From contig CAYFJX010000008.1 in the NCBI GenBank assembly GCA_964343705.1, positions 447-64,446 of the forward strand: a DNA stretch of 64,000 nt, given 5' to 3'. The position numbers were made by a program, and so were the translations under genes. This document shows, piece by piece, positions 1-64,000 of the stretch. Source of the stretch: an uncultured Methanosarcinales archaeon (GTDB taxonomy: Archaea; Nanobdellota; Nanobdellia; Woesearchaeales; UBA12501). Each line of letters starts with the position of its first letter. Positions within the stretch are counted from its first letter, which is position 1. The notes beneath the pieces were generated by a model. That model was not told the DNA's origin. It ran no database searches and was given only the letters and a program-made list of their open reading frames with translations.

Positions 1-122
1 GCATCAAGACAATATTCCTTAATAACAAAATCCAAATTGTCAGCAGCCTTATGCAACTCTGATGCATCATCTTCTACTAGTGGCGCAAGTGGTGCTCTTA
101 GTCGATCTCGAAGATCTTGCAT
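1..122 (-). CDS. 5' end of an unidentified CDS running off the left edge (MQDLRDRLRAPLAPLVEDDASELHKAADNLDFVIKEYCLD...)
   Basis: ATG near 120-122 on the minus strand, open to position 1; no family recognised from 40 codons. Confidence 0.3.
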   Translation of the reverse strand, partial: MQDLRDRLRAPLAPLVEDDASELHKAADNLDFVIKEYCLD

Positions 123-197
123 CTCAAACGATATTATGGTAGTTCCCCCCCTCAAGTTAAGTAAAAAAATGTGAAAATAAAAAGAGTAAAAAAAAGT

Positions 198-2189
198 TTA
201 TCCAATAACTGCTACAAACAGTGGTACAAGTACCAGGCTTACAATAGTCATTAGCTTTAACAAAATGTTCAAGCTTGGACCTGCAGTGTCTTTTGCTGGG
301 TCACCTACGGTGTCTCCAACAACTGATGCTTTGTGAGCATCGCTTCCTTTACCACCATGCTTGCCTGTTTCAATGTACTTTTTTGCATTGTCCCATGCAC
401 CACCTGCGTTTGAAAGCATGATAGCAAGAACAACACCTGATGCAATTGCACCACCAAGCATTCCGCCCAGTGCTTCAAGGCCAAGTAAGAGACCAATTGC
501 CACTGGTGCAAGGATTGCAAGCATTGCTGGAGCAACCATACTTCTAAGTGCTCCTTGTGTTGCAATATCCACACACTTTGCATGATCTGCTTTTGCTTTT
601 CCTTTCATAAGGCCTTTGATGCTCTTAAATTGTCGTCGTACTTCTCCAATCATGGTGAATGCTGCTTTTCCTACTGCTTCTGTTGCCATTGAACAGAATA
701 AAAATGGAAGCATTCCACCGATAAGAAGACCGATGATAACACTTGGGTCAAGGAGGCTGATTGAAAGTGCTGCTGCTCCTTTTTCAGCAAGTAGTTTGTT
801 TGCTGAAGTGGTGTATGCACTGAAAAGTGCTAGTGCTGTAAGAGCTGCACTACCGATTGCAAATCCTTTCCCCATTGCAGCTGTGGTGTTACCCACACTG
901 TCAAGAGCGTCAGTTCGCTTTCGGATGTTTGCACCAAGGCCTGCCATTTCTGCGATGCCACCTGCATTATCTGCAACTGGACCATACGCGTCAACAGCAA
1001 GACTAATTCCCAGTGTTGAAAGCATTCCTACAGCAGCAATTGCAATTCCAAAGAGTCCTGCAAATGAGTAAGACAGGTAAATTGCCAATGCAATAACCAG
1101 TACTGGTAGTGCTGTTGACTGCATACCTGTTGCAAATCCTTGGATAATGTTTGTTGCTGATCCTGTTTTGGATGCTTCTGCAATTTTTTTAACATGTCTG
1201 AAATCATAGGATGTGTACCATTCAGTAAGCATACCAATTGCTACACCTGCTAGAAGACCTGCAACGGTTGCGTAAAACACGCCGATTTCTCCGACAAATC
1301 TTCCAATAAGATAGTATGATGCTATGATTTGTAATATACTTGCTACAATCAGCCCATTACGAAGTGCTGCGTGTAACTTGTCTTTGTTTTTTGTTCGTAC
1401 AAAAAAGCTACCAATAATAGATGCAAGAATACCTGCTCCAGCAAGAGCTAGAGGAAGAAGTACTGCTTTTGCACCAAATTGAACTGCAGCAATTGCCATT
1501 GCAGCAATAATACTGCCTACATAACTTTCAAAAAGGTCTGCTCCCATTCCAGCTACATCCCCAACATTGTCTCCAACATTGTCTGCGATAACAGCTGGGT
1601 TTCGAGGGTCATCTTCTGGAATGCCTGCTTCAACCTTTCCAACAAGGTCAGCTCCAACATCTGCTGCTTTGGTAAATACACCGCCACCTACACGTGCAAA
1701 AAGTGCAATAGCTGATGCTCCAAAGCCAAATCCAAAGATGTATTCTGGATTTCCAAAGAAGTGATAGAGACTTGTAACGCCAATTAAGCCAAGACTTACA
1801 ACTGTCAGTCCCATAACAGCGCCGCTTGAGAATGCAACATGAAGTGCTTTGTCCACCCCAGTTGTTGCTGCTTGTGCTGTCCGTGAGTTTGCCTGTGTTG
1901 CAATTTTCATACCAACAAAACCTGCAATTCCACTACAGATTGCTCCTACAAGGAATGCAACTCCTGTTTGCCAATTGATGAAGAATGCCAATAAGACAAA
2001 CACCACCAGTGCAAAAACAGAAATGGTTTTGTATTCTCTTTTCATGAATGCCATAGCACCTTCATGTATAGCATCAGAAATCTCAATCATTTTATCATTG
2101 CCACGGTCTTTGCGCATAATCAGGTAAGCAAATATGCCTGCAAAACCAAGGCCGATTAATCCAACAATAATAAATGCCAATAGTTCCAT
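198..2189 (-). CDS. hppA: membrane-bound ion-translocating pyrophosphatase (M-PPase), K+-dependent subfamily signature
   Basis: 663 aa polytopic protein with diagnostic M-PPase motifs [68 protein letters not shown] and [10 protein letters not shown]. Ala (not Lys) in GNTTAA marks the K+-dependent clade. Confidence 0.95.
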
Positions 2190-2353
2190 ATGTCCCCCTC
2201 CACTATAGTGTTATTGTAATAGGTATTGAATGTAAACCTTTTGTGACTATCGGGACAGCAATGGTTTATAAACTTTATGGGAGTCTATTATAAGGGTTGA
2301 GGGGGTTTAAAAACCACTAGAAAAGTGACAAAAGTAATAAAAAAGTAATAAAA

Positions 2354-2824
2354 TTATGGCTGACTAAGCCAGGATAGCTCAGTAGAATCGCTTTTTGCTG
2401 AAAACTGAAATGCAATCTTATTCTCTACTACTGGAAAACAGCGAGTCATGCCTTCATAAGCAAAACCAATTTTAATAGGGCCTGTCTTAAAAGATTCTAA
2501 TAAGCCGGGAGTAGCTGATGAAAATAAGTACACATTATTGTCTGATTTTTCTAAGTGCTTGAGTAGCTTGTCTGGCGCGTCAATCTTAGGATTGGCATGA
2601 TTAACCAAGCATAGCTCGTCAAAGCCAGCAGGTACATGGATGGTAACTTCACCAACATTCCCTTCAATAGAAAAGTGGTCTACAGCAGCAGCAAACTCGT
2701 TCTTGAAATTGTCAATAGTCAACTCGCCCATAGCATCATTAGTGGAAGGATCAACCGGAGCACCTGTAGACGTGCATCCACTAGTCAAAACCAACAATAC
2801 AACAAGAAAAATAACATGTTTCAT
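2354..2824 (-). CDS. small secreted/lipoprotein-like protein, paralogue of the next gene
   Basis: 156 aa; signal peptide ending in lipobox-like LTSGC. Shares blocks with 2831-3343 (ELCLVNHANPK vs KLCLIDHKNPN; NVYLFSS..LLESFKTGPI vs NVYLLSG..VVESFKADPI). Confidence 0.6.
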   Translation of the reverse strand: MKHVIFLVVLLVLTSGCTSTGAPVDPSTNDAMGELTIDNFKNEFAAAVDHFSIEGNVGEVTIHVPAGFDELCLVNHANPKIDAPDKLLKHLEKSDNNVYLFSSATPGLLESFKTGPIKIGFAYEGMTRCFPVVENKIAFQFSAKSDSTELSWLSQP

Positions 2825-2830
2825 AAAAAA

Positions 2831-3343
2831 TCATTCTGTTTCTTGAACAACTGTAATCTTGGTAAATCTGGTTTTACCTTCAAGCTGTAGTTTTATGTAG
2901 CCAAGGTTAATACTGTGACATTCACTTGCACCCTGTGCCATACCAATAGGGTCTGCTTTGAATGATTCAACAACATCATCACCGCCACTGAGCAGGTAGA
3001 CATTATTAACTTTAGTTGGATCACGTGCACTAGCCTGTGCACCAACTGATGTTGCTACAATGGGAGGCAGGGTCCCACTATTAGGATTTTTGTGATCTAT
3101 TAAACACAATTTTTCAAACTTGCTTGGCGTGTCAATGGTTTGCACCCGACCACGGCCGTACGCTGACATCTCGTCGATAATGTTACGGAAATCATTTTTG
3201 AACTGTTCAATGTCAGCTGTTTCAGATGTTTTCATAATAGATTGAATGCCTTTGAAAGCAAACATTACAATCATACCCATTATTACTACTCCAAGAACAT
3301 AGACAAAGATTTGAGATGCTTGTGCTTTAGTTGATTTCTCCAT
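2831..3343 (-). CDS. secreted/anchored protein with possible class III (prepilin-like) signal, paralogue of 2354-2824
   Basis: 170 aa; N-terminus MEKSTKA/QASQIFVYVLGVVIMGMIVMFAF resembles archaeal type IV prepilin signals (basic residue, small residue, then about 20 hydrophobic aa). Tandem with its paralogue, 6-nt gap. Confidence 0.55.
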   Translation of the reverse strand: MEKSTKAQASQIFVYVLGVVIMGMIVMFAFKGIQSIMKTSETADIEQFKNDFRNIIDEMSAYGRGRVQTIDTPSKFEKLCLIDHKNPNSGTLPPIVATSVGAQASARDPTKVNNVYLLSGGDDVVESFKADPIGMAQGASECHSINLGYIKLQLEGKTRFTKITVVQETE

Positions 3344-3413
3344 ATACTGCCTCTTTTACCTATCAATAATATACCAATAGTTTACCAAAGGACAATGAGC
3401 TATAAAAAGGTTG

Positions 3414-3569
3414 TTACTTTTTCTTCTTACCCTGCTTTTTCCCAAACTTTATCTCATCAGCTTTCTTAGTCATCCAGGCATACTGCATTGCCATACTAAA
3501 GCGGCCGACTAATACACCAATGGCAAAAATGAAGAGCCATATAATATAGGTAAGATTTGTTAAGTCCAT
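3414..3569 (-). CDS. possible 51-aa single-pass membrane peptide (MDLTNLTYIIWLFIFAIGVLVGRF...KKQGKKKK)
   Basis: Short ORF below the track cutoff; one clear TM helix followed by a Lys-rich tail; no homology evidence. Confidence 0.3.
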   Translation of the reverse strand: MDLTNLTYIIWLFIFAIGVLVGRFSMAMQYAWMTKKADEIKFGKKQGKKKK

Positions 3570-3809
3570 GTTATGGAAATGAGTAATAATGGTATTTAAA
3601 GCTAATGATTAAGGAGCTAAAAATTAATAATCATCACCTAATGTTTTTTAACTGCATAGCACTAACCGGCCATTAGCCGGATTAAATCGCCCTTTAGGGT
3701 GATTAAAACTATGCAGTAAAAAGGTTATGATCCTTATGACTAAGCACAAATTACTACAAAAAAATAAAACCGATAACTTTATATATCAATTGATAATAAA
3801 TAATATCAA

Positions 3810-4343
3810 ATGATAAAAATAAATATCAAAGAGAGGGTAAAGAGGTATTTTTTCCAGAACACAACAGAGAAACTACGTGTTCGGCAAATAGAACGAGTAG
3901 TTAAAGTTCCCTTACCATCAGCCATACGATACGCAAAAGAGCTTGTAAACGAGCACATACTCAAATCAGAAAAGATTGCTGGAATCACCTTATATTCAGC
4001 CAATAGGACATCACCACAATTTATTCTAGGGAAAAAACTGTATAACTTAGTAGCGCTCGAAGACAGTGGCATTATTGATAGGATAAAAGAAGAGTATCAC
4101 AATTCACCCATAATTCTTTTTGGTTCATTTGCACGTGGTGAAGACATTGAAGAGAGTGACATAGACCTATTTGTTGAATCACCGTCCAAAAAAAAAATCA
4201 ATCTTACACAACATGAAAAGAAGCTCAAAAGAAAAATACAACTTTTTGTTTACAAAAATTTAGAGGACATACCAAACAAAGACTTGCGAAATAACATCAT
4301 AAATGGTATGACGCTAAATGGATTTGTAGAAGTTTACAAATGA
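3810..4343 (+). CDS. minimal nucleotidyltransferase (MNT) with N-terminal wHTH
   Basis: 177 aa; pol-beta NTase motif ILFGSFARGEDIEESDIDLFV. N-terminal HTH-like segment. 4-nt ATGA overlap with the downstream HEPN-like gene. Confidence 0.8.
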   Translation: MIKINIKERVKRYFFQNTTEKLRVRQIERVVKVPLPSAIRYAKELVNEHILKSEKIAGITLYSANRTSPQFILGKKLYNLVALEDSGIIDRIKEEYHNSPIILFGSFARGEDIEESDIDLFVESPSKKKINLTQHEKKLKRKIQLFVYKNLEDIPNKDLRNNIINGMTLNGFVEVYK

Positions 4344-4783
4344 AAGAGTTGAAAGAAAGTACATGGAGCGAATGTGCAATTAACAATAAAGCCCTCACTA
4401 TTTCAAGTGACAAGGCTAAAGCACAATCATTGCTAGACACAATAGAAGGAAGAGTAAAATACCTTGAGAATCAGAAAATAGAAGAATCGAGTGCAAATTA
4501 TATATTTGAAGGCTATTACACGTGCATACTTGAGCTCTTGCACATGGTTGTTTTACTCGCGGGATTTAAGGTGATTAATCATACCTGCTTAGGCTATTAT
4601 GTACGAGATGTACTGCATAAACAGAGCTTGTTTATTGTGTTTGATGATTGCAGGATCAAACGCAACGCTTTAATCTACCAAGGGAGAAAAATGGATTTTG
4701 AAACTGCACAGATGGCAGTAGAAAAAAGTAAACAACTTGTACAATCTTTAAAAAAGATAGTAAGTGATGTACAAAAACAATAA
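4340..4783 (+). CDS. HEPN-like helical protein, partner of the MNT
   Basis: 147 aa all-helical; translationally coupled to the MNT gene. Layout is the same as the second pair at 18.5-19.6 kb; the HEPN assignment rests mainly on context. Confidence 0.55.
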   Translation: MKELKESTWSECAINNKALTISSDKAKAQSLLDTIEGRVKYLENQKIEESSANYIFEGYYTCILELLHMVVLLAGFKVINHTCLGYYVRDVLHKQSLFIVFDDCRIKRNALIYQGRKMDFETAQMAVEKSKQLVQSLKKIVSDVQKQ

Positions 4784-4809
4784 ATAATATCATCAGCTAT
4801 GTGCACTAA

Positions 4810-5091
4810 ATGACCCTCTTCAAAAAACACCTTATCACTCCATTCGAACTTATCACATGGCTCTTGTTCTTCACACTCCTAGCAACAGCATATCTCCTGA
4901 CCATGCCTCTCCTGGAAAACACTCTTCTCGTGATCGGCCTTGCCATTGGCATTTTCAGCATATTCAAGGTGTTCAGCCTCAGCAAACACTACCAACACCA
5001 TAAAAAAGAGGTCATGACATGGCTTTACCGGTTTTGTGCTTTCAAAGTCCTCCCCCTTTTCATTGCAATGATCCCCCCTCACCCTTTTTAA
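4810..5091 (+). CDS. small membrane protein (3 predicted TM helices)
   Basis: 93 aa, hydrophobic; no recognised family. Confidence 0.4.
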   Translation: MTLFKKHLITPFELITWLLFFTLLATAYLLTMPLLENTLLVIGLAIGIFSIFKVFSLSKHYQHHKKEVMTWLYRFCAFKVLPLFIAMIPPHPF

Positions 5092-5184
5092 GCCTTAAAT
5101 AGGCTCTGAATAACACAAAACTTTATAAACCACCTAAGAAGAGTACGGGGTGTAGGGAGACAAAAAACGCATAAGGGTGGTACA

Positions 5185-5499
5185 ATGATAACCGCTGTTA
5201 AGAAAGTACTTGAAACAGAAAAAAAAGCAGAACAAATCATAGAAAAAGCTGAGAAAGACAAGGAAAAGATTATCGAGCATGCACGGCATGCCGCACTCCA
5301 ACTTATTTCTGAAGAACAAAAAAAGGTAGATGAATCTCAGGAAGCATTTCTTCAAGAACGGCAAACTGAGATTGACCAAAAGAAAGAGAAAATTCTAGAA
5401 CAAGGACAAACTGCAATTGGCGAGATAAAACGTTCTGCTGACAACAACCTACACAAGGCAGAAGCGTTTATTGTGAAAAAATTAGAAGAAAGTTTGTAA
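5185..5499 (+). CDS. atpH: A-type ATP synthase subunit H (peripheral stalk)
   Basis: 104 aa Glu/Lys-rich long helix; first gene of the cluster, abutting atpI (1-nt spacer). Confidence 0.7.
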   Translation: MITAVKKVLETEKKAEQIIEKAEKDKEKIIEHARHAALQLISEEQKKVDESQEAFLQERQTEIDQKKEKILEQGQTAIGEIKRSADNNLHKAEAFIVKKLEESL

Positions 5500-5500
5500 A

Positions 5501-7495
5501 ATGATAAAAGCAGAAGCAATGTCCAAGGTTTCAATAGTATGCCCAAAAACATACCTTGAAAAAGTAATCAGCGCATTATACGAGCTGGGAGCATGCCATA
5601 TTGAAGAACACTCAAAAACAGAAGAGATGGATATTGGCAAACCACTGCAAAAAGCAGAAAAACTTGCAGAAATTCTTGTAAAAATCCGTGCCCTTATTTC
5701 TCAGTTGAAAATTGAAAAGAAACACGTTTCTATAAAACGAAAAAGTTTGCTAGAAAAAGATTATTATGAAATTGGTAAACAAGCTCGTGGAATATATAAT
5801 GATGTTGTTGAGCACACTGAGACCATAAAAAGCGCAAATGAAAAAATTACTGAAATTGAGGAAAAAGTGCATGTACTACAAACACTTCGCTCACTACACA
5901 TTTCTCAACAATTATTGCAAGAATCCAACTATCTTGCGCACCTTATCGGATCAGTTGACTTACCTTGCGACTTGCCAAAGTTAAGAAATGAATTAAACAA
6001 AGTCACAGAAGAGTATGAAATCATAATGCACAAAAATGAAGCAGGACAGAAAATGCTTATTGCCTTGTATATGCACAAGGAAAACAGAGCAGGCCTTAAC
6101 GAGGTCCTTGCAAGCCAGGGTTTTACCGAAGTAAATATCACTCCTGCTTTGGAAAGCAAGAAAAAAATTGACCATCAAGTTCATGATCTTCACACTGAAC
6201 TAACCACACATTCACAAGCACGAAATAAGGCACAGCTTAAACTTAACAAGCTAAAAAGAGAAAGTGCACACTTTCTTGTTGAAAATGAGCAACTCCTAAC
6301 TGAAGAGACAAAAAAAGCAGAGATCCCTCTTAAGTTTGGAGAAACAAAAAAAGCATTTACAGTAAAAGGATGGGTTCCAACTGCACGAATGGACAAAGTA
6401 AAAAAAGAATTACAAGAAATCACAAAAGGCAACATCCATATTATTGAAGAAGAACCAGGGAAGAAGGATAGTGTGCCAGTTAAGCTTAAACATAACTTTT
6501 TGGTAAAACCTTATGAGTTTTTCCTTAAACTATATGAACTGCCAAATTACAAAGAATTTGACCCATCTATTTTGATGTTTATTACATTCCCACTCTTTTT
6601 TGGATTTATGCTGGGAGATGTAGGATATGGAGTTATAACACTCATACTATTTAGCTTATTAAAATTAAAGCTACCTCATGCAAAAGCACTCTTAAACATC
6701 ATGATCTTTGCTTCAATTGTGACGATCATATTCGGGGTTGGCTTTGGCGAATACTTTGGTTTTGAACATGTAAGTTATGAAACAGGTAAAGAACTTTGTC
6801 AAAACACAGGTGTATGTCTACCAGTACACGAGTTAGAATCACATGGTGTAACAAAAAAAGTTGCAGACTTCCCACGATTATTTAACAGAGTGCACTCACA
6901 CATGAATATTGGAGGGTTTGAAGTATTATCTGTGTTAGTTATTGGTGCAATAGTAGGATTCATACATCTTAACTTTGCGCTTCTAGTTGGATTCTTTAAT
7001 ATCCTTGCAACACATGGATTTATGCATGCATTCCTTGAAAAAATTAGTTGGATGGTTATGGAAGCAGGAGTTATTATTGTTGCAATGGCCTATGCAGGTG
7101 CAACACCCTTGACACCCCTAACTGGTTTTACATTGATGGGGATGGGTATTGTAATGATTTACATGGGTGAAGGAGCAAAAGGACTTGTTGAGATACCTGC
7201 AATTTTTAGTAATATGCTATCTTACATGCGTCTTGGCGCAGTAGGTCTTGCCTCAGTTGGTTTAGCTGTGGTCGTTAATGAAAACTTAGCAATGCCTTTT
7301 ATTGAAAAAGGAGGAGTTCACATCTTTTTAGCAATCATCATACTCACTATTGGACATGTAATTAATATTGGCCTTGGAGTGCTTGGACCATTCCTGCACT
7401 CATTGAGGCTACATTACGTGGAGTTCTTCTCTAAGTTCTATCATGGCGGTGGAAAAGCATATCAACCGTTTGGAGAACAAAAAGAAGACCAATAA
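5501..7495 (+). CDS. atpI: A-type ATP synthase subunit I (a-subunit homologue)
   Basis: 664 aa; coiled soluble N-half plus membrane C-half with MLSYMRLGAVGLASVGLA (essential Arg) and LRLHYVEFFSKFY.GGGKAY.PF. Confidence 0.9.
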   Translation: MIKAEAMSKVSIVCPKTYLEKVISALYELGACHIEEHSKTEEMDIGKPLQKAEKLAEILVKIRALISQLKIEKKHVSIKRKSLLEKDYYEIGKQARGIYNDVVEHTETIKSANEKITEIEEKVHVLQTLRSLHISQQLLQESNYLAHLIGSVDLPCDLPKLRNELNKVTEEYEIIMHKNEAGQKMLIALYMHKENRAGLNEVLASQGFTEVNITPALESKKKIDHQVHDLHTELTTHSQARNKAQLKLNKLKRESAHFLVENEQLLTEETKKAEIPLKFGETKKAFTVKGWVPTARMDKVKKELQEITKGNIHIIEEEPGKKDSVPVKLKHNFLVKPYEFFLKLYELPNYKEFDPSILMFITFPLFFGFMLGDVGYGVITLILFSLLKLKLPHAKALLNIMIFASIVTIIFGVGFGEYFGFEHVSYETGKELCQNTGVCLPVHELESHGVTKKVADFPRLFNRVHSHMNIGGFEVLSVLVIGAIVGFIHLNFALLVGFFNILATHGFMHAFLEKISWMVMEAGVIIVAMAYAGATPLTPLTGFTLMGMGIVMIYMGEGAKGLVEIPAIFSNMLSYMRLGAVGLASVGLAVVVNENLAMPFIEKGGVHIFLAIIILTIGHVINIGLGVLGPFLHSLRLHYVEFFSKFYHGGGKAYQPFGEQKEDQ

Positions 7496-7562
7496 ACAAA
7501 GAAATAGATCAAAAAAACAAAGTAAGAAACAACAATCAAAAACAACAACGGAGGAAAACAAA

Positions 7563-7790
7563 ATGGCAACCGGAAGTGAAACTGGACTTATTGCATTGGC
7601 AGCAAGCCTTGCGCTTGGAGTTAGTGCTCTTGCAACAGCATGGGCAGAAAAGACAATTGGCGCAGCTGCTATTGGTGCAATGGCTGAAAAAGAACAATTA
7701 TTTGGTAAGGGACTTATCTTAACTGTTATCCCTGAAACAATTGTTATCTTCGGTCTTGTAGTAGCTATTCTAATAATTGGAATGGCTTAA
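7563..7790 (+). CDS. atpK: A-type ATP synthase proteolipid subunit K (c-subunit, single hairpin)
   Basis: 75-aa two-helix proteolipid with ion-binding Glu in IPETIVIFGLV. GGAGG lies 8 nt upstream of the ATG at 7563. The track start at 7443 would overlap atpI and add a non-membrane Lys/Gln-rich leader. Confidence 0.9.
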   Translation: MATGSETGLIALAASLALGVSALATAWAEKTIGAAAIGAMAEKEQLFGKGLILTVIPETIVIFGLVVAILIIGMA

Positions 7791-7875
7791 GTAGTTGTGG
7801 GCTTCTGGGAGTAGCAGCTTGTCTGCTGCACACCCAACAACCTACACTACACATAAATCCCAAAGGTGAAATAAT

Positions 7876-8439
7876 ATGGGTTTAGAAAACGTACAACAAA
7901 ACATATTGACAACAGTTGAACAAGAAGCTGAAGCTCTGCAAGCACAAGGACGTGCAGAAGGAGAACGTCTCAAGCAAGAAGCCGTAAAGAAAGTTGAAGC
8001 ATACAAGCTTGAACGAGCTGAACACACAAAAAAATTGAGTGAACAGCTTGAAAGACGTGAAACAGCGCAAGCTGAGTTTGATGTTAGAAAGAAAGTGCTC
8101 GATGCAAAAAAAGCAATTACTGAACAGGCTTTTGAGCAAGCAAGAAAAACACTTGCAGATCAAGCACTAGCAAAGCGCAAATCACAATTGAAAAAATTAC
8201 TTACACGAGCCCGAAAAGAAATTGATGTTGGACGAGTGTATGTAAGCAGCGCGGACAAAAAACTTATCAAACAACTTGTCTCCAGATCAGTAGATGTGAA
8301 GGAGAAAAAAATGCTTGGTGGATTAATTGCTGAAACAAGTGATGGAACCATTAGTGTAAATTACAGCTTTGAAGAACTGCTCGATGCATTGAAAGAAGAG
8401 TACATGCAAGAGATCAATGGAGTTTTGTTCAAAAACTGA
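7876..8439 (+). CDS. atpE: A-type ATP synthase subunit E
   Basis: 187 aa; long charged N-terminal helix and a C-terminal globular part (GGLIAETSDGTISVNYSFEELL); position in the operon. Confidence 0.8.
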   Translation: MGLENVQQNILTTVEQEAEALQAQGRAEGERLKQEAVKKVEAYKLERAEHTKKLSEQLERRETAQAEFDVRKKVLDAKKAITEQAFEQARKTLADQALAKRKSQLKKLLTRARKEIDVGRVYVSSADKKLIKQLVSRSVDVKEKKMLGGLIAETSDGTISVNYSFEELLDALKEEYMQEINGVLFKN

Positions 8440-8455
8440 AATAGGAGAAACAAAC

Positions 8456-9505
8456 ATGGGAAAGATACGCCTTTATGAGCACCCGTACACGTATGCACGA
8501 GTATGTGCCATGAAAAATAAGCTTGTTAAGAGAGACCAGTATCATCGACTCCTTAAGATGAAGGTACATGAGATCCTCAAGTTTTTACAGGAAACAACCT
8601 ACAAACAAGAAGTTGATGAACTTGCCATCAGTCATGCAGGCGCTGGTGCTATTGAAACTGTGCTTAACAAAAACATGATACGGACACTCAATAAACTCAA
8701 GCGTATCTCTGATGGTAATCTTGCAATTGTGATAGGTAAGTACCTGCAAAGGTATGACATCTACAACATCAAGACTATCCTAAGAGGATTGTTTACCAAA
8801 AGCAAACCTGAAAAAATTGAGAGCATGCTTCTCACTGTAGGAGAACTTAAAAAAACAGTACTCACGAACTTGATACATAAAGATTCTGTTGAAGAAGGTG
8901 TTGAACTTTTGCAAAAAATGATCCCTGATTTAAACATGAAAAAAGCATTAGAAGCATATAAGGAAAACAACAATCTCTTTGAGCTTGAAAATGTTCTTGA
9001 CCATTACTATTACAATAATCTGCTTGCATTTGCAGAAACAATTGCTGGACAAGGAGAACTATTCAAGATATTCTTGCTTCATGAAATTGACATTTTAAAC
9101 ATTAAAACCATTCTCAGATTAAAAAGAGAAAAAATTGAAGCCCGGGAAATAGAAAAATACCTCTTCTATGGAGGAGCACGATTAGACAAAAAAACATTAC
9201 TTAAAATCATTAAAATAGATGACTTAGGTATTATTATTGAACGAATAAAAAAAGCAGGATATAGTAAAACATTAGGCAACAACATGGAAAACTCATCATT
9301 AATTGATATTGAAAATCACTTAAAACATTATTTGTTGGAGCGAGCAAACCTGCTTATGCACCAGCACACACTAAGTATCAATGTCATACTTGGCTACTTA
9401 CTTGCCAAAGAGATTGAAACACGAAACCTAAAAATCTTAGTCAAAGGTAAGAGATTAGGACTGGAAGAGTCCTTCCTTGAAAGAGAACTTGTAATTGCAC
9501 GATAA
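8456..9505 (+). CDS. atpC: A-type ATP synthase subunit C (V-ATPase d homologue)
   Basis: 349 aa from Met14 of the track ORF (MGKIRLYEHPYTYARVCAMK); helical-repeat protein in the operon position of subunit C. Confidence 0.8.
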   Translation: MGKIRLYEHPYTYARVCAMKNKLVKRDQYHRLLKMKVHEILKFLQETTYKQEVDELAISHAGAGAIETVLNKNMIRTLNKLKRISDGNLAIVIGKYLQRYDIYNIKTILRGLFTKSKPEKIESMLLTVGELKKTVLTNLIHKDSVEEGVELLQKMIPDLNMKKALEAYKENNNLFELENVLDHYYYNNLLAFAETIAGQGELFKIFLLHEIDILNIKTILRLKREKIEAREIEKYLFYGGARLDKKTLLKIIKIDDLGIIIERIKKAGYSKTLGNNMENSSLIDIENHLKHYLLERANLLMHQHTLSINVILGYLLAKEIETRNLKILVKGKRLGLEESFLERELVIAR

Positions 9506-9520
9506 ACACAGGAGAAAAAA

Positions 9521-9823
9521 ATGGAAATTGCTGTACTTGGAAAAAGTGAATTCACCCTCGGCTTTATGCTGGCAGGGATCCAACGAATTCATACTGTAGA
9601 CAAAAACCCAGAAAAAGCAATAGACCAACTTATGCAAGAGAAAGATGTTGGAATCATAATCATTGATAACGTTGTACTTGAAAGCCTTGATGAAAAAACA
9701 CAAGAATCAGTAGAACGATCAGTCAAACCGGTCTTTGTTCCAGTTTCAACAGAGGCATCACAAGAAAACCTGCGAAAGATGATCATCAAGTCAATTGGTG
9801 TTGATCTTATGGCAGAAAAATAG
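9521..9823 (+). CDS. atpF: A-type ATP synthase subunit F
   Basis: 100 aa; MEIAVLGKSEFTLGFMLAGI N-terminus typical of subunit F. Confidence 0.8.
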   Translation: MEIAVLGKSEFTLGFMLAGIQRIHTVDKNPEKAIDQLMQEKDVGIIIIDNVVLESLDEKTQESVERSVKPVFVPVSTEASQENLRKMIIKSIGVDLMAEK

Positions 9824-9894
9824 CTTAGAAAAAAAGCAGATGGAACAACAAACAATAACAAAACATAATCAACCAAGAATACTAAGGTGAGAAC

Positions 9895-11838
9895 ATGGCA
9901 AAAAAACGAAAACAATCAAAAAGAACAAAACCAAAACGCGCAAAGAAAACAGCACAAAGAAAAGCGCGTAAGGCAAACAAAAAATCAAAAAAACCATCAC
10001 GACCAGCAAAAGGCAGCGGCAAAATTGTCAGCACAGGCATTCTTAACAGAATTGCAGGTCCTGTAGTTGTAGCCAAAGGCCTTAAGGCAGGGATGTATGA
10101 TGTTGTCCGAGTTGGTAATGAACGCATTATGGGTGAAGTTATTCAAATTGACAAAAACAACACTGTTATTCAAGTTTACGAAGATACTTCAGGTATAAAG
10201 CCTGGCGAACCTGTTGAAAACACAGGGGAACAATTGTCTGTTGAACTTGGACCTGGACTACTCACCAGTATTTATGATGGTATTCAACGACCACTGCCTG
10301 TTCTACAAACCCAAATGGGTGACTTTATTGAACGTGGTGTTGATGCACCTGGACTTGACCACAACAAATCATGGGAGTTCAAACCACGAAAAAAGAAAGG
10401 AGACAAAATTAGTGGTGGAGAATGCATTGGAGATGTTGAAGAAACAGAAGGAAACATGCACAGAATTATGATACCTCCAAATGTACTTAAACCAGGTGAA
10501 GACGGACGCATTGTGGAAATCAAAGCAGGCTCATTTACTATTGATGAAACAGTATGTGTTGTTGAATTCAAAGGAAAAAAACACAATGTTTGTATGCATC
10601 AACGATGGCCAGTTCGACTACCACGACCAGTTAGCAAAAAACTTGCACCTACTATTCCATTAATTACTGGACAACGTGTTTTCGATGTTTTGTTCCCTCT
10701 TGCAAAAGGAGGAGCTGGGGCAATCCCTGGACCGTTTGGAGCAGGAAAAACAGTTAGTCAACAGCAAATCGCTAAGTGGTGTGACGCAGACTTTATTGTC
10801 TATGTTGGTTGTGGAGAACGTGGAAACGAAATGACAGAAGTTCTCACAGAGTTCCCCCACCTTAATGACCCACGAAGTGGAAAGCCACTTATGAATCGTA
10901 CAGTACTTATTGCAAATACATCTAACATGCCAGTAGCTGCTCGAGAAGCTTCTATTTATACAGGAGTTACTATTGCAGAATACCTGCGAGACATGGGTTA
11001 CAGTGTTGCAATGATGGCAGACTCAACCAGTCGATGGGCAGAAGCAATGAGAGAGATCTCGTCACGACTAGAAGAGATGCCTGGTGAAGAAGGATACCCT
11101 GCGTACCTTTCTACACGACTTGCAGAATTTTATGAGAGAGCAGGACGTGTTGTACCTCTTGCAGCAACTGAAAAAGTACAAGAAGACGTGTCCAAAAAGG
11201 CAGACGCTAAAAAGAAGACAAACAGCATTGGTGAAGGTTCAGTAACTATTATTGGAGCTGTAAGTCCTCCTGGTGGAGACTTTTCAGAACCAGTAACACA
11301 ATCTACACTGAGAGTTACCAAAACCTTCTGGGCTCTTGATGCTAAACTTGCTCAGCGACGACACTTCCCCTCTATCAACTGGCTTAACAGTTACAGTTTG
11401 TACAGGGAATCATTAGAACCTTGGTTTGCACAAAGTGTTGCAAGCGACTGGGAAGAATTAGTAACCAAAATGATGGCTATTCTTCAAGAAGAAGACAAGC
11501 TCATGGAGATTGTACAGTTGGTAGGTTCAGACTCCTTGCCTGACAAGGAACAACTTACTTTGGAAGTTGCACGATTAATTCGTGAGTTCCTATTACAACA
11601 AAATGCGTTCCATGATATTGACACATTTTGTGAGCTACCAAAAAGTTATATGATCATGAAGACAATCCTTCACTTCTCAACTTTGGCACAAGCTGCGCTT
11701 GGCCAGGGAACACGAGTTAAGGATATCCTCAAAATGAAATCAAAAGACTCAATTGCAGACGCAAAGTTCAGTAAGGACTATGGAAAAGTTCTTAAGGACG
11801 CTCAGAAGGCCATGCAGTCTGAGTTTAACAAGGTATAG
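9895..11838 (+). CDS. atpA: A-type ATP synthase catalytic subunit A, with a 45-aa polybasic N-terminal extension
   Basis: Walker [89 protein letters not shown] lies 5 nt before the ATG at 9895. Confidence 0.95.
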
Positions 11839-11900
11839 GTGATCACGATGAAACAACAAAAATTAAAAATTTTTGAGCTTCATTTTCGGGGGTGCCGAAA

Positions 11901-13304
11901 ATGAAAGAATACAAAACAATAAACCGGGTCGCAGGACCATTAATCTTTGTAGAAAAAACACACCCAGTAGGGTACAATGATCTTGTACGGATCAGCTTAC
12001 CTAATGGTGAAATCAAAAATGGGCAAGTACTTGACACAGGCGATGAAATAGTTGTTGTACAAGTCTTTGAAGGTACTAGCAGTATCGACAAGGAAGCTAA
12101 GGTCAAGTTTCTTGGTGAAAACATCAAGTTGCCTGTTTCCAAAGACATGCTTGGAAGAATCCTTAACGGCGCGGGGAAACCAATTGATGGCGGTGCTGAA
12201 ATCATCCCTGAGAAAAAGATGGACATTACTGGAGCTGCCATTAACCCATACGCTCGAGGTAGTCCTGCTGACTTTATTCAAACAGGAATTTCAACTATTG
12301 ACGCAATGAACACACTTGTTCGGGGACAAAAGCTTCCAATCTTTAGTGGGAGTGGTCTTCCACACAACCAAATTGCCTTGCAAATTGCAAGACAAGCAAA
12401 AGTTGTTGGACAAGAAAGTAATTTCGTTGTTATCTTCGCAGCAATGGGAATTACTAATGAAGAAGCGCAGTACTTTATCAAAGATTTCGAGGAAACAGGA
12501 GCTCTACAAAGAAGTGTTGTTTTCCTTAATCTAGCAGACGACCCTGCAGTTGAAAGACTGGTTACACCAAGGATGGCATTAACTGCTGCAGAATACTTTG
12601 CGTATGAGAAAGACATGCACGTTCTTGTTATTCTAACAGACATGACAAACTATTGTGAATCACTTCGGGAAATTGGTTCAGCACGTGAAGAAGTTCCCGG
12701 GCGACGTGGATACCCAGGGTACATGTATACTGACCTTGCAATGATCTACGAACGAGCAGGAATGATCAAAGGACGAAAAGGAAGTGTAACACAGATTCCC
12801 ATCCTTACAATGGTTGGTGATGATATCACACACCCTATTCCTGACCTAACAGGTTATATTACAGAAGGACAGATTGTTCTTTCAAGAGAACTACATCGAA
12901 AGAATGTATATCCTCCTGTTGATGTTCTGCCATCTCTTTCAAGACTGATGAATCTTGGAATTGGAGAAGGAAAAGGTAAAACACGAGAAGATCATAAGAA
13001 TGTATCAGACCAGATGTATGCAAACTATGCAGAAGGTCGAGACTTACGTGGTCTTGTAGCTATTGTTGGAGAAGAAGCACTTTCTGACCGAGACAAGAAA
13101 CTACTGAAGTTTGCTGAAAAGTTCGAAGATCAATTCGTGCGACAGGATAGAAATGAAGATCGAAGCATTACCAAAGGCACCTTGAATATGGGATGGAAAC
13201 TCTTAGGTAGCTTTGAATCAAGAGAGCTCACACGGATTAGTCCTAAGTTGAGAGAAAAGTACCACAAAGAAATTTCAGAAAAAGAAGTAAAAGCAAGTGC
13301 TTAG
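11901..13304 (+). CDS. atpB: A-type ATP synthase subunit B
   Basis: [55 protein letters not shown] at 11901 follows a GGGGTG SD; the track uses a GTG at 11892. Confidence 0.95.
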
Positions 13305-13334
13305 ACAACAGAAACAACAAAGTAAGGTGAAAAA

Positions 13335-14015
13335 ATGAGTGGAAATGGACCAAGCATGGAAGAATCCGCAGGATTCCTGCGAACACTATTACAAAGAAAT
13401 GACAAACACGCAAAAGAAATGGGACCAGAAATATATGGCCCATTAGCAACTGGACAAAAACCAAAAGTTGCCATTGCATGGTGCGCAGATTCACGAGTAC
13501 ATAGTGTTGCATTTGCTCATGATTTTGATCACATGAAAGACGTAGTGAATGGTGTATTTGTTGGTCGAGATATTGGAAACACATACAATGATTCCGAAGG
13601 TATAGCTAACTATGCTGTTAACCATCTTGGCGTACCTATCCTTGTTGTAATGGGACACACTGGCTGCGGTGCAATTGCTGCATCCGCAGGAGATTATAGT
13701 GGTGAAGCACATGGTATTCAAACACGGCTAGACAAGCTAGGTGGTGTTACTGAAGGAGGAGCTTCATGCGCACAAAACAATGTTGATCACCAAGTAGGCA
13801 TTGCAATTGATAAATACCAAGAAAAAGTACAAGCAGGAGAACTGGTGGTGCTTGGCGCAATGTTTGACTTAACAGGAGAATTTGGTGGTAGCCCTGGAAA
13901 GATTTACATTACCAATGTGAATGGAACAAGTGATGCTTCAGGTATTAGAGAACACACCATTTTCAAGGGGTATGATGCAAGAATGCTTGAAGAAACAGTA
14001 CAGCGACTTGAATAA
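13335..14015 (+). CDS. beta-class carbonic anhydrase-like protein embedded in the ATPase operon
   Basis: 226 aa with the two beta-CA zinc-ligand motifs C-x-D-x-R (AWCADSRV) and H-x-x-C-G (VMGHTGCGAI). AAGGTGA SD. 30 nt after atpB and 2 nt before atpD. Confidence 0.75.
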   Translation: MSGNGPSMEESAGFLRTLLQRNDKHAKEMGPEIYGPLATGQKPKVAIAWCADSRVHSVAFAHDFDHMKDVVNGVFVGRDIGNTYNDSEGIANYAVNHLGVPILVVMGHTGCGAIAASAGDYSGEAHGIQTRLDKLGGVTEGGASCAQNNVDHQVGIAIDKYQEKVQAGELVVLGAMFDLTGEFGGSPGKIYITNVNGTSDASGIREHTIFKGYDARMLEETVQRLE

Positions 14016-14017
14016 AC

Positions 14018-14629
14018 ATGACAGACATAAAACCAACAAGAAGTGAGCTAATAAAGCTTAAGAAGAAAATCAAACTAGCTAAGTCAGGCCATAAACTGCT
14101 AAAGAAAAAGCGGGACGGCCTGATTCTTGACTTTTTTGAGATTATGAAAAAAGCTAAAACACTTCGACAGGAACTTGCAGCAGAGTACAAAGAAGCATTA
14201 GGCAAAATTAATATTGCTCGGACTCTTGAAAGTGATCTAAAAATAAAGAGTCTTGCACTTGCCATCAAGAACAATCCTGAAATCATGCTTGAAACTAAGA
14301 ATATTATGGGTGTTGTTGTTCCTAAGATTTCTGCAGAACACCGTAAGACAACTCTTATGGAGCGAGGTTATGGTTTTATTGACAGCAGCGCTGCGATTGA
14401 TGAAGCTGGAACAGCCTATGAAAAAGTTGTTGAGAAGATTATTGAAGCAGCAGAGACTGAAACTGCCATGAAGAAGATCCTTGCAGAAATTGAAAAGACA
14501 AAAAGGCGTGTAAATGCTCTTGAATTCGCTGTTATCCCCCAGATGGAGAAGGATGGCAAGTTCATCAAGCTACGGCTTGAAGAAATGGAACGAGAGAATG
14601 TTTTCCGTCTTAAACGGATTAAGGCTTAG
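14018..14629 (+). CDS. atpD: A-type ATP synthase subunit D (central stalk)
   Basis: 203 aa; KPTRSELIKLKKKIKLAKSGHKLLKKKRDGL N-terminus and RRVNALE C-terminal helix typical of subunit D. Confidence 0.9.
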   Translation: MTDIKPTRSELIKLKKKIKLAKSGHKLLKKKRDGLILDFFEIMKKAKTLRQELAAEYKEALGKINIARTLESDLKIKSLALAIKNNPEIMLETKNIMGVVVPKISAEHRKTTLMERGYGFIDSSAAIDEAGTAYEKVVEKIIEAAETETAMKKILAEIEKTKRRVNALEFAVIPQMEKDGKFIKLRLEEMERENVFRLKRIKA

Positions 14630-15417
14630 ATCATCTTTTTCTTAGCAAAGAGGTAAGTTACATACCCACTTGCTAGAGCAATAAGAAATGACACTAGAGT
14701 TCCATAAATAATCCCTTGTGTTGGATACAAGTAATACACTGCAACTGCATACACAACAACATTAAACGACCCAGTTAAACCAGTTACTTTCATCAACGCT
14801 GCTGAAAATGCCGCACCTCGTGCTTGATATGAAATAATCATTGTTGATAAGAAAATTGCAGGAAAACTTGCAAACAAACCACCCATCAAAGGACCACCAA
14901 CTTTAGCCATGACAACTGCAAAGGTAATAATACTTCCAGTAAGTAATGCACGGAAAAGGATTTGACCAGGTCTGTATTTGATTTTCTTTGTTGGTGGTGC
15001 AGGAAGATGCAATACTTTTTCTAAGTAATAATAAGATGCCAGCAAAAACAATGCAAAAACAAGTAGAGTATACTTGAAATTAAGTGGCCGAGACAAAGCA
15101 CCATAACCAATAAGTAACCATGCTACAAGTGCGATGGCAACTGCTCTCCAAAAACCCTTTTTTACCCATGCACAATACAATGCAATAAAAGCACAACTAC
15201 CTGCAAAAGCTAAGGGCATGATAGTAGTTGCTTGAGCTGCTGCTACAGGTGATTGTGTCCAGCCAATAAAAAACAATGCTATAAGTGCTGTGCCAGGAAG
15301 GCCAGTTAGAACACCACCTATTTTAGTGCCAAATCGTTCTGCAATAAGTGTGGTGGTTGGTATCCATATACTTGCCACGATAAATGTGATAATCAGTTTG
15401 ACGATGAATGGGTCCAT
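14626..15417 (-). CDS. polytopic membrane protein with internal duplication
   Basis: About 263 aa from MDPFIVKLIITF (Met52 of the track ORF; upstream codons are not membrane-like). 8 predicted TM helices in two similar halves. Family not recognised. Confidence 0.55.
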   Translation of the reverse strand: MDPFIVKLIITFIVASIWIPTTTLIAERFGTKIGGVLTGLPGTALIALFFIGWTQSPVAAAQATTIMPLAFAGSCAFIALYCAWVKKGFWRAVAIALVAWLLIGYGALSRPLNFKYTLLVFALFLLASYYYLEKVLHLPAPPTKKIKYRPGQILFRALLTGSIITFAVVMAKVGGPLMGGLFASFPAIFLSTMIISYQARGAAFSAALMKVTGLTGSFNVVVYAVAVYYLYPTQGIIYGTLVSFLIALASGYVTYLFAKKKMI

Positions 15418-15603
15418 TGTAAGACCTGAGATAAGTGAATATATAAAACTTGTTGTGCCATTACTGCGGAGCCAAACTGTCCGCATCCAGCGGACAGTAA
15501 ATACGCCAGAGCACCTGCATAAATCGGTGCTCTGGCTGACAAACTCCAAGGCAGTAATGACCAAGCACATACCTTTATATACCCCTGATGTTCTGTCAAG
15601 GGT

Positions 15604-16659
15604 ATGATCTCAGAAAAAAAGTGTGAAGAACTCAAAGCAGAGCTTGACAGCTGTGGTAGGCCATTCTTCTTATTTGACGATGATCCTGACGGTTTCACTT
15701 CATTCTTGCTCTTGTACCGCTATAAGCGTGAAGGAAAAGGCATTCCAGTAAAGAGCTCTTCAGTTAATACTAAGTTTATTGAAGCAATCAAGCGTTATGA
15801 ACCAGACAAAATATTTATCTTAGACGTTCCAGTGGTAGATGAAGCGTTTGTTGAAGCAATGGAAAAGATGAAACTTCCCATTGTATGGCTTGACCATCAT
15901 GCACCTCCTTCAAAAGATATGCAACAGCGGATTTCTTACTTTAGTCCTAAACTTGAGGATGAAAAAGATTCAAGTTCAACAGCAATCAATGCGTATGCTG
16001 TGGTTAAAGAACCAAAAGATATCTGGATTGCAATGATTGGTGCTGTGGGTGACTGGCAGATTCCACCCTACAAAGACGAGTTTTGCAAAGCATACCCTGA
16101 ACTTATGGATACTACAATTAACAAACCAGAGGTTGCTTTGTTTGGCACTGAGCTAGGCAAGCTGGTGAAGCTTGTTTCTTTTATGCTTAAAGGCACCACA
16201 AACCAAGTAATGAAGTGTGTAAAAATAATGACACGAATTGAAAACCCTGATGAAATACTCAAGCAAACAAGCTCCCGCGGGGCATTTCTTATGAAACACA
16301 GCAGCAAGGTACAAGAAAAGTATGATGCATTATACAAAGAAGCTAGTGATAGTATTAAAGAACAAAAAGAAAAAGTTGCAGTGTTTGCCTATCCTGATCA
16401 AAAAACAAGTTTTACTAAGGAAATATCTAACGAGCTCTTGTACAACTTCCCAGAAAAAATATTGATGATTGCTCGTGAAAAAAGTGGTGAAATGAAAATA
16501 AGTTTGAGAAGCGCAGGAAAACCAATTATTGGATCACTCAAAAAAGCACTTGCAGGAGTGCAGGGTTATGGTGGTGGTCATGATCACGCATGTGGTGCGT
16601 GTGTGAAAAAGAGAGATTTCGAAACATTTATAGAACAGTTTAGAAAAGAAGTAGCATAA
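15604..16659 (+). CDS. DHH-family phosphoesterase (DHH + DHHA1-like)
   Basis: 351 aa; FDDDPDG, VWLDHH (DHH motif) and C-terminal GYGGGHDHACG (DHHA1 GGGH motif). Confidence 0.75.
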   Translation: MISEKKCEELKAELDSCGRPFFLFDDDPDGFTSFLLLYRYKREGKGIPVKSSSVNTKFIEAIKRYEPDKIFILDVPVVDEAFVEAMEKMKLPIVWLDHHAPPSKDMQQRISYFSPKLEDEKDSSSTAINAYAVVKEPKDIWIAMIGAVGDWQIPPYKDEFCKAYPELMDTTINKPEVALFGTELGKLVKLVSFMLKGTTNQVMKCVKIMTRIENPDEILKQTSSRGAFLMKHSSKVQEKYDALYKEASDSIKEQKEKVAVFAYPDQKTSFTKEISNELLYNFPEKILMIAREKSGEMKISLRSAGKPIIGSLKKALAGVQGYGGGHDHACGACVKKRDFETFIEQFRKEVA

Positions 16660-16683
16660 ATAACAAGGTAAGAGGTGTGATAG

Positions 16684-17562
16684 GTGAAAAGTAAACTAGT
16701 GTCTCATTGTTCTATTTTCACAGCATCATTAGCACTAGCATTTATTGGAGTATTCGTCAAACTTATCGACGGTGCAGTACCAAGTTTCACTATTGCTTTT
16801 TTCAGAGCACTATTAGGGTTCTTATTCCTTCTCTGTATAGTTCCATTTATAGACAAAAGTGTATTCAAGAATTTTAGGGAGAACGCGCGCAACTATGCAC
16901 TCACTGGCTTGCTTATGGCAGCAGCGTTTACTGTAGCGATTATTGCCTTAAACAATGCTCCTGTATCTAATGTGATTATGATACTCGCTACCAATGTCAT
17001 TTTTGTTGCCTTGCTAGCATCTCACTTTCTGCATGAGAAGATTACCAATCGGGAAAAGATTGCCATGGTAGTGGGAATTGTCGGTGTTGCTGTCATCAAT
17101 CCCTTCAAAGGAGGATATGCTCTTGGCAATGGTTTAGCCTTGCTTGCCGCAGTTATAGGAGCATGCCTCATTGTCTACATGCGATATGAAGGAAAAGGCC
17201 ACACACCAGGAACAAGCATGTGGTTCTTATTTTTTGCAGCTTTGTTCCTTTCACCAACACCTTTTATCTGGGGAGTTGGAGATATACTAAGTAAATGGTA
17301 CTGGATACTACTGCTTGGAATTTTGTGCACTGGCCTTGCGTACTTCCTTTTCAACTTTGGGATTGAAAATGTGAAAGCAGAAGATGTATCACTGCTTATG
17401 ATGATCAGCCAGCCAGTATTTGCAATTACCCTTGCTTACTTTCTAATTGGAGAAGTACCATCTCAGAATGTACTATGGGGAGGAGCAATCCTGTTATTGG
17501 CAGGGTTCATACTTGAATCAGGTAAGAAGTTCTGCCCAAGTCATATATTAAAGAAGATATAA
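16684..17562 (+). CDS. EamA/DMT-superfamily transporter
   Basis: 292 aa, 10 TM helices in two 5-TM repeats; GTG start after a GAGGTG SD. Confidence 0.75.
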   Translation: MKSKLVSHCSIFTASLALAFIGVFVKLIDGAVPSFTIAFFRALLGFLFLLCIVPFIDKSVFKNFRENARNYALTGLLMAAAFTVAIIALNNAPVSNVIMILATNVIFVALLASHFLHEKITNREKIAMVVGIVGVAVINPFKGGYALGNGLALLAAVIGACLIVYMRYEGKGHTPGTSMWFLFFAALFLSPTPFIWGVGDILSKWYWILLLGILCTGLAYFLFNFGIENVKAEDVSLLMMISQPVFAITLAYFLIGEVPSQNVLWGGAILLLAGFILESGKKFCPSHILKKI

Positions 17563-17572
17563 AGAAAAAAAA

Positions 17573-17806
17573 TTACATTTTTTCGAGTGCTTCCTTCATC
17601 ATAGGAAGTACTGCTTCAGCTTCTTCTTGAGTCATACGTCCAAGCTTTGCAAACTTAAGCTCGCCAGCTACGTTCTTGTTTTCCCTGCTGATTTGCATTT
17701 TTTTAACGCCCTCGTTATAAGAGCAGATTGCTACTGTAATCTTTGTTTTTTCGAATTCTACTGACTTTTCAAAGAGTCGTTGGTCTAAATTTGGGTCAAA
17801 TGGCAT
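17573..17806 (-). CDS. small cytoplasmic protein; weak resemblance to PC4/YdbC-type ssDNA-binding fold
   Basis: 77 aa from MPFDPNLDQ. Its first 17 nt are duplicated 124 nt upstream across an inserted element (see findings). Functional call is tentative. Confidence 0.5.
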   Translation of the reverse strand: MPFDPNLDQRLFEKSVEFEKTKITVAICSYNEGVKKMQISRENKNVAGELKFAKLGRMTQEEAEAVLPMMKEALEKM

Positions 17807-17930
17807 ATAGATCATCTCCGTGTTTGGTTATCAATTGAGTCGCACATCCAAGGTGAGTTCCGAATCCAATGAGGAACTCGCCCACATTTTGAGTCTTTTG
17901 TGTAACAAAAGACTTTGGGTCAAATGGCAT
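17790..17930 (-). mobile_element. 107-nt hairpin element flanked by a 17-bp direct duplication (TTTGGGTCAAATGGCAT)
   Basis: Direct repeats at 17790-17806 and 17914-17930. The insert is homologous to the one at 41312-41421, with compensatory changes in two stems. Confidence 0.55.
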
Positions 17931-18535
17931 TTTTTGTTTCCTCCGTCGTTATGATACCTAGGAAATATTTGTACTCAGTTATATAGGTTTCGATAAAATG
18001 CTCCCACTGGACACAATTTTCGTCAAAGACGAAAATGCGCATCTGAGCTTTGCTCAGATTGCACTGGACATACATGGATGGCTTTGCCTGATAAGTATTA
18101 TTTCTGCCCGAAAAGTAGCATATCTTTGGATTTTGTCAGAGTTTAACATCGCGATTAAGAGAAGTTCGGTTTTGAGGCAACCCACACCAAAAAAATTTGG
18201 GAAACATTCGGGAAATCGCTTGGCGATTTAGGCGAAGCCGACCGAATTTTCCTGATAATTCCTGTTAGTTTCTTTTCCCATACGTAGTGTGGGAAAATTT
18301 CGTCCGAAAAGTTTTTTCGGGGGCGTTCCATCTTTGGAGCGAATAGCGACTATCCAGAACATGTATCTAAGGGCACACTCATTTTACATCTATAATCTGG
18401 GAAATCTTTTACTGCTATTCAAGGGGTTCGGGGGCGAAGAAGAGCAGACTAATTATCTCTTTTAGGCGGTAATAAATGCAAAGCTTTATATAGTTAAATC
18501 CTATTTTTAGGATAAATCAAACCTAAAAAAGAAAA

Positions 18536-19147
18536 ATGCTAAAAAAATCATATCAAGTCTTGGATGTCTTTGTAACTAATCCAACTATTACATACTTATT
18601 TGGGGATGTTAAAGGGCGGATTGGTAGCAAATCAGAAAGTTATACCTACAATTCTCTTAAATCATTTGTAAAAGAAGGAATATTAACCAAAGATAAAAGA
18701 GGGGGCGTAGCAATTTACAAGATCACAGATTCCCCTAAAGCAATTTCGTTCTTATCAATGGCTGCTGAATACAAAGCATGGAATAGAAAAGGCATTCCAA
18801 TTGATAATATTATAGAAGTTATCAAAAAAGCGAAAATTAATTTTTTGACTTTGTTAATTACTGGAAGTTATGTTAAAGGAAAGCAAACAGCAAAATCTGA
18901 TCTTGATCTTGTTTTAATTGTTCCAAGTGATGTTAAGAAAATAACAGCAAGATTAAAACAATTTTGTGAGTTGAGTATTCCTGAAATTCATCTGTATGTG
19001 TTTACTGATGATGAGTTCAAGCAGATGCTACTAGATGAGAAACATAACTACGGGAAGGAAATAGTTAAAAATAATCTCGTCTTTTTTGGAGCAGAAGTCT
19101 ATTATAAAATAATGTTTGAGGCAATGAAAAATGGGTTCACTTACTGA
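18536..19147 (+). CDS. minimal nucleotidyltransferase (MNT) with N-terminal wHTH
   Basis: 203 aa; LITGSYVKGKQTAKSDLDLVLIV NTase motif; overlaps the downstream HEPN gene by 17 nt. Confidence 0.8.
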   Translation: MLKKSYQVLDVFVTNPTITYLFGDVKGRIGSKSESYTYNSLKSFVKEGILTKDKRGGVAIYKITDSPKAISFLSMAAEYKAWNRKGIPIDNIIEVIKKAKINFLTLLITGSYVKGKQTAKSDLDLVLIVPSDVKKITARLKQFCELSIPEIHLYVFTDDEFKQMLLDEKHNYGKEIVKNNLVFFGAEVYYKIMFEAMKNGFTY

Positions 19148-19616
19148 AATATATCTGGATAGATCAAATAATGAAGTCATGATAGCAGAATCTCTCAAGA
19201 GATTAACTGAGAAAGAGGAAGATAAAGAAAATTTTGATCTTCCAGAAGATATCAGCTTTTACAGCGCAGTTATTTCTCATTCGTATTATGCAATATTTTA
19301 TGCAGCAAAGGCTCTTCTTTTAACGAAGAAAATTGATACAAAAGCTCCAGAAGTTCATAAGAAAACATTTGAAGAATTTAAGAAACATTTTGTTGATACC
19401 AAAGAATTGGATATCAATTTTCTGAAAATATATAAGAAAATGATAGTCAGAGCTGATGAACTCTTACAAATATTCAAAGATGAGAAATGGAAGCGTGGTC
19501 ATTTTACTTATCAAACGATACCTCAAGCAAATAAAGAGCCTGCTGAAGATTCATTGAAAAATGCAAAATTTTTCGTCTCAAACATAATGAAGGTTGTAAA
19601 AGAATCCAAGAAGTAA
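19131..19616 (+). CDS. HEPN domain protein
   Basis: 161 aa; SHSYYAIFYAAKALLLTKKIDTKAPEVHKKTFEEF is a typical HEPN helix pair; coupled to the MNT. Confidence 0.7.
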   Translation: MGSLTEIYLDRSNNEVMIAESLKRLTEKEEDKENFDLPEDISFYSAVISHSYYAIFYAAKALLLTKKIDTKAPEVHKKTFEEFKKHFVDTKELDINFLKIYKKMIVRADELLQIFKDEKWKRGHFTYQTIPQANKEPAEDSLKNAKFFVSNIMKVVKESKK

Positions 19617-20144
19617 TATTTTTCTTTACAATTATCCCACATAAATTGAAAGAACTTTCTGTATCCATCAGCTAGCATTTTACTTTTGAGAATGAATTGT
19701 AATGGTTCTTCGTATAATTCTCCTGGCTTTACACCAACAAAAGTAACGACATAATCTCCAAAAATATCAACAGCAGTAGGACTTGAATATTCTTTAGGTA
19801 AGAAGCGATAAGGTTTTCCTACTAATTTAAGAATTTCTGGCTTTTCTTTCTTTACTTCGTGATCAAAGAGATGCATAAATTTTATTCCTCGTTTTTTTCT
19901 TTCTTTATCAAAATGTCTAAGATAATGTTGCAATCTCGGATCAAGCCAGAATGCTTTTGTTCCCATAAAATACACTGTTTGTTTTCTTTCCCGATTTAAC
20001 GAAAGCGGCACCGTTAAGAAGTAGAGGTTTACCGTCGTAGAATACGTAAGGGCAATGTAAAAATTGGATATAATTCCTGTTAAGTTCGTTTTCCGTTACG
20101 AAGTCCGGAAAACCTGCGTCCGCAGAGTAAAATATGAGTTCCAA
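19523..20144 (-). pseudogene. N-terminally truncated, frameshifted TrmB-family regulator remnant
   Basis: The 162-aa ORF aligns with the C-terminal effector half of the TrmB-like protein at 21664-22419 (FMHLFDHEVK.., YRFLPKEY.., GYRKFFQFMW vs SYRDYFNHLW). No HTH part is present. The upstream piece is in another frame and runs into the 183-bp repeat. The 3' end overruns the HEPN gene. Confidence 0.45.
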
Positions 20145-20303
20145 TTAATTCGAGGCGAAGCCGAGTCATACTGTCCGTTAGGACTGGGGGTCTGTGTTCA
20201 ATAGAAAAAGCGTAGCGTTACATCAAGAACAGGAAGAAAGGGCAATTTCTATTTTATCCAGCACGAAGTGCTACCCAGTTAAAGAGGTTAGGGGGTCGCT
20301 GTT
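20121..20303. repeat. 183-bp direct repeat, copy 1
   Basis: Identical by eye to 26043-26225; contains boxes GGGGGTCTGTG, AGGGCAATTTCT and GGGGGTCGCTG, plus GAA-triloop mini-hairpins (GGCGAAGCC, GCACGAAGTGC). Confidence 0.9.
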
Positions 20304-20362
20304 CAGCTTTAGTAAGCTTTTTAATGTTCTACATTTATCTTTAGTAAAAAGGGGTCGCTGAT

Positions 20363-21667
20363 ATGAAAGAATCCGAAATACTTGAGTTCAAGAAGTCAAC
20401 AGGAGAGTTGAAAGAGGCTGTTATTTCAATAGGTTCCATTCTCAATAAACATCAAAGAGGTGATCTTTACTTTGGCGTTAGAAATGATGGCAAAGTTATT
20501 GGTCAAACTGTTACAGAAAAAACCATTAGAGATATTTCTAAATCCATTTCTGACCACATTGAACCAAAGATTTTTCCTAGAATTAAAGAAGTTGTTTTGG
20601 AAGGAAAGAAGTGTATCCATGTTGAATTTTCTGGTAACAACATTCCCTATTACGCTTTTGGTCGGGCTTACATTAGGGTAGGCGATGAAGACAAACAATT
20701 AAGTGCAAAAGAATTGGAAAAGATGATTCTTGATAAGAATAAGGAGAAAATGGCTTGGGATAAAGAAGTCTGTAAAGAAGCCAAAGTAAGCGACATTAAT
20801 GTTGAAAAATTGAAGTGGTTTCTGAAGAAAGCAGGAAAGAGTTTTGATAATGTTGAAAACTCATTGAAAAAGTTAAGTCTTCTTTCAAAAGGAAAACTGC
20901 TTAACACTGCTGTGATTCTATTTGCTAAAAATCCAGAAAACTTTTTCCCAAATGCAAAATTACGATGTGCAGTTTTTGGGAAAACAACAGCAGTAACTAT
21001 TGATATGCAACAGTTTACAGGTGATCTGTTTACTCTGATTGAGAAAGCTGAAAAATACATTCTTGAAAATATCCACATAGGAATGAGAGTTGAAGGGATG
21101 TACAGGGTTGATGTTCCAGAAATAGATAAAGAAGCTTTTAGGGAAGCAATCATTAATGCTTTTTGCCACAGGAATTATTATCTTTATGATTCAGTGAATA
21201 TTGCCGTCTTTAAAGATAGGTTGGAAATTAGAAATCCTGGCTTACTTTATGGTGGATTGACAATTGAAAGAATCAAAAATGAAGAAGTTTCTGAGCGAAG
21301 AAATGAATTACTTGCTGAGATGTTTCACCAAATTCATTTCGTGGAGAGATGGGGTAGAGGCATTAGTCTGATTCTATCAAAAGAGCCAAAAACAGAATTT
21401 AAAGAAGTGGGAAGACAGTTTATTGTTAAATTCAAGAGGAAAGTACAAATTGTAGAAACTACCCAAAAGACTACCCAAAAGACTACCCAAAAGATAATTT
21501 CTCTGATCAAAGAAAAACCGGCAATTACAAGAGAAGAATTAGCTAAAATTCTTAATATCTCATCAGATGGTGTAAAATATCATCTTAATAATTTAAAGAA
21601 AAGTGGTGTTTTGAAAAGGGTTGGTGGAAGGAAGGAGGGCCATTGGGAGATTGTGGAGAAAAATTAG
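20363..21667 (+). CDS. AlbA_2/Schlafen-type (divergent AAA, AAA_4) ATP-binding transcriptional regulator
   Basis: 434 aa; N-terminal ESEILEFKKS box, central HATPase_c_4-like region (AINAFCHRNY, RNPG), C-terminal wHTH (ITREELAKILNISSDGVKYHLNNLKKSGVLKRVG). Confidence 0.8.
   Translation: MKESEILEFKKSTGELKEAVISIGSILNKHQRGDLYFGVRNDGKVIGQTVTEKTIRDISKSISDHIEPKIFPRIKEVVLEGKKCIHVEFSGNNIPYYAFGRAYIRVGDEDKQLSAKELEKMILDKNKEKMAWDKEVCKEAKVSDINVEKLKWFLKKAGKSFDNVENSLKKLSLLSKGKLLNTAVILFAKNPENFFPNAKLRCAVFGKTTAVTIDMQQFTGDLFTLIEKAEKYILENIHIGMRVEGMYRVDVPEIDKEAFREAIINAFCHRNYYLYDSVNIAVFKDRLEIRNPGLLYGGLTIERIKNEEVSERRNELLAEMFHQIHFVERWGRGISLILSKEPKTEFKEVGRQFIVKFKRKVQIVETTQKTTQKTTQKIISLIKEKPAITREELAKILNISSDGVKYHLNNLKKSGVLKRVGGRKEGHWEIVEKN
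21458..21493 (+). repeat. 3 x 12-bp tandem repeat (ACTACCCAAAAG) encoding TTQK x3 linker
   Basis: Seen directly in DNA and in the protein (TTQKTTQKTTQK), between the ATPase-like part and the wHTH. Confidence 0.8.
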
Positions 21668-22419
21668 GGTTTTGCTGTTTTCCATAGGTGATTAAAATAA
21701 TCCCTATAGGATTGTGCTACTTCTTTACTTCTGACGACAATTCCGATTGGTTCAGAAGACCACATTATTGTTGCGACTTTATCACCATAAATTTGAATAG
21801 ATGTTAAAGATGCAAATGAAGCAGGAAGAATTCTAACTGGCGTATATTTATATTGCTTCAATTGTTTTGCTCTGAGAATTGATTTTTTTGGGAAAATGAA
21901 TTTCATCGTTTGTTTTTGCTTTACTCTCTTATTGTGAAAAGCCGGAAGGGAATATTTCATGTGATACTTCATTGATTCAGCATCTTCAGCATACGCTCCA
22001 ATAACAAGAATTTCTTTTTTATCCTCTAACCAGTCCTGAAATATAGACTTTAGTCCTTTATTTCCCTTGTAGAGGGTAACTTCTTGAGGAGCTTTGCCTA
22101 ATTTTCGTTTATCTTCAAGCTGAGGAATAAGCTGTAAGAGTTCTTGTTTCTCTTTCTGAATTTTATCTTCTTTTTTTTCTATCACATCAATAAAATTCTT
22201 GGCATTAGCTGCCTCAAAATATTTTCTATTGGCTTTAATGACATGCGAAACAAGACCTTTGTCAATCAACTTATCTAACGTATCATAAACTGCTCCCCTG
22301 TGGAGTTCAATTTTCTTTAATATTTCTCCTGCTGTAACAGACCCTAATTCTAACAGAGCAAGGTATACTTTAATCTCGTTTCCTGTCAATCCAACTTCTT
22401 CTAGTATTTTGGTGTTCAT
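21664..22419 (-). CDS. TrmB-family transcriptional regulator
   Basis: 251 aa; N-terminal wHTH LTGNEIKVYLALLELGSVTAGEILKKIELHRGAVYDTLDKLIDKGLV, coiled linker, C-terminal effector domain. Confidence 0.8.
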   Translation of the reverse strand: MNTKILEEVGLTGNEIKVYLALLELGSVTAGEILKKIELHRGAVYDTLDKLIDKGLVSHVIKANRKYFEAANAKNFIDVIEKKEDKIQKEKQELLQLIPQLEDKRKLGKAPQEVTLYKGNKGLKSIFQDWLEDKKEILVIGAYAEDAESMKYHMKYSLPAFHNKRVKQKQTMKFIFPKKSILRAKQLKQYKYTPVRILPASFASLTSIQIYGDKVATIMWSSEPIGIVVRSKEVAQSYRDYFNHLWKTAKP

Positions 22420-22518
22420 ATTAACTCTATTGGTTGATGTTTTATTTAAATCTTTCTACTGTCATACTGCAATAGGACGACATAATTATATATAACAACG
22501 AAGTACCACTTTACCGTT

Positions 22519-23424
22519 ATGAATATAAGAGATAGACTAAATGGCTTATTTGGAATTAATATTCCAGAAGTCTATGGTGGAGAAGAACTCTCATTGCCGG
22601 ATATCGTAGAAGTAGTTGTAAATCTATCTTCGCAAGACCTAAGTGCAGCAGCTATGCTTGGATCGCATATGCGAGTAGCTCATTACATCAACCATTTTGG
22701 AACAGAAGAACAAAAAGAGAAGTTTCTATCAAAACTAGCAAGTGGAGAAATTATTGGGGCGCATGCACGGACAGAACACGAAAGCACAGTAAGAGCTACA
22801 AAAGAAAAGGATGGATATGTACTTGATGGCATAAAACCCTACGTTACTAATGCAGAGGAAGCCGGACTATTTGTAGTTACAGCCAATAGCAATAACAACA
22901 TCTTTCTTGTAGAGAGAGATACTCCTGATTTTGTTGTGGGTAAAGACATTCCTCGCACAGGTGTTTTAGGGACAAGTCTTTGTAGTGTTTATCTGAACGA
23001 TTGTAAAGTTTCTCCAAATGCCCTACTTAGTGGGACTGAAGGTCAAGCAAAAGCATATTTAGAGGAAACTAAGAAACTTGCACTCATTAATTATGTTGCA
23101 CGTACAATTGGAACACTAAAAACTCTAAAATCAATTGTTAAAGATGCGCCACCAAATGCTATTCCAAACCATGACGATCTAGTGAGAAGAGTCAACTCAC
23201 GTATCGGTGTTGCAGAGGATCTAGTTGGAGAATCAATTAGGAAGTATCAAGAATCTGATCCATCACTTGTATCTTTTCTGTCAGCAGGACGTTCTGGTTG
23301 TGTTGATTCTTGTATGAAAACACTTACTGAAATGCTATGCAGTTATACGTACACAAATATAACATTTGCTCAATTTTACCGAGATGTACCATCTCTTGCA
23401 GTAATTGGAGGTGGCCGAAGATGA
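22519..23424 (+). CDS. acyl-CoA dehydrogenase-fold protein, short and lacking the canonical C-terminal catalytic Glu
   Basis: 301 aa; ACAD middle/C-terminal blocks (GINIPEVYGGEELS, GSHMRVAHYINHFGTEEQKEKFLSKLASGEIIGA, DGYVLDGIKPYVTNA). About 55 N-terminal residues of a typical ACAD are missing. The Y-E-G-T position reads IGGG. Confidence 0.65.
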   Translation: MNIRDRLNGLFGINIPEVYGGEELSLPDIVEVVVNLSSQDLSAAAMLGSHMRVAHYINHFGTEEQKEKFLSKLASGEIIGAHARTEHESTVRATKEKDGYVLDGIKPYVTNAEEAGLFVVTANSNNNIFLVERDTPDFVVGKDIPRTGVLGTSLCSVYLNDCKVSPNALLSGTEGQAKAYLEETKKLALINYVARTIGTLKTLKSIVKDAPPNAIPNHDDLVRRVNSRIGVAEDLVGESIRKYQESDPSLVSFLSAGRSGCVDSCMKTLTEMLCSYTYTNITFAQFYRDVPSLAVIGGGRR

Positions 23425-24341
23425 TTCTTGAATCAATATTGGATAATCTAACGCCAGTTTCTCTACTTCATTTACCAAGAGAAGAAGGCTCGGCTGATAT
23501 TTACGTAGCGTTGTTACATACTTTGCCAATGGGAAGCCACAAAATTCTTGCAGCAAAATCCATGATAGAAGATGCAGAACACACACATACAATAACAGAC
23601 GAAACTGTATTTGTAGATCAATCTTCAGGTAACGCTGCTTCTGCCGAAGCTTTTGTTTGTGCAACAAAAGGATACAGGTATGAGTGTTTTATGCCAGAAA
23701 GCATGGCTCCTGAAAAAATACAACAAGTTCTCGCCTGTGGGGGAATTATTCACTTTACTCCGGCGGAAGAATTTGTTGATAGCGCAAAGAAAATAGCAGA
23801 GGCATACTGTGAAGAAAATCCAGAAAGGAGGATATATCTTGATCAAAGTGTAAATCCTGCAAGCCCTAGAGGATACGAACCGATTGGAAGACAATTTATT
23901 AGTTTGCTACCATCAATTGATGCTTTTGTCTCTGGTGGTGGAACATATGGTACAATAACTGGGATTTCACGTGTCTTGAAGAAACATGATGAAAGCATTC
24001 AAGTTACTTGTGTTGAATCTGTCTATGCTCCTCGTCTTCATTCTCGCAGAAATAATTATTCCATGCCCAAATTTAGAGGACAAAAGATTACTGGATTTGG
24101 GGGAGAAGTTCTGCAAAGCAATGCTCAGCCAGAATTATATGATAATGTTGTTTTGACAGACGAAGAAAAAGCGATTCAACATCTCCGTAAGCTTCACAGA
24201 TCTGGTCTTCTTGTTGGTAAAAGTTCGGCAGCAGTTCTTCAAGTAGCACAAGATGTAGCAAGAAATCTGGGAGATGGTAAAATTGTAGTGACAAATACAT
24301 ACGACTCGTTCTCAAAAATGATTTCTGAAGGAATCTACTAA
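23421..24341 (+). CDS. PLP-dependent cysteine synthase/threonine dehydratase-fold enzyme (fold type II)
   Basis: 306 aa from MILESILD (ATGA overlap with the upstream stop). GSHKILAAKSMI matches the GS.K.R.A..MI PLP-lysine motif; Gly-rich SGGGTYGTITG phosphate loop. Confidence 0.7.
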   Translation: MILESILDNLTPVSLLHLPREEGSADIYVALLHTLPMGSHKILAAKSMIEDAEHTHTITDETVFVDQSSGNAASAEAFVCATKGYRYECFMPESMAPEKIQQVLACGGIIHFTPAEEFVDSAKKIAEAYCEENPERRIYLDQSVNPASPRGYEPIGRQFISLLPSIDAFVSGGGTYGTITGISRVLKKHDESIQVTCVESVYAPRLHSRRNNYSMPKFRGQKITGFGGEVLQSNAQPELYDNVVLTDEEKAIQHLRKLHRSGLLVGKSSAAVLQVAQDVARNLGDGKIVVTNTYDSFSKMISEGIY

Positions 24342-24353
24342 AGAGGATAAAAA

Positions 24354-25820
24354 ATGTGCGGCATTGCAGGAATTATCGGAGACAATTCTGACAAGGAAGC
24401 TGAAGGCTTAATTAGTAAGCTTTATCATAGAGGGCCAGACGACCAAGGCTATTGGAATAATGATAGCGCTCTTCTAGCTTCTACAAGGTTGATGATAACT
24501 AGTGATCAAGACGAAGGAGTACAACCATTCGTCAAAGGAGATTATGTGCTAGTCTTTAATGGTGAAATATTCAATTACAGATCATTAGGAACACATAAAA
24601 CAGATACAGAAGTGTTGATGGACGGATTGATCCACGAGGGAAATTCTTTTCTTCAAAAATTGGATGGACAGTTTGCTTTAGCATTTTATGATGCTAAACA
24701 TGATAAGATGTTGCTTGCTAGAGATCATTTGGGAAGAATGCCTCTATTCTATACTCTTTCGGAAGATGGACGATTTATTTTTGCTTCTGAAGTGAAAGCA
24801 ATATTTTCGGTTGGTGTGCAAGCTGAATTAAAAGAGGATGAAAATTTTAGATACCAGTGGAGCAATCAGATACCAACGACAAATGAGACAATATTTGAAA
24901 ATGTTTACCAAGTTCTGCCGGGTGAATTTTTGGTCATTAACAGGGGAGTTGGTAGGAGACAGTATTATACGCTTACACAACCACCTATTTTAGATAAACC
25001 TGAATCGTATTTTCTAGAACGGCTCCCAAGTATTTTGGAGGGTTCTGTTGCGAGAGAATTGACAGGGAATGCAAAAATAGGATTATCTTTCTCTGGAGGT
25101 GTAGATTCAACCATAGTGCTTAAGGTTTTAAGTGAAAGACTTCCGTATCGTCCTGTAGCAATCGCTGCTTTTCGTGATGAAGAACATTTTGATGTTGTAA
25201 GAGAAGCTTCTGAATTGTATGGAGCAGATCTTGTTGAACTAAAACTTGACAGAGGAATAGTAAAAGATCTCCCTAGAGTTCTTTATGCGACAGAAACGTA
25301 TGGTATGGGACATGGAATTGAATTACTTCATTATGCGATATCAAAGGAAGCTAAGAAACGAGGAGTTAAAGTGTTTATGTGTGGAGCAGGAATAGATGAA
25401 GAATTTTTAGGATATGAACATTTTTCGGATTCTCCGTCAGCTGAAGAAAGATTTAATGAGACAAGTCAATTGTTTAATTCACATTTATATGTTAGAGATA
25501 GGACTAGAATGGCTCATGGAATTGAAGCTAGGTGTCCATTTGTTAATAGGCAGTTAGTTGAATTTGCGTTAAGAGTGCCGGTGCAGTATTGTGTTAATGA
25601 ATCTGGGGCGAAGCAGGTCATGAGAAAAGCAGCTGGTACTTTTTTACCAGAAAAGTTTGCTAATTTGCCAAAAATTCAGTCTTACACTCACTCAAATATT
25701 TTTAGTTTGATACAGGAAGAGTTAGGAGTTAGAACAAATGAAGAATATATGGAGATATGTCATGATTTGGTAAAGCAGATGTTTGTAGATGGAAAAGATG
25801 TTGATGCAGTGAAATTATAA
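24354..25820 (+). CDS. asparagine synthase (glutamine-hydrolysing)-like amidotransferase
   Basis: 488 aa; N-terminal nucleophile MCGIAGI, Ntn-GATase blocks, PP-loop SFSGGVDS. Confidence 0.85.
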   Translation: MCGIAGIIGDNSDKEAEGLISKLYHRGPDDQGYWNNDSALLASTRLMITSDQDEGVQPFVKGDYVLVFNGEIFNYRSLGTHKTDTEVLMDGLIHEGNSFLQKLDGQFALAFYDAKHDKMLLARDHLGRMPLFYTLSEDGRFIFASEVKAIFSVGVQAELKEDENFRYQWSNQIPTTNETIFENVYQVLPGEFLVINRGVGRRQYYTLTQPPILDKPESYFLERLPSILEGSVARELTGNAKIGLSFSGGVDSTIVLKVLSERLPYRPVAIAAFRDEEHFDVVREASELYGADLVELKLDRGIVKDLPRVLYATETYGMGHGIELLHYAISKEAKKRGVKVFMCGAGIDEEFLGYEHFSDSPSAEERFNETSQLFNSHLYVRDRTRMAHGIEARCPFVNRQLVEFALRVPVQYCVNESGAKQVMRKAAGTFLPEKFANLPKIQSYTHSNIFSLIQEELGVRTNEEYMEICHDLVKQMFVDGKDVDAVKL

Positions 25821-26042
25821 AGCGACCCCCCATTTTAGTTTTTAGAAATTGCCCTATTAAATTAAATTTCTTTTTCATAGAAAAAGTCTAAATGTGCGTC
25901 AGCACCACAGACCCCCTCTTTTTTTAGAACTCAAATTTTATTGAAACTAACATCCGAATTCAGATGTTAAGTTCGTCGAGTTACGAGTGACCGAAGGGAA
26001 CGGAGTGGCGAGACCAAGATTTAACTCCGAAGGAGATTAAAT

Positions 26043-26225
26043 CGCAGAGTAAAATATGAGTTCCAATTAATTCGAGGCGAAGCCGAGTCATACTGTCCGT
26101 TAGGACTGGGGGTCTGTGTTCAATAGAAAAAGCGTAGCGTTACATCAAGAACAGGAAGAAAGGGCAATTTCTATTTTATCCAGCACGAAGTGCTACCCAG
26201 TTAAAGAGGTTAGGGGGTCGCTGTT
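26043..26225. repeat. 183-bp direct repeat, copy 2
   Basis: Identical by eye to 20121-20303, offset 5922 bp. Weaker homology continues upstream (TGTTAAGTTCGT at about 20088 and about 25963). Confidence 0.9.
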
Positions 26226-26277
26226 TTTGGAAAATTTAGTAGTAAAATATATAAATATCAAAGAACTTTAGGTTGAT

Positions 26278-26424
26278 ATGGAAACAGTTACAATCCCAAA
26301 AGAAGAATACGAAATGCTCAAGCACAAAGCCGAAGTAGATGAGGATTTATTAGTTTCATTAGTTAGAGGGCTTGAGGATATTAAAGCTGGTCGCATTAAG
26401 CCATGGAAAGGCTTCACAAATTAA
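26278..26424 (+). CDS. possible 48-aa antitoxin-like protein (METVTIPKEEYEMLKHKAEVDEDLLVSLVRGLEDIKAGRIKPW...)
   Basis: Short ORF below the track cutoff. Composition resembles small archaeal antitoxins, but it is convergent with, not upstream of, the RelE-like gene. Confidence 0.3.
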   Translation: METVTIPKEEYEMLKHKAEVDEDLLVSLVRGLEDIKAGRIKPWKGFTN

Positions 26425-26728
26425 GCTTCTTTTTAATCTCTTCTTGATAGTGTGGAATGAGTGATTTTATCTTGTCAATAGCATCCTGTTGATCTTTCTT
26501 GGTGCTGATTGTTATCACAAAGACAACAACGTACTCCTCATACACAAGATAATAAACACGATAATTCATAATTTTCTTCTCTCTAAAGAAGGGATAACTT
26601 AATTGCTTTCCAACAAATGGATTATCCTCAAGTTGATCAATTTCTTTGGCGATTGCTCGTTGCAACTGTTTATCTAACTTTTTGTATCGCCTATCAAATT
26701 CATCTGTAGTGAAGATTTTGTAACCCAT
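26414..26728 (-). CDS. RelE/ParE-superfamily toxin
   Basis: 104 aa; F.KRYKKL...L...I...I..L..NPF.GK.L, then YRVYYLV and VVVFVITISTKKD, the usual RelE/StbE pattern. Confidence 0.7.
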   Translation of the reverse strand: MGYKIFTTDEFDRRYKKLDKQLQRAIAKEIDQLEDNPFVGKQLSYPFFREKKIMNYRVYYLVYEEYVVVFVITISTKKDQQDAIDKIKSLIPHYQEEIKKKLNL

Positions 26729-26832
26729 TTTTAATGGAAAAGATTGAATTGATATAAAAGTTCTTTGGTAGTGTTTAAGCTGTTGCTGTACCCCACATTA
26801 TCTTAAAAAATTGATCGTACGATTCAGCAGCT

Positions 26833-27162
26833 TTGACAGCAGAACAGATAGCTGAATTTTTTGGTCAGATTGTTGAAGTCAGAAAAAAATATCCAAAAGA
26901 AGTTTTAGAAATAAAACCTCATGGAAATTTTGGACCAAGACCTGGATCAAAAGGAGAGACTTTAGCAAATGAAAATAGTTACTGTCCTGCTGGAAGGAAT
27001 TTAGTTACAATTGATCCACAGAATAGAGTTTATGGCTGTCCATTCTCTATGCATCCAAACAGTGTAATTGGTAGATATGAAAATGGACAAATAGTAATAG
27101 ACAAAGAATTGCTTGGTGGAAGAAGAAATACCTGTATTACGCATCTTTTGACATCAAGCTAG
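26833..27162 (+). pseudogene. C-terminal fragment of a radical-SAM/SPASM-domain protein
   Basis: Only the SPASM-like Cys region is present (YCPAGRNLVTIDPQNRVYGCPFS). No CxxxCxxC core and no ATG (the track start is TTG). Confidence 0.5.
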
Positions 27163-27433
27163 TTATTTCTTTTTTTTCAATTCTTGCCCATCTCATAATT
27201 CGCCCTTTCTCGATTGGATTTAATTCGTGTTAAATCCTACCGACTACGAAGTGGGAGGTACAAGGTTTAAGTTCCGAAGGAACATTAAACCGCAGAGTAA
27301 AATTTAAGTTTACATCAATCACCCGAAGGGTTCATATATTTTAGGACTCTCTCACGTTTTACATAAATTTAGAACATCAAGGGCAATCTCTACTTACAGT
27401 TTTTACATCCGTTTATTTCGGCACAGAGTTTTT

Positions 27434-28580
27434 TTAGGGAGAACTTCTTTTAATTAAGGTATTTGTGTGATTTTGATAAATGTATTTTTTTGGGGTTAGA
27501 ATAGTGGTTGTTTTTTGTGTTTATTTTGTTTTTATTTGTTGTTTTTTTACTTTTTTAAGAGTGCTTTCGCTAGGTTGAGAGTAGGAATCGTAGTCGGTGG
27601 ATGTTGTATGCTGCGTATTGGAATATTTGTTGTATGAATACTCTTCCTGTTGTGGTGAGTTTTGTTCGTCCTCCTTTGAAAACTCTACTAATTGTTGCTA
27701 AAGGATGTTCTCCTCGACAACGTGATTTTGTTATTCTTTTGTTCCGTAGTTTTTGTTTGGGTGTTAGGTTGCCTCTTTTCATTGTTGCGTTACCTTTTGC
27801 TTTTGTTGGTGACCCACTGTAACAACGATCACGTTTTATTATTTCATCTGGCTTTGCCAGATCAATATGCCCATCAAAAACTTTTGCAGTGGCAACTGCA
27901 AGCTTTGTCACTAGCTTAGTTCCTTCATCAACTTTGAAATGAGTTTTGTAACCAAAGAAACTTTTCTTTCCTTTCTTTGTCCATGTCGCGTCTTTATTAC
28001 GACTTGTTTTTGCTTCCCTACCACGATTTATTTTATCACTACTCTGCTTTTTACCAGGATCAGCAACAACAAAAGTCGCATCCTGAATTTTACCCTCTTT
28101 CAAAATAATATTGTTTTTAGCAAATTCTTTTTGGAGTGCACTCCAAAAAGAGTCAATCAAACCTTCTTCCTGAAGCCACTCACGATAAGCCCAAATAGTT
28201 TTAGCATCAGGAATATGAGCATAACCCAAAAAATTTCGAAAATCAAACCTGTTATAACACTGATATTCAAGCTCCTCATCACTCACATTATGCCACGCCT
28301 GAAGACACAATACTTTAAGCATTACAACATGAGGTATCGGACGACGACCAGCTTTTTCAGGAGTCCTATCAGGAAGAGAACCAGCAAGAGCCCCCCAATC
28401 AACCAAATCATGCACCTCCTGCAAAACACACTTACGCTTAACAACCTCCTTAAACTTCTCACTCAAAACAAAATCAACCAAAGTCCCCATAAAAAAACAC
28501 CTCACTTTTTTATAAACTATCGACGACAAAACAAGTATAAATAATTTACTATTTCAAACAATTAATAGAAATTCTCTAAA
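27434..28580 (-). mobile_element. IS5-family insertion sequence (about 1.15 kb)
   Basis: Imperfect terminal inverted repeats TTAGGGAGAACTTCTTTTAATT (about 27434-27455) and AATTAATAGAAATTCTCTAA (about 28561-28580) enclose one DDE transposase gene. Boundaries are approximate. Confidence 0.5.
27570..28529 (-). CDS. IS5-family DDE transposase (DUF772 N-terminal + DDE_Tnp_1)
   Basis: GRRPIPHVVMLKVLCLQAWHNVSDEELEYQCYNRFDFRNFLG (InsH N-terminal), DATFVVAD, DATWTKKGKKSFFGYKTHFKVDEGTKLV..A.VFDG, AAYNIHRL. The likely true start is Met14 (MGTLVDF, about 28490). Confidence 0.8.
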   Translation of the reverse strand: MSSIVYKKVRCFFMGTLVDFVLSEKFKEVVKRKCVLQEVHDLVDWGALAGSLPDRTPEKAGRRPIPHVVMLKVLCLQAWHNVSDEELEYQCYNRFDFRNFLGYAHIPDAKTIWAYREWLQEEGLIDSFWSALQKEFAKNNIILKEGKIQDATFVVADPGKKQSSDKINRGREAKTSRNKDATWTKKGKKSFFGYKTHFKVDEGTKLVTKLAVATAKVFDGHIDLAKPDEIIKRDRCYSGSPTKAKGNATMKRGNLTPKQKLRNKRITKSRCRGEHPLATISRVFKGGRTKLTTTGRVFIQQIFQYAAYNIHRLRFLLST

Positions 28581-28599
28581 GATAACTTTGAATTGGTGG

Positions 28600-28935
28600 A
28601 TAGCTTAGGGGGGACTTTTTATGTGCCTTTTAAAAACAACAGTAAAGGCTCTGGAAATGGTATGATTTGGAAGATAAATGTATCATTATTTCATGCTGAA
28701 TAATGAAGAATATTTACAGCACTATCACTCAAGAAGCAACGCAGAAAGTACAGTAAACATGATAAAAAGTAAATTCGGAGATAGAGTAAGAAGTAAACTA
28801 TGGACAGCACAGATTAATGAAGTGCTTTGTAAAATCATAGCCCATAATATCTGTTGTGTAATAATGGAAATGAACGAATTAGGATTAGAAAGCAATTTTT
28901 GCCCGAATAGTCAAGTAGTTGCCCGAAATGTCTAA
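28600..28935 (+). pseudogene. 3' remnant of a second transposase gene, frameshifted and truncated by the IS5-like insertion
   Basis: YVPFKNNSKGSGNGMIWK in one frame continues as MYHYFMLNNEEYLQHYHSRSNAESTVNMIKSKFGDRVRSK...AHNICC in another. This is a transposase C-terminal pattern, and the fragment begins right at the IS end. Confidence 0.5.
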
Positions 28936-29006
28936 CTTTTCATGGACTTATCGGGCAAAGCCTACATGGACGCAAAGCTTATATAGCTCGAAACCCTTAC
29001 GGAAAT

Positions 29007-29765
29007 ATGGTAAAAAGGTTAAAAAAAGAGCAGGTTGAGAATATATTTAGGCTTACAAAAAAAGGCATATCACTAAATAGAATAGAGAAGATTACTGGTT
29101 TAAAAAAGACAACCATCTATTATCATTTTAGAAAGATTAAGCCTAAAACAACCCAACCAATAATAGTTAATTCAGAAAATGATGAGTTGATAGGTGAAGT
29201 TGTAGGCTTATTTGCAGGAGATGGATCTTGTGATATAATGAAAAAAGGCAAATATAGAGTGAGACTCCATTTTAATATAACTGAAAAAGAATTTGTTAGA
29301 AAACTAAATGAAGATGTCCTAAAAAACATTTTTGGAAAAGAGCCCATGGTTTTTAGACAGGAAAATAGATTAAATCTTTGCTATTACTCAAAAAACATTC
29401 ATTTGTTACTTAACACTTACCTGACTTGGGATAAGTCAAGGAGAAAAACTTATTCTGTACAATTAAAGACACATAATCACCCCCTGGCTTTTTGTAAAGG
29501 TTTTATAAGAGGTTCTTTAGATAGTGATGGGTGTTTATCTGACAAAAAAATCAGTTTCGCAACAGTGTCACCTGGCTTAAAGGACAACATATCTTTTTTT
29601 CTGGAACAATTAGACATAAAACATTCAGTAAGAAAATATAAAGAGAAGAGATCAAACAGAAAGGACATTTACCACATTAATGTTATGAGAAAAGAACATG
29701 GTAGATTCATGGACATCATAAAACCAAGGAATATAAAGGGACTGAATGCACCAGCCGAGATTTGA
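29007..29765 (+). CDS. free-standing LAGLIDADG homing endonuclease-like protein with N-terminal HTH
   Basis: 252 aa; two LAGLIDADG motifs (VVGLFAGDGSC and FIRGSLDSDGCL). TTATATA box about 25 nt upstream, so possibly leaderless. The 3' end overlaps tRNA-Gly on the other strand. Confidence 0.8.
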   Translation: MVKRLKKEQVENIFRLTKKGISLNRIEKITGLKKTTIYYHFRKIKPKTTQPIIVNSENDELIGEVVGLFAGDGSCDIMKKGKYRVRLHFNITEKEFVRKLNEDVLKNIFGKEPMVFRQENRLNLCYYSKNIHLLLNTYLTWDKSRRKTYSVQLKTHNHPLAFCKGFIRGSLDSDGCLSDKKISFATVSPGLKDNISFFLEQLDIKHSVRKYKEKRSNRKDIYHINVMRKEHGRFMDIIKPRNIKGLNAPAEI

Positions 29766-29845
29766 ATTTCCGAACGCTCAGTCCCAAAACGTTTCTCGGA
29801 CCGCCGGCTTGGAAGGCCAGAATCCTACCATTAGACTACTGGTGC
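29747..29845 (-). tRNA. tRNA-Gly(UCC) with a roughly 28-nt non-canonical intron between the T-stem 5' strand and the T-loop
   Basis: GCACCAG/CTGGTGC acceptor; anticodon arm CTGGC-CTTCCAA-GCCGG. T-arm CCGAG...TTCAAAT-CTCGG is interrupted by AAACGTTTTGGGACTGAGCGTTCGGAAA (about 29767-29794). Mature length about 71 nt. Confidence 0.75.
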
Positions 29846-29939
29846 ATTAAGCAAAAAGAGAAATAAGTCGTTTATAAAGGTTTCTACCCTTATACAGCCT
29901 CAAATAGTCGAAAAGTATAAATAGGCACGTTTTAAAAGG

Positions 29940-30602
29940 GTGTACATGACACCGGATAAAGATTCAGTTATGGTCATTTGCGCCCATTCAGACGACCAAG
30001 TTATTGGAGTAGGTGGCACCCTTGCAAAATACATTGAAGAAGGCAAGGATGTTAATGTAATCATATTCTCATATGGTGAAAAATCACACCCTTGGCTTAA
30101 GAAAGAGATCATTGCTGAAACAAGAGTGCAAGAATCTGAAGAAGCAGCCAAGGTTCTGGGCATTACAGGAACACAATTCCTTGGACTTAATGAAGGTAAA
30201 TTCAAAGAAGAAATCAAGGAAAAAAACATTGACAAAGAACTTACTGCATTGCTCAAGAAGCATCAGCCAACAAGAATATTTACGCACTCTCCAGACGATC
30301 CACATCCAGACCATAAAGCTCTTAGCAAGTTTCTCACATCATTCTGTGAAAAAATTAACTATCCTGGCGATGTATATTGTTTTGATGTGTGGACACCAGT
30401 AAGCACAAAAAAGAGTGAAATGCCAAAAATGGTTGTGGATATCAGTGAAACATTCAAGAAGAAGAGAAAAGCACTTAATTGTTTTAAGAGTCAAAAATGG
30501 AATGCTATACTCCCTTTAATGTTTAGTATTTGGTGGGGAGCGTGGAAAAATGGAAGAAAAAACAGCTGCAAGTATGCAGAAGTATTTTACAAACTAAGGT
30601 GA
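29940..30602 (+). CDS. PIG-L/LmbE-family N-acetylglucosaminyl deacetylase
   Basis: 220 aa; VMVICAHSDDQVIGVGGTLAKY and HPDH motifs. Confidence 0.8.
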   Translation: MYMTPDKDSVMVICAHSDDQVIGVGGTLAKYIEEGKDVNVIIFSYGEKSHPWLKKEIIAETRVQESEEAAKVLGITGTQFLGLNEGKFKEEIKEKNIDKELTALLKKHQPTRIFTHSPDDPHPDHKALSKFLTSFCEKINYPGDVYCFDVWTPVSTKKSEMPKMVVDISETFKKKRKALNCFKSQKWNAILPLMFSIWWGAWKNGRKNSCKYAEVFYKLR

Positions 30603-30605
30603 ACA

Positions 30606-31742
30606 ATGAAAAAAAAGGTTGTGATAGTAACTGATAATTTCATCCCAAAAAGGGATGGAGTAACACGCTTTCTAAAGAATGTTGTACAAGAAATTAGTGA
30701 TAAATACACCATCACTATTCTGGCACCTTCATACAGTAGTTCATACACCACAGAAGAATTTCATGGTGCAAGTGTTATTCGTTTTCCGGTTTCAAGACTT
30801 GTAGGATTAGGAGGCTACAATGCAGTACTTGTGAGACCAAGCAAAATAAAACCCTACCTGCATGATGCAGACATTGTCTGGCTTAATAGTATGTCACCCT
30901 TTTGTACTTCTGCTTTGCGAGCTGCAAAACAATTGGACAAACCAGTTATTGCCTACAAGCATGCGATTGACTGGGATCTAGCGTCACACATGGCAGTTAA
31001 GTCAAAGATGATGAAGAAGTTGGTACGCTTTGGCCTTAAACAACCATTAAAGTACTTGTACAACAAGTGCGATCTTGTAATGGTCTCATCAAAGAACATT
31101 GCACGACACCTAACTGAGCAAGGTATTAAGACCAAGAAAACAATTATTCCATTGGGTGTTGATTGTGATTCATTTGTTGCTACAAAAGATAAAGATGCTG
31201 CAAAGGAAAAGCTAGGAATTAACGCTGAGCGTATAGTTGTGGGGTACTGCGGCCGTCTGAGTACTGAGAAGGATATTCCAACACTTGTAAAAGCCTTTTC
31301 TCGATTGCACCATCGTTATTTTAATTTATACCTCCTTATTGTAGGAGATGGTAATAGGAAAACAGTGACAGAATATGCAAAAAAGAATTATAGGATCACT
31401 GGCATGGTTGATGATGTTGTTCCCTACCTGCAAGCAATGGATATTTTTGTGTTGCCTTCTCTGACTGAGACTACTTCCTTGGCAACATTGGAAGCCATGA
31501 GTTGCGGTGTTCCTCCTATTGCAACACCAGTGGGGCATGTACGAGAGTATATTGAAAATAACTTTAATGGTATGCTGTTCCCTCGTGAAAATGTTGACGT
31601 GTTACAAGGACGCATTGAAAAGCTCATCAAAGATCCTGTAAAGCGAAAGCGAATGGGGGAATTGGCTAGGAAGACAATAACGACAAAATATAGTTGGGAA
31701 AGGACTATTGTACAGATAGATAGGGTATTAAGTAAGTATTGA
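30606..31742 (+). CDS. GT4-family (GT-B) glycosyltransferase
   Basis: 378 aa; C-terminal E.TSLATLEAMSCGVPPIAT (EX7E region). Confidence 0.8.
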   Translation: MKKKVVIVTDNFIPKRDGVTRFLKNVVQEISDKYTITILAPSYSSSYTTEEFHGASVIRFPVSRLVGLGGYNAVLVRPSKIKPYLHDADIVWLNSMSPFCTSALRAAKQLDKPVIAYKHAIDWDLASHMAVKSKMMKKLVRFGLKQPLKYLYNKCDLVMVSSKNIARHLTEQGIKTKKTIIPLGVDCDSFVATKDKDAAKEKLGINAERIVVGYCGRLSTEKDIPTLVKAFSRLHHRYFNLYLLIVGDGNRKTVTEYAKKNYRITGMVDDVVPYLQAMDIFVLPSLTETTSLATLEAMSCGVPPIATPVGHVREYIENNFNGMLFPRENVDVLQGRIEKLIKDPVKRKRMGELARKTITTKYSWERTIVQIDRVLSKY

Positions 31743-31765
31743 GTGAATAGTATGTGTAAAACAAG

Positions 31766-32521
31766 ATGGCCTTCAGATATAACCTCTTACAAAGAATACT
31801 AAAGAAAGTATATAGAAAATTCGATCCAGTTCCAAAGTCTCCTTGGACCCAGGGTCCTGTCTCTGATATTTGCGAAATCAATCTTGTACCCCCAGAAAAA
31901 TTAAAAATCTTCTTTGCTAAGTGCATAAAAACATTGCAAAAAAGTAAGGGAAAAGATATAGGTGCGTATCTTGAATTCGGAGTTTTTAATGGGTCTTCAA
32001 TGGCAAGCATGTATCAAACAGCAAAAAACATGGGGCAAGACTCAATGCAGTTTTTTGGGTTTGATGCATTCAGAGGACTACATAAGAATGCGGAAAAAGA
32101 GGATGGAGGAGTTTGGAAAAGAGGTCACTATTCTTGCTCATTTGCAAACCTGAAAAAGTGCTTAAAGAAAAAAAGCGTTAATCCAAGCAAGATCAATTGG
32201 ATCAGAGGATGGTATAATACCACACTAAATAAGCAAACAATCAAAAAATATAAAATTAAAAATCCTGGTATAGTTTTCATTGATTGTGACACATATAGTG
32301 CATCAAAAAAAGTACTTGACTTTGTTACTCCCCTAATCACCAGACCAGTCATTATATGTCTTGATGACTGGAAACTAAATGATCTTGACATTAAAGGAAT
32401 GGGAGAATATAGAGCCTTCAATGAGTTCTTGGAAAAAAATACCCATTTGCAAGCACAAGAGATGAGGTCTTATAACCGGAAATCAAAGGCATTTCTGGTC
32501 ATGCCAAAAAACAAAGGTTAA
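31766..32521 (+). CDS. TylF/MycF-like class I SAM-dependent methyltransferase
   Basis: 251 aa; GAYLEFGVFNGSSM (SAM loop) and IVFIDCDTYSASKKVLDF (metal-binding Asp pair pattern). Confidence 0.6.
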   Translation: MAFRYNLLQRILKKVYRKFDPVPKSPWTQGPVSDICEINLVPPEKLKIFFAKCIKTLQKSKGKDIGAYLEFGVFNGSSMASMYQTAKNMGQDSMQFFGFDAFRGLHKNAEKEDGGVWKRGHYSCSFANLKKCLKKKSVNPSKINWIRGWYNTTLNKQTIKKYKIKNPGIVFIDCDTYSASKKVLDFVTPLITRPVIICLDDWKLNDLDIKGMGEYRAFNEFLEKNTHLQAQEMRSYNRKSKAFLVMPKNKG

Positions 32522-32541
32522 AGAGAAAGATAAAAAAGAAA

Positions 32542-32778
32542 TTAATAATCTTCAAATTCATCATCATATTCTTCGTCGTACTCTTCTTCAAACTCGAGTT
32601 CGTCATCATCCAATTCAACATAGTCGTCATACACTTCTTCTGCAGGCTCAAACATTTCATCAACAACTGCCATGCCGGTGATGTCATCAAAACCACCAAC
32701 CATATAAAGAAGTCCTCCTAAAAGCGCGATTACTAAAAATACATGACTTGCTCGATCATAATCAACCACGATAATCAC
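32542..32778 (-). CDS. 78-aa anchored poly-acidic protein (TM - ITGMAV - D/E/Y tail)
   Basis: N-terminal TM LVIALLGGLLYMVGG, motif DDITGMAVVDE, then about 45 aa that are roughly 70% Asp/Glu with interspersed Tyr. AGGTGA SD. Confidence 0.65.
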   Translation of the reverse strand: MIIVVDYDRASHVFLVIALLGGLLYMVGGFDDITGMAVVDEMFEPAEEVYDDYVELDDDELEFEEEYDEEYDDEFEDY

Positions 32779-32851
32779 CTGTTTTAATCCTTAGTGTCTT
32801 CAAGAACATTTAGATTTATAAAGTTTATGAAAAAGAAAAGAAAAAGAAGAA

Positions 32852-33097
32852 TTATTCACCTTCTTCCTCATACATTTCATCTTCTCCATACTCTTCGTCG
32901 TCTTCGTACATTTCTTCATCTTCGTACTCTTCTTCAAAGTCTTCGTCACCTGCATCATCGTAGACAGCAAGACCAGTTGCATCGTCTGAGCCAAATACAT
33001 CGCCCATGATACCACTGGTAAACAAACCTACAACAGCTACAGCTGCTAGCATAAGAAACAGAAAACGGTTTTCACTTCGTGAGTCTCGTCGTGTCAT
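32852..33097 (-). CDS. 81-aa anchored poly-acidic protein, paralogue of 32542-32778
   Basis: TM LFLMLAAVAVVGLFTSG, motif DDATGLAVYDD, D/E/Y tail. Upstream AAACTTTTTAAATGCCC box is shared with the 33196-35328 gene. Confidence 0.65.
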   Translation of the reverse strand: MTRRDSRSENRFLFLMLAAVAVVGLFTSGIMGDVFGSDDATGLAVYDDAGDEDFEEEYEDEEMYEDDEEYGEDEMYEEEGE

Positions 33098-33195
33098 ACT
33101 ATCACCTGTTAGTTTTTTATTGATTGTTTAAGATAATTAGTGCCTTGGGCATTTAAAAAGTTTGTGAAAAGAAAAAGAGAAAAGAAAAAAAAGGT

Positions 33196-35328
33196 TTATT
33201 TGCTGAGACAATCAGCCTTATCCTTGCACGGACCACAGGAGAAATCTTTGTAGCTAGTTACTTTGGAACCTTTTTCCATGAAACCAGTTCTCCTTGTAGT
33301 AACTGCACGTCGGATTTCTTTGAGTGTCTTTTTTTCCTGATACACACCATAATCAAACATGTAATGGGTGGATTCTTGAGGTTGGGTCCAGTGTACATCC
33401 CAATTTAGAGCTCTCCCCATGCCGTACATGTAACCCCTATTAAAGATTCCACGGGCATAAGGTTTTTCAGCACCCTGGAAGATCAATTTCTTGGAATCAG
33501 CAAGAACCACAATCTTACTTGCCTTGTCACTTGTACTACATGCCCAAGAACCTTTTACATCGCCTTTAGGTATGACTGCTTTCTTTGCCTCGTGGTGTAC
33601 AGAAACCAAGCCACCTTTGAAACAGTAGTTCTTACCTGGCCTGTTTTCACATGCTTGACAAGTCCAGGACTTACTAGGACCTGATCCTGGAACAGGGAAT
33701 CCTACCTCGTTATGACGTTTCCTAACAAGATCCAAGGCATGCTTTCCATTGTCAAGCTTGTCATAAATCTTGACTTTGTACATATGGCTAGAATCCATGT
33801 GGAACTCAGTGATGGTACTTCTGCCTCTCCATATGCCTGGCTTCATACCATCAAGTTCAATAGTTTTGAAAATGTCTTTGCTATTTTTTTGGTACCACTG
33901 CATTTTGATGTGACCTTTTGTGTACAATTTTTCAGTTTTACCAATGGCACGTGTTCCCACTTTATTATCCATCAAAAGAATAGCTTTATTCCCATCATAT
34001 TCACATCGTACACCTTTCTTGTACTCTGGATCTGGATACTTTTTACCTTCGCACTTCCCAACTTCGTCCCGGTGCTTTGCCCGTTTACATTTACCGCTTT
34101 TACATTGGTTGTTTCGGTCACAAGGACGATTGTCACTAAGAAGTGTGTCAACACACTTGTAAGAACCATAGAATTTCCCAGTTTTCCGACTGATGTACCT
34201 TCTGCAAATACCTTTTTTACATTCACGGTTTGCTTTACTAAGACATTTTTTACCTTTGTCTTTCTTAGTCATGGTACACTTACTGTTTTTACAAGTTAAC
34301 CACTTTTTACAGTCAAGAGTGCCTCCTTTCTTATTGGTTCTACATTTATTCCCTTCACCACCAGAGTATGGTTTCACACATGTTCCATAAGGACCACACA
34401 TCAAGCTTCGTTGACATTCTGGACCTTTTTTACAAGCTGAGCCTTCAGGTCCTGTTCCTTGAACTCCTTTTGGAATATCACCAGGCTTCACACAGTAACC
34501 GCTTTTGTATTCGAGTTTACTTTGACAAGCAACAGCCCGAGGAGCTTCCTGTTGTGATCCTTTTGCCAATGCACACTTTCCACCATCACAAAACATGGTA
34601 ATACATGACGCGTCTGCAGTACATGATTTACCATTGTATTTCAAACCACACTTGCCTTCTTTTCCTTTTTTAATATCACAGAATTTTGATACACACTGGC
34701 TGTTTGCAGTACACTTAGAGTCTAAAGCTTTTTTACCATTACCACCTTGGAATAGGAGCGTGGTAAGTTCAGCCCTAGTACCTTCAAACTCACCTGCACC
34801 AGAAACTGATCTTTTGGAGGAGGATTTCCGTTTTCCTTTTAGTTTACCTTTTATTTTTTTTCCAACTTTACTCTTCATAGCTTTTTGACAGAGTTCTTTC
34901 CGACTTTTCTTCTTCATACTCTTCTTAGTACAACATTTCTTAAAATTTTTCCCCACAGATTTTACAGTTTTACAAGAAGATTTTTTTGTTTTTGATTTTT
35001 TCTTCGCCTTTTTCTTTATAGATTTCTTAGCCTTCCTAAACGTTTTCTTAGCAAAGTTACCAGTGATAGCGTTTTCACCCTCATCTTCTTCAGCTTTTTC
35101 TTCCATTTCAGTTTCGTAATCGTATAATGCATCAGCGTACGACACCGCACCGGTCAAAGAATTCTCTCCTTCAAGCTCTTCTTCCATCTCAGTTTCATAG
35201 TCATACAATTCATCAGCGTATGAAACCATACCAGTCATTGTTTCGTTTGCTTCAAATGTGCCATTTACATACAAACCGCCAACTGCAACTAATGCTATTA
35301 CTAGTAGAAGAACTCGATTTTCATCCAT
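33196..35328 (-). CDS. 710-aa secreted modular protein: TM, acidic repeats, polybasic block, Cys-knot repeats, C-terminal beta domain
   Basis: ATG at 35328 after AAGGTGA (the track begins at a TTG 6 nt upstream). Repeats TGMVSYADELYDYETEMEE / TGAVSYADALYDYETEMEE, then about 100 aa of about 45% Lys/Arg, then more than 40 Cys in CX5-7C..G.C spacing. Confidence 0.8.
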   Translation of the reverse strand: MDENRVLLLVIALVAVGGLYVNGTFEANETMTGMVSYADELYDYETEMEEELEGENSLTGAVSYADALYDYETEMEEKAEEDEGENAITGNFAKKTFRKAKKSIKKKAKKKSKTKKSSCKTVKSVGKNFKKCCTKKSMKKKSRKELCQKAMKSKVGKKIKGKLKGKRKSSSKRSVSGAGEFEGTRAELTTLLFQGGNGKKALDSKCTANSQCVSKFCDIKKGKEGKCGLKYNGKSCTADASCITMFCDGGKCALAKGSQQEAPRAVACQSKLEYKSGYCVKPGDIPKGVQGTGPEGSACKKGPECQRSLMCGPYGTCVKPYSGGEGNKCRTNKKGGTLDCKKWLTCKNSKCTMTKKDKGKKCLSKANRECKKGICRRYISRKTGKFYGSYKCVDTLLSDNRPCDRNNQCKSGKCKRAKHRDEVGKCEGKKYPDPEYKKGVRCEYDGNKAILLMDNKVGTRAIGKTEKLYTKGHIKMQWYQKNSKDIFKTIELDGMKPGIWRGRSTITEFHMDSSHMYKVKIYDKLDNGKHALDLVRKRHNEVGFPVPGSGPSKSWTCQACENRPGKNYCFKGGLVSVHHEAKKAVIPKGDVKGSWACSTSDKASKIVVLADSKKLIFQGAEKPYARGIFNRGYMYGMGRALNWDVHWTQPQESTHYMFDYGVYQEKKTLKEIRRAVTTRRTGFMEKGSKVTSYKDFSCGPCKDKADCLSK

Positions 35329-35412
35329 CACCAATCACCTTTTTTCATTTTTTAGGAATATAAAAACCTTTTTTAAGAATTATGGGCATTTACCTTTAAA
35401 AAGTTTGTTAAA

Positions 35413-38400
35413 TCAAACCTTTAAACTCGTAACTTGACTCACACCATGCTCGTTCATGCTTACACCATACAAACGATCTGCTTCTGCAATAACAGCGTCG
35501 TTGTGAGTGATAACCACATACTGTGCATTGCCAGTGTATTTCCGAATGAGTTGGGCAAAGCGTTCTGAGTTTCTTTTGTCAAGAGCTGCGTCAACCTCAT
35601 CAAGTACGTAAAAGCTTGCTGGTTCGTGTTCTTGAATTGCGAAAATAAATGCTAGTGCAGTGAGTGTTTTCTCACCACCAGACAAGCTTCGAATATCAAG
35701 GAATCGTTTTCCAGACAATCGCACTTTAATCATTAATCCGCCATCAAAGGGACTTTCTGGATTTTCTAGGACAATAGAAGCATCCCCTTTTGTTGAGATA
35801 GCAGAGAATAATACTTTAAAGTTGTTATTAACAATGTCAAATGTTTTCATAAAGAGATTTTTCTTTTTAGTTTCAATCTCGTTCATCATAAGCAGGACAT
35901 CTTCTTTTTCCACAATGAGTTTTTCTTTTTTCTGTACAAGAGACGCATACTCCTTTTCAATACTTGTGTAAATCTCAAGTGCTTTCATGTTTACTGCGCC
36001 AAGCTTAGTAACCACACCTTCCCAAATGCCAATTTGCTTTCGTAACTCCGCTGCTGGCTTTTTCACAATTTCAATACCCTCATAGTCTTTGTATTCATGT
36101 TCAAGACCTGCAATCTCAGCATTAACACGTGATAGTTCAATAGAACTTGTATTGAGTCTCAGTTCAATCTTACGCACCTGCTCTCCAACTTCTTCCATTT
36201 TGCTTGTTTCTTTTTTGATAGATTCATCAAGCTTTCCTCGTTTTGCAAAGAGCTCTTTGAATTGTGCGTGGAATTTTTGTTGTGCTGTTTCTTTTTGCTT
36301 AAGCTCCACACCCTTGTCTTGCATAAGTTTGTCAAGAGCAGCAAGTTCTTCCTTAAAGTCTTCTTCTTCCTTGTCATGTTGTTTGATTATCTTAAGAATG
36401 TTTTCAAGCTCTGGCCTGAGGATTGTATCCATTTGCGCGTCAAGATTCTTTAGGTCTGACTCTCTTTGTAAACCTTCTTCCATGCTTTGCTTGCGCTTTT
36501 CTTCAAAAGCATTAAGTTCTGCAATAAGTGAGGGGTTACGCAGCTCAACAATTTTGTTTCGCATTTCTTGCTTCTTTATTCTGTTTTGTGCAAGAGTTCT
36601 GTTTTGTTCTTGAATGTCATCCTCAACTTTCCTAATGTCCTTTTCTGATTCTTCAAGTGCTTTCTCCAGTTCTTTTCGTACTTTCCTGTTTGCTTCTGTA
36701 TCTGCAGCGTCAATATTAAGCACTTTTTCAAGTTTGATTATGTCCCCTTCAAGGTCAGCTTTGAACTGTCGTAAGCGTGCAATGTTTTGTTCAAGGTCTT
36801 TTCGTTCTTTATCTATCCGGGATATAAGTAGCTCTGCGTCTTGCAAGATTTTTTCATATTTTTCTATGTCTGAAGTTACTTCTTTTTGTTGGAATCCAAT
36901 ACCTAGTCGTTTTCTGTAACCACCCTGCATAACTCCTGAGAGTTCACTAAGGTCACCGTCCAGACTGACCATTTTTACTTTACCCACTCCAATTCGTCGA
37001 GCAACATCAATACTGTCAACAACAAGGGTGTTACCAAACACGTGACTAAAAACAGTTTTGTACTTAGGATTAAATTGCAATAAGTCTATAGCAAGTCCAT
37101 GTACGCCATTTGCTTTTTTTAGTTCAGCGATACCTTGTGCTGGAGCTGCCCCTCTTATTTTGTTCATTGGAACAAAGCTAGCAACCCCAAACTTGTTTTC
37201 TTTAAGAAACTTAATACACTGCACAGCTGTCTTGTCACTGTCCACTACCACACTCTTTAATTTGGATCCTGCTGCGATTTCTAATGCTTTTGAGTATTTT
37301 GATTCAGCTGTACCAAGTTCTGAGACAGTCCCATGAATCCCTTGGATTGAACCTTTTTGTTTTTGTTCAAGAATCTTCTTTAATCCAAGATCTCTACCGA
37401 GCACTTCTTGAATAGAAAGGTTTTGTGCGCGCAGCTTACCAAGTTGCTCACTTGATGTTGCACGCTTTCCTCTTGCAGTATCGAGTTGTGCACATAGGTT
37501 ACTATCATGATTAATAAGTTTAGATAATTCTAAGGTTGACTTTTTGAATTCTTCTTTCTTTTGTTTCAGTTCTTTTACTTGTGCCTGGTTTTCTTTTTCA
37601 ACTTCAAGCACTTTTTGTATTTTTTCGTCAATAGACTGTATCTGAAACTCAATTTTGTCTTTTTCTCTGAGTAGTTCTTGTTGCTTTTGGCGCAGTTCAA
37701 GCATTGCCTTTTGTTTTTGTTCTGCTTCCTTGTCAAGCTCATCAACTTGTTTTTCAATATCTCCAACATTGTCAAGCTTGTTTTTTTTCTTGAAGTCAGC
37801 AATTTTTTGTTCTATAACTCCTCTGAGCTTTTGCTTTGCTGCAAGTTGTGCTTGAAGTTCTTTTTTGTTTTCTTCATGCTTCTTGATTTTTGATCCTAGC
37901 TCATCATGGTTTTCGCGAAGCTGCACCTTACGTTGTTTTATTTTAGAGATCTCATTTTTAACTGCTTCAACACGATTTTTTGATGAAGCAATGTCAACTT
38001 TTAGTTTTTCAACTTCTTTGTGGATTTCAACTTGGCCTTTTTCTCCCCGCTCTTCAACTTGTTTATTGATCCCGCTAATTTCTTCGCCAAAACCTTTTAT
38101 TTTCTCTTTTGATTCCAGAACTCTGTTTTGTTTTTCTTCAAGTTGTTGTTTTGTTTGTCCGCTTACCTTGGATAGTTTTTCTTTTTCTGTTTTTTTATCG
38201 ACCATTGTTGCATGTAACAATGATGCTTTGTTGACTTTAATTTTATGAGTAAGATCATTGTATTTTTGTGCTTGTTCTTTTTCCTTGCCAAGTTCTTGCA
38301 AATGCGTCTTTCGCTCTTTAAGGACTATGCCTGACTCTTTAAGTTTTTCCTCAACTTTGTTAAGCTCATTCACTGCCTTTTGTTTTTTTTCTTCATACAC

Positions 38401-40542
38401 TGAAATACCTGCAATCTCTTCAATTATAAGACGACGTTCTTCAGGAGGCATTTCTACAAAACGTACAATATCCCCTTGCAGGATTACATTGTAACCATTG
38501 GGGTTAATTCTAGCAAGAGAAAGAAGTTCTAGAATTTGTTGTCGTGTTCGCGTTTCATTATTAATCTTGTAAACACTATTTCCTTTTGGCTTTACAATAC
38601 GTGAGATTTTAACTTCATCTTCTTCTGTAGGAAAAATCTTTTTTTTGTTATCAAAGAAGATTGATACTTCCCCACTTTTTGCTGGTTTTTTTGATTTACC
38701 ACCATTATAGATGAGATTAGCAGATTTTTCTGTTCGTAATGCTTTTGCAGAACTTTTCCCAAGTACAAAACAGAGAGCGTCCAGGACATTACTATTATGA
38801 ACAAAGAAATTATTAGCAACAAAATTATGATCATTTTCTACGCAAAGATCATACACCCATTTTTCTTTAGATTGCATGCTTTCTAGTTCTACAATTTCAT
38901 CCCAGTAGATATCTGATGTTGAAATCGCTTGTAAGACAGAAAGGGTTTGCGATTGTACTCCTGTTAGTGTTGCAGTAGGTGTGAATAGTTGACTCATAAG
39001 CTGTTGAACACCTGACCGGCTAGGCAAACATTGATTATAACAGTACGCATCAAGTTTTGCAAATGTCTTCTTAGTTCTTTTAATATTAATTCTTAATTCA
39101 TGTGTTGCTTGTTTAATAAGAGCATTTACTTCAAGCAGATCAAGATTGGGATTAGTTTTTTTAGATTGTAAGTTTTCCAAGCGTTCTTGTTTTTTAGGGT
39201 GAGTAAACTGAACAAAGGAGTGAAATAATTTAAAGTTATCAACACCTGTTACAGTTATATGTTCATATTTCCCTGAGTAACCACTATTTGTTGCAATCTT
39301 AATAATGTCTTTTGATCTAAAGAGGATCCCTAAACGAAGAAGGATTGTTTTTATTCCTTGAGCAAGTTTTTTGCTCTTTGTTGTAATCTCAATGGAACTT
39401 TGAGAAACATATCCATCACCAGAATAAAGACCATCGAGTAGTGCACCAAGCTCTTCGGGACTACTGTGAGTTAAGAAAAGGTCAGTTATCTTCTTGTTTC
39501 CTGTTGCACCCAATGACATACCTAATTTGTGTAAAATAATTTGGGCAGGAATAGAGTAAGCCAGCACATCCCAACATCTTGATTTATATTCATTTACTGT
39601 TGCTCGCAAGTCAAAAACATCTTGAATAAGACTGTGATAGTCTGCAACTACTTCCTCACAGCCATTTGTAAACCAGATCTGGTTAGAGTTAGTAAGACGA
39701 CCTTCTGCAAGAAGATAGCCTAACAAGCGAGCAACTGAAGGACTATTTTTCCAGGGCATCTTGTAGGTTATCCTACTTGTTTTTGCTTTTATTCGAGGTA
39801 TAAGTGTCATGATGACATCATTGTCAAGACCTGCTTTCCTAAGGATTTTTACAAGATGAGCAAAGTTAATTGATTGCTCATCACAAAGACCTTTAAGAAC
39901 ATAAAAAGATATATCAAGCTCCTGTGCAAGCTGCTTTAGGGTTTTATTCTGTTTTATTCTCCCTAAAATTTCTTTAAATTTTGGATCGTAAGGAACATAG
40001 ATTCCATCTTCTGCAGTTATCTTATCAAGTAACTCATAGAATATTTTTGTCTTTGGTTGGACTGGCATTGAACGAGGTACAGCAACACGAACACCTTCTT
40101 GTAATTCGTCAGCTCGAATACTTTTAATTTTTGTTCCATCCATAACAAACAGAGGATGATATTCTGTTGCAGTAATTTCCCGTCCTGAACGTGTTCGTAT
40201 TCGCACTAATTTCTTGGGAGAAGTTCTTTTTACAAAGGATTGTACATGTCGAACCTTTGTCTTTAATGTTTCTGTATCTAAACAAAGTATTTTTACATCC
40301 CCCCCAAGAGCTAGTTCACCATCATCAATTGTTTGAGCACCTAACTTTTTGATATTGTTTTCAACTAGTTTTTGTATTTCAATTGAGGATCCATCAGCTA
40401 GTTGGACCTTAGTGTCACCAACCACACATTTTCCAGAACCATTTGGACCAAGGATAATATTGAATTTATCGCCAAATGGCATCTCGGTTCGCTTGGCAAA
40501 TGATTTGAAACCATGCATCAATATTTTGTTGATTTTTGTCAT
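35413..40542 (-). CDS. smc: SMC chromosome-segregation ATPase interrupted by an intein
   Basis: N-terminal FKSF...LGPNGSGK / SNVLDALCFVLG split Walker A, about 350+350 aa coiled coils, hinge (GIHGTVSELG..), C-terminal LSGGEKTLTALAFIFAIQ signature and FYVLDEVDAALD Walker B. The extein totals 1164 aa. Confidence 0.95.
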   Translation of the reverse strand: MTKINKILMHGFKSFAKRTEMPFGDKFNIILGPNGSGKCVVGDTKVQLADGSSIEIQKLVENNIKKLGAQTIDDGELALGGDVKILCLDTETLKTKVRHVQSFVKRTSPKKLVRIRTRSGREITATEYHPLFVMDGTKIKSIRADELQEGVRVAVPRSMPVQPKTKIFYELLDKITAEDGIYVPYDPKFKEILGRIKQNKTLKQLAQELDISFYVLKGLCDEQSINFAHLVKILRKAGLDNDVIMTLIPRIKAKTSRITYKMPWKNSPSVARLLGYLLAEGRLTNSNQIWFTNGCEEVVADYHSLIQDVFDLRATVNEYKSRCWDVLAYSIPAQIILHKLGMSLGATGNKKITDLFLTHSSPEELGALLDGLYSGDGYVSQSSIEITTKSKKLAQGIKTILLRLGILFRSKDIIKIATNSGYSGKYEHITVTGVDNFKLFHSFVQFTHPKKQERLENLQSKKTNPNLDLLEVNALIKQATHELRINIKRTKKTFAKLDAYCYNQCLPSRSGVQQLMSQLFTPTATLTGVQSQTLSVLQAISTSDIYWDEIVELESMQSKEKWVYDLCVENDHNFVANNFFVHNSNVLDALCFVLGKSSAKALRTEKSANLIYNGGKSKKPAKSGEVSIFFDNKKKIFPTEEDEVKISRIVKPKGNSVYKINNETRTRQQILELLSLARINPNGYNVILQGDIVRFVEMPPEERRLIIEEIAGISVYEEKKQKAVNELNKVEEKLKESGIVLKERKTHLQELGKEKEQAQKYNDLTHKIKVNKASLLHATMVDKKTEKEKLSKVSGQTKQQLEEKQNRVLESKEKIKGFGEEISGINKQVEERGEKGQVEIHKEVEKLKVDIASSKNRVEAVKNEISKIKQRKVQLRENHDELGSKIKKHEENKKELQAQLAAKQKLRGVIEQKIADFKKKNKLDNVGDIEKQVDELDKEAEQKQKAMLELRQKQQELLREKDKIEFQIQSIDEKIQKVLEVEKENQAQVKELKQKKEEFKKSTLELSKLINHDSNLCAQLDTARGKRATSSEQLGKLRAQNLSIQEVLGRDLGLKKILEQKQKGSIQGIHGTVSELGTAESKYSKALEIAAGSKLKSVVVDSDKTAVQCIKFLKENKFGVASFVPMNKIRGAAPAQGIAELKKANGVHGLAIDLLQFNPKYKTVFSHVFGNTLVVDSIDVARRIGVGKVKMVSLDGDLSELSGVMQGGYRKRLGIGFQQKEVTSDIEKYEKILQDAELLISRIDKERKDLEQNIARLRQFKADLEGDIIKLEKVLNIDAADTEANRKVRKELEKALEESEKDIRKVEDDIQEQNRTLAQNRIKKQEMRNKIVELRNPSLIAELNAFEEKRKQSMEEGLQRESDLKNLDAQMDTILRPELENILKIIKQHDKEEEDFKEELAALDKLMQDKGVELKQKETAQQKFHAQFKELFAKRGKLDESIKKETSKMEEVGEQVRKIELRLNTSSIELSRVNAEIAGLEHEYKDYEGIEIVKKPAAELRKQIGIWEGVVTKLGAVNMKALEIYTSIEKEYASLVQKKEKLIVEKEDVLLMMNEIETKKKNLFMKTFDIVNNNFKVLFSAISTKGDASIVLENPESPFDGGLMIKVRLSGKRFLDIRSLSGGEKTLTALAFIFAIQEHEPASFYVLDEVDAALDKRNSERFAQLIRKYTGNAQYVVITHNDAVIAEADRLYGVSMNEHGVSQVTSLKV
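38794..40428 (-). mobile_element. 545-aa intein with LAGLIDADG homing-endonuclease domain, inserted after GPNGSGK of SMC
   Basis: Starts CVVGDTKVQLADGS (block A); TATEYHP (block B); LAGLIDADG motifs LLGYLLAEGRL and LLDGLYSGDGYV; ends VYDLCVENDHNFVANNFFVHN followed by Ser +1. Confidence 0.9.
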
Positions 40543-40730
40543 AACAATCGCCTAAAAAACAGAAGTTATTTTGTGTCCCAACCCCTTTTTTGTGATGTCT
40601 TGTGCCTCATTCAAGAAGAAAAACTGTGAGAAGTCATATATAAAGGTAGCGTTTTTAAAATCACTTCGAGAAAAATAGAAATATTTATATACTCAGCTAC
40701 CTAGGTATTAAAAAGAGCATACTAAAAATA

Positions 40731-41261
40731 ATGTTCAATAGAGGTGACGAGATGGCTGATGATACAAACAAATACCTGCTTTCTATAGTTGCTGTTGTAG
40801 CCCTTACTGGTTTATTCTTGTTATTCATGCAAGGAGCTGAAGTTCCAGGAACAGAAGCTGCTACAGGTCTAGCAGTAGGATACAGCCCAGAATTTGGCGA
40901 AATTCCCAGCTTTGACGAGCAAGGTAATAAGATTTGTACAGGACGCGTACGAGGAGATAAAATCATTCCTGATTACATCAACGGATGTCAAGGTCCACAT
41001 TTAAAAATAAGAGACTGGAACAACCTACCTCCTGCAGTAAAAGCGTACTACAACAAAAAGCGTGTTGCTTACCGTCTAGTTGCACATGGTAACCCAGCAT
41101 ATGACTGGCCTGAACAAGCAGATGGTGACCTGCGAACTCTAAAAGCAGACCCTAGAATTGGCGGATCAGGATTACCAGACTCACCACCACCTAATGAAGT
41201 TGAAGTGGTTGAAGTTCTTGGTGCAGCACAACTTGGACGATCAGTATCAACACTGGTTTAA
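40731..41261 (+). CDS. 176-aa secreted protein with TM + ATGLAV N-terminal motif
   Basis: TM LLSIVAVVALTGLFLLFM, then EAATGLAVGYSPE. TTTATATA box about 40 nt upstream. No recognised domain. Confidence 0.6.
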   Translation: MFNRGDEMADDTNKYLLSIVAVVALTGLFLLFMQGAEVPGTEAATGLAVGYSPEFGEIPSFDEQGNKICTGRVRGDKIIPDYINGCQGPHLKIRDWNNLPPAVKAYYNKKRVAYRLVAHGNPAYDWPEQADGDLRTLKADPRIGGSGLPDSPPPNEVEVVEVLGAAQLGRSVSTLV

Positions 41262-41298
41262 AATTTTCTTTTTTTATTCTCTTTTTTTTAAGGATTCT

Positions 41299-41434
41299 AT
41301 TTAGAAATCTGAAAAAGGACACTAACAACCAAGTGGGCTTTTAAGATTGCACTTCCAAGATGTACTCTGACTGAAAGGAAGAGTACGGCCACATTTTGTC
41401 TCTTTTGTGTTAACAAAAGAGATTTAGAAATCTG
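41299..41434 (-). mobile_element. 110-nt hairpin element flanked by a 13-bp direct duplication (ATTTAGAAATCTG) at the rnhB stop codon
   Basis: Repeats at 41299-41311 and 41422-41434; the insert is homologous to 17807-17913. Confidence 0.55.
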
Positions 41435-42086
41435 CAAGACTCTTTTGATCTTTCTTTGCCTTTTGTTTAGTGTATGACGACCAGCTTTTACGCATGATAT
41501 GAGGATATTCTTCAAAGTGATCCTCAACAAACGATTTAGTTAAGGGATCTGCTGCGTAACCACTCCCAAAATTAATACCTACCTGGGCTTTTATCTTCTC
41601 TATTTCCTCATCCCGAACAACTTTTGCAATAATAGATGCCGCAGCCACAACAACATGATTAACATCAGCCTTGTGTTCTGCAATAACTTCTGTCTTCTTT
41701 GCATCCCCTTCAAGCTTGTTTACTACATATTCTTTGTAGGCTCTCACATTTGGACTGGGACAGTCGAGAATCACCTTGTCAGGCTTTAATTCATTGACAA
41801 ATTGGGCTGATTTCATTGCTTCAAGCCAGTTAAGATTAATGCTTGAAGACAAAACAGCTGCGTCCACCTCTTCTGGAGGAATAATAAGAACTCTGAAACT
41901 GTGAGCAAGCTTTCGAATTGTTGAACTAAGATTTTTTCGTTTAGCAGGCGTAAGCAATTTAGAATCTTTGACACCTGCTTTTTTAAGTTTAGCCTCGTCT
42001 TTTTCATCAATAACAACAGCAACCATGACTAAGGGCCCAATTACAGGACCACGACCAGCTTCTTCAACGCCACAGACAAGTGCCAT
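41424..42086 (-). CDS. rnhB: ribonuclease HII
   Basis: 220 aa from MALVCGVEEAGRGPVIGPLV (DEAGRG-type active site) and later GSGYAAD. The 34 upstream codons of the track ORF are unlike RNase HII. Confidence 0.9.
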   Translation of the reverse strand: MALVCGVEEAGRGPVIGPLVMVAVVIDEKDEAKLKKAGVKDSKLLTPAKRKNLSSTIRKLAHSFRVLIIPPEEVDAAVLSSSINLNWLEAMKSAQFVNELKPDKVILDCPSPNVRAYKEYVVNKLEGDAKKTEVIAEHKADVNHVVVAAASIIAKVVRDEEIEKIKAQVGINFGSGYAADPLTKSFVEDHFEEYPHIMRKSWSSYTKQKAKKDQKSLADF

Positions 42087-42166
42087 AGTGTTAACACTAA
42101 GAAGTCTGTTTATATAGTTTATTCTTTTACAGGCTTGGCATTGTTTGTCTTTCTGAGGGATAGTGC

Positions 42167-42269
42167 AGCCTTGGAGTCTTTTCGCCAAAACGCCGATTCA
42201 TGCAGGCGTTTTGGCATTAAAACTGTCAGCTGGACGCTGACAGCCCTTACTCCGCTGCACTATCCCTCC
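42167..42269. other. 103-nt element closed by a perfect 15-bp inverted repeat, with two internal perfect hairpins
   Basis: GAGGGATAGTGCAGC ... GCTGCACTATCCCTC; internal stems CCAAAACGCC/GGCGTTTTGG and CTGTCAGC/GCTGACAG; lies between divergent rnhB and 42358. Confidence 0.5.
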
Positions 42270-42357
42270 TGCACTAAAGAAAAAGACAAAACACACACTT
42301 TCCTTACACAAAATTTAAAAATCTGGATACTAATAGAGTCTTTGGTGAGGTGGACAC

Positions 42358-42762
42358 ATGGAACAGATACAATACACTGGATTAGACAATATTGAAGAAG
42401 GACAACGACGAACACTTGACAAGCTTTCTGCAGAGTATTATGATAAGATTCAAAGAAGCTTGCAAAATATGACATCGCTACAAATCCATATCAAGACCTA
42501 CAAAAAGCAAGGAAAGCCAAAATATTCCATCCATGTAAAAGCTGTTGCACCAACTAAAATTTTTGTTTCTACTAAAGCACATGATTGGCACTTCAACAAC
42601 TGCCTTCACATGGCGTTTAAAGATATTCAAGCTCAAATCAACCACAGACTTCATTCTGACGACCAGAAACCTAAAGGGATTTACAAGCGTTCTGGGAAGC
42701 CAATGACACCTGCGTTTGCACAACGGATTGGTTTGCGGATTAAGAATATGTTTAGGCGTTGA
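42358..42762 (+). CDS. small basic protein, possibly ribosome hibernation factor (HPF/RaiA)-like
   Basis: 134 aa; beta-alpha-beta-beta-beta-alpha-like pattern (KYSIHVKAVAPTKIFVSTKAHDWHFNNCLHMAFKDIQAQINHRLH) reminiscent of HPF/YfiA. Assignment is tentative. Confidence 0.4.
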   Translation: MEQIQYTGLDNIEEGQRRTLDKLSAEYYDKIQRSLQNMTSLQIHIKTYKKQGKPKYSIHVKAVAPTKIFVSTKAHDWHFNNCLHMAFKDIQAQINHRLHSDDQKPKGIYKRSGKPMTPAFAQRIGLRIKNMFRR

Positions 42763-42783
42763 TAGTAGTTCTAAAGAAAAATA

Positions 42784-42903
42784 TAGCGGAGGGAGGATTT
42801 GAACCTCCGACCTCAGGGTGTCCAAGATAACAGATGCCATCATATGAGCCTTCCGCAGCCTTTAACAGGCTTCTGCGGGCACTCCTGGCTGCCCTACCCC
42901 GCT
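42784..42903 (-). tRNA. initiator tRNA-Met(CAU) with two introns (about 22 nt in the anticodon stem 5' strand, about 23 nt after position 37)
   Basis: AGCGGGG...CTCCGCT-A acceptor (A1:U72). Spliced anticodon arm CAGGG-CTCATAA-CCCTG has the three G:C pairs of initiators. T-arm GGAGG-TTCAAAT-CCTCC. Introns are at about 42851-42872 and about 42820-42842. Mature length 75 nt. Confidence 0.8.
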
Positions 42904-42962
42904 ATAATATTCTTGTCAGAAAAAGATTTACTTTATAAATGTTCCTGTTTAAAAAAATAATA

Positions 42963-43595
42963 ATGAGTAAAGAGCTTGAAGATGAAAAATATGCTGAGAT
43001 TTCAGGAATTCTCTTAGGAGATGGTTGCATTACTCTTAAAGAGAACAATCCCAAATCAATAAATCGACTAAAAATCAGTCTAAATTCAGTTGATGACCTT
43101 GCTTACATTTACCATGTGAAAAAGTTACTGCAAGACACATGTGGAGAAGAAGCAAAAGTAAAAAATAGAAAGAATGAGAACACAACAGATATAATGATTT
43201 TTAAGAAAAAAGTAGTCTTATTTTTTATACAAGAGTTAGGGTTGCAGATTTCACCCAAATGGGAACGAGCTATTATCCCTGAAAGGTTCATGCAAGAAAA
43301 ACTTGATTTAAAAGTTTTACAAGGATATTTTGACACAGATGGTTGTTTAGTTACTGCAAATAACAATGGAACTATCTACCCTCGATTAGAAATGAAAGTA
43401 TGTCCCTCCCCCATGCAAAAACAGTTTATAGAAATACTGAAAAAATATGATTTTAGGTTTGGTGTTTATGAAATAGGAAATGGAGAAGTTAGAATCCAAT
43501 TGAATGGTAAAGAACAGTTAAGAAAATGGATTGGACTAGTTGGATTTAATAATAAAAAGCATAGTGAAAAAATAAAACGTTTTAATCTAAACTGA
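42963..43595 (+). CDS. free-standing LAGLIDADG homing endonuclease-like protein
   Basis: 210 aa from MSKELEDEKY; motifs ISGILLGDGCI and LQGYFDTDGCL. TTTATAAA box about 28 nt upstream of this ATG, so possibly leaderless. Confidence 0.8.
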   Translation: MSKELEDEKYAEISGILLGDGCITLKENNPKSINRLKISLNSVDDLAYIYHVKKLLQDTCGEEAKVKNRKNENTTDIMIFKKKVVLFFIQELGLQISPKWERAIIPERFMQEKLDLKVLQGYFDTDGCLVTANNNGTIYPRLEMKVCPSPMQKQFIEILKKYDFRFGVYEIGNGEVRIQLNGKEQLRKWIGLVGFNNKKHSEKIKRFNLN

Positions 43596-43605
43596 CTATA
43601 CTTCC

Positions 43606-44703
43606 TCAAGCAGCAGGGTTCTTTGGATCAACTGCTTCTTTGTGACCTGGATGTGAGTCATGCTCTGGTTTGTGCTGGGGCTGTTGTTGCTGACCTGCTT
43701 GACCAGATTCCAATTCTTTGTGCGCTTGATCAATAACTTTGTGATCTATCCCTTGGTTTCGTAAGTGTGCAGTTATCTGCTGCTTGCTATGCCCAAGTTT
43801 ACTATATTGATCAATGTACGTTTTGATATGACCGCTTGAGAATTGTGTTGATTTTGTCATGCTACATGGAGTGTGATTCTTACTTTGATGATGTGCAAAG
43901 AAAATGCCTCCACCAATAACAACAACTGCTCCTATAACAAGTAAAATAATCATCCATAAACTTGATCCTTCTTCACTTGATGGCTGCTCGTATGCTTGCC
44001 CAGTTGCTGGAGCTGCAGACGGTGCTGGTTGTGCTGCTGGCTGTTCATATGCTGGCTCAGGAGCAGCAGGTTCTTCATAAGATTCTTCTTCATACACTGG
44101 CTCTGCAGGCGGAGGAGTGTACGGTGCTGGTGCTGCAGGAGGTGGCGTGTATGGTGCTGCAGCTGGTGTAGGTGCAGGAGGAACATAAGGTGCTGCAGGC
44201 GGAGGAGAGTAAGCTTCAGGCTCTTCATACTCTTCTTCTGGTTCTTCATATGCTGGTTCTTGTGCTTCAAACACTGGCTCTGGCGCAGGTGGAGGAGCTG
44301 CGCCACCCACTGTTAGTGTTGTGTCCCCACCAATATCTTGTTGACCACTTTGCATTGTTGCTTTACCTTCAAAAGTAAATGTGCCTGATGCGCCAGCAGG
44401 AATTTTCACTGTGTAGGTAAAATCTGTTGATTCTACTGTACCTGTTAAGCCATCAATAAGTGCTTTTCGAAGATTATTTTTGTCGTTGAGTTTTCCATCT
44501 TCATACATTTCTAGTCCTTCTGGGACAACTTCGTTAAGAAGCAGTGATTGTTCTGATCCTTCTTCAACAAATGATAGTGTTACGGTGATTTCATCTCCAG
44601 GCATTGCTTCTGTTGATGAGAGTGATCGAGTCATAGAGGAAGCTGCCAACACACTTTGTAAACAAAGTATAAATACAATACTAATTATGAGTGTTTTTTT
44701 CAT
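43606..44703 (-). CDS. 365-aa surface protein: signal peptide, one beta-sandwich module, Pro/Ala/Glu/Tyr stalk, TM anchor, cytoplasmic helical tail
   Basis: SP MKKTLIISIVFILCLQSVLA. Module MTRSLSS..GDEITVTLSF..SLLLNEVVPEGLEMY..ALIDGLTGTVEST..MQSGQQDIGGDTTLTV. TM LWMIILLVIGAVVVIGGGIFF. Tail IKTYIDQYSKLGHSKQQITAHLRNQGIDHKVIDQAHKEL. Confidence 0.85.
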   Translation of the reverse strand: MKKTLIISIVFILCLQSVLAASSMTRSLSSTEAMPGDEITVTLSFVEEGSEQSLLLNEVVPEGLEMYEDGKLNDKNNLRKALIDGLTGTVESTDFTYTVKIPAGASGTFTFEGKATMQSGQQDIGGDTTLTVGGAAPPPAPEPVFEAQEPAYEEPEEEYEEPEAYSPPPAAPYVPPAPTPAAAPYTPPPAAPAPYTPPPAEPVYEEESYEEPAAPEPAYEQPAAQPAPSAAPATGQAYEQPSSEEGSSLWMIILLVIGAVVVIGGGIFFAHHQSKNHTPCSMTKSTQFSSGHIKTYIDQYSKLGHSKQQITAHLRNQGIDHKVIDQAHKELESGQAGQQQQPQHKPEHDSHPGHKEAVDPKNPAA

Positions 44704-44704
44704 G

Positions 44705-47700
44705 TTATGCTCCTCCTTGTGGTGGTTTTGGTTTCTTTTTGAAAAATGCTTTGAGCTTATCCATGAAACCTGGCTTTGTTGCTCCTGCTGGGGCTGCTGG
44801 TTTTGCAGCAGCTGGTGTTGCTGGCTTGCCTGCTTCAGGTTTCTTTTTGAAAAATGACTTTAGTTTGTCCATGAAACCTGGCTTTGTTGCAGCTGCACCT
44901 GCTGCTCCTGCAGCCACTGCTGGTTTTGCTGCTCCAGGCACAGGTGGTTTTGCTGGATCTTTAGGCACACCCAAGTCTTTATATATTTTGTCGAGGAATT
45001 TCTGAGGTACACCATATTGTGCAAGGTGTTTGGTCAATTGTGACCTTGTGTAGCCGTGCTGAGAGTAATACTTGATGTAATCAATTATTTTCTTTTTCTT
45101 GTAGTCAGGGATTGCTGCAAGCTTTTTGTTTTCCATGTAATTGTATGCAAATGCTCCGCCGCCTCCAAGTACGCCAAGGATAACACAGATTATAATAATC
45201 CACAGCCAGATTTTTGGTTCTTTTTCTTTTGGAATGTCAAGTATTGGACCACTACCTGTTGGTTGTCGTGGGTAGGTGTCTGGGATTTCTTCGTCTGGTG
45301 CAGGAGGTGGAACATACGCTTCAGGGTCTTCAAGTGGCATGCTTGGAAGTCCGCTTGGTGCGGTTGCAATGCCATCGTCTGGTCGTGCTGGAGCTGCTGG
45401 TGCAGGACCGCCTGGTACACCACAGTCTTGTGGGCAGTTCAGTTGGTTTTCTCCAAATGCTGCTTGACAAAGGCCGTCGCCGCAGATTACTTGTCTGCTG
45501 AGTCGTGAACCTCGGCCGCCACGTCCTCGTCGGCCGCCACCAGTACCGCCTCCTGCTTGGTTGTTTCCACCATCATTGCCACCTTGTTGTTGGACAACAA
45601 CTTGTGGAGCTTTACACTCTCCATTTTGGCAGGTAGTTCCTTCGTCACAAACAACATCTTCTTGCGTGTATCCTTGACCATCACAAGTATATCTTGTGAG
45701 CACATTGTTAGTACATACTGGGTTGTGTATTTCAACACCCGCTGCAGTTACAACACGCACTGCTCCAGTACTTGGAGCTGTACAACCACTTTGTGGTTTG
45801 CATACACCCACAATGCATCCATACTGGCATGCTTGTGGTGCAACTGCTGCTGCTACATTTTCATTACATTGGAATTGGTTAACATTTGCACCGTCACACA
45901 CGTCACGTTCAACACGTAGCTCTTTGGTGTTTGCGTCAAAGTAGCGTACACGATCTTTTTTGTCTTTGTTGTTTGTTGTGTCAAACTCAAAGCAGTATGC
46001 TGTTGCAAAGACTTGGTCAAAGCATGCTGCATTGTTAGGATCTTGGATGGCTACACGTAGCTGGTCGTCATTCTTGCCTCGTAGTTCGTTCACTTTTCCA
46101 GTGCATGCAGCATCAAGACCATCAGGGATACATGACCCAAGGAATTGCCGTACTGGTTCAAGCAGTGCGCCATTGTGGTGCGCTGCGTTAGTAATATTAA
46201 TTGCCAAGCTTTTACAGAGTGGAATCGCTGGATACGGCTTGAGTATGCACTCATTGTTTTCACATGTTTCGTCGCCAGGACAGTCATAGTCTCCTGCGCA
46301 TTGAGCACCAGGTTGTCGAATACCATCACACTCATCTGATGGACATTGTGCACATGCTTGTTCTTGCACTGTTACAAAGTTTTGCTCACTGCACTGGTAG
46401 GATACTTTTCTACAGTTTTCTCCTTCACAGGTTGCAGCTGGGTCAAAGGTTGAAATTTCAGCTGTTGCAAGCCATTGTTGAATCAGCTCTGGCATAAGCA
46501 CTGGTTCTGGTGGAGGTGCTGCTTGACACTGTGCATTGCTACACTGGTTTGCACATGCCTGTGATTGCTTGGTAAGCATGTTTGTTGTTGGATCACAACT
46601 GTACGCGACTGATGAACACCCTGCTCCTTCACAGGTTGGTACTGGCTTGAAGCGCGGTAGTTGTCCTTCAAGGAATTTCTTTAATTCTTCTGGAACAAGG
46701 ACTGGATCTGGGAGTGCTTCGGGAGGTTGCTGAGGAGGTGCACCACCTGCAACAACTTTAATACCATTATCACCACCAATATCAAACTGGCCACTTTGCA
46801 GAGTGTATTTTCCTACAAACTCATGCCATTTGAGTTCTGCATTTTCAGGTATATTTATTTTGTAAGTAAGTGTCTGAGATGAGGGTGGTTCTCCCATCCC
46901 ACCTTCCATAAACAATTTCTTGAAATTATTATTTGCAACGACTTTGTTATCCACTACAAGTTGAACACCTTCTGGAACTTGCTCATTAATAATAAGGGAT
47001 TGTTCTTCAGCAACTTCAGTGATAGTCAATGTAACTGTTGCACTGCCACCTTGTGGTGCGTCAGGAGGTTGAATAGATCTAGTGACAAGGGTACGTGCTG
47101 CCGGGGGTGCCTGAGCACCCTCAACAACTCGAACACCATTGTCACCAATAATACCTTGTTGACCGGATTGTAGTGTATACACACCTGAGAACTCGTGGAT
47201 TTTTAGTTCAGCATCAGCTGGAATCTCCACTGTGTATTGTATATCTTTTGTGCTTGGGGCTTCTCCCATGCCACCTTCCATAAACAATTTCTTGAAATTA
47301 TTATTTTTGACTTGTTTACCATCAACAATTAATTGTAATCCTTCAGGAACTTGCTCGTTGATAATTAGTGATTGTTCTTCACCCACTTCTTCAACATGCA
47401 GTGTTACTGTAACACGTCCTCCCCGTGGTCCGTCAAATGGTTGTATAGAACGTCGTACTGTTGTTGCCTGACCAGGCGGTGGAGGTGGTTGACCACACAC
47501 ACCGTCTAAACATGAGCCTGTTTGACAATCAACATTTTCATCACATTTGCCACCCGGTTCTTGGTGCACTGCACATTTTTTAAAATCACCATCAGGAATA
47601 CAAACAAGACCACTGTTTGCGTCACAGTTAGCATTTATTTTACACATTTCACCATCTCTGCGGTTTCCGTCCCGTGTACAATCATTTACAACACACACTT

Positions 47701-48181
47701 GTTCTGCAGGGCATGCTGTGTCAAGGTTTGCACATCCAGGAGGTGGTTGTGGTGCTTCTGCTTGTTGAATACCAACTGTTAATGTAGCAGGTCCTGCAAT
47801 ATCTTGCTGGCCAGCTTGTAATGTTACTTTTCCATTGAAATTGTACTCGCCTGGTTGTGCATTGTCAGGAATATGAAGTTTGTACGTGAAATCACCTGTT
47901 TCAACAGTACCTGTAAGACCATCAATAACTGCTTTTTTGTAATTATTACTTTGCACAGGATTACCATCAACAAATAACTCAAGGCCGTCTGGAGAATTTT
48001 CATTAATAATTAGAGAAGGTTCCTCACCAACTTCTTCAAAGTGAAGTGTTACTGTGACATCACTACCAGGTGCAGCAGAGTCTGCAGAGAATGAACGCGT
48101 AAGTGTTGACCCAGGTGCAGCTAGTACAAGAGGAACTAGTAATACTACTACAATAATCCACTTTACTAATTTGTCATACAT
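44705..48181 (-). CDS. 1158-aa (1171 from the alternative start at 48220) surface protein: three beta-sandwich modules, Cys-rich modules, TM anchor, repeat-bearing basic tail
   Basis: SP MYDKLVKWIIVVVLLVPLVLA. Three copies of the TVTL..SLIINE.VPEG module. Two P.L.PE...L....PTCEG..C....Y.C modules. TM WLWIIIICVILGVLGGGGAFAY. Tail with YIKYYSQHGYTRSQLTKHLAQYGVPQKFLDKIYKDLG and 2 x KPGFMDKLK.FFKKKP. Confidence 0.85.
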   Translation of the reverse strand: MYDKLVKWIIVVVLLVPLVLAAPGSTLTRSFSADSAAPGSDVTVTLHFEEVGEEPSLIINENSPDGLELFVDGNPVQSNNYKKAVIDGLTGTVETGDFTYKLHIPDNAQPGEYNFNGKVTLQAGQQDIAGPATLTVGIQQAEAPQPPPGCANLDTACPAEQVCVVNDCTRDGNRRDGEMCKINANCDANSGLVCIPDGDFKKCAVHQEPGGKCDENVDCQTGSCLDGVCGQPPPPPGQATTVRRSIQPFDGPRGGRVTVTLHVEEVGEEQSLIINEQVPEGLQLIVDGKQVKNNNFKKLFMEGGMGEAPSTKDIQYTVEIPADAELKIHEFSGVYTLQSGQQGIIGDNGVRVVEGAQAPPAARTLVTRSIQPPDAPQGGSATVTLTITEVAEEQSLIINEQVPEGVQLVVDNKVVANNNFKKLFMEGGMGEPPSSQTLTYKINIPENAELKWHEFVGKYTLQSGQFDIGGDNGIKVVAGGAPPQQPPEALPDPVLVPEELKKFLEGQLPRFKPVPTCEGAGCSSVAYSCDPTTNMLTKQSQACANQCSNAQCQAAPPPEPVLMPELIQQWLATAEISTFDPAATCEGENCRKVSYQCSEQNFVTVQEQACAQCPSDECDGIRQPGAQCAGDYDCPGDETCENNECILKPYPAIPLCKSLAINITNAAHHNGALLEPVRQFLGSCIPDGLDAACTGKVNELRGKNDDQLRVAIQDPNNAACFDQVFATAYCFEFDTTNNKDKKDRVRYFDANTKELRVERDVCDGANVNQFQCNENVAAAVAPQACQYGCIVGVCKPQSGCTAPSTGAVRVVTAAGVEIHNPVCTNNVLTRYTCDGQGYTQEDVVCDEGTTCQNGECKAPQVVVQQQGGNDGGNNQAGGGTGGGRRGRGGRGSRLSRQVICGDGLCQAAFGENQLNCPQDCGVPGGPAPAAPARPDDGIATAPSGLPSMPLEDPEAYVPPPAPDEEIPDTYPRQPTGSGPILDIPKEKEPKIWLWIIIICVILGVLGGGGAFAYNYMENKKLAAIPDYKKKKIIDYIKYYSQHGYTRSQLTKHLAQYGVPQKFLDKIYKDLGVPKDPAKPPVPGAAKPAVAAGAAGAAATKPGFMDKLKSFFKKKPEAGKPATPAAAKPAAPAGATKPGFMDKLKAFFKKKPKPPQGGA

Positions 48182-48204
48182 GGTATCATTGATGAAATGG
48201 TTGC

Positions 48205-51201
48205 TTAGCCTTTCAGCCAAGCTCCAATTGATTGAGTAAGTTTCAAGTCATTCATAGGATCCTTGTCTGCCTTGAGCCACCATCCAATATACATGGATAG
48301 CTCAAGATCACTGATCTTTCCATCACAAGGATCTGTATCTCCTGGAAGTTCACACTTTGCTGGTCCTGCCAGTTGTTTATCTTCTTTTGGAGGTTCAACT
48401 GGTGCTTCAGGAGGTTTTGCAGCTGGCAAGCACACATTGTCTTTACCACATGCAAGTCCATCATCACACTTGGGTTCTTGGTCACGGCAGAACTGGTTCA
48501 AGTTACCTTTGAGTACTGGTTCTTCAGCAGGTGGTTCTGCTGCAGGTTCTTTTGCTTGTGCACCAACACACACGCCACCTTCACACTTGCCGCTTGCACA
48601 AAGGAGTCCTATCTGACATGCTGAGCCATCTCTTCCTTTGCAAACACCATCTGAGCATGCGTTATCAGGACGACATTGATTATCAGATTCGCAAGGAAGC
48701 TGTTGGAATCGTCGCAATTCTAATTTGCCATTGACATCAACACAGGAGTGATAGAAACTATCTTTTCCACCTTCACCCATGCTATCATCTTTGATCGCGA
48801 CAACACTAGCACCAAGTTCATTACATTCATAACCAGTAGTTTGACTGAGCAATCTGATCCAGCTGAGTGCATCACCAACATTAATACATTTGTGTCCAAC
48901 ACCATCAATGTCTTGTAGTGCGCCTTCTTGTTGGCAGATGCCACCTGCTTCTGTAGGCCCTTTGTCATTCAAGTCACCTTCAACACATGCACCGTCTTTA
49001 CAAACAGCACCTACTGATACACAATCAAACTCTTCAAAACCAACTTGGTTATGTTGATTGCAATTACGATCTTGCACAAAGTTTTCTTTACCTTCTGCAC
49101 CACTACACACATCTTCGTATTCTTCATTGAATCCAAACATGACTTTAGAGGGAATAAATGCCTGAGTAGGAAGTAATTCACCACTTGCAGCGTCAAAGTC
49201 AACACACTTACCTTCTTGGGGATATGGTTCACCTGGTTTTGGATCAGGAACAATCACGCATCGTCCATTTTCACAATAGTAAGGTTGGCCAACGCTGTTC
49301 TTATATTGAGCACAATCTACTGGTTGATATTCTAAAACACCCGCGGAACACACAGCCTCATTAAGTTGATTGTGTACACCTTGATCACACACATCTTCAA
49401 GGCGTTGTTCTCCAAGACCCAGAATTGCAACAGCTTTTGTCACCACTTGTTCACTGACAGGAGTGTTACCTTGCAGATTATCATTGTCTTTACATGCAAC
49501 ATCTCCACTACACATGCCATCAACACAAGATAAACTTGCACAGTCAATATTACTATGACAAGACTGCCCAACATCATTAACACACCTGCAAGATTCATGT
49601 GCAACACCAAGTCCTGCGCACTCATCTTTCTTGCCCATCTTATTACAGATTTTTGATACACACTGTCGTCCTTCAGTGCAAAGGTCACTGCCTACTGTCA
49701 TTTCTCCACAGACATTACCTTGGAACGTGTTACACCAGCCAGTATTACACTGGTCATTGGTCATGCAAGCTTCACCAATGTTTTTACCTGCACATTTATT
49801 TTCTAAACAGTTCCTTGTTTTACACATGTCACCTGGGCTGTTAATACCTGGAACAACACCCACAACTTGCTTAACTAGTGAGAATCCATTACATTGTGCA
49901 CCTGCAGGCCGTAACTCACACTCTTTAGTAGTTGGGTTACAGTAATCAAGTACACACTGACCATCTGTTTCACACGCACCGCCTAGTGGTTGTGCTTCAC
50001 AGATTCCTGTTGGTTGTAGTCCTTTCCTATTATCATTAGGATCTACCCATTCCCTTTTACACCTGTTTGATGTACAAGTGTTCTTTCTTCCAATTACTTG
50101 ACATGCTTCACCATTAGCAGATCCAGTACATACACCTGCTACACACTGCCCTGTTTTACACTGGTCAGCATTTTCACATTCTGCGCCAACAGGGTACCAT
50201 TTACACTTGCCACTTGGGTGGTTTCTGTCACCTTCTTTGCTAAATAGTTCACATTTTCCTTCACATTGATCATCTGATTTACATGGCTTACCTTCTTCAA
50301 AAAGTTTACATGTTTTTGGAACATTTTTACCCATGTATGGACAATTATCACTAAGACATTCTTTTTTAGCTTTACATGTTGCTCCTAGTGGTTGCTTTGC
50401 TGCACATGTCTTGGTTGATCTTTCACAGTATTCTGTAGCAGGACAATCCCTATCACGGTTACATGCTGCTCCACTACCAACAAGTTTTGGTGCTTCACCA
50501 ACAACTGGTTCTTCAACAACAGCACCTTCTGCTGCACATGCACCATTATTACAACTGTTACATTGCAAGATTTCTTTTTTAATAAGTCCTCGTTCATCGC
50601 ATGAATATTTAATTACATTACAATTTGCTCCTTGGCAGGTTGGAGTCATAAGTTCTCGTGACGCTCCACCTTGTAAGTATTGCATAAGTGCTGGAGGTAA
50701 GAACGGTCTACCAATCATTGCTTCTTCAAGAGGGGATAATTCAGGTTCGGGAGCAGGTTCTGGTTCAGGGTCAGGTGCTGGAGGAGCTGCTTGGGCAACA
50801 CTAACACTTGTTGCACCTGAAATAGTTGCAGGATCTTTACCAAGTACTTTTGTAACACCTGAAAATGATGCTGGGCCTTGATTAGCAGGTGCAGTTGCAG
50901 TATATTCCAAATCCATATCTCTAACACCATTCATAGCAGTCCGTAACCATTTGATAACATTCCCATTAAGATTTCCGCTTTCTGTAATACCAGACACTTG
51001 CCAGCCTGCAGGAATTGTTTCTTCAATAATAACACCAGATGGAACATTTGCTTCATCAACATCCATTTTTAAAGTGACTTTCATAGAGCCCTGTGGAACT
51101 AGGGTTGGCGTACTTACTTCTCGTGAAACTGATACAGCGTGTGCTGCAGGAAGTACCACTAGTAGTACCATTACTACCATTATTAGTTCACGAGTTCGCA
51201 T
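48205..51201 (-). CDS. 998-aa secreted Cys-rich protein with N-terminal beta-sandwich module and C-terminal dockerin-like repeats
   Basis: SP MRTRELIMVVMVLLVVLPAAHA; divergent module VSREVS..GSMKVTLKM..GVIIEETIPAGWQV; about 100 Cys; C-terminus DTDPCDGKISDLELSMYIGWWL..DPMNDLKLTQSIGAWLKG. Confidence 0.85.
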   Translation of the reverse strand: MRTRELIMVVMVLLVVLPAAHAVSVSREVSTPTLVPQGSMKVTLKMDVDEANVPSGVIIEETIPAGWQVSGITESGNLNGNVIKWLRTAMNGVRDMDLEYTATAPANQGPASFSGVTKVLGKDPATISGATSVSVAQAAPPAPDPEPEPAPEPELSPLEEAMIGRPFLPPALMQYLQGGASRELMTPTCQGANCNVIKYSCDERGLIKKEILQCNSCNNGACAAEGAVVEEPVVGEAPKLVGSGAACNRDRDCPATEYCERSTKTCAAKQPLGATCKAKKECLSDNCPYMGKNVPKTCKLFEEGKPCKSDDQCEGKCELFSKEGDRNHPSGKCKWYPVGAECENADQCKTGQCVAGVCTGSANGEACQVIGRKNTCTSNRCKREWVDPNDNRKGLQPTGICEAQPLGGACETDGQCVLDYCNPTTKECELRPAGAQCNGFSLVKQVVGVVPGINSPGDMCKTRNCLENKCAGKNIGEACMTNDQCNTGWCNTFQGNVCGEMTVGSDLCTEGRQCVSKICNKMGKKDECAGLGVAHESCRCVNDVGQSCHSNIDCASLSCVDGMCSGDVACKDNDNLQGNTPVSEQVVTKAVAILGLGEQRLEDVCDQGVHNQLNEAVCSAGVLEYQPVDCAQYKNSVGQPYYCENGRCVIVPDPKPGEPYPQEGKCVDFDAASGELLPTQAFIPSKVMFGFNEEYEDVCSGAEGKENFVQDRNCNQHNQVGFEEFDCVSVGAVCKDGACVEGDLNDKGPTEAGGICQQEGALQDIDGVGHKCINVGDALSWIRLLSQTTGYECNELGASVVAIKDDSMGEGGKDSFYHSCVDVNGKLELRRFQQLPCESDNQCRPDNACSDGVCKGRDGSACQIGLLCASGKCEGGVCVGAQAKEPAAEPPAEEPVLKGNLNQFCRDQEPKCDDGLACGKDNVCLPAAKPPEAPVEPPKEDKQLAGPAKCELPGDTDPCDGKISDLELSMYIGWWLKADKDPMNDLKLTQSIGAWLKG

Positions 51202-51228
51202 TTTGAATCACCTTGAGTTTCATGTTTT

Positions 51229-53715
51229 TCATTGTTTTGACCATAGTTCAATTGCCATAAGCAATTCCATATCATCCACTTGATTATTTGACCATTTATC
51301 TATAAACATAAGTAGTTCCATATCATCCACTGTACCATCATTGCTTGTATCTGCTGGAGAGACTTGCTGTTCTGGTGCTGGTTCAGGTTCTGGTGCTGCC
51401 TCTAAACAGACACCATTAGCACATCCATTTGCACAGTTTTCAGGCTGGCTGAAAATATGATTATCTCCTGCATTACACACATACTCAGTAAGTTGACGTG
51501 CAGTAATACACCTGTCTGTCAAAGTCTGCCGTGAACCTTGGTATACACCAGTAGTGGTTCCTACTACAAAAGTATCTGGGCCACCGCGAATATTTACATT
51601 AGTATTATCACTATCTACACAACCTTGAGGAGCAGGCTCAGGTGTAGGAGTCGGCGTTGGTGTTGGATCAACAACATGGTCATCTAGCCTTTCTAGTCGA
51701 TCTCTAAATTCTTCTGGGTCTGGACGTTCAACATCAACTATGACTTCTTGAGCAGCTTCACGTCGGCATACCCCATCATAACAACCATGCTCACAGGGTA
51801 TACGAACATCAACAGTGTCTCCGTCCTTACATGCAGCTTCAATAAGATCAGAACCATCACAAGCATCAGGGATGACAAGGTCACCTTTGGTTACTGTTCC
51901 TTTCTGATGTATAGTCACTCCATTGTCTGAATCTGAACAGGAATCCAATAGTGCAAGAGCTGCCCGTGGATCAGGCACATCTGCTTGGATTGGGATTGCT
52001 GGATGAGCAACTTCAGGTTGCTGTGGGGTAGGTGGTTCATTAACTGGTGCAACATCTTCCCTGAATTTTCGTGGATCAGGTTGTACAACTTGTTGTGGAG
52101 GAGGAGGCACCTCAGCTAGCTTTACACATTTTTTGTTTTTACATACATTACTTCCACATTGATTATCTCGTTCACATGGACCATTTGTTTTTACAGGAGC
52201 ACGGCAAGTATATCGCTTAGACCTAACCCATTTACCACTCCTATATCCTCGCCTACAAACAAGGCCAGTCCTACAAAGTTCGTTCCCTAATGCATTAATA
52301 CACGGTCCCCTATTACCCACTGGTTTTCTACAGGTTGTTTTTTTAGATCTACCCCAGTAGTACCTTTTTGTTTTCTTACTTTTGTAATAAGAACGTCGAC
52401 AAACTAGCTTAGCAGGATCTTGAGAACATTCAGATGTTTGTTTACATGCTTGTTTTTCTTTTTTACCACCTGCTGCTCCACGAGCAGCTACTTCTGCTGC
52501 TGCTCGAGCTGCAGCATCTGCACGTTGTGCAGCTTCAAGTTCTTGTCTTCGCTTATCTTGATCTTGCCTCATTGCTTGTGCCATTGCTGCAACACCAGCT
52601 CCAGCATTACCCACCCTACTTGCAAGAGCTGCAACAGCTGCAAGAGCAGCTGCGTTTTCATCAAGTGAAGCAAAAGCTCCTTGGTTTATACTTCCTTTTA
52701 GTGGGCCATCAAGCATTGTTTTGTAATGATCAAATTGTCGAATACCCATTTGACTGTGTGAGACGCGAACTCCTGGACGTTTTATTGTGCCATCTTCAAC
52801 TGTCCATTCAAGAATGTCAAATGCATCATAATCAGTTCCATACCTTTTTGTCCCATCTGCGTTTCTCTGACCAGTTTCTCTCTTTTTTCGTGCAGTCACA
52901 ACTACTAGTGCGTTGCCTCCAACAGGATTAAAATGTTCTTTGTTTACAGCAAGACGAAGTATGCTTGGTGAGTTTTCATCTTTTATTAACCCACTAAGGC
53001 TGTGCCACCACACTGGATTGTTTTGCTCGTCTAAACCAATAATGTATGCACTATTACCATCTACACCAAGAGTGTTTTTAGGTGCCATTCCTGTTGTTGA
53101 AATAACAAATGTTACTTGGTCCTTGTTTGCTTTAGGTTCTATATTGTATCTAATATATTGGAACATTTTAGATTTGTCTTTTCCAGGACCATCCTGGTTT
53201 AGTCCAAATTTAAGATTTGTTTCAAACAGAGTGTCATGCACATCGCCTCTACCACCACAGTAAGGGTCTTTCCACCCTTTAGCTAAACAGACACCTTCTC
53301 TACAATCACCATCATGTTCGCAATACCTATCATTTCGTGCAAGACTTCTGCATTTTTTTGTGCTTCCTGCACGGTTTCTTCTACAGGTGAGATCTTTAGC
53401 GCATTCAGAAGGAGTGTTACATAATTCATTTCTTTGTTTTAACCGCAAAGCATCTGCGCCAGGTGCGCTACGTTGCACAGGTCGTTGTTGTGCTGCCATT
53501 TGTGCTCCAACCTGGAAACCTGCCTGTGCCCCTGCACTTATTCCAGGCGTACCAACACCTACTCCTGGTGCACGAACTTGCTGACCAGTAATAGCAGTGT
53601 TTATTTCCTCGCCCCACACCTGATACAGTGCAAGCAGACCTACAAGTACAATTACAAGAACCATGTACCTATCTAGTTTAGGCTTCGCTTTTTTTTGTGA
53701 TCTCTTTTTTGCCAT
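51229..53715 (-). CDS. 828-aa secreted protein: TM + ITGQQV, Cys knots, Cys-free beta domain, Ala/Arg/Glu helix, Cys-rich modules, C-terminal dockerin-like repeats
   Basis: N-terminus KKAKPKLDRYMVLVIVLVGLLALY..NTAITGQQV; C-terminus DTSNDGTVDDMELLMFIDKWSNNQVDDMELLMAIELWSKQ (EF-hand-like DxSxDGxVDxxE loop). Confidence 0.85.
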   Translation of the reverse strand: MAKKRSQKKAKPKLDRYMVLVIVLVGLLALYQVWGEEINTAITGQQVRAPGVGVGTPGISAGAQAGFQVGAQMAAQQRPVQRSAPGADALRLKQRNELCNTPSECAKDLTCRRNRAGSTKKCRSLARNDRYCEHDGDCREGVCLAKGWKDPYCGGRGDVHDTLFETNLKFGLNQDGPGKDKSKMFQYIRYNIEPKANKDQVTFVISTTGMAPKNTLGVDGNSAYIIGLDEQNNPVWWHSLSGLIKDENSPSILRLAVNKEHFNPVGGNALVVVTARKKRETGQRNADGTKRYGTDYDAFDILEWTVEDGTIKRPGVRVSHSQMGIRQFDHYKTMLDGPLKGSINQGAFASLDENAAALAAVAALASRVGNAGAGVAAMAQAMRQDQDKRRQELEAAQRADAAARAAAEVAARGAAGGKKEKQACKQTSECSQDPAKLVCRRSYYKSKKTKRYYWGRSKKTTCRKPVGNRGPCINALGNELCRTGLVCRRGYRSGKWVRSKRYTCRAPVKTNGPCERDNQCGSNVCKNKKCVKLAEVPPPPQQVVQPDPRKFREDVAPVNEPPTPQQPEVAHPAIPIQADVPDPRAALALLDSCSDSDNGVTIHQKGTVTKGDLVIPDACDGSDLIEAACKDGDTVDVRIPCEHGCYDGVCRREAAQEVIVDVERPDPEEFRDRLERLDDHVVDPTPTPTPTPEPAPQGCVDSDNTNVNIRGGPDTFVVGTTTGVYQGSRQTLTDRCITARQLTEYVCNAGDNHIFSQPENCANGCANGVCLEAAPEPEPAPEQQVSPADTSNDGTVDDMELLMFIDKWSNNQVDDMELLMAIELWSKQ

Positions 53716-53716
53716 G

Positions 53717-56098
53717 TTACTTTAGTTGTTGTTCTTGTGCGTGTTGTTTTATTTCGCCAAAGAAGAGTGGCATCCTAGATTTAATGCGAGCAATTTGTTC
53801 CTTGTCACTTCCATCAAATAATCCAGGCAAGTGTTTTCGAATAATAGACTCAATAACTGCCTCACCAATTTCATCTTTGATGTTATTCTTTGCTAGCCAT
53901 ACACCCAGCTCACGAGAATGAGCAAGACCCATACCAACAAGAACCTCACCAACCGGATCAACTTTTGTAGTTAAGCCCACTTTGTATTCCATTTGACGAG
54001 CCCACGGACCAGCAAGAGGTTCAACTAACTTTGTGATTTCTTTACTGTTTTTCATAAGACGAGCAGTCGGCCTACCCCAATAATGGTAACCAGACAAGAC
54101 AAGCCTGTCAAGTTTTTCATCTGCGTATTTGTTGCTTGCGTCTGTTAGACGATCTGATAAGAGACCTTGCCGGTTTAATTCTGTACAGATTACACTTGCC
54201 ACAGCACATTTACCATCAGTACAAGTGGCTTTACATTCAACAGCTGATCTACATGACGCACCAATATCTTTTTTTGCAGCACACTTTTTACGGTTACAAT
54301 AAAGAGTGGATTCACAATCAGCATGCTGAGAACATTTTTGCCCTGCTCTCTTTTTTGCTGGTGCGGGAGGGGGTGTTCCTTGTTGTTGCTGTTGTTGTGG
54401 TGCTGGTTGTGGTTCTGCTTGTTGTCTTTGTTGACAGGTACCATCCTTACACACATGCATTCTGCTTTTACATTGTTTTGTACTATAACATGATTGTCCT
54501 TCTTCTGCTTGGGGAGCGCAAGCACCATCAGTACACAAGTTAGAATTACATTGCCTATGAGTTACACATGGTTTACCCGGACGTTCGCGTCGCTGGCACT
54601 TCTTACCTCGATTAGTTTCTTTACAATACAAACTATGTTCGCACTGAGCATCTAGTTCACATGGCTTATTATTTTTAATTAATTTAAATGATCCTTTTGG
54701 CCAGCAGGTTCCAACACCATACATGTTTATTTCAGCGCAGTGATTAGATGAACACTGACTATTTTCACTACAAGAATCACCTAATTGACCACGTGAAACA
54801 ATGCAATCAATTTTCCCTCTTCCAGAACCTTTTGAAAATCCTTCATCACAGTGGTAACTAACTTGGCGTCCTTGTCGTTGTTCACGAGCAACACCATTAC
54901 GCCGCGCTGGCTGTCCTCGGGTGACACACGCACCGTCAACACAGACTTTTCCTAAAGAGGCACAATCAATCCTTTTTGATTCACGCTTTCCATTTTTACA
55001 TACTCCTTCTGCAAGACCTTCTGGTTCATTTTTTGTAGGTGTGCAGCTATCAGAAATTGCTCGTGTGTCAGCAAACACATACGATCGAACTTCTGCTTGC
55101 TTGTTTGTATTTCCTCTGCCTGCATCTTCGTCTCTACAGTTAGCCTTTTGCTTACACTGTCCTAAATAACAGAATCCACTACTGCATTGCGTGTTTCGTA
55201 CACATGATTTGCCATTGCCAATTTTTGACGCACACACTTGTGCTTTGTCAAGTTTAAACTGGTTTCTTTTTGCGCCTCCTGAATACAATGGCCACCTACA
55301 AATTTGGTTGCCTGTACAATCAGATTCTTCATAACACTTGTCAATACTGTCAATGTTTACAGCCGCTGCTTGCACTTCAGGTACTTCTTCAGCAGGAGGT
55401 GGTTGTGGAGGAGGTGCTTGAACTTCTGGTTGTTGGGGAGCATGCCGAGGAGCTGGTTCAGGTTGTGGTTCTGGTACTTCAGCAGCTAGTCCTACGAGTG
55501 GAGCGTCTTGACACTCACCATTAACACAGTTACAATCTTCTTCTCCAATACGAAGATCTCTGTCATCACATGACACATATCCTCGCTTGCCTGATTCAGC
55601 AGCAATAACATAATTATCGTCGATACAGTATGATCTGAAGTTTTCTCTTTTACCACCATTGTGAGTAAAAATAATATTACCCGGATTGTTTTCATCAAAG
55701 ACACATCGTTCCCCAACAAGAAGCATATTTAGTTTTGGAGGTGCACCGCCAGGTTGTGAACCAGTAGAACAAGAATTTCGTTTTGCATTTTCATTAGTGA
55801 TAGTTTCAGCAATAGTAAACTCGCCTGCTTGCACTGTTGAAACACCCACACAACCGCTACCATCACACCTACATTCTATGTCTGCAACAGCTAATCCTGA
55901 CACAGATGGTTCTTCAACAAGCACAATTTCGTTTGATTCCAGTAAGAAAAGACTTGCAGCCATTAGTGCGAGTACAGCAACAAAGAATAGGGTTTTGTCT
56001 TTGGGTAGAGAGGGCTTTGCCTGTTTAGAATATACTTTATGCCTCTTCCGAGCAGCCCCCTTTTTTGCGTGCTCTTTTTTTACTTTTTTATCTACCAT
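53717..56098 (-). CDS. 793-aa secreted Cys-rich protein with a 156-aa Cys-free C-terminal domain shared with the next gene
   Basis: N-terminal TM LFFVAVLALMAASLFLL then SVSGLAVADIEC; Pro-rich linker; many CX5-6C..G.C knots; C-terminal CTELNRQGLL...LPGLFDGSDKEQIARIKSRMPLFFGEIKQ. Confidence 0.85.
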   Translation of the reverse strand: MVDKKVKKEHAKKGAARKRHKVYSKQAKPSLPKDKTLFFVAVLALMAASLFLLESNEIVLVEEPSVSGLAVADIECRCDGSGCVGVSTVQAGEFTIAETITNENAKRNSCSTGSQPGGAPPKLNMLLVGERCVFDENNPGNIIFTHNGGKRENFRSYCIDDNYVIAAESGKRGYVSCDDRDLRIGEEDCNCVNGECQDAPLVGLAAEVPEPQPEPAPRHAPQQPEVQAPPPQPPPAEEVPEVQAAAVNIDSIDKCYEESDCTGNQICRWPLYSGGAKRNQFKLDKAQVCASKIGNGKSCVRNTQCSSGFCYLGQCKQKANCRDEDAGRGNTNKQAEVRSYVFADTRAISDSCTPTKNEPEGLAEGVCKNGKRESKRIDCASLGKVCVDGACVTRGQPARRNGVAREQRQGRQVSYHCDEGFSKGSGRGKIDCIVSRGQLGDSCSENSQCSSNHCAEINMYGVGTCWPKGSFKLIKNNKPCELDAQCEHSLYCKETNRGKKCQRRERPGKPCVTHRQCNSNLCTDGACAPQAEEGQSCYSTKQCKSRMHVCKDGTCQQRQQAEPQPAPQQQQQQGTPPPAPAKKRAGQKCSQHADCESTLYCNRKKCAAKKDIGASCRSAVECKATCTDGKCAVASVICTELNRQGLLSDRLTDASNKYADEKLDRLVLSGYHYWGRPTARLMKNSKEITKLVEPLAGPWARQMEYKVGLTTKVDPVGEVLVGMGLAHSRELGVWLAKNNIKDEIGEAVIESIIRKHLPGLFDGSDKEQIARIKSRMPLFFGEIKQHAQEQQLK

Positions 56099-56130
56099 TC
56101 TTTTTTTTATGTGTTGTTTTTTGCTTTTAC

Positions 56131-56144
56131 CATTTATAAAGTTT
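56131..56144 (-). promoter_or_regulatory. BRE/TATA-like box (minus-strand AAACTTTATAAATG) upstream of the 793-aa gene
   Basis: Lies about 35 nt upstream of the ATG at 56098. The same AAACTTTWTAAA core occurs upstream of genes starting at 33097, 35328, 5185, 59506 and 62615. Confidence 0.4.
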
Positions 56145-56146
56145 GT

Positions 56147-59100
56147 TTATTTTTTGCTTTGTTTTTGCTCCATTGCATATTGTTTTATTTCCCCATAGAA
56201 TAGTGGCATTCTAGTCTTAATCCGTGCAATTACTTCTTCTTCTGTGCCATCAAATAAGCCAGGAAGATAAGTACGTAGGATTGTTTCCATTGCTTCTTCA
56301 CTAATCTCTGATTTTGCCATGCCGTTTTCTACAAGCCAGACACCAAGTTCGTGTGAAAAGTCTTCTGCAATACTCAAGACAACTTCACCAACCTGATCTT
56401 CTTTTTTGGTGACTCCCATTTGATGTGCTACATAGCGGCCCCAAGCTAGACCAACTGGTTTTACAATCTCTGTTATGTCGCTTGATTTTTTCATAAGACG
56501 TGCTGTAGGCTTAGCACCATAATGATACCCAATCATATTGTACTTGTCCAGTTTTTGATCTGCAAAGTCAGCACTAGCTTTATGATGAGAATCAGGCATA
56601 AAACCTTGCCTGTTTAGCTCGGTGCAAACCACCTTACATTTTCCATTTTGACATCCTTTGGTACATTCAGCACCTTCACTACATGAAGCTCCCGTTGTCT
56701 TTTTTGCTGCACATTTTTTATTTGCACAATATAACCCTGCATCACAATCAGTGTGTGCAGAACATGACTCTCCTGCTTTCTTTTTTGGTGGAACATAACA
56801 TTTGTTGTTACGACACGTACCTGTTGAACAATCACCTGTTGTAGCACAATAACTATTTGGCGGAGCTTTGAAGTTATGACATGTCTTAGGAGCACCTTGT
56901 TGAGCTGGTCGACAAGAGTTGTAATTAAAATTCCAATCTTTACATTCATCATCAGTATTACACTCCCGTGGACCAGGTTTGTCCTCGCAAACTCCTTTGA
57001 ATTGTCCTTGCACTTTTGTTCGTTTACATTGTTTGTTTCGATCATCACAGTCCGGACTTTGCACACATTGTGAGTCTTCATGCACATCGAGACAGCTGGT
57101 TTCTTCTGTGTAACATACTTGGTTTTCACCACATTGATGACTGTATAAACATTTTTTAGAACACTTGTTGTTGTTACATTCCATAGGAGATTTGCAATCA
57201 GACTTTGCCTCACAATATTCACCTGCTTCCCCTGGAACAGGCCTACAAAGACGAGATAAAACAGCAGGATCATCTCCATACTGAATTAGATCCATACTAC
57301 ATGTCGCGCGACCATCGCAATCATCGTCTGTCACACATTGAGGTTGACCTCGGAATGAATAACACATACTTTCATGACATCCTTCACCTTCATTACAGTC
57401 ATCATCAGAAGCACAACCCTCATCAAGAACAGGTGTTGTTCCACCTTCTGTACACAGTCCAACAGTTGGATTACATGCAAGACCTGCATTTCGGTCACAG
57501 AGATCATTGATTACATCACATTCTTCACCTTCTCCAAGTTCACCTGGGCCACCAATGAGTCCGAGTGGTTCTCCACCTTGCATTGCTCGTACACCAGGTT
57601 CCCCTACAACAATTGTTGCTTGCATACTTTCCATTCCTTCATGAGGAATGCAGTAGTAAGGGAATGTTCCTGCAGTGTCAAAAGTGTGAGTAAATGTTGC
57701 TGATTGTGCCATCCAATCAGCTTGATCAGAACCAGAATCAAAACTACCATCTCGTGCAGTCACTGTATGTTTTGAGACATCATTATTAGTCCATACTACT
57801 GTGTCACCGACGTTAATAGTAAGTTCTTGAGGAGTAAAAGTAAAACTTTCAATAGCTATTTGATGTGTTTCCGCTTGATTACCTAAAAGCTGTAATTGAC
57901 CTTGTGCACATACACCACCTGCTTCGAGATTACATACACCACTTGCACAGTTACGGTTTTCACTACAATCCCCACCATCTTCAATAGCAACGCAAACACC
58001 GCCTTCACAAATATTTGATGCACACCTATCTGATGATGGACATGCTTGACCTGTTGCAATAAGTTCATCACCTTGCTCTGGTGGTTGATCTGGTGCTGGA
58101 GGTGGTTGATCACCAGGAGGTTGATCCCCCGGGGGTGCACCATCTGGAGCTGGTGGAGCACCGATTGCATTAGGGTCACCAATGCCAATACTTTGTGCAC
58201 CAAAGATGTTAAACTGGCCAGATTGTAGTGTAAAAATTCCTGAGAATGTGTACCAGCCTGGTGCAGCGTCAAGAGGAACTCTCACTGTGTAAGTAACTTC
58301 TTGTGACGAGGGAGCTTCCCCTATGCCACCTTCCATGTATAGTTTTCTGAAGAGGTTGTTTTCAACCGGCGCATTGTTTACAACTAATTGTAATCCTTCA
58401 GGCACTGTATCAGTAATAACAAGGGATTGTTCTTCACCTTGCTCATGAATAGCTAGTGTAACAGTAAACTCTCCACCAAGTGGAACAAATGCATTAGACA
58501 TTCGTCGTGTAACATAACTAGAATCTAGAGGAGGAGGTATTTGAGATGCTGCTGCCCTACATGATTTTATAAGAATTTGATACGTTCTTCCAACAGCGTC
58601 AGTGTAGTCACGTGCACTGCTTACAAGACAAACACCACCATCACATTCTGCGTCTGTTCTACATTCTGATTCCGCACCAATTTGTAAACAACGCAGATTG
58701 TAACATCCTTGTCCTTCTGCACATTGATCATCAGTTCTACATTGTCCGTCTGGAACAGGTGGTTGATCTTGTTGTTGTACTTCTGGAGGTTGTTCAGGCT
58801 CGCCTGGTTGTGCTGCAACACACACTTTCTCCTGACAGGTTAAACCATCTCCACAATCATCAACATACTCGCACGCGCCACCTGCAAGAACAGTATAACA
58901 GCGACGGCCAAGACCATTCATTTTATCTACACAGCCTTTGTTAGCATCAGCAACAGTGCAGTCTTCGTTTGAATCACACCGCAGAAGATTAGTACAGTCA
59001 CCATCTTGACAGCCACATTTTATTATGTTTATTTGCGCGTCTTTTCCAGAACAAACATTTTTAATAAGTTTTTTTGACGACGGTACTGTTTGATAATTCA

Positions 59101-59506
59101 TGTCACTACAGCCACTTTTAAGACCTTGAAGATTACCATTGGCAAGCGTCAATGAAACAATGCCATTTTGCGAGGAACATGCTTGACCTTGTAAAAGAAA
59201 ACTTCTGAGTGTGCTTGCAGGTTTTTTAGTTACTGTTGCACACGTTGTTTTTTTGGTTGCTTTTTGTGCTATTTCAAAGGGCCCTGTTTGGCCAAGGAGC
59301 ATAACCCCACTTGTTTGTGCAGCGTTAGCACTGCATTCCGCATCAGGACGTGCAATCACTTGCCCAGTGATCCCTACTGGACTGTATATAACTGAAATTG
59401 CTCCGAAAACAACAATAAGAAACGCTGCAATGAGTGCAGGATTATTATATCTGGACAGAGTACTCTGAAGTCTACCAACTAATCCCCTTTTTTGTGGTTT
59501 TTTCAT
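56147..59506 (-). CDS. 1119-aa secreted modular protein containing a cupredoxin (amicyanin/plastocyanin-like) domain
   Basis: N-terminus KRGLVGRLQSTLSRYNN-TM-VGITGQVI. One beta-sandwich module (about 58178-58513). Cupredoxin at about 57602-57868 with ligand pattern H(KHTV)...C-I-P-H-E-G-M. C-terminal CTELNRQG domain (about 56150-56626). Confidence 0.85.
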   Translation of the reverse strand: MKKPQKRGLVGRLQSTLSRYNNPALIAAFLIVVFGAISVIYSPVGITGQVIARPDAECSANAAQTSGVMLLGQTGPFEIAQKATKKTTCATVTKKPASTLRSFLLQGQACSSQNGIVSLTLANGNLQGLKSGCSDMNYQTVPSSKKLIKNVCSGKDAQINIIKCGCQDGDCTNLLRCDSNEDCTVADANKGCVDKMNGLGRRCYTVLAGGACEYVDDCGDGLTCQEKVCVAAQPGEPEQPPEVQQQDQPPVPDGQCRTDDQCAEGQGCYNLRCLQIGAESECRTDAECDGGVCLVSSARDYTDAVGRTYQILIKSCRAAASQIPPPLDSSYVTRRMSNAFVPLGGEFTVTLAIHEQGEEQSLVITDTVPEGLQLVVNNAPVENNLFRKLYMEGGIGEAPSSQEVTYTVRVPLDAAPGWYTFSGIFTLQSGQFNIFGAQSIGIGDPNAIGAPPAPDGAPPGDQPPGDQPPPAPDQPPEQGDELIATGQACPSSDRCASNICEGGVCVAIEDGGDCSENRNCASGVCNLEAGGVCAQGQLQLLGNQAETHQIAIESFTFTPQELTINVGDTVVWTNNDVSKHTVTARDGSFDSGSDQADWMAQSATFTHTFDTAGTFPYYCIPHEGMESMQATIVVGEPGVRAMQGGEPLGLIGGPGELGEGEECDVINDLCDRNAGLACNPTVGLCTEGGTTPVLDEGCASDDDCNEGEGCHESMCYSFRGQPQCVTDDDCDGRATCSMDLIQYGDDPAVLSRLCRPVPGEAGEYCEAKSDCKSPMECNNNKCSKKCLYSHQCGENQVCYTEETSCLDVHEDSQCVQSPDCDDRNKQCKRTKVQGQFKGVCEDKPGPRECNTDDECKDWNFNYNSCRPAQQGAPKTCHNFKAPPNSYCATTGDCSTGTCRNNKCYVPPKKKAGESCSAHTDCDAGLYCANKKCAAKKTTGASCSEGAECTKGCQNGKCKVVCTELNRQGFMPDSHHKASADFADQKLDKYNMIGYHYGAKPTARLMKKSSDITEIVKPVGLAWGRYVAHQMGVTKKEDQVGEVVLSIAEDFSHELGVWLVENGMAKSEISEEAMETILRTYLPGLFDGTEEEVIARIKTRMPLFYGEIKQYAMEQKQSKK

Positions 59507-59535
59507 TATCCCGTTTAAAAATAGAGCTATTTCCT

Positions 59536-59550
59536 TTTATATAGTTTGTG
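59536..59550 (-). promoter_or_regulatory. BRE/TATA-like box (minus-strand CAAACTATATAAAAGG) upstream of the 1119-aa gene
   Basis: About 30-40 nt upstream of the ATG. The flanking 50 nt align with the upstream region of the 1009-aa gene (62616-62670). Confidence 0.4.
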
Positions 59551-59585
59551 TTTTGGTGAATAGAAAGTGAAAAGAAGAGCCTAAT

Positions 59586-62500
59586 TTAAATGAAAGCATG
59601 CCATGGATACTCTTTCACACAATAACTATTTACGCAGACAAGATCACCATTACATTCTCCAGCTGAACATGGCATGTTAAAACCATTACGTTCAAGATCC
59701 CCTTCTCCAGTACCATCTATGCATTGGTTGTAGATACATTTACCCTTTACACACTCTTTATCATTACTACAAAACATACCAATACCTGCAAGACAGCGCA
59801 TTCCTGCTTGATCACTTGCTTGACAAGTGTACCCCATCTCACATTGTTTATTTATGAAACAGTAATCAGTTGCCCCCCCTGCATTCTGCCTATAGCTTAT
59901 CTCTTCACTTACAGCGTCAGCATAGGCACCACTTGAGTCAGTGTTAAGCTGGATAGTTACATCCCTCACATTAAAGCCCATGGTTGAAATTCGTTCTATG
60001 GTGAATGCGTCATGAGTATTTCCCCAATTACCAGTTGAATCGCTTCCCGCAAGAATTTTTACTGTGTTGGTTTCTCCTGATCGAAGGCGTTCACGAGGAA
60101 TAACAACATGTACTGCACGTTCTTGCCCGTCTTTTAGAACAGGGTCATTTCCTTGCACATAAATTTGTTTGTTCATACGATATACATAGTCAGAATCTTC
60201 AGCAGGATTTTTTACAAAGTAAGTTACAAATTGTCCTGCCCTGTATGCAAGGCTGTTACTACTAACTAAACCTTTTGTAGCAACATTAAAGACCAATTGA
60301 TCAGACCCTTCATTGATATACGGATCAAAAGTAATAATTGCTTCTTTCACCCCATTAGGTCCAAATTCAATTGCATCATTTACCAGTACTGGCTGGCCTA
60401 GTGTTTCTTGAAGTTCTCTTCGTGCTTCAGCTTCAGCTTCAGCAGCAGCTTGCCGTTGTCGTTCTTCAGCAGCTGCACGCTCGGCTTCAGCTTGCCCTTG
60501 CATTTCAGCAAATCCTTCTTCACTAAAAATACATGCCTTGCTTGCAGGATTACAGGTTAAGCCAGGTTTACATCGCGCATAGCCTTCACCACATGGGTGA
60601 CCAAAGTCTCCTGAAGGTGTTCCTTCACAAATGCCTTCCCCTGGACCTTCTTTTTTACATATGCCACTGTCACAATCATTGTGATAGTTACATGCACCAC
60701 CTATTGGACTTACACACCTGTTAAATCCTGGGCCTAATTTTTTACATATACCTGTTGCACATTGCTCGTTTCCTCGACAATCACTACCAAACTGCATTGT
60801 TTGACATGATCCTTGCCAGCAGAAGTTTGATTGACATTGTGCAAAGCTTTGACATGCTTCACCTTCTGATTTCCCTGAACAAGCACCATTGTCACATTTT
60901 TTAGTCATACACATGTCATCTGCAATGTTCATAAACTGGTTTTTAGGTGTGTTCATGTGTGCTTTTTGCTCGTCAGTTGGCATGAAACATTCCATCCCAG
61001 CAGGTCTTAATTCACATTCTTCAGATTTACTGTTACAATAACCAAGAACACATTGTTCATCTATTGCACACCGTCGTCCAAGTTGTTGTGGCTTACATGT
61101 TTTATCAGGACTCACACCTGTGAAGTCTCCGTTTTCATCAAATAAGTTGTCACCAGCGCATTTACCACTGAAACATTCTTTTGCTGTGGAACATGCTTCG
61201 CCATTTGGCTTGCCACCACATGCTCCGTCAATACATTGATTTGAATCGCATTGTTCATTAGTGTCACAAGGGAAGGTTACAGGTCGTAAACGACATTGGG
61301 ATTTACAATACCCTGTAAGACATTGCTCGTGACGGTCACATGCTTTTCCTTTTGCAACCATTTCACACTTTTGCGTTTTTCGATTACACATCCCTTGAAT
61401 ATGCCCTTTACAATCCCTACTTGTTTTACATGCAATGTCTGGTAGGTCTGGTCGTTGTGCAGGTGGAGCTGGCAAGCCAGCAATAGTAAGTTTGTAATCT
61501 CCTGCAATATCAGTTTGCCCGCTTTGCAGTGTTCGTTTTCCAATAAAGATGTAGTCTCCACCAATAACATCTTGAGGGATTTCGACTTCATACGTAAACT
61601 TTGTTGACTCAACAGTGCCTGTTAAACCGTCGACAATTGCTTTTCTGTAATTGTTTGCTGGAGCACGCTTACCATCTTTTAATAATTCTAATCCAGTTGG
61701 CACTTGCTCATTAATAATAAGAGAGGGTTCTTGCCCAACTTCCTGGAAATGTAACGTAACAGTAACTTTGCTTCCAGGTGCAGGTGTTTTAGTGTTAAAA
61801 GTTCGTGAAAGGAGTGACTTTCCAGGTGGTGCTTGAGCTGCTTGGCCCACAACTGGTTCTTTTACAGGTTCCTTAGCTGGTGGAGGTGAAGGAGCTACTG
61901 CAACAAGAGGAGCTTCACCACTTGTACAAATATTATTAATACAGTTTAATTCACCAACGCAATCATCAAGAAAATGACAAGCAGCACCTTCTTGGAGATA
62001 ACATCTTTTGCCAAGGCCATTTCCTTTGTCTACACATTCACTTTGCGCATTTTGTACTCTGCAATCTTCTGTTGCAGCGCACTGCTTTAAGTTTTTACAG
62101 TCGCCATTGTCACAATCACATCCAATAATGTTTAGTTTGACGTCTTTATTATCATTATAACAAAAAGATTTTACCAGCTTAGCTGATGTTGCAGCTTCAG
62201 CATATCCTGCTGCTGTACACCCACTTTTGAATCGTTTCTTTGTGCCTCCCTCAAGTGTGAGTGTAAGAATTCCTGCAGCATCTTCACACAGTTCACCAAG
62301 TAACAAAAAACTTTTTACTGACGCGGCAGGGTAATTTTCTTGTTGACCACAACTGTTTTGCTTACTCATTTTACCAGCAACAGCATACGGTCCCGCTTGG
62401 CCAAGAAGCATAACACCGGTTGCAGTTCCACCTACAGCAGTACATTCTCCTGCAGGTCGTGCAATGGCTTTACCTGTAATACCAATAGGACCATACATCA

Positions 62501-62615
62501 AAGAAAACAAGCCAACTCCAATAATAAAAACAGCAGCAATTACAGCAAGATTGTTGTACCTGGATAAAGTACTCTTAAGACTATCACCTAACCCTCTTTT
62601 TGCTGTCTGTTTCAT
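59586..62615 (-). CDS. 1009-aa secreted modular protein, N-terminal 230 aa paralogous to the 1119-aa protein
   Basis: N-terminus KRGLGDSLKSTLSRYNN-TM-IGITGKAI; one beta-sandwich module (LSRTFNT..SKVTVTLHF..SLIINEQVPTGLELL); Cys knots; AEAERAAAEERQRQAAAEAEAEARRELQ helix followed by a Cys-free beta domain. Confidence 0.85.
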   Translation of the reverse strand: MKQTAKRGLGDSLKSTLSRYNNLAVIAAVFIIGVGLFSLMYGPIGITGKAIARPAGECTAVGGTATGVMLLGQAGPYAVAGKMSKQNSCGQQENYPAASVKSFLLLGELCEDAAGILTLTLEGGTKKRFKSGCTAAGYAEAATSAKLVKSFCYNDNKDVKLNIIGCDCDNGDCKNLKQCAATEDCRVQNAQSECVDKGNGLGKRCYLQEGAACHFLDDCVGELNCINNICTSGEAPLVAVAPSPPPAKEPVKEPVVGQAAQAPPGKSLLSRTFNTKTPAPGSKVTVTLHFQEVGQEPSLIINEQVPTGLELLKDGKRAPANNYRKAIVDGLTGTVESTKFTYEVEIPQDVIGGDYIFIGKRTLQSGQTDIAGDYKLTIAGLPAPPAQRPDLPDIACKTSRDCKGHIQGMCNRKTQKCEMVAKGKACDRHEQCLTGYCKSQCRLRPVTFPCDTNEQCDSNQCIDGACGGKPNGEACSTAKECFSGKCAGDNLFDENGDFTGVSPDKTCKPQQLGRRCAIDEQCVLGYCNSKSEECELRPAGMECFMPTDEQKAHMNTPKNQFMNIADDMCMTKKCDNGACSGKSEGEACQSFAQCQSNFCWQGSCQTMQFGSDCRGNEQCATGICKKLGPGFNRCVSPIGGACNYHNDCDSGICKKEGPGEGICEGTPSGDFGHPCGEGYARCKPGLTCNPASKACIFSEEGFAEMQGQAEAERAAAEERQRQAAAEAEAEARRELQETLGQPVLVNDAIEFGPNGVKEAIITFDPYINEGSDQLVFNVATKGLVSSNSLAYRAGQFVTYFVKNPAEDSDYVYRMNKQIYVQGNDPVLKDGQERAVHVVIPRERLRSGETNTVKILAGSDSTGNWGNTHDAFTIERISTMGFNVRDVTIQLNTDSSGAYADAVSEEISYRQNAGGATDYCFINKQCEMGYTCQASDQAGMRCLAGIGMFCSNDKECVKGKCIYNQCIDGTGEGDLERNGFNMPCSAGECNGDLVCVNSYCVKEYPWHAFI

Positions 62616-62643
62616 AATCCTGTTTAAAAAAGGGGCATCGCCA

Positions 62644-62658
62644 TTTTTATAGTTTGTG
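62644..62658 (-). promoter_or_regulatory. BRE/TATA-like box (minus-strand CAAACTATAAAAATGG) upstream of the 1009-aa gene
   Basis: Paralogous to the 59536-59550 box. Confidence 0.4.
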
Positions 62659-62795
62659 TTTTAGTTATCAAGTGAAGAGAGCACAATCCAAGCATTACCA
62701 AAAATAAGGAAGAACAAACAGCTCAAGGACGCCCTTACACTTATTGATAACGACTCTCAATAAAACTTATAAAAGACCCTTAAAAACAAATTCTG

Positions 62796-63104
62796 ATGGA
62801 AGGAAAAAAAACAAGAAACCCCCTTATCAGGTTTTTAATTCCTCTAATAGTCTCATTTATTATTATTCTCAGTTGGTTTGACTTACCCATCTTCTTTAAG
62901 ATTTTGGTGGTTATATACGCACTTTTCCGAGTCGGTTTACTTGCTCTTGAGATGTTTATTTGTCCTGTGTGTTGGCTGCACGTCATTGTTGCTGGCTTCC
63001 TGGTGGCATTTGCGTTTGCTAAGCTCCCTGGATACTATTACATTGGAGCACTACTGTTTGTGTGGTTTCCATCAATTATGTCAGCAGGTCATGGGAAGAG
63101 ATAA
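62796..63104 (+). CDS. small membrane protein (3-4 TM helices)
   Basis: 102 aa, hydrophobic; no recognised family. Confidence 0.45.
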   Translation: MEGKKTRNPLIRFLIPLIVSFIIILSWFDLPIFFKILVVIYALFRVGLLALEMFICPVCWLHVIVAGFLVAFAFAKLPGYYYIGALLFVWFPSIMSAGHGKR

Positions 63105-63196
63105 AAGACAGCTTATTTAGAATGGGATGTCAACAATTAGCCAGAAGGACAAAAACTTTTATAAAGAGGCCCTGTTACCTGTGCTGTTATCCTTAT

Positions 63197-63280
63197 GCCG
63201 TCATCGCATAACCTGGTATTGCGCGGGATTGCTAATCCCGTTTCCTCACGGATATCTGGGTTCAAATCCCAGTGACGGCG
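63197..63280 (+). tRNA. tRNA-Ser(GCU) with long variable arm
   Basis: Acceptor GCCGTCA/TGACGGC; anticodon arm CGGGA-TTGCTAA-TCCCG; about 15-nt variable arm; T-arm CTGGG-TTCAAAT-CCCAG. TTTTATAAA box about 30 nt upstream. Confidence 0.75.
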
Positions 63281-63365
63281 TGGTCTGGAGCTGAGCAGCG
63301 CGAGGCTCTATAATTTCGCCTGATTGAGATTTGGGCACAGGCTCAAAAATCTTTGATTTTTGTTG

Positions 63366-63392
63366 TCTGGGTTCAAATCCCAGTGACGGCGT
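63366..63392 (+). repeat. 27-nt exact duplicate of the tRNA-Ser T-arm plus 3' acceptor strand (orphan 3' half)
   Basis: TCTGGGTTCAAATCCCAGTGACGGCGT occurs at 63255-63281 and again at 63366-63392. This is confirmed by the duplicated TPSLGFEPR in the artefactual antisense ORF. Confidence 0.9.
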
Positions 63393-63470
63393 ATTTTTCT
63401 TCCTTATCCTTCCAAAGGGAAGAATCAAAAAACTAGAAAAGAGATTTTGGAAACCCTTATCATGATTAGT

Positions 63471-63989
63471 TTAAAATGTTAAAGTGGCAGTAATGATCGT
63501 CTTTGAAGGATTTATTTCAATTTGGATACTAATGTACTCTTCATCTTCATAATCCCCAACTAATGCAAGTGTTGTAGCTACATTCTCTTTACCCAAACCA
63601 TGAATTAGCAGTTTACCGGTACCATATTTCCTCAATTTCCCTAGTTTAAACATGATTTCACCACTCATTGAATCATAAGATTTGTAACGAGTAACAAAGA
63701 CTGTATACGGCAAGGATACAACGATCTTTTTCACCTTTCTTTGATACGTCCTGATATCAAAAGGATCCTCATCATTTAACATACTGTAATATAAGTCTTT
63801 AAAATGATTATCAAAATATTTTTCACCAACCATATTACATAAATTGTTTCCAAAAGAAGGATATTGCCTGGCTATGTCCCTCTTCAATTCCTTTATTTCT
63901 CCCCCATTTTTGAAAGAATTACGCACAACAAGAGATGCTTCCAAAGCTTTGTACATTTCAGGTCTCAGTTTATCTTTATAAAATTCCAA
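63471..63989 (-). CDS. hypothetical cytoplasmic protein (172 aa)
   Basis: Clean ORF with typical composition; no confident family. The LLIHGLGKEN segment is vaguely Smr-like. Confidence 0.45.
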   Translation of the reverse strand: MEFYKDKLRPEMYKALEASLVVRNSFKNGGEIKELKRDIARQYPSFGNNLCNMVGEKYFDNHFKDLYYSMLNDEDPFDIRTYQRKVKKIVVSLPYTVFVTRYKSYDSMSGEIMFKLGKLRKYGTGKLLIHGLGKENVATTLALVGDYEDEEYISIQIEINPSKTIITATLTF

Positions 63990-64000
63990 AAGTTTTTGAT

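Follow-up and report, generated by a model that had tools for sequence, protein, structure and literature searches.

Two copies of a small non-coding element with two hairpins lie in the 64-kb stretch of DNA analysed here (the window), and they are regarded, with moderate confidence that applies jointly to the whole of the best explanation, as belonging to a non-autonomous family of small mobile elements in Woesearchaeota-like DPANN archaea. What is conserved measures about 73 nt: first comes a terminal hairpin of 9 bp, then a spacer of 13 nt (CAAAATGTGGGC), then a second hairpin of 7 bp whose loop has 11 nt (and which in some copies contains one bulged base), and last a tail (ACCTTGGATGTG). 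This unit encodes nothing. The original prediction had given the element a length of about 110 nt, which has to be shortened, as the last 35–37 nt differ completely between the two window copies. The family comprises seven copies, resulting from six independent insertion events in five lineages, and five of the copies lie beyond the window, in related metagenomic contigs. Insertion at gene boundaries, with the target duplicated, leaves start and stop codons intact.

Copy 1 is situated at the start of a gene for a 77-aa protein (MPFDPNLDQ...; 17573–17806, minus strand), which belongs to no Pfam family and whose start codon (ATG at 17806) is inside the duplicated target. The whole insert occupies positions 17807–17913 on the minus strand, between perfect 17-bp direct repeats. 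Reading along that strand, the upstream repeat ATGCCATTTGACCCAAA (17914–17930), identical to the downstream repeat at 17 of 17 positions, is adjoined directly by hairpin 1, GTCTTTTGT-TAC-ACAAAAGAC (17893–17913). There follow the conserved single-stranded spacer TCAAAATGTGGGC (17880–17892), hairpin 2, made up of GAGTTCC, the 11-nt loop TCATTGGATTC and GGAACTC (17855–17879), and the conserved tail ACCTTGGATGTGC (17842–17854), where the ~73-nt core stops. A post-core segment of 35 nt (17807–17841), for which the other copies show no conservation, leads to the downstream repeat (17790–17806), where the 77-aa gene has its functional start; the last 14 nt of this segment are identical in the orthologous L022 copy described below. 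The upstream repeat is a relic gene start: its ATG opens a 44-aa open reading frame that runs into the element, and it has kept the original GGAGG ribosome-binding site of the 77-aa gene. The post-core segment supplies a GGAG to the real ATG, at a distance of 9 nt and not the 10 nt that had been reported, whereas the 17-bp repeats containing the start codon and the complete downstream reading frame are present as described.

Copy 2 (whole insert 41312–41421, minus strand, between 13-bp direct repeats) is situated at the end of the gene for RNase HII (220 aa; 41424–42086, minus strand), the stop codon of which is inside the duplicated target. The upstream repeat, CAGATTTCTAAAT on the minus strand (41422–41434), includes this stop codon; the downstream repeat is at 41299–41311, and the plus-strand sequence of both is ATTTAGAAATCTG. 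The 73-nt core (41349–41421, minus strand) has, as had been claimed for it, the same order of parts as copy 1 and stems that differ by compensated changes. Hairpin 1 is CTCTTTTGT-TAAC-ACAAAAGAG, the spacer is ACAAAATGTGGCC, hairpin 2 is GTACTCT/TCCTTTCAGTC/AGAGTAC and the tail is ATCTTGGAAGTGC. The post-core segment of 37 nt (41312–41348) is unrelated to that of copy 1. One sequence in the RNase HII target, CAAAAGAG, matches the 3′ arm of hairpin 1 exactly.

Covariance-model E-values for the two window copies are 1e-15 to 1e-20. In the flanking-repeat test, the observed score was reached by none of 500 shuffles for copy 1 and by one of 500 for copy 2; over the four sites where such repeats could be tested, each observed score was reached by 0–1 of 500 shuffles. 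Sites lacking the element were found for both insertions. For copy 1, these are four homologues of the 77-aa gene (L036, L037, L038 and L041; 65–77% identity), which have a single ATGCCATTTGA... and no element upstream, and for copy 2, two RNase HII homologues (L043 and L051; 67–68% identity), in which the stop codon leads straight into an A-rich spacer. As there are empty sites as well as significant flanking repeats, both window copies are true insertions.

Covariance models R1 (built from three sequences) and R2 were used to find the other copies of the family. With filters off, nothing better than E = 0.3 was seen as a third copy in the 64-kb window, which thus contains exactly two. Matches to sequences that had not been used for training were L022B (84.6 bits; L022:1844–1916), L042 (66.9 bits), L024 (47.2 bits) and L043 (16.2 bits). 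L024 is a GC-rich member upstream of a tRNA-Glu gene on an unrelated metagenome contig. The weak match in L043 lies 8 nt downstream of a tRNA gene and on inspection proves to be built in the same way, its 9-bp hairpin being separated by 13 nt of spacer from a hairpin of 7/8 bp with an 11-nt loop (TCGCTACGCTC), which a tail follows. The further copies and the empty sites, whose absence the original prediction would have taken as refutation, were thus both found, the former numbering five when the orthologous copy L022A is included. There are two copies in 64 kb in the window, three in 8 kb in the L022 lineage, and one in 11 kb in L043; about 50 kb from more distant relatives contained none. Every copy lies between genes, at a gene end, and three adjoin tRNA genes; clear flanking repeats are present in only four of the seven copies, and L024 and L043 have none. 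An alternative 5′ flank in L021, GCCAGACGAACTTGCG, occurs nowhere else in the data examined.

Simpler searches were made in several collections. The pattern CAAAATGTGGN{24,34}CTTGGANGTGC gave 14 matches in genome contigs, all of them bacterial, with about 12 expected by chance, and the pattern TTTTGTN{3,5}ACAAAANNNNCAAAATGTGG in metagenome contigs, a collection that evidently does not include the samples with L022 and L042, gave mostly LeuRS coding sequence and chance matches, only L024 being real. Pattern scans of viral contigs gave chance matches only (L015, L052), BLAST with the element against phages and plasmids gave nothing, and a protein search with the concatenated six-frame translation of the element found no matches. 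When a profile of the open TQK...HLGC frame was compared with 1.84 billion representatives, only the window's own 44-aa open reading frame and unrelated low-complexity proteins were recovered. Outside the window, the DNA covered was 8.6 kb to the right, in which no copy is present, and 0.7 kb to the left.

Covariation of the stems, originally described from two copies, becomes stronger with seven sequences (alignment A4, used for the tests of pairing and covariation), as 9 of 16 pairs now have changes on both sides. In this alignment, 93.8% of the cells of both hairpins are paired, compared with 36–58% in slid controls, and the observed covariation was reached by none of 500 shuffles, these controls on seven related sequences being indicative and not probabilities. 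Watson–Crick pairs account for 105 of the 112 stem cells, and there is no G·U pair in any of the seven copies on the strand that reads hairpin 1 first; the only two A·C cells are both in L022A, and on the opposite strand they become G·U. The cores folded as DNA have z-scores of −2.7 to −4.4, and the whole elements with their tails folded as RNA are only modestly stable (z about −2). Hairpins 1 and 2 are unrelated to each other in sequence, and there are T-runs on both strands of hairpin 1. Thus, of the proposal that selection acts on an RNA or single-stranded DNA (ssDNA) structure, the structural part stands, and the strictly Watson–Crick compensation leans towards a DNA hairpin or ssDNA rather than RNA; the substitutions in L022A keep an RNA of the opposite strand possible. 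A scan of the window with Rfam 15 at gathering thresholds found only two tRNAs, and permissive Rfam scans of the element gave matches of at most 17 bits against cut-offs of 57–60. Bulge–helix–bulge introns, C/D or H/ACA sRNAs, group II intron domains, attC sites and CRISPR repeats were each rejected, as inspection by eye found their defining motifs to be absent.

The target duplications had been noted as being long and variable, in a manner unlike that of DDE-transposon MITEs, and their range is wider than first seen: 13 bp in copy 2, 17 bp in copy 1, 21 bp in L042 and at least 46 bp in L022B. In L022B the post-core sequence is a 46-bp duplicate of the 5′ flank, identical at 39 of 46 positions (reached by 0 of 500 shuffles), and both duplicates encode the glycosyltransferase C-terminus WERTIVQI(N/D)RVLSRY-stop. 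Terminal inverted repeats are absent from every copy, and no inverted match exists between the hairpin-1 end and the ACCTTGGATGTG/post-core end. In three of the four datable insertions, the hairpin-1 end abuts the duplication precisely, and the tail end is followed by 7–37 nt of unrelated filler (35 nt in copy 1, 37 nt in copy 2, 8 nt in L022B and 7 nt in L042); L042 has an extra 6 nt on the hairpin-1 side as well. Because no more than 6–7 nt separate the core of L042 from its perfect repeats of 21 bp, and because the post-core segments are not conserved, the mobile unit is taken to be the ~73-nt core.

No relationship was found between the post-core segments of copies 1 and 2, or between either of them and the flanks or any other DNA examined. 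That the post-core sequence is decayed target duplication is clearly true for L022B (46 bp) and unsupported for copies 1 and 2, in which the 13- and 17-bp repeats are perfect and the adjacent 35–37 nt have no significant similarity to the flank. Transduction of these segments from a donor locus was rejected, as no source was found in about 200 kb of related DNA. The distance from the end of the core to the end of the downstream repeat is near-constant in four copies (50–54 nt), and this counts against the mechanism that is proposed below.

In the closest relative, L022 (87% protein identity; JGI 3300076214), an element of 107 nt (L022A) is present at the position of copy 1 and in the same orientation; two of the 17 positions in its upstream repeat have decayed, and the ATG there is gone. 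As the filled site is common to L022 and the window, the insertion of copy 1 is older than the split of the two lineages. Between copy 1 and L022A, only 3 of 48 positions have changed in hairpin 1, the spacer and the stems of hairpin 2, compared with 16 of 59 in the loop, tail and post-core segment (structured part versus rest of insert, Fisher p = 0.005); the adjacent gene has changed at 29 of 78 third codon positions. L022A was found by synteny and not by similarity, so the signal of constraint is not an effect of ascertainment. The orthologous inserted copy is under purifying constraint and has been in place since the lineages split, and is not simply decaying. The constraint could reflect either use by the host (as a 5′-UTR or terminator structure, or as a protein-binding site) or homogenisation of copies, and the conservation fits a host-useful motif as well as it fits a selfish element.

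At the RNase HII locus of the L022 lineage (L042; 85% identity), an oppositely oriented element sits at the stop codon; its hairpin 2 is different and its repeats, AAGAGTCTTGCTGATTTCTAG, are 21 bp long and perfect. The cores of copy 2 and L042 are 76% identical, whereas the cores of copy 2 and L022B, which is at another locus, are 85% identical. This reads as the RNase HII stop codon, within a target of about 25 bp, having been hit twice independently and in opposite orientations, in the window and in L042. A single ancestral event followed by inversion was rejected on the basis of these identities, and because no remnants of either arrangement are present.

The DNA that surrounds the two copies is cellular and not viral, as the window carries an A/V-type ATPase operon, an H+-pyrophosphatase, an intein-bearing SMC gene and an intron-containing tRNA, and it also encodes glycosyltransferases and six very large paralogous surface proteins. 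The homologues of the flanking genes that have names are from Woesearchaeota and Nanoarchaeota MAGs, and the window locus is also present in the ENA and Logan assemblies of PRJEB17505; an NCBI contig of 78,206 nt carries an identical RNase HII. A search for a linked reverse transcriptase (RT) or nuclease had been recommended, and the outcome is divided: no RT, HUH enzyme, Cas1 or integrase is encoded in the 64-kb window, but a DGR-like RT is present outside it and LAGLIDADG domains are present within it. The RT gene (L048:1–1326; RVT_1 and HTH_40) lies further along the same contig, some 9 kb to the right of the window, and has the motifs GMPLGNLTSQ and YVDD; its LGNLTSQ corresponds to [LIV]GxxxSQ, the signature of diversity-generating retroelements (DGRs). 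In comparisons with NCBIfam only sub-threshold matches were obtained for it, the best being to group II RT (121 bits, where the cut-off is 300). Neither a TR/VR repeat pair nor a copy of the element is present in the adjoining 10 kb, and the seven mismatches between the L022B duplicates are not adenine-specific. On these two grounds, the element was rejected as a component of a DGR (TR/VR or target hairpin), and the link between RT and element is only that the genome can reverse-transcribe. The LAGLIDADG domains are at 29007–29765, at 42939–43595 and in the SMC intein, and one of them is 1.5 kb from copy 2. An IS5-type DDE transposase is encoded at 27570–28529, and there is also a transposase fragment in the window; the ends of the IS5-type element have no similarity to the two-hairpin element.

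Each of the known families with which the element was compared has some defining feature that was not seen in it, and no described mobile-element or RNA family matches it. SINEs are tRNA-sized structured units with variable target duplications of about 7–20 bp or more, without inverted termini, and with one precise and one variable end. The two-hairpin element is like SINEs in its variable target duplication, its lack of inverted termini and its one precise end, but it has neither an A-rich or LINE-derived tail nor an internal promoter, and its stems are strictly Watson–Crick; no LINE-type RT/endonuclease partner was seen in the part of the contig examined, which has one DGR-like RT. SINE-type retroposition is not known from Archaea. 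The PATEs derived from IS200/IS605, together with REP/REPIN sequences (HUH Y1), are non-coding, are recognised as folded ssDNA hairpins, have covarying stems and lack classical inverted termini. However, they insert 3′ of a fixed tetra- or pentanucleotide without duplication of the target, and their two end hairpins resemble each other, whereas here the duplications are long and the two hairpins are unrelated. The 5′ flanks of the copies (CCAAA, TAAAT, CCAAC and GTAATC) share no common fixed motif, and a PATE or REP was rejected as a candidate because of the long duplications and the lack of a fixed insertion motif.

Among organellar elements, the double-hairpin elements of Allomyces, the GC clusters of yeast and the repetitive hairpin-forming elements of sponges have had both DNA and RNA routes proposed for them, and their mobilising enzyme is unknown (PMC4478555, PMC2800124). 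The likeness lies in their size of tens of nucleotides, in being non-coding and dispersed, in having one or two hairpins with conserved stems and variable loops, and in inserting between genes or at gene ends in compact genomes (PMC4478555, PMC2800124). They differ from the present family in occurring in eukaryotic organelles rather than archaea and in being unrelated to it by sequence. Whereas 13 to at least 46 bp are duplicated here, a putative duplication of 2 nt (AG) is described for GC clusters, and the Allomyces elements lack one altogether (PMC4478555, PMC2800124). Casposons are archaeal, produce target duplications of 14–15 bp and insert at the 3′ ends of genes, leaving the gene intact (PMC4046053, PMC5137440), and in all of archaeal host, long duplication and intact gene the two-hairpin element is like them. 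Unlike the 73-nt unit, which has no terminal inverted repeats and has duplications of 13 to at least 46 bp, casposons are several kb long with terminal inverted repeats and a duplication of fixed length. A casposon derivative was rejected because the duplication length is variable, inverted termini are lacking and Cas1 is absent among the window proteins. A DDE MITE was likewise rejected, as there are no shared terminal inverted repeats and the duplications of 13 to at least 46 bp compare with fixed ones of 2–10 bp; in the search for a parent element, which covered the window, the IS5-type element (27570–28529) showed no similar ends. The MITE-like C/D box sRNA element of Pyrobaculum is archaeal, small, structured and multi-copy, with a small-RNA-like core (PMC6009581), but it has flanking inverted repeats and C/D boxes, and the two-hairpin element has neither. 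Thus, the closest in kind are the organellar hairpin elements (PMC4478555, PMC2800124), the closest in junction anatomy are retroposed small RNAs, and the closest in duplication size and gene-end targeting are the casposons (PMC4046053, PMC5137440).

As a package, the explanation that we favour, at the moderate level of confidence given at the outset, is a one-ended insertion of a folded single strand, nick-primed or nick-joined, with imprecise sealing of the far end. The element would move as a folded single strand, most likely of DNA, its hairpins and spacer being recognised by a trans-acting protein. A nick in the target would be joined to the hairpin-1 end, or would prime copying from it, and the second strand of the target would be opened 13–46 nt away; the far end would be sealed imprecisely and fill-in would produce the duplication. 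These specific steps of one-ended insertion at a widely staggered break are put forward tentatively, with less confidence than the package, and may correspond to the target-primed or staggered-nick insertion that was originally suggested. The DNA version is favoured because the stems are Watson–Crick only. The absence of inverted ends and of a fixed stagger argues against cut-and-paste by a DDE transposase or casposase, and the long duplications argue against ssDNA transposition of the IS200/IS605 type. The enzymes known to act on ssDNA hairpins (IS200/IS605 TnpA and integron integrases) make no target duplication, and the proposed mechanism is for this reason without characterised prokaryotic precedent.

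The anatomy of the junctions can also be read in terms of RNA. In a SINE-like retroposition, the main rival, the transcript would come from the opposite strand with hairpin 1 at the 3′ end of the RNA, where RT would prime on the nicked target; the filler at the 5′ end would be a leader or a product of template jumping, and a variable second-strand nick would give the variable duplication. The duplication lengths of 13 to at least 46 bp, the one precise and one imprecise end and the lack of inverted termini suit this account, as does the RT gene (RVT_1 and HTH_40) on the same contig, and the two stem substitutions of L022A, C·A on the strand with hairpin 1 first and G·U on the opposite one, would leave an RNA of the latter with its structure fully intact. 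Nevertheless, we regard it as unlikely. Its RT carries the LGNLTSQ motif, and DGR RTs are not known to retropose other RNAs; the RT also scores far below the cut-off of every curated RT family. Neither an endonuclease partner nor a 3′ A/T tail nor 5′-truncated copies were seen, and no promoter could be assigned. The absence of G·U among 105 paired cells would be unusual for a selected RNA structure, which is a weak argument. Repair-mediated capture would require no dedicated transposase: a 73-nt hairpin DNA fragment would be patched by microhomology-mediated end joining into staggered or resected breaks. Stalling of forks could cause such breaks, as could the resident LAGLIDADG homing endonucleases, of which there are the three domains noted above, one being close to copy 2. 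Filler of variable length at the junctions is in keeping with this, and so is the presence of CAAAAGAG, the 3′ arm of hairpin 1, in the RNase HII target. The 6–7-nt fillers of L042 seem to resemble the nearby duplicated target (CGAGTTT versus AGAGTCTT, and GATTAC versus GATTTC), like templated insertions, but these resemblances are short. Furthermore, the same unit with the same two ends in six independent events needs a mechanism that defines ends, and LAGLIDADG overhangs are 4 nt long and not 13–46 nt; capture by repair is, in our view, quite improbable.

An ordinary non-autonomous DNA transposon, whether a DDE MITE or a casposon derivative moved by Cas1, would account for the target duplications and empty sites by staggered cuts, and the window does contain an IS5-type transposase and transposase fragments; casposase duplications of 14–15 bp at the 3′ ends of archaeal genes are also of the right order of size (PMC5137440, PMC4046053). 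Against it are the three-fold variation in duplication length (13 to at least 46 bp), the lack of terminal inverted repeats in all copies, the dissimilarity of the IS5-type ends and the absence of a Cas1 gene from the window, and we consider it highly improbable. Even less credence, indeed hardly any, is given to the reading that the motif is not mobile and serves the host in cis-regulation or as a small RNA (a terminator or UTR structure, for example), having arisen or spread by local duplication, with repeats that are incidental. The purifying constraint on the structured parts of the orthologous pair would be expected of such a motif, and the intergenic position of all copies at gene ends, three of them by tRNA genes, and the T-runs on both strands of hairpin 1 would agree with it. 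However, there is presence or absence at sites that are otherwise conserved, four sites have significant direct repeats of the local target sequence, one site is filled in opposite orientations by members of different subfamilies, and there is no match in Rfam. The empty sites and target duplications largely refute the non-mobile reading, and exaptation after insertion is compatible with the favoured one, that is, with one-ended insertion of a folded single strand.

It is conceivable, though we lean towards doubting it, that the family constitutes a class of mobile element hitherto unrecognised in archaea: a 73-nt two-hairpin unit without terminal inverted repeats, copied from a single-stranded intermediate into widely staggered breaks, the copies then being retained by the host as functional structures. 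In that case, archaea would have their first SINE-like retroposon, perhaps with an RT of the DGR type driving it, or else a hairpin-guided ssDNA element with an integrase that duplicates 13–46 bp. In similarly speculative terms, the element could be a small non-autonomous hairpin element whose mechanism is categorically new for Archaea.

DPANN archaea have tiny, gene-dense genomes, and mobile DNA in them has hardly been described. By landing on start and stop codons and duplicating the target, the element leaves genes intact, which illustrates a way for mobile DNA to survive in genomes of this kind. No characterised prokaryotic pathway fits an element that lacks inverted termini, has a single precise end, makes long duplications of variable length and has strictly Watson–Crick covarying hairpins, and the enzyme of the two-hairpin element could reveal a new mechanism of integration, possibly a target-primed one. 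Because one copy has been conserved since the lineages split and one target has been hit twice, the family may show takeover by the host; perhaps, the conserved copy and the twice-hit target represent an early example of exaptation, in which a structured element has been taken over by its host.

There is a second family of structured repeats in this region, which is unrelated in sequence to the 73-nt two-hairpin element and which folds as a three-way junction of about 100-115 nt (RNA-fold z-scores of -8.5 and -10.3). Copies lie at 15460-15558 on the plus strand of the window, at 42155-42268 on the minus strand, and at 5731-5838 (plus strand) of L048, the right-hand extension of the contig. The changes between copies are fully compensated in the outer stem and in both inner hairpins (for example, CTGTCCGC/GCGGACAG versus CTGTCAGC/GCTGACAG), and the constant parts are the TGCATRAATC loop and the CTCCAAGGC motif. 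Comparison with Rfam returned no match for this family. The RNase HII gene has a three-way-junction copy just upstream and copy 2 of the two-hairpin element at its opposite end.

At copy 1 of the two-hairpin element, independent assemblies of the same population (L017, L019, L020 and L021, from PRJEB17505) break within or exactly at hairpin 1, and in the L021 contig the element is preceded by a different 5′ flank of 16 nt, GCCAGACGAACTTGCG, which has no other occurrence in the data. The breaks and the L021 flank point either to further identical copies or to a structural variant located at the edge of the hairpin. About 0.7 kb to the left of window position 1, at the ends of the left-hand extensions L044 and L045, several assemblies stop at the palindrome TATAATGAAGACTCATATGGAGTCTTACTTCATTATA, where another repeated element may end.

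In L022, a close relative, 58 nt separate the element at the copy 1 locus from a tRNA-Gly. The counterpart tRNA in the window (29747-29845, minus strand; intron-containing, detected by Rfam but missed by ARAGORN) lies 12 kb from the element, separated from it by 17930-29750, which looks like an island integrated at the tRNA. This island carries toxin genes (NTase/HEPN and ParE) together with genes for a Schlafen/AlbA_2 ATPase, TrmB, an asparagine synthase and an IS5-type transposase, and its free-standing LAGLIDADG homing-endonuclease-like ORF (29007-29765, plus strand) overlaps the tRNA 3′ end. Within the island, a 183-nt direct repeat (20121-20303 and 26043-26225, 100% identical) encloses 5.9 kb; the pair could be attachment sites flanking a nested integrated element, or could reflect a recent duplication. 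In L036, the homologous locus of the 77-aa gene lacking the element, the tRNA-Gly upstream of that gene appears to contain long insertions, one of which includes a stem (CTTTTG...CAAAAG) that recalls hairpin 1 of the element.

A second free-standing LAGLIDADG ORF lies at 42939-43595 (plus strand), and the SMC gene (35413-40542, minus strand) has an intein bearing a LAGLIDADG domain. On the same contig, about 8.6-10 kb past the right end of the window, a reverse transcriptase gene (L048:1-1326; RVT_1 with a C-terminal HTH_40 domain) is followed by an intron-containing tRNA. The enzyme carries LGNLTSQ and YVDD motifs, which we take to be suggestive of a diversity-generating retroelement; the 10 kb adjacent to the gene contains no TR/VR repeat. 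Seven consecutive minus-strand ORFs of 365 to 1171 aa occupy 43606-62615, of which the six longest (793-1171 aa) are paralogues that have in common modules of about 142 nt and Gly/Ala-rich repeats, with a cupredoxin domain in one of them; these six are probably surface proteins.

Follow-up and report, generated by a model that had tools for sequence, protein, structure and literature searches.

Our analysis supports, on balance, a model where the two identical 183-bp repeats in the 64-kb stretch of DNA examined here (the window) are the R-ends of neighbouring units in an array of co-oriented cassette-boundary elements found in DPANN-labelled archaea. The repeat is the R-end of a widespread element family and no private duplication. 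The features of the window on which this model draws are as follows, with the strand in parentheses.

18250-18472 (+), R-end element of class C, a short variant without hairpins 3 and 4 (class C HMM, nhmmer, E=1.4e-49)
18536-19616 (+), cargo of the class C unit: MNT 18536-19147 and HEPN 19131-19616 (Pfam NTP_transf_2, HEPN)
19523-20011 (-), TrmB-like paralogue of 162 aa, truncated at the N terminus and reduced to the C-terminal domain (BLASTP/tblastn)
20063-20120 (+), 5' arm of copy 1, class A type (class A HMM match 20063-20266, E=4e-53)
20121-20303 (+), copy 1 of the 183-nt repeat, an R-end body (sequence)
20351-20359 (+), extra GGGGTCGCT motif immediately 5' of the AlbA_2 start codon (inverted partner 25821-25829)
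20363-21667 (+), regulator with AlbA_2, HATPase_c_4 and wHTH (Pfam)
21664-22419 (-), TrmB (Pfam)
22519-23424 (+), acyl-CoA-dehydrogenase-like protein (Pfam)
23337-24341 (+), PALP enzyme (Pfam)
24354-25820 (+), AsnB-type amidotransferase (Pfam)
25821-25969 (+), L-end (L-end HMM match 25839-25969, E=2e-29; alignment with 12 homologues)
25953-25982 (+), L-R junction, a candidate core-type recombinase site (sequence)
25973-26042 (+), 5' arm of copy 2, a multi-hairpin subtype unlike copy 1 (class B HMM match 26000-26177)
26043-26225 (+), copy 2 of the 183-nt repeat, an R-end body with TTTTT directly after it (sequence)
26278-27162, cargo of the next unit: 48-aa antitoxin-like ORF (+), ParE-family toxin 26414-26728 (-) and 109-aa ORF (+) (Pfam ParE_toxin; gene calls on sister contigs)
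27209-27440 (+), R-end element of class B (class B HMM, E=1e-80)
27570-28529 (-), IS5-like DDE transposase, DUF772 and DDE_Tnp_1 (Pfam)

The two copies are, as a preliminary description of this DNA had stated, 100% identical over 183 nt; identity drops sharply at both edges, its limits being the conserved core of the family on one side and the element end on the other. The body of copy 1 comprises the core CGCAGAGTAAAATATGAGTTCC, hairpins 3 and 4, then GGGGGTCTGTG, CATCAAGAACAGG, AGGGCAATTTCTA and the terminal GGGGGTCGCTGTT. Weaker similarity had also been noted upstream of both copies: family-type 5' arms do precede each of them, but the subtypes differ, with one hairpin in copy 1 and several in copy 2. 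The arm of copy 1 runs from the TGTTAAGTTCG box through a single hairpin with a GAA loop, which covaries across 42 copies, to CCTGCGTC. The exact 9-mer GGGGTCGCT occurs in the window only at 20292, 20351 and 26214 (+) and at 25821 (-). Pfam bears out the gene content first described between the repeats, a cargo of five genes (20363-25820) found again, with the same five genes, on 5993-nt contigs in four samples. Copy 1 indeed abuts a truncated TrmB paralogue (19523-20011), similar to the TrmB at 21664-22419 (E=3e-12 and 2e-11; BLASTP/tblastn) and aligning to the C-terminal part only, residues ~123-250 of six full-length TrmB-like relatives. Its supposed frameshifted extension (19941-20144), on the other hand, shows no significant TrmB similarity and is just an open reading frame through the 5' arm of the element. 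Diverged copies had been placed at about 27240-27420 and 18230-18450, each upstream of an accessory module; profile HMMs match at 27209-27440 and 18250-18472, where the class B element precedes the IS5-like gene and the class C element opens the unit carrying MNT-HEPN. A further partial copy, proposed at about 3690-3720, is not supported: none of the four family HMMs matches there. MNT-HEPN pairs stand beside family elements again in L005, L010 and L013, and the class B element is 88-95% identical to copies in MAGs L005, L010, L020, L027 and L140 (blastn). The IS5-like gene either belongs to the cargo or was inserted behind the class B element.

The family comprises ~70 loci in Woese-, Pace- and Nanoarchaeota genomes and in metagenomes, its units running from R-end through 0.7-5.5 kb of cargo to L-end. 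A TGTTAAG box, a 5' arm that varies between copies, the conserved core CCGCAGAGTAAAATTTGAGTTCC and a series of small hairpins make up an R-end; the L-end, conserved at 13 loci, bears four blocks inverted relative to R, ordered in the window as AGCGACCCCCC, AGAAATTGCCCT, a hairpin, CACAGACCCCC and GAACTCAAATTTTATTGAAACTAACA. In the G5/C5 block L covaries with R (GGGGGTCTGTG/CACAGACCCCC, GGGGGTCTGAG/CTCAGACCCCC, GGGGGTTCC/GGAACCCCC). An L-end directly followed by an R-end forms a palindrome of ~400 nt with a fold z of about -6, L-R junctions fold with z=-3.4 to -6.7, and an alignment of 42 copies holds 24 consensus pairs, 12 of them with compensatory changes. The junction of the window, where inverted boxes AACTAACATC and GATGTTAAGTT enclose the 8-nt spacer CGAATTCA, has homologues in other copies, with TAACA...TGTTA boxes around a covarying multi-helix insert. 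All modules lie on the same strand, R and L alternating, in 38 of 40 multi-copy loci. The genes carried as cargo are of accessory or defence-like kinds (MNT-HEPN, ParE, TrmB-like, methyltransferases, R-M) and are in mixed orientation relative to R->L. The core pattern (18-19 nt) matches on 24 archaeal genome contigs, and profile matches were obtained in 49 of the 109 stretches taken from metagenome and viral scans; no Rfam family matches the element, even at E<10. Between the window and other loci homology is restricted to the elements and synteny is absent. Mosaic breakpoints occur at the element: L052 and L113 are identical through TAAAATTTGAGTT and unrelated beyond, and L019 and L077 share the flank downstream, together with the element's 3' part, at ~98-100% identity, which drops to ~93% in the 5' half of the element and to ~70%, with compensatory changes, in the 5' domain. 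Since the family consists of structured, co-oriented intergenic elements between accessory modules, a cassette array separated by structured sites, as first worded, is a good description of the layout.

A second haplotype exists at this locus. In the sister sample ERR2281804, a contig of 1147 nt (L036) joins 19906-20303 to 26226-26974, that is, left flank, one repeat copy and right flank, and misses 5,922 bp relative to the window. The deleted allele envisaged in the preliminary description is thereby found as a single-repeat, cassette-free contig, in keeping with its claim that the repeats bracket an unstable segment; the allele is seen on one contig, from a sample with short neighbouring contigs. 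The repeat of L036 carries one SNP, at offset 29, differing from both window copies and predicted by neither simple deletion nor simple insertion. Of the cassette proteins, AlbA_2, TrmB and AsnB were looked up, and these occur only in the four samples ERR2281799-802; of the flank proteins, HEPN was found in five samples, ParE in four, and the two jointly cover all six samples, ERR2281799-804. Five independent assemblies of study PRJEB17505 (MEGAHIT or Logan) all break exactly at the repeat, a graph branch point: the cassette contig corresponds to 20177-26169, the left flank ends at 20303 and the right flank starts at 26099. With k=127, a de Bruijn graph alone does not distinguish U-R-C-R-D from U-R-D and a circle; no circular form of the cassette was seen. 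The indel junction falls inside the 183-nt identity, may be placed anywhere within it, and does not lie at the hairpin GTT. A classical integron-type crossover is thus excluded for the 5.9-kb indel, which offers no direct evidence of site-specific exchange at that box, and the best explanation is a recombination inside R, whether homologous or acting at the conserved core. Ordinary RadA-type homologous recombination, and not site-specific exchange at the core, was probably responsible. Under the model we favour, units 1 and 2 would have had their R bodies homogenised via gene conversion or recent recombination; recombination within this identity would remove or insert 5,922 bp, comprising an R body, the five genes, the L-end and the second 5' arm, and haplotypes with and without the cassette would coexist in the sampled population.

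The window encodes neither tyrosine nor serine recombinase genes anywhere in its 64 kb, as had been reported; in other genomes, a tyrosine recombinase is associated with the family. XerA-like tyrosine recombinases of 266-278 aa are present in five loci (L008, L022, L026, L027, L103), their genes directly after L-end, hairpin and TGTT, on the same strand. Among the loci found via the recombinase alone, L163 shows by eye an L-end-like tail and hairpin upstream, with no L-end HMM match there, L165 and L167 carry TAACA/TGTTA-type boxes, and in three contigs the sequence stops 130-200 nt upstream of the recombinase gene. The tyrosine recombinase is the sole recurrent enzyme beside the elements; no transposase recurs. 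We tentatively suggest, at a little under even confidence, that the family may represent recombination sites for the XerA-like enzyme, giving an integron-like cassette system; the recombinase-free window and the mixed orientation of the cargo speak against this. The initial interpretation therefore stands in part: deletion allele, array of structured sites and recombinase link (elsewhere) hold, whereas an integron-type crossover for the indel does not.

Alternatively, the R-end could be the gene of a structured small RNA of ~170-300 nt, starting from a TATA-like box upstream of TGTTAAG and ending at a T-run after AAGGGCAATTT. The L-end would then be a complementary partner, located for instance in the 3' UTR of the cargo before it, IR2-IR4 would be sites of RNA-RNA or RNA-DNA pairing, and the polymorphism a by-product, near-identical small RNA genes supplying homology for RadA-mediated deletion. 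We consider this unlikely, though possible. R is conserved in sequence far beyond attC sites, unpaired stretches included, across Woese-, Pace- and Nanoarchaeota; every hairpin shows compensatory changes, hairpin 2 keeping a T.G wobble on the + strand; and element orientation is independent of adjacent genes. A TATA-like motif occurs in 29 of 36 R copies and a T-run in 21 of 36, yet a genome of 36% GC has many such words. Element k-mers are present in at least 18 metatranscriptome runs (groundwater, lakes, sediments, salt lakes; contig depth up to 45), whose contigs are nevertheless strandless and may include DNA. Sequence conservation, TATA-like box with T-run, and k-mers agree with an RNA gene no less than with a DNA site. 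Against such a gene stand the lack of any Rfam match, the G.U versus A.C counts (13 vs 9), with no clear strand asymmetry, and the hairpin loops of the element, nearly all of which are C-GNA-G triloops, an extra-stable DNA mini-hairpin motif uncommon in RNA. A small RNA alone would also leave unexplained the co-oriented R...L arrays and a recombinase exactly at the R position.

It is improbable, in our judgement, that R- and L-ends represent long terminal inverted repeats belonging to a foldback or MITE-like transposon with cargo, mobilised by a transposase in trans, with the window a series of tandem insertions and the 5.9-kb segment one transposon. The terminal inverted repeat GTTAAGTTC/GAACTTAAC with its three subterminal inverted blocks, the numerous truncated and degenerate copies, the frequent contig ends at elements, expected of multi-copy repeats, and the homology of unrelated loci in the element only are all compatible with such a transposon. 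The indel, however, extends from R to R and does not run between the two termini (20078-25965), the empty allele retains the 5' arm of copy 1 and a full R, and 20078/25965 shows no visible target-site duplication; the prevailing co-orientation is unexpected under random transposition, the only enzyme recurring beside the elements is a tyrosine recombinase, and the IS5-like gene of the window lacks flanking R and L. Very improbable is an assembly product, either a chromosome reading flank-R-flank plus a separate 5.9-kb circle sharing the 183-nt R, or a chimeric cassette-less contig (missing junction k-mers): although the repeat (183 nt) exceeds the assembly k (127), so that both resolutions give the same graph, every cassette contig starts and stops inside R, and locus coverage in the read runs is only 1-6x, as contigs, none of the five genes has a function in replication, partition or integration, the SNP of the cassette-less contig marks a distinct haplotype, two samples without cassette genes still hold both flanks in their assemblies, and the R...cargo...L-R layout also appears on long contigs of unrelated genomes.

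Regarded as an array of boundary elements, the family can be compared with several known systems. Like REP/BIME, ERIC and MITEs, it is multi-copy, intergenic and palindromic, often at gene 3' ends, with copies that degenerate and truncate; unlike them, it has distinct ends with kilobases of cargo between, is co-oriented over whole loci, is conserved across DPANN orders and has no associated RAYT or HUH protein. Direct-repeat deletion or Campbell-type insertion would match the identical 183-nt repeats and a second haplotype with one copy and nothing between, but here the repeats are no random duplication: they belong to a conserved family, and its remaining copies in the window have diverged far more. 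Xer-dependent modules include the pdif modules of Acinetobacter plasmids and IMEX elements, in which inverted sites bound gene modules, as in our family, and the Xer-family recombinase is encoded elsewhere, as would be so here; cer/psi sites, with accessory arms of ~180 bp, likewise place long accessory sequence beside a short core. The family differs from these in lacking a conserved 11-6-11 dif-like 28-mer (the window junction is 10-8-11), in a spacer replaced in other copies by a 3- to 90-nt insert, in hairpin-rich and much longer arms, and in its archaeal hosts, its tie to XerA being one of sequence context. From integrons it departs in several respects: its recombinases lack the IntI-specific extra domain, score below the integron-integrase cut-off, and are co-directional with the array, occupying the place of the next R-end; its sites include no canonical attC, measure ~400 nt against 55-140 nt, are conserved in sequence over ~190 nt and 130 nt on their two sides, and have no separate L''/L' box pair with unpaired spacer; its cargo is in mixed orientation, and its one observed polymorphism shows no crossover at GTT. 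Yet it looks like an integron-like cassette system. As in integron arrays and CALINs, including archaeal ones (PMC9668308), co-oriented structured palindromic sites lie between short accessory cargos, among which toxin-antitoxin systems, methylases and regulators are common to both; related loci have a gene for a tyrosine recombinase at one array end, and most arrays have none on the same contig. The ..TAACA.. / ..TGTTA.. boxes at the base of the variable hairpin resemble the R''/R' boxes of integron attC sites, the published Nanoarchaeota attC being ACATAACAAATC...GGTTATGG (Ghaly et al. 2022, PMC9668308).

The two direct repeats, copy 1 (20121-20303) and copy 2 (26043-26225), are indeed perfect, as the preliminary description held: they are 100% identical over 183 nt at a spacing of 5,922 bp, and the identity stops sharply at both ends. 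The sequence to the left reads ...TTTTCCGTTACGAAGTCCGGAAAACCTGCGTC at copy 1 and ...AAGATTTAACTCCGAAGGAGATTAAAT at copy 2; on the right, the flanking sequences of the two copies are unrelated. Pfam returned the gene list already proposed for the interval (AlbA_2, TrmB, acyl-CoA-dehydrogenase-like, PALP and AsnB). The diverged copies placed near 18230-18450 and 27240-27420 were recovered by profile HMM, and the partial copy placed at 3690-3720 was not: the family HMMs detect none near ~3700. Each repeat belongs to a structured element that opens a unit, with a 5' arm and a body (R-end), and the cassette is closed by a second element with blocks inverted relative to it (L-end). By HMM the window holds four R-ends and one L-end, every one on the + strand:

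18250-18472 (+), class C R-end, a short form without two hairpins
20121-20303 (+), copy 1, class A-like R-end
25821-25969 (+), L-end
26043-26225 (+), copy 2, class A-like R-end
27209-27440 (+), class B R-end, 88-95% identical to copies in other MAGs

A duplicated promoter was rejected, because the sequences that follow the two repeat copies are unrelated and the repeat ends ~60 nt before both downstream start codons. The TrmB gene said to abut copy 1 is truncated (19523-20011, - strand, with ~120 N-terminal residues missing), but its frameshifted continuation to 20144 is unsupported by sequence comparison. Between this gene and copy 1 lies a vestigial junction (19993-20066), in which inverted boxes GATTTAAC / GTTAAGAAG, 12 nt apart, precede a stump with TAAGGGCAATGT at its end; the junction resembles a further unit that has undergone heavy deletion. 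As had been noted, the 64 kb encode no tyrosine or serine recombinase, and mobility enzymes are limited to an IS5-like DDE transposase and LAGLIDADG endonucleases. Two samples differ in the length called for the transposase gene (27570-28529, - strand), 311 aa against 306 aa (contigs L034/L035), and L035 shows one mismatch to the window, a hint of minor strain variation in the IS5-like element.

Exact-protein look-ups retrieved contigs from six samples of one study (PRJEB17505, ERR2281799-ERR2281804), 99.9-100% identical to the window. The five cassette genes lie on cassette contigs in four samples; at least two of them, ERR2281801 and ERR2281802, hold the cassette complete on one contig of 5,993 nt over 20177-26169, that is, the unique part plus a k=127 overhang into the repeat at each end. 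The left flank contig stops at 20303 and right flank contigs begin at 26099. These ends match the de Bruijn graph of a 183-nt repeat that two paths enter and two leave; therefore, the repeat is not an artefact of one assembly. In ERR2281804, a contig without the cassette (L036, 1,147 nt) joins 19906-20303 directly to 26226-26974. Both flanks meet here via a single repeat copy, the deleted allele foreseen for an element able to loop out. The contig is identical to the predicted flank, one R-end and flank at 1,146/1,147 positions, the sole difference being a T->C at repeat offset 29. Both marks of a direct-repeat indel are present: 183-nt repeats at 100% identity, and an allele that retains exactly one copy. 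Among the six samples, the AlbA_2, TrmB and AsnB proteins have matches in samples 799-802 only, and HEPN, ParE, a 48-aa ORF and a 109-aa ORF match also in sample 803, 804 or both. Taken together, the presence of the 5.9-kb segment is likely to be a population polymorphism. A chromosome reading flank-R-flank, with the cassette as a separate 5.9-kb circle, is equally compatible with the assembly graph. L036, one short contig, could also be a chimera arising from missing junction k-mers; yet the SNP private to its repeat and the failure to find cassette genes in samples 803 and 804 argue against it. Read runs covering the locus at 1-6x gave, as contigs, no informative joints, and an apparent 18269->20085 joint among them is another copy of the element family rather than a deletion.

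How did this polymorphism arise? The haplotype without the cassette retains the 5' arm of copy 1 (TTACGAAGTCCGGAAAACCTGCGTC), one R body and the right flank of copy 2. A GTT-to-GTT exchange of the TGTTAAG boxes would leave the arm of copy 2, and insertion of a circle at GTT would give the opposite arm order; thus, an integron-type crossover at G|TT of the R' box is excluded for the window event. Exchange at any point inside the 183-nt identity would suffice, either by homologous recombination or by site-specific recombination at the conserved core where identity begins. We lean towards an ordinary repeat-mediated indel, homologous rather than site-specific at the core. The identity begins exactly at CGCAGAG, the meeting point of two differing 5' arms with a common body, and two loci from elsewhere (L052 and L113) agree fully as far as ...CGCAGAGTAAAATTTGAGTT and are unrelated beyond. 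With both breaks the core stays a candidate for a preferred breakpoint, yet a mere end of homology at that place would produce them just as well. Copies with an apparent 5' arm only do not speak for a core crossover, being complete class C variants with a ~60-nt internal deletion. Copies 1 and 2 are identical despite arms of different subtypes, and the other two window copies belong to other classes, which suggests that copies 1 and 2 recently underwent gene conversion or recombined with each other. The SNP of the empty allele requires one extra step under every model.

The L-end occupies the 150 nt past the asnB stop codon (25821-25969) and is conserved in at least 12 other loci. Four of its blocks are complementary to R-end blocks, in nested order:

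L-end block ATTGCCCT, R-end partner AGGGCAAT
L-end block GGAACCCCCTA, R-end partner TAGGGGGTTCC
L-end block GGAACTCAAATTTTA, R-end partner TAAAATTTGAGTTCC
L-end terminal block GAACTTAACA, R-end partner TGTTAAGTTC

The G5/C5 block co-varies between subfamilies, GTCTGTG/CACAGAC in the window and GTCTGAG/CTCAGAC in two other loci (L135, L145). An L-end with an R-end immediately after it, such as 25821-26225, is predicted to form a long multi-branched hairpin. The fold of the window L-R unit is significant against dinucleotide shuffles (z=-6.3 as RNA, z=-6.7 as DNA), and five L-R units (window, L077, L060, L145, L014) reach z=-3.4 to -6.3 against simple shuffles; two more L-R intervals, one of class B, gave no significant fold. 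Nor did the 296 nt around copy 2 alone (z=-0.7, -1.4), where significance is obtained only with the whole L-to-R interval. Throughout the loci R comes first, then 0.7-5.5 kb of genes and then L, often with the next R directly after. This alternation of R, cargo and L recurs in >25 loci, with all modules on one strand in 38 of the 40 loci that have at least two, a layout that agrees with the preliminary description of a cassette array split by structured sites. Accessory genes make up the cargo, namely MNT-HEPN pairs, ParE, TrmB-like regulators, methyltransferases, restriction-modification genes and small ORFs. L and R terminal boxes are separated by a variable insert, 8 nt long in the window (AACTAACATC-CGAATTCA-GATGTTAAGTT) and ranging in other copies from 3 nt up to a ~90-nt multi-helix domain, whose helices are kept across ~30% sequence divergence (L019 vs L077). 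TAACA/TGTTAAG boxes stand on both sides of this covarying insert, with one extra T in the 3' half; the window junction hairpin measures just 29 nt.

An 18-nt pattern (CGCAGAGTAAAATNTNAGTT), taken where the element is most conserved, matched 24 archaeal contigs among GTDB species representatives, labelled mostly Woese-, Pace- or Nanoarchaeota; several are labelled Methanosarcinales, and we suspect these to be mislabelled MAGs. Seven contigs from MAGs labelled Eubacteriales or Methanosarcinales are probably DPANN contigs, mis-binned or mislabelled: L029 (CAYUXD010000023.1), L009, L013, L014, L020 and L023 carry full or partial family elements, and L018 the search pattern only. Bacterial 18-mer matches (L006, L011, L016, L025, L033) were set aside as chance, with no HMM support. 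Scans with a 19-nt version of the pattern yielded 109 stretches, 106 from JGI/ENA metagenomes and 3 from viral contigs, and the element profile is significant in 49 of the 109 fetched. These loci resemble the window within the elements only, and their neighbouring genes are unrelated. Across 42 aligned near-full copies, conservation spans CTGTTAAGTTCG to AAGGGCAATTT; 12 of the 24 consensus base pairs show double compensatory changes, and the hairpin loops are nearly all three-base GNA with a C-G closing pair. ORFs inside the element recur in just 10 and 6 of ~50 copies, with none in the window, and for this rarity and absence they were judged non-coding. The searchable literature on DPANN cassette systems or repeats yielded nothing but a paper on archaeal integrons (PMC9668308), and the genomes used here are absent from its supplement. 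The element family is widespread in DPANN archaea and appears undescribed in Rfam and the searchable literature.

Among the recurrent families of the arrays (148 ORFs, 13 array loci) is Phage_integrase. In five loci (L008, L022, L026, L027, L103), a recombinase gene (266-278 aa) lies on the same strand as the elements, directly 3' of an L-end, a hairpin and a TGTT box, the expected start of the next R-end. All five proteins match best to XerA_Arch NF040815 (192-236 bits; cut-off 220). Against TIGR02249 they reach 169-195 bits (cut-off 265), in two stretches with the middle of the model skipped; the stretch listed ends at ~180-183 in L022 and L026 and begins at 237-241 in L008, L027 and L103. 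A search with the L103 protein delineated a tight clade at 62-73% identity, the next matches lying at ~47%. Three clade members were fetched with their contexts (L163, L165, L167), a small sample ascertained by recombinase and not by R-end pattern. Upstream of the L163 recombinase an L-end-like tail and a hairpin are visible by eye; the L-end profile has no match there, and the sole profile match in L163 is an R-type fragment ~1 kb upstream. TAACA/TGTTA-type boxes occur in L165 and L167, clearest in the latter. Three contigs break off 130-200 nt before the recombinase gene, as a repeat at that position would lead one to expect. A motif CACTGGWCA, mostly with a preceding G, occurs 60-100 nt upstream of the recombinase start in L022, L103, L163, L165 and L167, and may be an operator or promoter element of the XerA-like genes.

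A role as a DNA site, probably single-stranded, would fit the C-GNA-G triloops, the co-oriented arrays, a recombinase in R position, the mosaic breakpoints and the attachment-site-like TAACA/TGTTA boxes. The C-GNA-G triloop is an extra-stable DNA mini-hairpin motif. A structured RNA would also account for the covarying structure, with its double changes in half of the pairs, and for unpaired stretches conserved in sequence, a TATA-like word just 5' of TGTTAAG (29/36 copies), a T-run past the conserved end (21/36 copies) and a conserved T.G wobble on the + strand; furthermore, at least 18 metatranscriptome runs of diverse environments contain element sequences, at contig depth up to 45. This evidence is weaker than it looks. 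The metatranscriptome contigs are unstranded, comprise many different copies with undefined transcript ends and may reflect DNA carry-over, and counts of G.U vs A.C do not discriminate between the strands. A known RNA family was rejected, as no Rfam family matches the element: Rfam 15 at gathering thresholds finds nothing in the window but two tRNAs, and scans of 17500-29000 and of two other loci (L019 1650-2100, L010 1150-1900) gave only chance-level matches far under gathering scores (best E=0.013, an unrelated mir-129). The DNA and RNA roles are not mutually exclusive.

The window itself is archaeal chromosome, with an A-type ATP synthase operon, H+-pyrophosphatase, SMC and a tRNA that probably bears an intron. 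The SMC gene (35413-40542, - strand; 1,709 aa) has SMC_N and SMC_hinge matches; its batch scan gave one ORF each with Intein_splicing and LAGLIDADG, families not mapped to ORFs, and the oversized SMC ORF is most likely their carrier. This 99-nt tRNA (29747-29845, - strand; 44.8 bits), found by Rfam but missed by ARAGORN and hence likely to contain an intron, overlaps at its end with the stop of a free-standing LAGLIDADG_3 ORF (29007-29765, + strand). At 43606-62615 (- strand), six paralogous large ORFs stand in tandem (365-1,171 aa), with internal 142-194-nt repeats and a GC of 0.42-0.47, above the rest of the window; our guess is surface or secreted proteins. Cumulative GC skew peaks at ~31000-33000, a possible replication origin or terminus, and gene orientation turns from mostly + to mostly - at ~33 kb. 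All family elements lie left of this peak, on the + strand.

The genomes of DPANN archaea are tiny and the cells rely on hosts; little is understood of how they gain and lose accessory genes (defence, toxin-antitoxin, regulators, small biosynthetic units). The boundary element marks variable cassettes across Woese-, Pace- and Nanoarchaeota, and a specific clade of Xer-like recombinases is associated with it. The element offers a handle to map flexible regions in MAGs and accounts for many contig breaks. Tentatively, we propose an as yet undescribed DPANN cassette system, in which accessory genes lie between a ~250-nt R-end and a ~150-nt L-end, and the ends would fold into a ~400-nt junction recognised by a XerA-type recombinase without the integron-specific domain. 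The inverted blocks of both ends might fold as single-stranded DNA, or as transcribed RNA pairing with the other end. If true, this would be an integron analogue of independent origin, or one whose ends are paired with the help of an element-encoded RNA; the family is a testable candidate for a second, non-IntI route of cassette exchange. Should the elements be RNAs, they would form an abundant, widespread and unannotated archaeal RNA family.

Among known systems, a Xer/dif-type module consists of two inverted ~11-bp recombinase arms, a 6-8-bp spacer and a Xer-family recombinase. The window junction fits this layout and a XerA-like gene adjoins the elements in related loci, although the spacer elsewhere varies from 3 to ~90 nt. 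With integrons the family shares the co-oriented array of sites between cassettes. An attC site is an imperfect palindrome of 55-140 nt, with R''-L''...L'-R' boxes, an unpaired spacer and extrahelical bases, conserved in structure and not in sequence. Published archaeal attCs have a separate L-box pair and a 5-6-nt spacer, and the integron integrase is a tyrosine recombinase with an IntI-specific additional domain around patch III (PMC9668308). In contrast, the TAACA/TGTTA boxes of the family are similar to those sites but no match for them, the junction has neither a separate L-box pair nor such a spacer, and its flanks are conserved in sequence. The five family-adjacent recombinases lack the IntI-specific domain and score below the integron-integrase cut-off (model TIGR02249), and the one event seen was not at GTT. 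MITEs or foldback transposons, with terminal inverted repeats, a target-site duplication and terminus-to-terminus insertion, share the inverted terminal and subterminal blocks; they were rejected, since no target-site duplication was seen at 20078/25965, the indel runs R-to-R, orientation is not random and the units carry cargo. Overall, the family lies outside integrons as defined, having no IntI domain, no clear canonical attC and an event away from GTT, yet its layout would work like an integron cassette array or Xer-dependent modules.

Follow-up and report, generated by a model that had tools for sequence, protein, structure and literature searches.

Eight proteins encoded in the window (the whole 64-kb stretch of DNA analysed here, from a Woesearchaeota MAG, a lineage of the DPANN archaea) begin with the same layout, an N-terminal hydrophobic helix followed after 0-13 residues by a short box of the form Phi-T-G-x-(A/V/T)-(V/I/S), the TG box; this TG module does not match any signal peptide, lipobox, pilin signal or sorting signal described so far, and it may mark an undescribed anchoring or processing route. 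It consists of a basic n-region of 4-35 aa, which in most cases has K or R at its end; a hydrophobic helix of 15-25 aa (median 19) with the consensus ..(L/V)A(V/A)V(A/G)xG-L-(F/Y); and a polar or acidic spacer of 0-13 aa (median 8) leading into the box. The layout had been proposed in the first-pass annotation, and all eight N-termini read as quoted there, with helix and box present in each; the conservation of the helix sequence itself (..AVAVxG-L-F/Y) had not been described. A ninth case, FTGMVV in a 794-aa LamG protein, lies ~3 kb past the end of the window, giving nine proteins in ~70 kb with at least six mutually unrelated ectodomain types; the box runs into unrelated sequence, be it acidic disordered tails, Cys-rich modules or a helical hairpin. 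The 1119-, 1009- and 793-aa proteins are paralogues and several of the helices resemble one another, to the point of looking homologous, so that part of the sharing of the module reflects common descent. The modules in the window are the following:

32665-32778, minus strand: module of the 78-aa acidic protein; n-region, helix VFLVIALLGGLLYMVGGF, spacer DD, box ITGMAV at 32665-32682.
32963-33097, minus strand: module of the 81-aa acidic protein; RR/ENR n-region, helix FLFLMLAAVAVVGLFTSGIMG, spacer DVFGSDD, box ATGLAV at 32963-32980.
35221-35334, minus strand: module of the 712/710-aa protein; helix VLLLVIALVAVGGLYV, spacer NGTFEANET, box MTGMVS at 35221-35238.
35050-35157, minus strand: two internal box copies in the 712/710-aa protein, LTGAVS at 35140-35157 and ITGNFA at 35050-35067, within acidic Tyr-rich repeats.
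40731-40877, plus strand: module of the 176-aa protein; helix YLLSIVAVVALTGLFLLFM, spacer QGAEVPGTEA, box ATGLAV at 40860-40877.
53575-53715, minus strand: module of the 828-aa protein; K-rich n-region, helix YMVLVIVLVGLLALY, spacer QVWGEEINTA, box ITGQQV at 53575-53592.
55886-56098, minus strand: module of the 793-aa protein; 35-aa K-rich n-region, helix TLFFVAVLALMAASLFLL, spacer ESNEIVLVEEPS, box VSGLAV at 55886-55903.
59354-59506, minus strand: module of the 1119-aa cupredoxin-domain protein; 22-aa n-region, helix PALIAAFLIVVFGAISVIY, SPVG, box ITGQVI at 59354-59371.
62463-62615, minus strand: module of the 1009-aa protein, a paralogue of the 1119-aa protein; helix LAVIAAVFIIGVGLFSLMY, GPIG, box ITGKAI at 62463-62480.

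The motif is concentrated after N-terminal helices: of eight matches to the strict form in the window and two flanking genes, seven fall within the 616 residues that follow the helices and one within the other 19,914. Only 0.03 matches are expected after the helices (Poisson P about 5e-15), and the looser core [TS]G.[AVQT][VITS] occurs 10 times in the same residues against 0.31 expected; as the motif was defined after the data had been seen, enrichment P values of this kind are optimistic. Independent of this post hoc choice is the criterion of a six-frame scan, a hydrophobic 15-mer at most 40 aa upstream of the core, which over the whole 64 kb returns the eight genes, one antisense-frame artefact and nothing more. 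The same scan yields 14 matches per 100 kb both in the window and in the syntenic relative L118; the rate is 0.77 in other DPANN loci (1.03 Mb scanned) and 0.76 in bacterial ones. Few lineages showed the module: candidates are rare among the single-pass proteins of 67 other DPANN loci (1-2 of 71), these loci being ATPase neighbourhoods with few exported proteins in them; and a profile search of 1.84 billion representatives returned close relatives only at E <= 1e-3, with a module profile of 42 positions that is too specific for divergent members (held-out paralogues reach only 26-28 bits). The codons for T and G differ synonymously between the boxes (ACC/ACT/ACA/TCA; GGC/GGT/GGA/GGG); the box is thus conserved at the protein level, not at the DNA level.

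Box-bearing orthologues occur across family-level relatives, one at ~82% identity (L121) and the other, L118, at 57-66% amino-acid identity; the latter is a syntenic Woesearchaeota contig with three TG-class and two AxA-class proteins. The analysis covered ~70 kb of the genome that holds the window and 20 kb of L118. Across orthologue pairs T-G is kept, while the spacers change in length and sequence. The orthologue of the 78-aa protein (P0022) retains the box as ITGFSV; the 81-aa protein is 91% identical to P0014 through the box and 72% in the tail; the 176-aa protein and P0023 (MDO8642749.1, Woesearchaeota) read ATGLAVGY and TTGLAVGY, respectively, after different spacers; and the 347-aa protein of L118, counterpart of the N-terminus of the 828-aa protein, reads ..LFALYVIWQDEINALTGRVA. 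Module identity equals or exceeds that of the mature part (91 vs 72%, 83 vs 65%, 72 vs 66%). In the LamG family, seven DPANN-type members carry the helix and xTGxxV immediately before the conserved 'SRYxQLKxC' start, and in distant homologues this junction holds a lipobox Cys or an AxA site; here too T-G is retained, across orthologues of 45-50% identity, while the adjacent spacer is rewritten.

The 365-, 1171- and 998-aa proteins of the window carry AxA signals, as annotated earlier (VLA/A, VLA/A and AHA/V, the slash marking the cut). In these genomes, the cut in AxA-class signals falls 14-22 aa (median 17) from where the hydrophobic core begins; Ala occupies -1 in 7/7, and most have Pro at about -5/-6. 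The T of TG-class modules lies at a median of ~27 aa from the core start, and their helix contains no helix-breaking Pro and is longer than the AxA-class signals. A second membrane segment was found in none of the 20 TG-class proteins examined for one, while the AxA-class neighbours (the 365-aa, 1171-aa and L118 1130-aa proteins) have a C-terminal helix. In an AF2 model, built on a 10-sequence alignment, the helix and the first folded module are joined by a linker of low confidence (residues 15-30, pLDDT <50), and the box falls within it; 2-residue strands, also at low confidence, are placed at residues 28-29 and 32-33.

The module was compared with the established signal classes. Class III (prepilin-type) signals need their cleavage motif, [K/R]-G/A, upstream of the helix, and the TG box is always downstream; the invariant Cys of the lipobox, [LVI][ASTG][GA]C, is missing in or next to the box in 21/21 sites, so that the earlier statement that the layout belongs to neither class holds. 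Both classes resemble the module in being N-terminal, with a hydrophobic stretch, and both occur beside the TG class in the same genome, as a class III-like KAQAS-type N-terminus at 2831-3343 and a lipobox-type LTSGC signal at 2354-2824. A Tat signal (S/T-R-R-x-F-L-K in the n-region) is not present: only the 81-aa protein has RR (TRRDSR), without FLK, and its orthologue P0014 has MARDSR. The standard Sec/SPase I layout has an h-region of ~7-15 aa and a c-region of 3-7 aa; the TG core spans 15-25 aa, with the box 0-13 aa beyond it. A cut after the G would place G at -1 in 21/21 sites and I, L, V, A or T at -3 in 17/21 (P in three, F in one), never P at +1; position -2 is T in 20/21 and S in one, and +2/+3 prefer A/V - V/I. 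Rhomboid substrate motifs of the Strisovsky type have a large hydrophobic P4, a small P1 and a hydrophobic P2'; with P1 = G, P4 is A, G, D, T or S in 18/21 sites, and with P1 at +2 it is T, so that the box does not match this motif. None of the NCBIfam signal-domain families was matched, by full proteins at E <= 0.1 or by ten isolated N-termini at E <= 10, and no Pfam model matches the module.

We tentatively read the TG module as a tripartite signal anchor, with the box as a site recognised outside the cytoplasm. The long helix and long n-regions, together with the lack of another anchor, suggest that the helix is retained as a type II anchor, longer n- and h-regions being a hallmark of uncleaved signal anchors (PMC11579918). 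The distinct layout, the unrelated carriers, the conservation between orthologues despite spacer drift and the position at which other lineages have a cleavage or lipidation site argue for a recognition site. To this extent the first-pass proposal of a dedicated processing, anchoring or recognition site is supported; as for the protease or sortase-like enzyme that it suggested, no peptidase gene is present in the 64-kb window. The helix would target the protein to the Sec translocon, insert N-in/C-out and stay in place as a signal anchor instead of being removed like a standard signal peptide. A flexible spacer would keep the box close to the outer face of the membrane, where an extracytoplasmic factor would read it. 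The likeliest such factor is a peptidase, distinct from the housekeeping signal peptidase, that would mature or shed the ectodomain at or next to T-G; alternatively, the factor might pass the ectodomain to another attachment. On this reading the TG box is probably a processing site. A spacer that varies between 0 and 13 aa speaks against an active site set at one distance from the membrane, of the sortase or exosortase type; and the repetition of the box far from the membrane, in the acidic tails of two proteins (the 712/710-aa protein and the relative P0014, as LTGDVV), is unlike a site for membrane-bound SPase I.

A serious rival to the signal-anchor reading, although we consider it on the unlikely side, is that the module is an ordinary Sec signal with a lineage-specific c-region, cut after Phi-T-G by the housekeeping SPase I or a second Sec11 paralogue, which would release the proteins, the long helix and spacer being simply tolerated by the enzyme and membrane of this archaeon. 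The invariant G at -1, the residues at -3 (I/L/V/A/T in ~80% of sites) and the lack of Pro at +1 conform to the -3/-1 rule (PMC11579918); archaea can carry two SPase I paralogues, possibly for substrate subsets (PMC6098224), Bacillus SipW provides the precedent of a dedicated archaeal-type SPase, for TasA (PMC10269814), and in the LamG family the box occupies the position of the AxA and lipobox sites of other lineages. The rule leaves unexplained, however, the near-invariant T at -2 and the preference at +2/+3, and 4/21 sites have P or F at -3; the site lies a median of 8 and up to 13 aa past a core of 15-25 aa, which, with n-regions of up to 35 aa, is an anchor feature; and TG modules have neither the Ala at -1 nor the Pro of the AxA sites in the same genomes. 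Release by SPase I would also leave TG-class proteins without an anchor where their AxA-class neighbours have one, and would account neither for a module at least as conserved as the mature protein nor for box copies far from the membrane.

The same anchor features, with the helix as sole membrane segment, would also suit a type II anchor that is never cleaved and in which the box serves a structural or interaction role without proteolysis, for example a turn and short beta-strand docking the stalk to the S-layer or a partner, or an O-glycosylated Thr. The conserved helix sequence is as expected if the helix is kept in the mature protein, the hydrophobic residues alternating after the G suit a short strand such as the two of the AF2 model, and the lipobox-bearing homologues are likewise tethered N-terminally. 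We nonetheless find this reading unlikely: the sequences after the box are unrelated, so that the box is not part of a common fold, the AF2 model leaves it outside any domain, and a strict T-G with small flanking residues resembles an enzyme site more than an interface. That the box carries no functional signal at all, having arisen by chance or as one duplicated exon-like N-terminal segment inherited without selection on the box, is disfavoured and very improbable. The three paralogues, the similar helices and a motif both post hoc and degenerate speak for it; against it stand the within-genome P of about 1e-12 to 1e-15, the ~19-fold excess over other loci, the synonymous codon variation, the six unrelated ectodomains, and a T-G kept across relatives of 57-82% identity and the 45-50% identical LamG orthologues next to a rewritten spacer.

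Attachment to other cells is the way of life of DPANN archaea, and the contact is presumed to be made by their surface proteins, which are large, fast-evolving and Cys-rich; to our knowledge, the export and cell-surface retention of these proteins are essentially unstudied. The two N-terminal layouts would divide them into two classes, one with an AxA signal and a C-terminal helix, the other with a TG-box N-terminal anchor. As a tag searchable by HMM, the module can be used to predict which proteins uncultured Woesearchaeota expose, and as a bait for the cognate enzyme via phylogenetic profiling, the approach behind the discovery of exosortase, archaeosortase and myxosortase. If the box is a site of cleavage or transfer, it would define a sorting route of new topology; if it is only a variant SPase I site, signal-peptide predictors trained on AxA would be expected to mis-call TG proteins as plain membrane proteins.

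Among known systems, type II signal anchors share with the TG module the basic n-region, a hydrophobic segment of ~20 aa as sole membrane segment, and an N-in/C-out orientation, as judged from charge; generic anchors have no conserved sequence, whereas the TG module has a helix consensus and a near-invariant T-G box in unrelated proteins. The motif of SipW-cognate signals, G-T-x-A-x-F-x-D, differs from the TG box, Phi-T-G-x-A-V. These signals (TasA/TapA, TIGR04088) resemble the module in having a conserved short motif after the hydrophobic region in a subset of exported proteins (PMC10269814), and offer the best parallel to a genome in which AxA is accompanied by a second signal class; the module differs from them in having no TIGR04088 match and a box up to 13 aa beyond a full-length helix, and no SipW-like gene is seen in the window. 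In the YSIRK/G-S and KxYKxGKxW signals of Gram-positive surface proteins, a conserved motif in the N-terminal signal likewise marks a trafficking subclass (PMC11370438). Theirs, however, lies in the n-region before the core, goes with ordinary SPase I cleavage and is bacterial only. LPXTG, too, is cut at a T-G dipeptide. C-terminal sorting signals (LPXTG/sortase, PGF-CTERM/archaeosortase, PEP-CTERM/exosortase, GlyGly-CTERM, MYXO-CTERM) share with the TG module the combination of an outside motif, a TM helix and an inside basic cluster (PMC11980579). The sharing of only one module by many proteins per genome is a criterion for sorting-signal domains (10.1101/2023.06.07.544157), and box, helix and K/R n-region are here common to otherwise unrelated proteins of one genome. 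The TG module differs from the C-terminal signals in being N-terminal, with the helix reversed relative to the motif and a variable spacer, and in having no LPx, Cys, PGF or PEP. It is therefore conceivable, if quite unlikely, that it is the first N-terminal, mirror-image counterpart of LPXTG, PGF-CTERM and PEP-CTERM, at which a putative membrane-associated enzyme of Woesearchaeota would cut at T-G and then release the ectodomain or covalently re-attach it to lipid, the S-layer or the host cell surface.

Translation of the twelve genes at 32542-62615 reproduces all eight N-termini quoted in the first-pass annotation (in the proteins of 78, 81, 712, 176, 828, 793, 1119 and 1009 aa, the third also called the 710-aa protein); in each, a membrane helix is followed by a short box, Phi-T-G-x-(A/V)-(V/I), which together with the basic n-region, helix and spacer before it forms what we term the TG module. 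The box is not found at the frequency of random positions: the strict pattern [IAV][TS]G.[AVQ][VI] matches 7 times within 616 residues downstream of N-terminal hydrophobic segments, versus once in the rest of the genome fragment (19,914 residues), which served as background (Poisson P = 5e-15), and a looser core, [TS]G.[AVQT][VITS], has 10 matches where 0.31 are expected. Because the pattern was picked after the data had been seen, an annotation-free test was added, in which the 64 kb, translated in six frames, were searched for the core motif with 15 residues of mean hydropathy >=2.3 at most 40 codons upstream. Besides the eight genes this recovers a single artefact, in an antisense frame; the rate per 100 kb is 14 in the window, 14.6 in L118 (a syntenic Woesearchaeota contig), 0.77 in other DPANN loci (1.03 Mb) and 0.76 in bacterial loci. 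Since the eight genes use different codons for T and G, it is the protein that is under constraint, and a DNA-level repeat was rejected.

In an alignment of twelve N-termini the helix is conserved as well as the box; its consensus, ..(L/V)A(V/A)V(A/G)xG-L-(F/Y), is preceded by a final K, R or N and followed by a polar or acidic spacer leading to the box.

Residues around the G of the TG box, counted over 21 non-redundant sites
Position -4: D or E (11/21)
Position -2: I, L, P, T, A, M, V or F
Position -1: T (20/21), S (1/21)
Position 0: G (21/21)
Position +1: L, M, K, F, Q or R
Position +2: A (9/21), V (7/21), T (3/21)
Position +3: V (12/21), I (3/21), S (3/21)

TG-class proteins have an n-region of 4-35 aa, a hydrophobic core of 15-25 aa (median 19) and a gap to T of 0-13 aa (median 8); in the AxA-class proteins of the same genomes (n=7), which carry ordinary Sec-type signals, the cut falls 14-22 aa (median 17) past the start of the core, with Ala at -1 in all seven and Pro near -5/-6 in most. 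By these measurements the two classes are physically distinct. As first stated, the box is neither a class III signal, since it lies downstream of the helix, nor a lipobox, since it has no Cys; a Tat signal was rejected as well, and a rhomboid motif was ruled out on the residues at the sites.

The ectodomains of the TG class are extracellular in character. Among their elements are Cys-rich repeats; the 1119-aa protein has a cupredoxin domain and the 794-aa protein a LamG domain, which a structure search confirmed, while the 78- and 81-aa proteins and the first part of the 712-aa protein have tails that are extremely acidic and rich in Tyr. With the module removed, the 1119-, 1009- and 793-aa proteins are interrelated and the 712-aa protein is weakly related to the 1009-aa one; there is no other kinship, so that at least six unrelated ectodomain types share the module. 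Within the acidic tails the box recurs: the 712-aa protein has it again at aa 60-65 and 90-95, and P0014, an orthologue of the 81-aa protein, has a second copy. At these repeat boundaries it resembles a repeated unit for processing or binding. The three acidic proteins are encoded by adjacent genes (32542-35334, minus strand; relatives at 1098-1769 of L121, a contig from a closer relative), each with helix, TG box and acidic Tyr-rich tail; the acidic first 90 aa of the 712-aa protein give way to a Lys-rich block and to repeats rich in Cys. Compared with the module, the tails evolve faster, yet they remain acidic.

A ninth case, a 794-aa LamG-domain protein with the N-terminus MEKRVTFISVLLVLAVGLFYTGAFTGMVVN, lies about 3 kb past the end of the window:

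158-2542 of L001 (the locus past the window end), minus strand: 794-aa TG-class protein

It consists of a helical domain (motif RPLFTNFxDGTNGWY, conserved from DPANN to bacteria) and a C-terminal LamG domain; AF2 models an approximately 450-aa, mostly alpha-helical N-terminal region and a beta-sandwich, and fold matches in the PDB cover the LamG part only. The transglutaminase-core protein adjoining this gene has a classic ..SLQVSA|VDE signal.

A second hydrophobic segment occurs in none of the 20 TG-class proteins examined. A C-terminal helix with a basic tail behind it is present in the AxA-class proteins of 365 and 1171 aa and in the L118 protein of 1130 aa, and the AxA-class 998-aa protein and the 378-aa protein of L118 have a C-terminal twin repeat in place of the helix:

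43606-44703, minus strand: AxA-class 365-aa protein, C-terminal transmembrane helix at residues 252-268
44705-48220, minus strand: AxA-class 1171-aa protein, C-terminal transmembrane helix at residues 1004-1020
L118 13647-17039, minus strand: 1130-aa protein, C-terminal transmembrane helix at residues 1002-1018
48205-48310, 51229-51340 and L118 17045-17160, all minus strand: shared twin repeat D..(M/L)EL(L/S)M(F/Y)I..W, at the ends of the 998-, 828- and L118 378-aa proteins

From this distribution of helix and repeat across both classes, each surface protein apparently has one means of attachment, which in the TG class appears to be the N-terminal helix. The cytoplasmic tail of the 1171-aa protein carries KPGFMDKLKxFFKKKP twice. 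The twin repeat is dockerin-like by eye, but Pfam, with no dockerin match even at E <= 10, does not support that assignment. Two further domains are shared among the array proteins:

53717-54350 and 56147-56790, minus strand: C-terminal domain of about 210 aa common to the 793- and 1119-aa proteins (53% identity), not Cys-rich and with no Pfam match
within 43606-62615, minus strand: domain of about 125 aa, TRSFS..VTVTL..EEQSLIINE..P.GL...TY.V.IP, with copies in the 365-, 1171- (three), 1009-, 1119- and 998-aa proteins; its alignment found no homologues in 5.8 billion proteins

The 1119-aa protein likewise has no homologues in 5.8 billion proteins; as the big array proteins are without detectable homologues there, conservation was followed in other TG members. 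Archaeal-type orthologues of the LamG family (37-49% identity) keep helix and box directly before the conserved mature start SRYxQLKxC, with a helix-to-box spacer of 0 to 11 residues:

P0003: LLTGFTV
two paralogues adjoining P0003 on its contig L088: FPTGLAV and SLTGLTV
P0004 and loci L096/L097: FPTGLAV
P0006 and locus L099: GLTGKVT

At locus L100 helix and box (TITGKTS) precede a different Cys-rich module. At the junction where the archaeal-type orthologues have the box, more distant homologues have a lipobox Cys (P0005, P0008, P0009) or an AxA site (P0010, L101, L105-L109). A 42-position profile of the module, searched at E <= 1e-3 against 1.84 billion representatives, gave 18 matches, namely the training sequences, the orthologues P0014 (81-aa family), P0022 (78-aa family), P0021 and P0023 (176-aa family) and P0025, and four junk repeat proteins (P0013, P0019, P0020, P0026); it is too specific for divergent members. 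P0023 (MDO8642749.1, Woesearchaeota MAG) lies on the 165-kb contig L118, which is syntenic with the window (DHH, EamA, PIG-L, GT, SMC, 169-aa protein, RNase HII, 134-aa protein, surface array), has housekeeping proteins 57-66% identical to the window's, and encodes both classes, with three helix-and-box proteins (GDGTTGFVA, DGTTGLAV, DEINALTGRVA) and two AxA-signal proteins. L121 (about 82% identity) keeps both acidic mini-proteins. Over six orthologue pairs, identities of module and rest are 91/72, 83/65, 72/66, 45/51, 48/50 and 49/56%; conservation of the module is comparable to or higher than that of the rest of the protein. A sample of relatives, 67 DPANN loci (1.03 Mb) surrounding the V-ATPase operon, has only one or two candidate modules:

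L031 2835-3308: TTTGLAI
L068 17021-17692: PITGFYL

These loci say little, since they hold few Sec substrates, mostly with lipobox and class III N-termini. Scans of IMG/VR gave no matches. The range seen is a family-level clade with scattered LamG-family carriers (contig GC 27-44%).

The window itself is archaeal; our reading covered about 70 kb of the source genome and 20 kb of L118. The nearest species representatives of its AtpA are 74-75% identical, all from Woesearchaeota/Nanoarchaeota MAGs, and identical contigs come from ENA metagenome project PRJEB17505. Landmarks are:

2831-3343: class III-like pilin N-terminus
5185-14629: A/V-type ATPase operon
29747-29845: tRNA gene, 99 nt, intron-sized, called by Rfam and not by ARAGORN
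35413-40542, minus strand: SMC gene interrupted in its P-loop, after GPNGSGKC, by an intein with a LAGLIDADG endonuclease

The tRNA is presumably intron-bearing, and the SMC orthologue of L118 (1164 aa) is without an intein. There are two free-standing LAGLIDADG endonuclease ORFs: the first, within 29007-29845, overlaps the 3' side of this tRNA gene, which is on the opposite strand, and the second is at 42939-43595. Mobile or defence-type genes (3810-4783, 18536-19616, 26414-26728, 27570-28529) encode a ParE-like toxin, a DDE transposase (DUF772 + DDE_Tnp_1) and two nucleotidyltransferases, of which one precedes a HEPN gene (18536-19616) and the other an unannotated ORF of 147 aa (3810-4783). 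AtpA is extended at its N-terminus by a Lys/Arg-rich stretch of about 45 aa (9895-10030, plus strand), absent from most relatives (tblastn matches begin at query residue 40-50).

We tentatively read the TG module as a tripartite signal anchor, in which the helix would be kept in the membrane and the box, outside it, would be read by an enzyme or partner as a putative recognition site; its most likely role would be in proteolytic maturation or shedding. The main rival, plain SPase I cleavage after Phi-T-G, is in our judgement less likely. In its favour, about 80% of sites agree with the -3/-1 rule, two Sec11 paralogues are possible in archaea (PMC6098224), and Bacillus SipW is a dedicated archaeal-type SPase serving a motif-defined subset (PMC10269814). 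Several features favour a retained anchor: the long n- and h-regions, by which uncleaved signal anchors are told from signal peptides (PMC11579918), the want of any other anchor in the TG class, the conserved helix, and the equivalence with the N-terminally tethered lipobox homologues.

That the box is instead an uncleaved structural or interaction motif we consider improbable. Four points speak for a site read by an enzyme or partner and against a segment of a fold: T-G is near-invariant, it does not depend on spacer length, it is repeated within acidic tails, and in the AF2 model it lies in a low-confidence linker (pLDDT <50, residues 15-30; shallow alignment). On account of this position and the unrelated downstream sequences, a common folded domain containing the box was rejected. 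Chance or pure paralogy, set beside the enrichment after helices and the unrelated ectodomains, is hardly credible. Taken together, the points for a retained anchor and those for an enzyme or partner site lead us to the signal-anchor and recognition-site reading.

The TG module has no counterpart in Pfam or NCBIfam, with whole proteins or, at E <= 10, with isolated N-termini as queries, and the literature searched, with incomplete coverage and thus as absence of evidence only, gave no description of an N-terminal motif of this kind in DPANN or Woesearchaeota. The closest likeness is to C-terminal tripartite sorting signals, in which a signature motif, a helix and a basic cluster are common to unrelated proteins (10.1101/2023.06.07.544157). 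The TG module differs in lying at the opposite terminus, with a variable spacer and without a known enzyme; it thus resembles these signals by analogy only, and is not a member of them.
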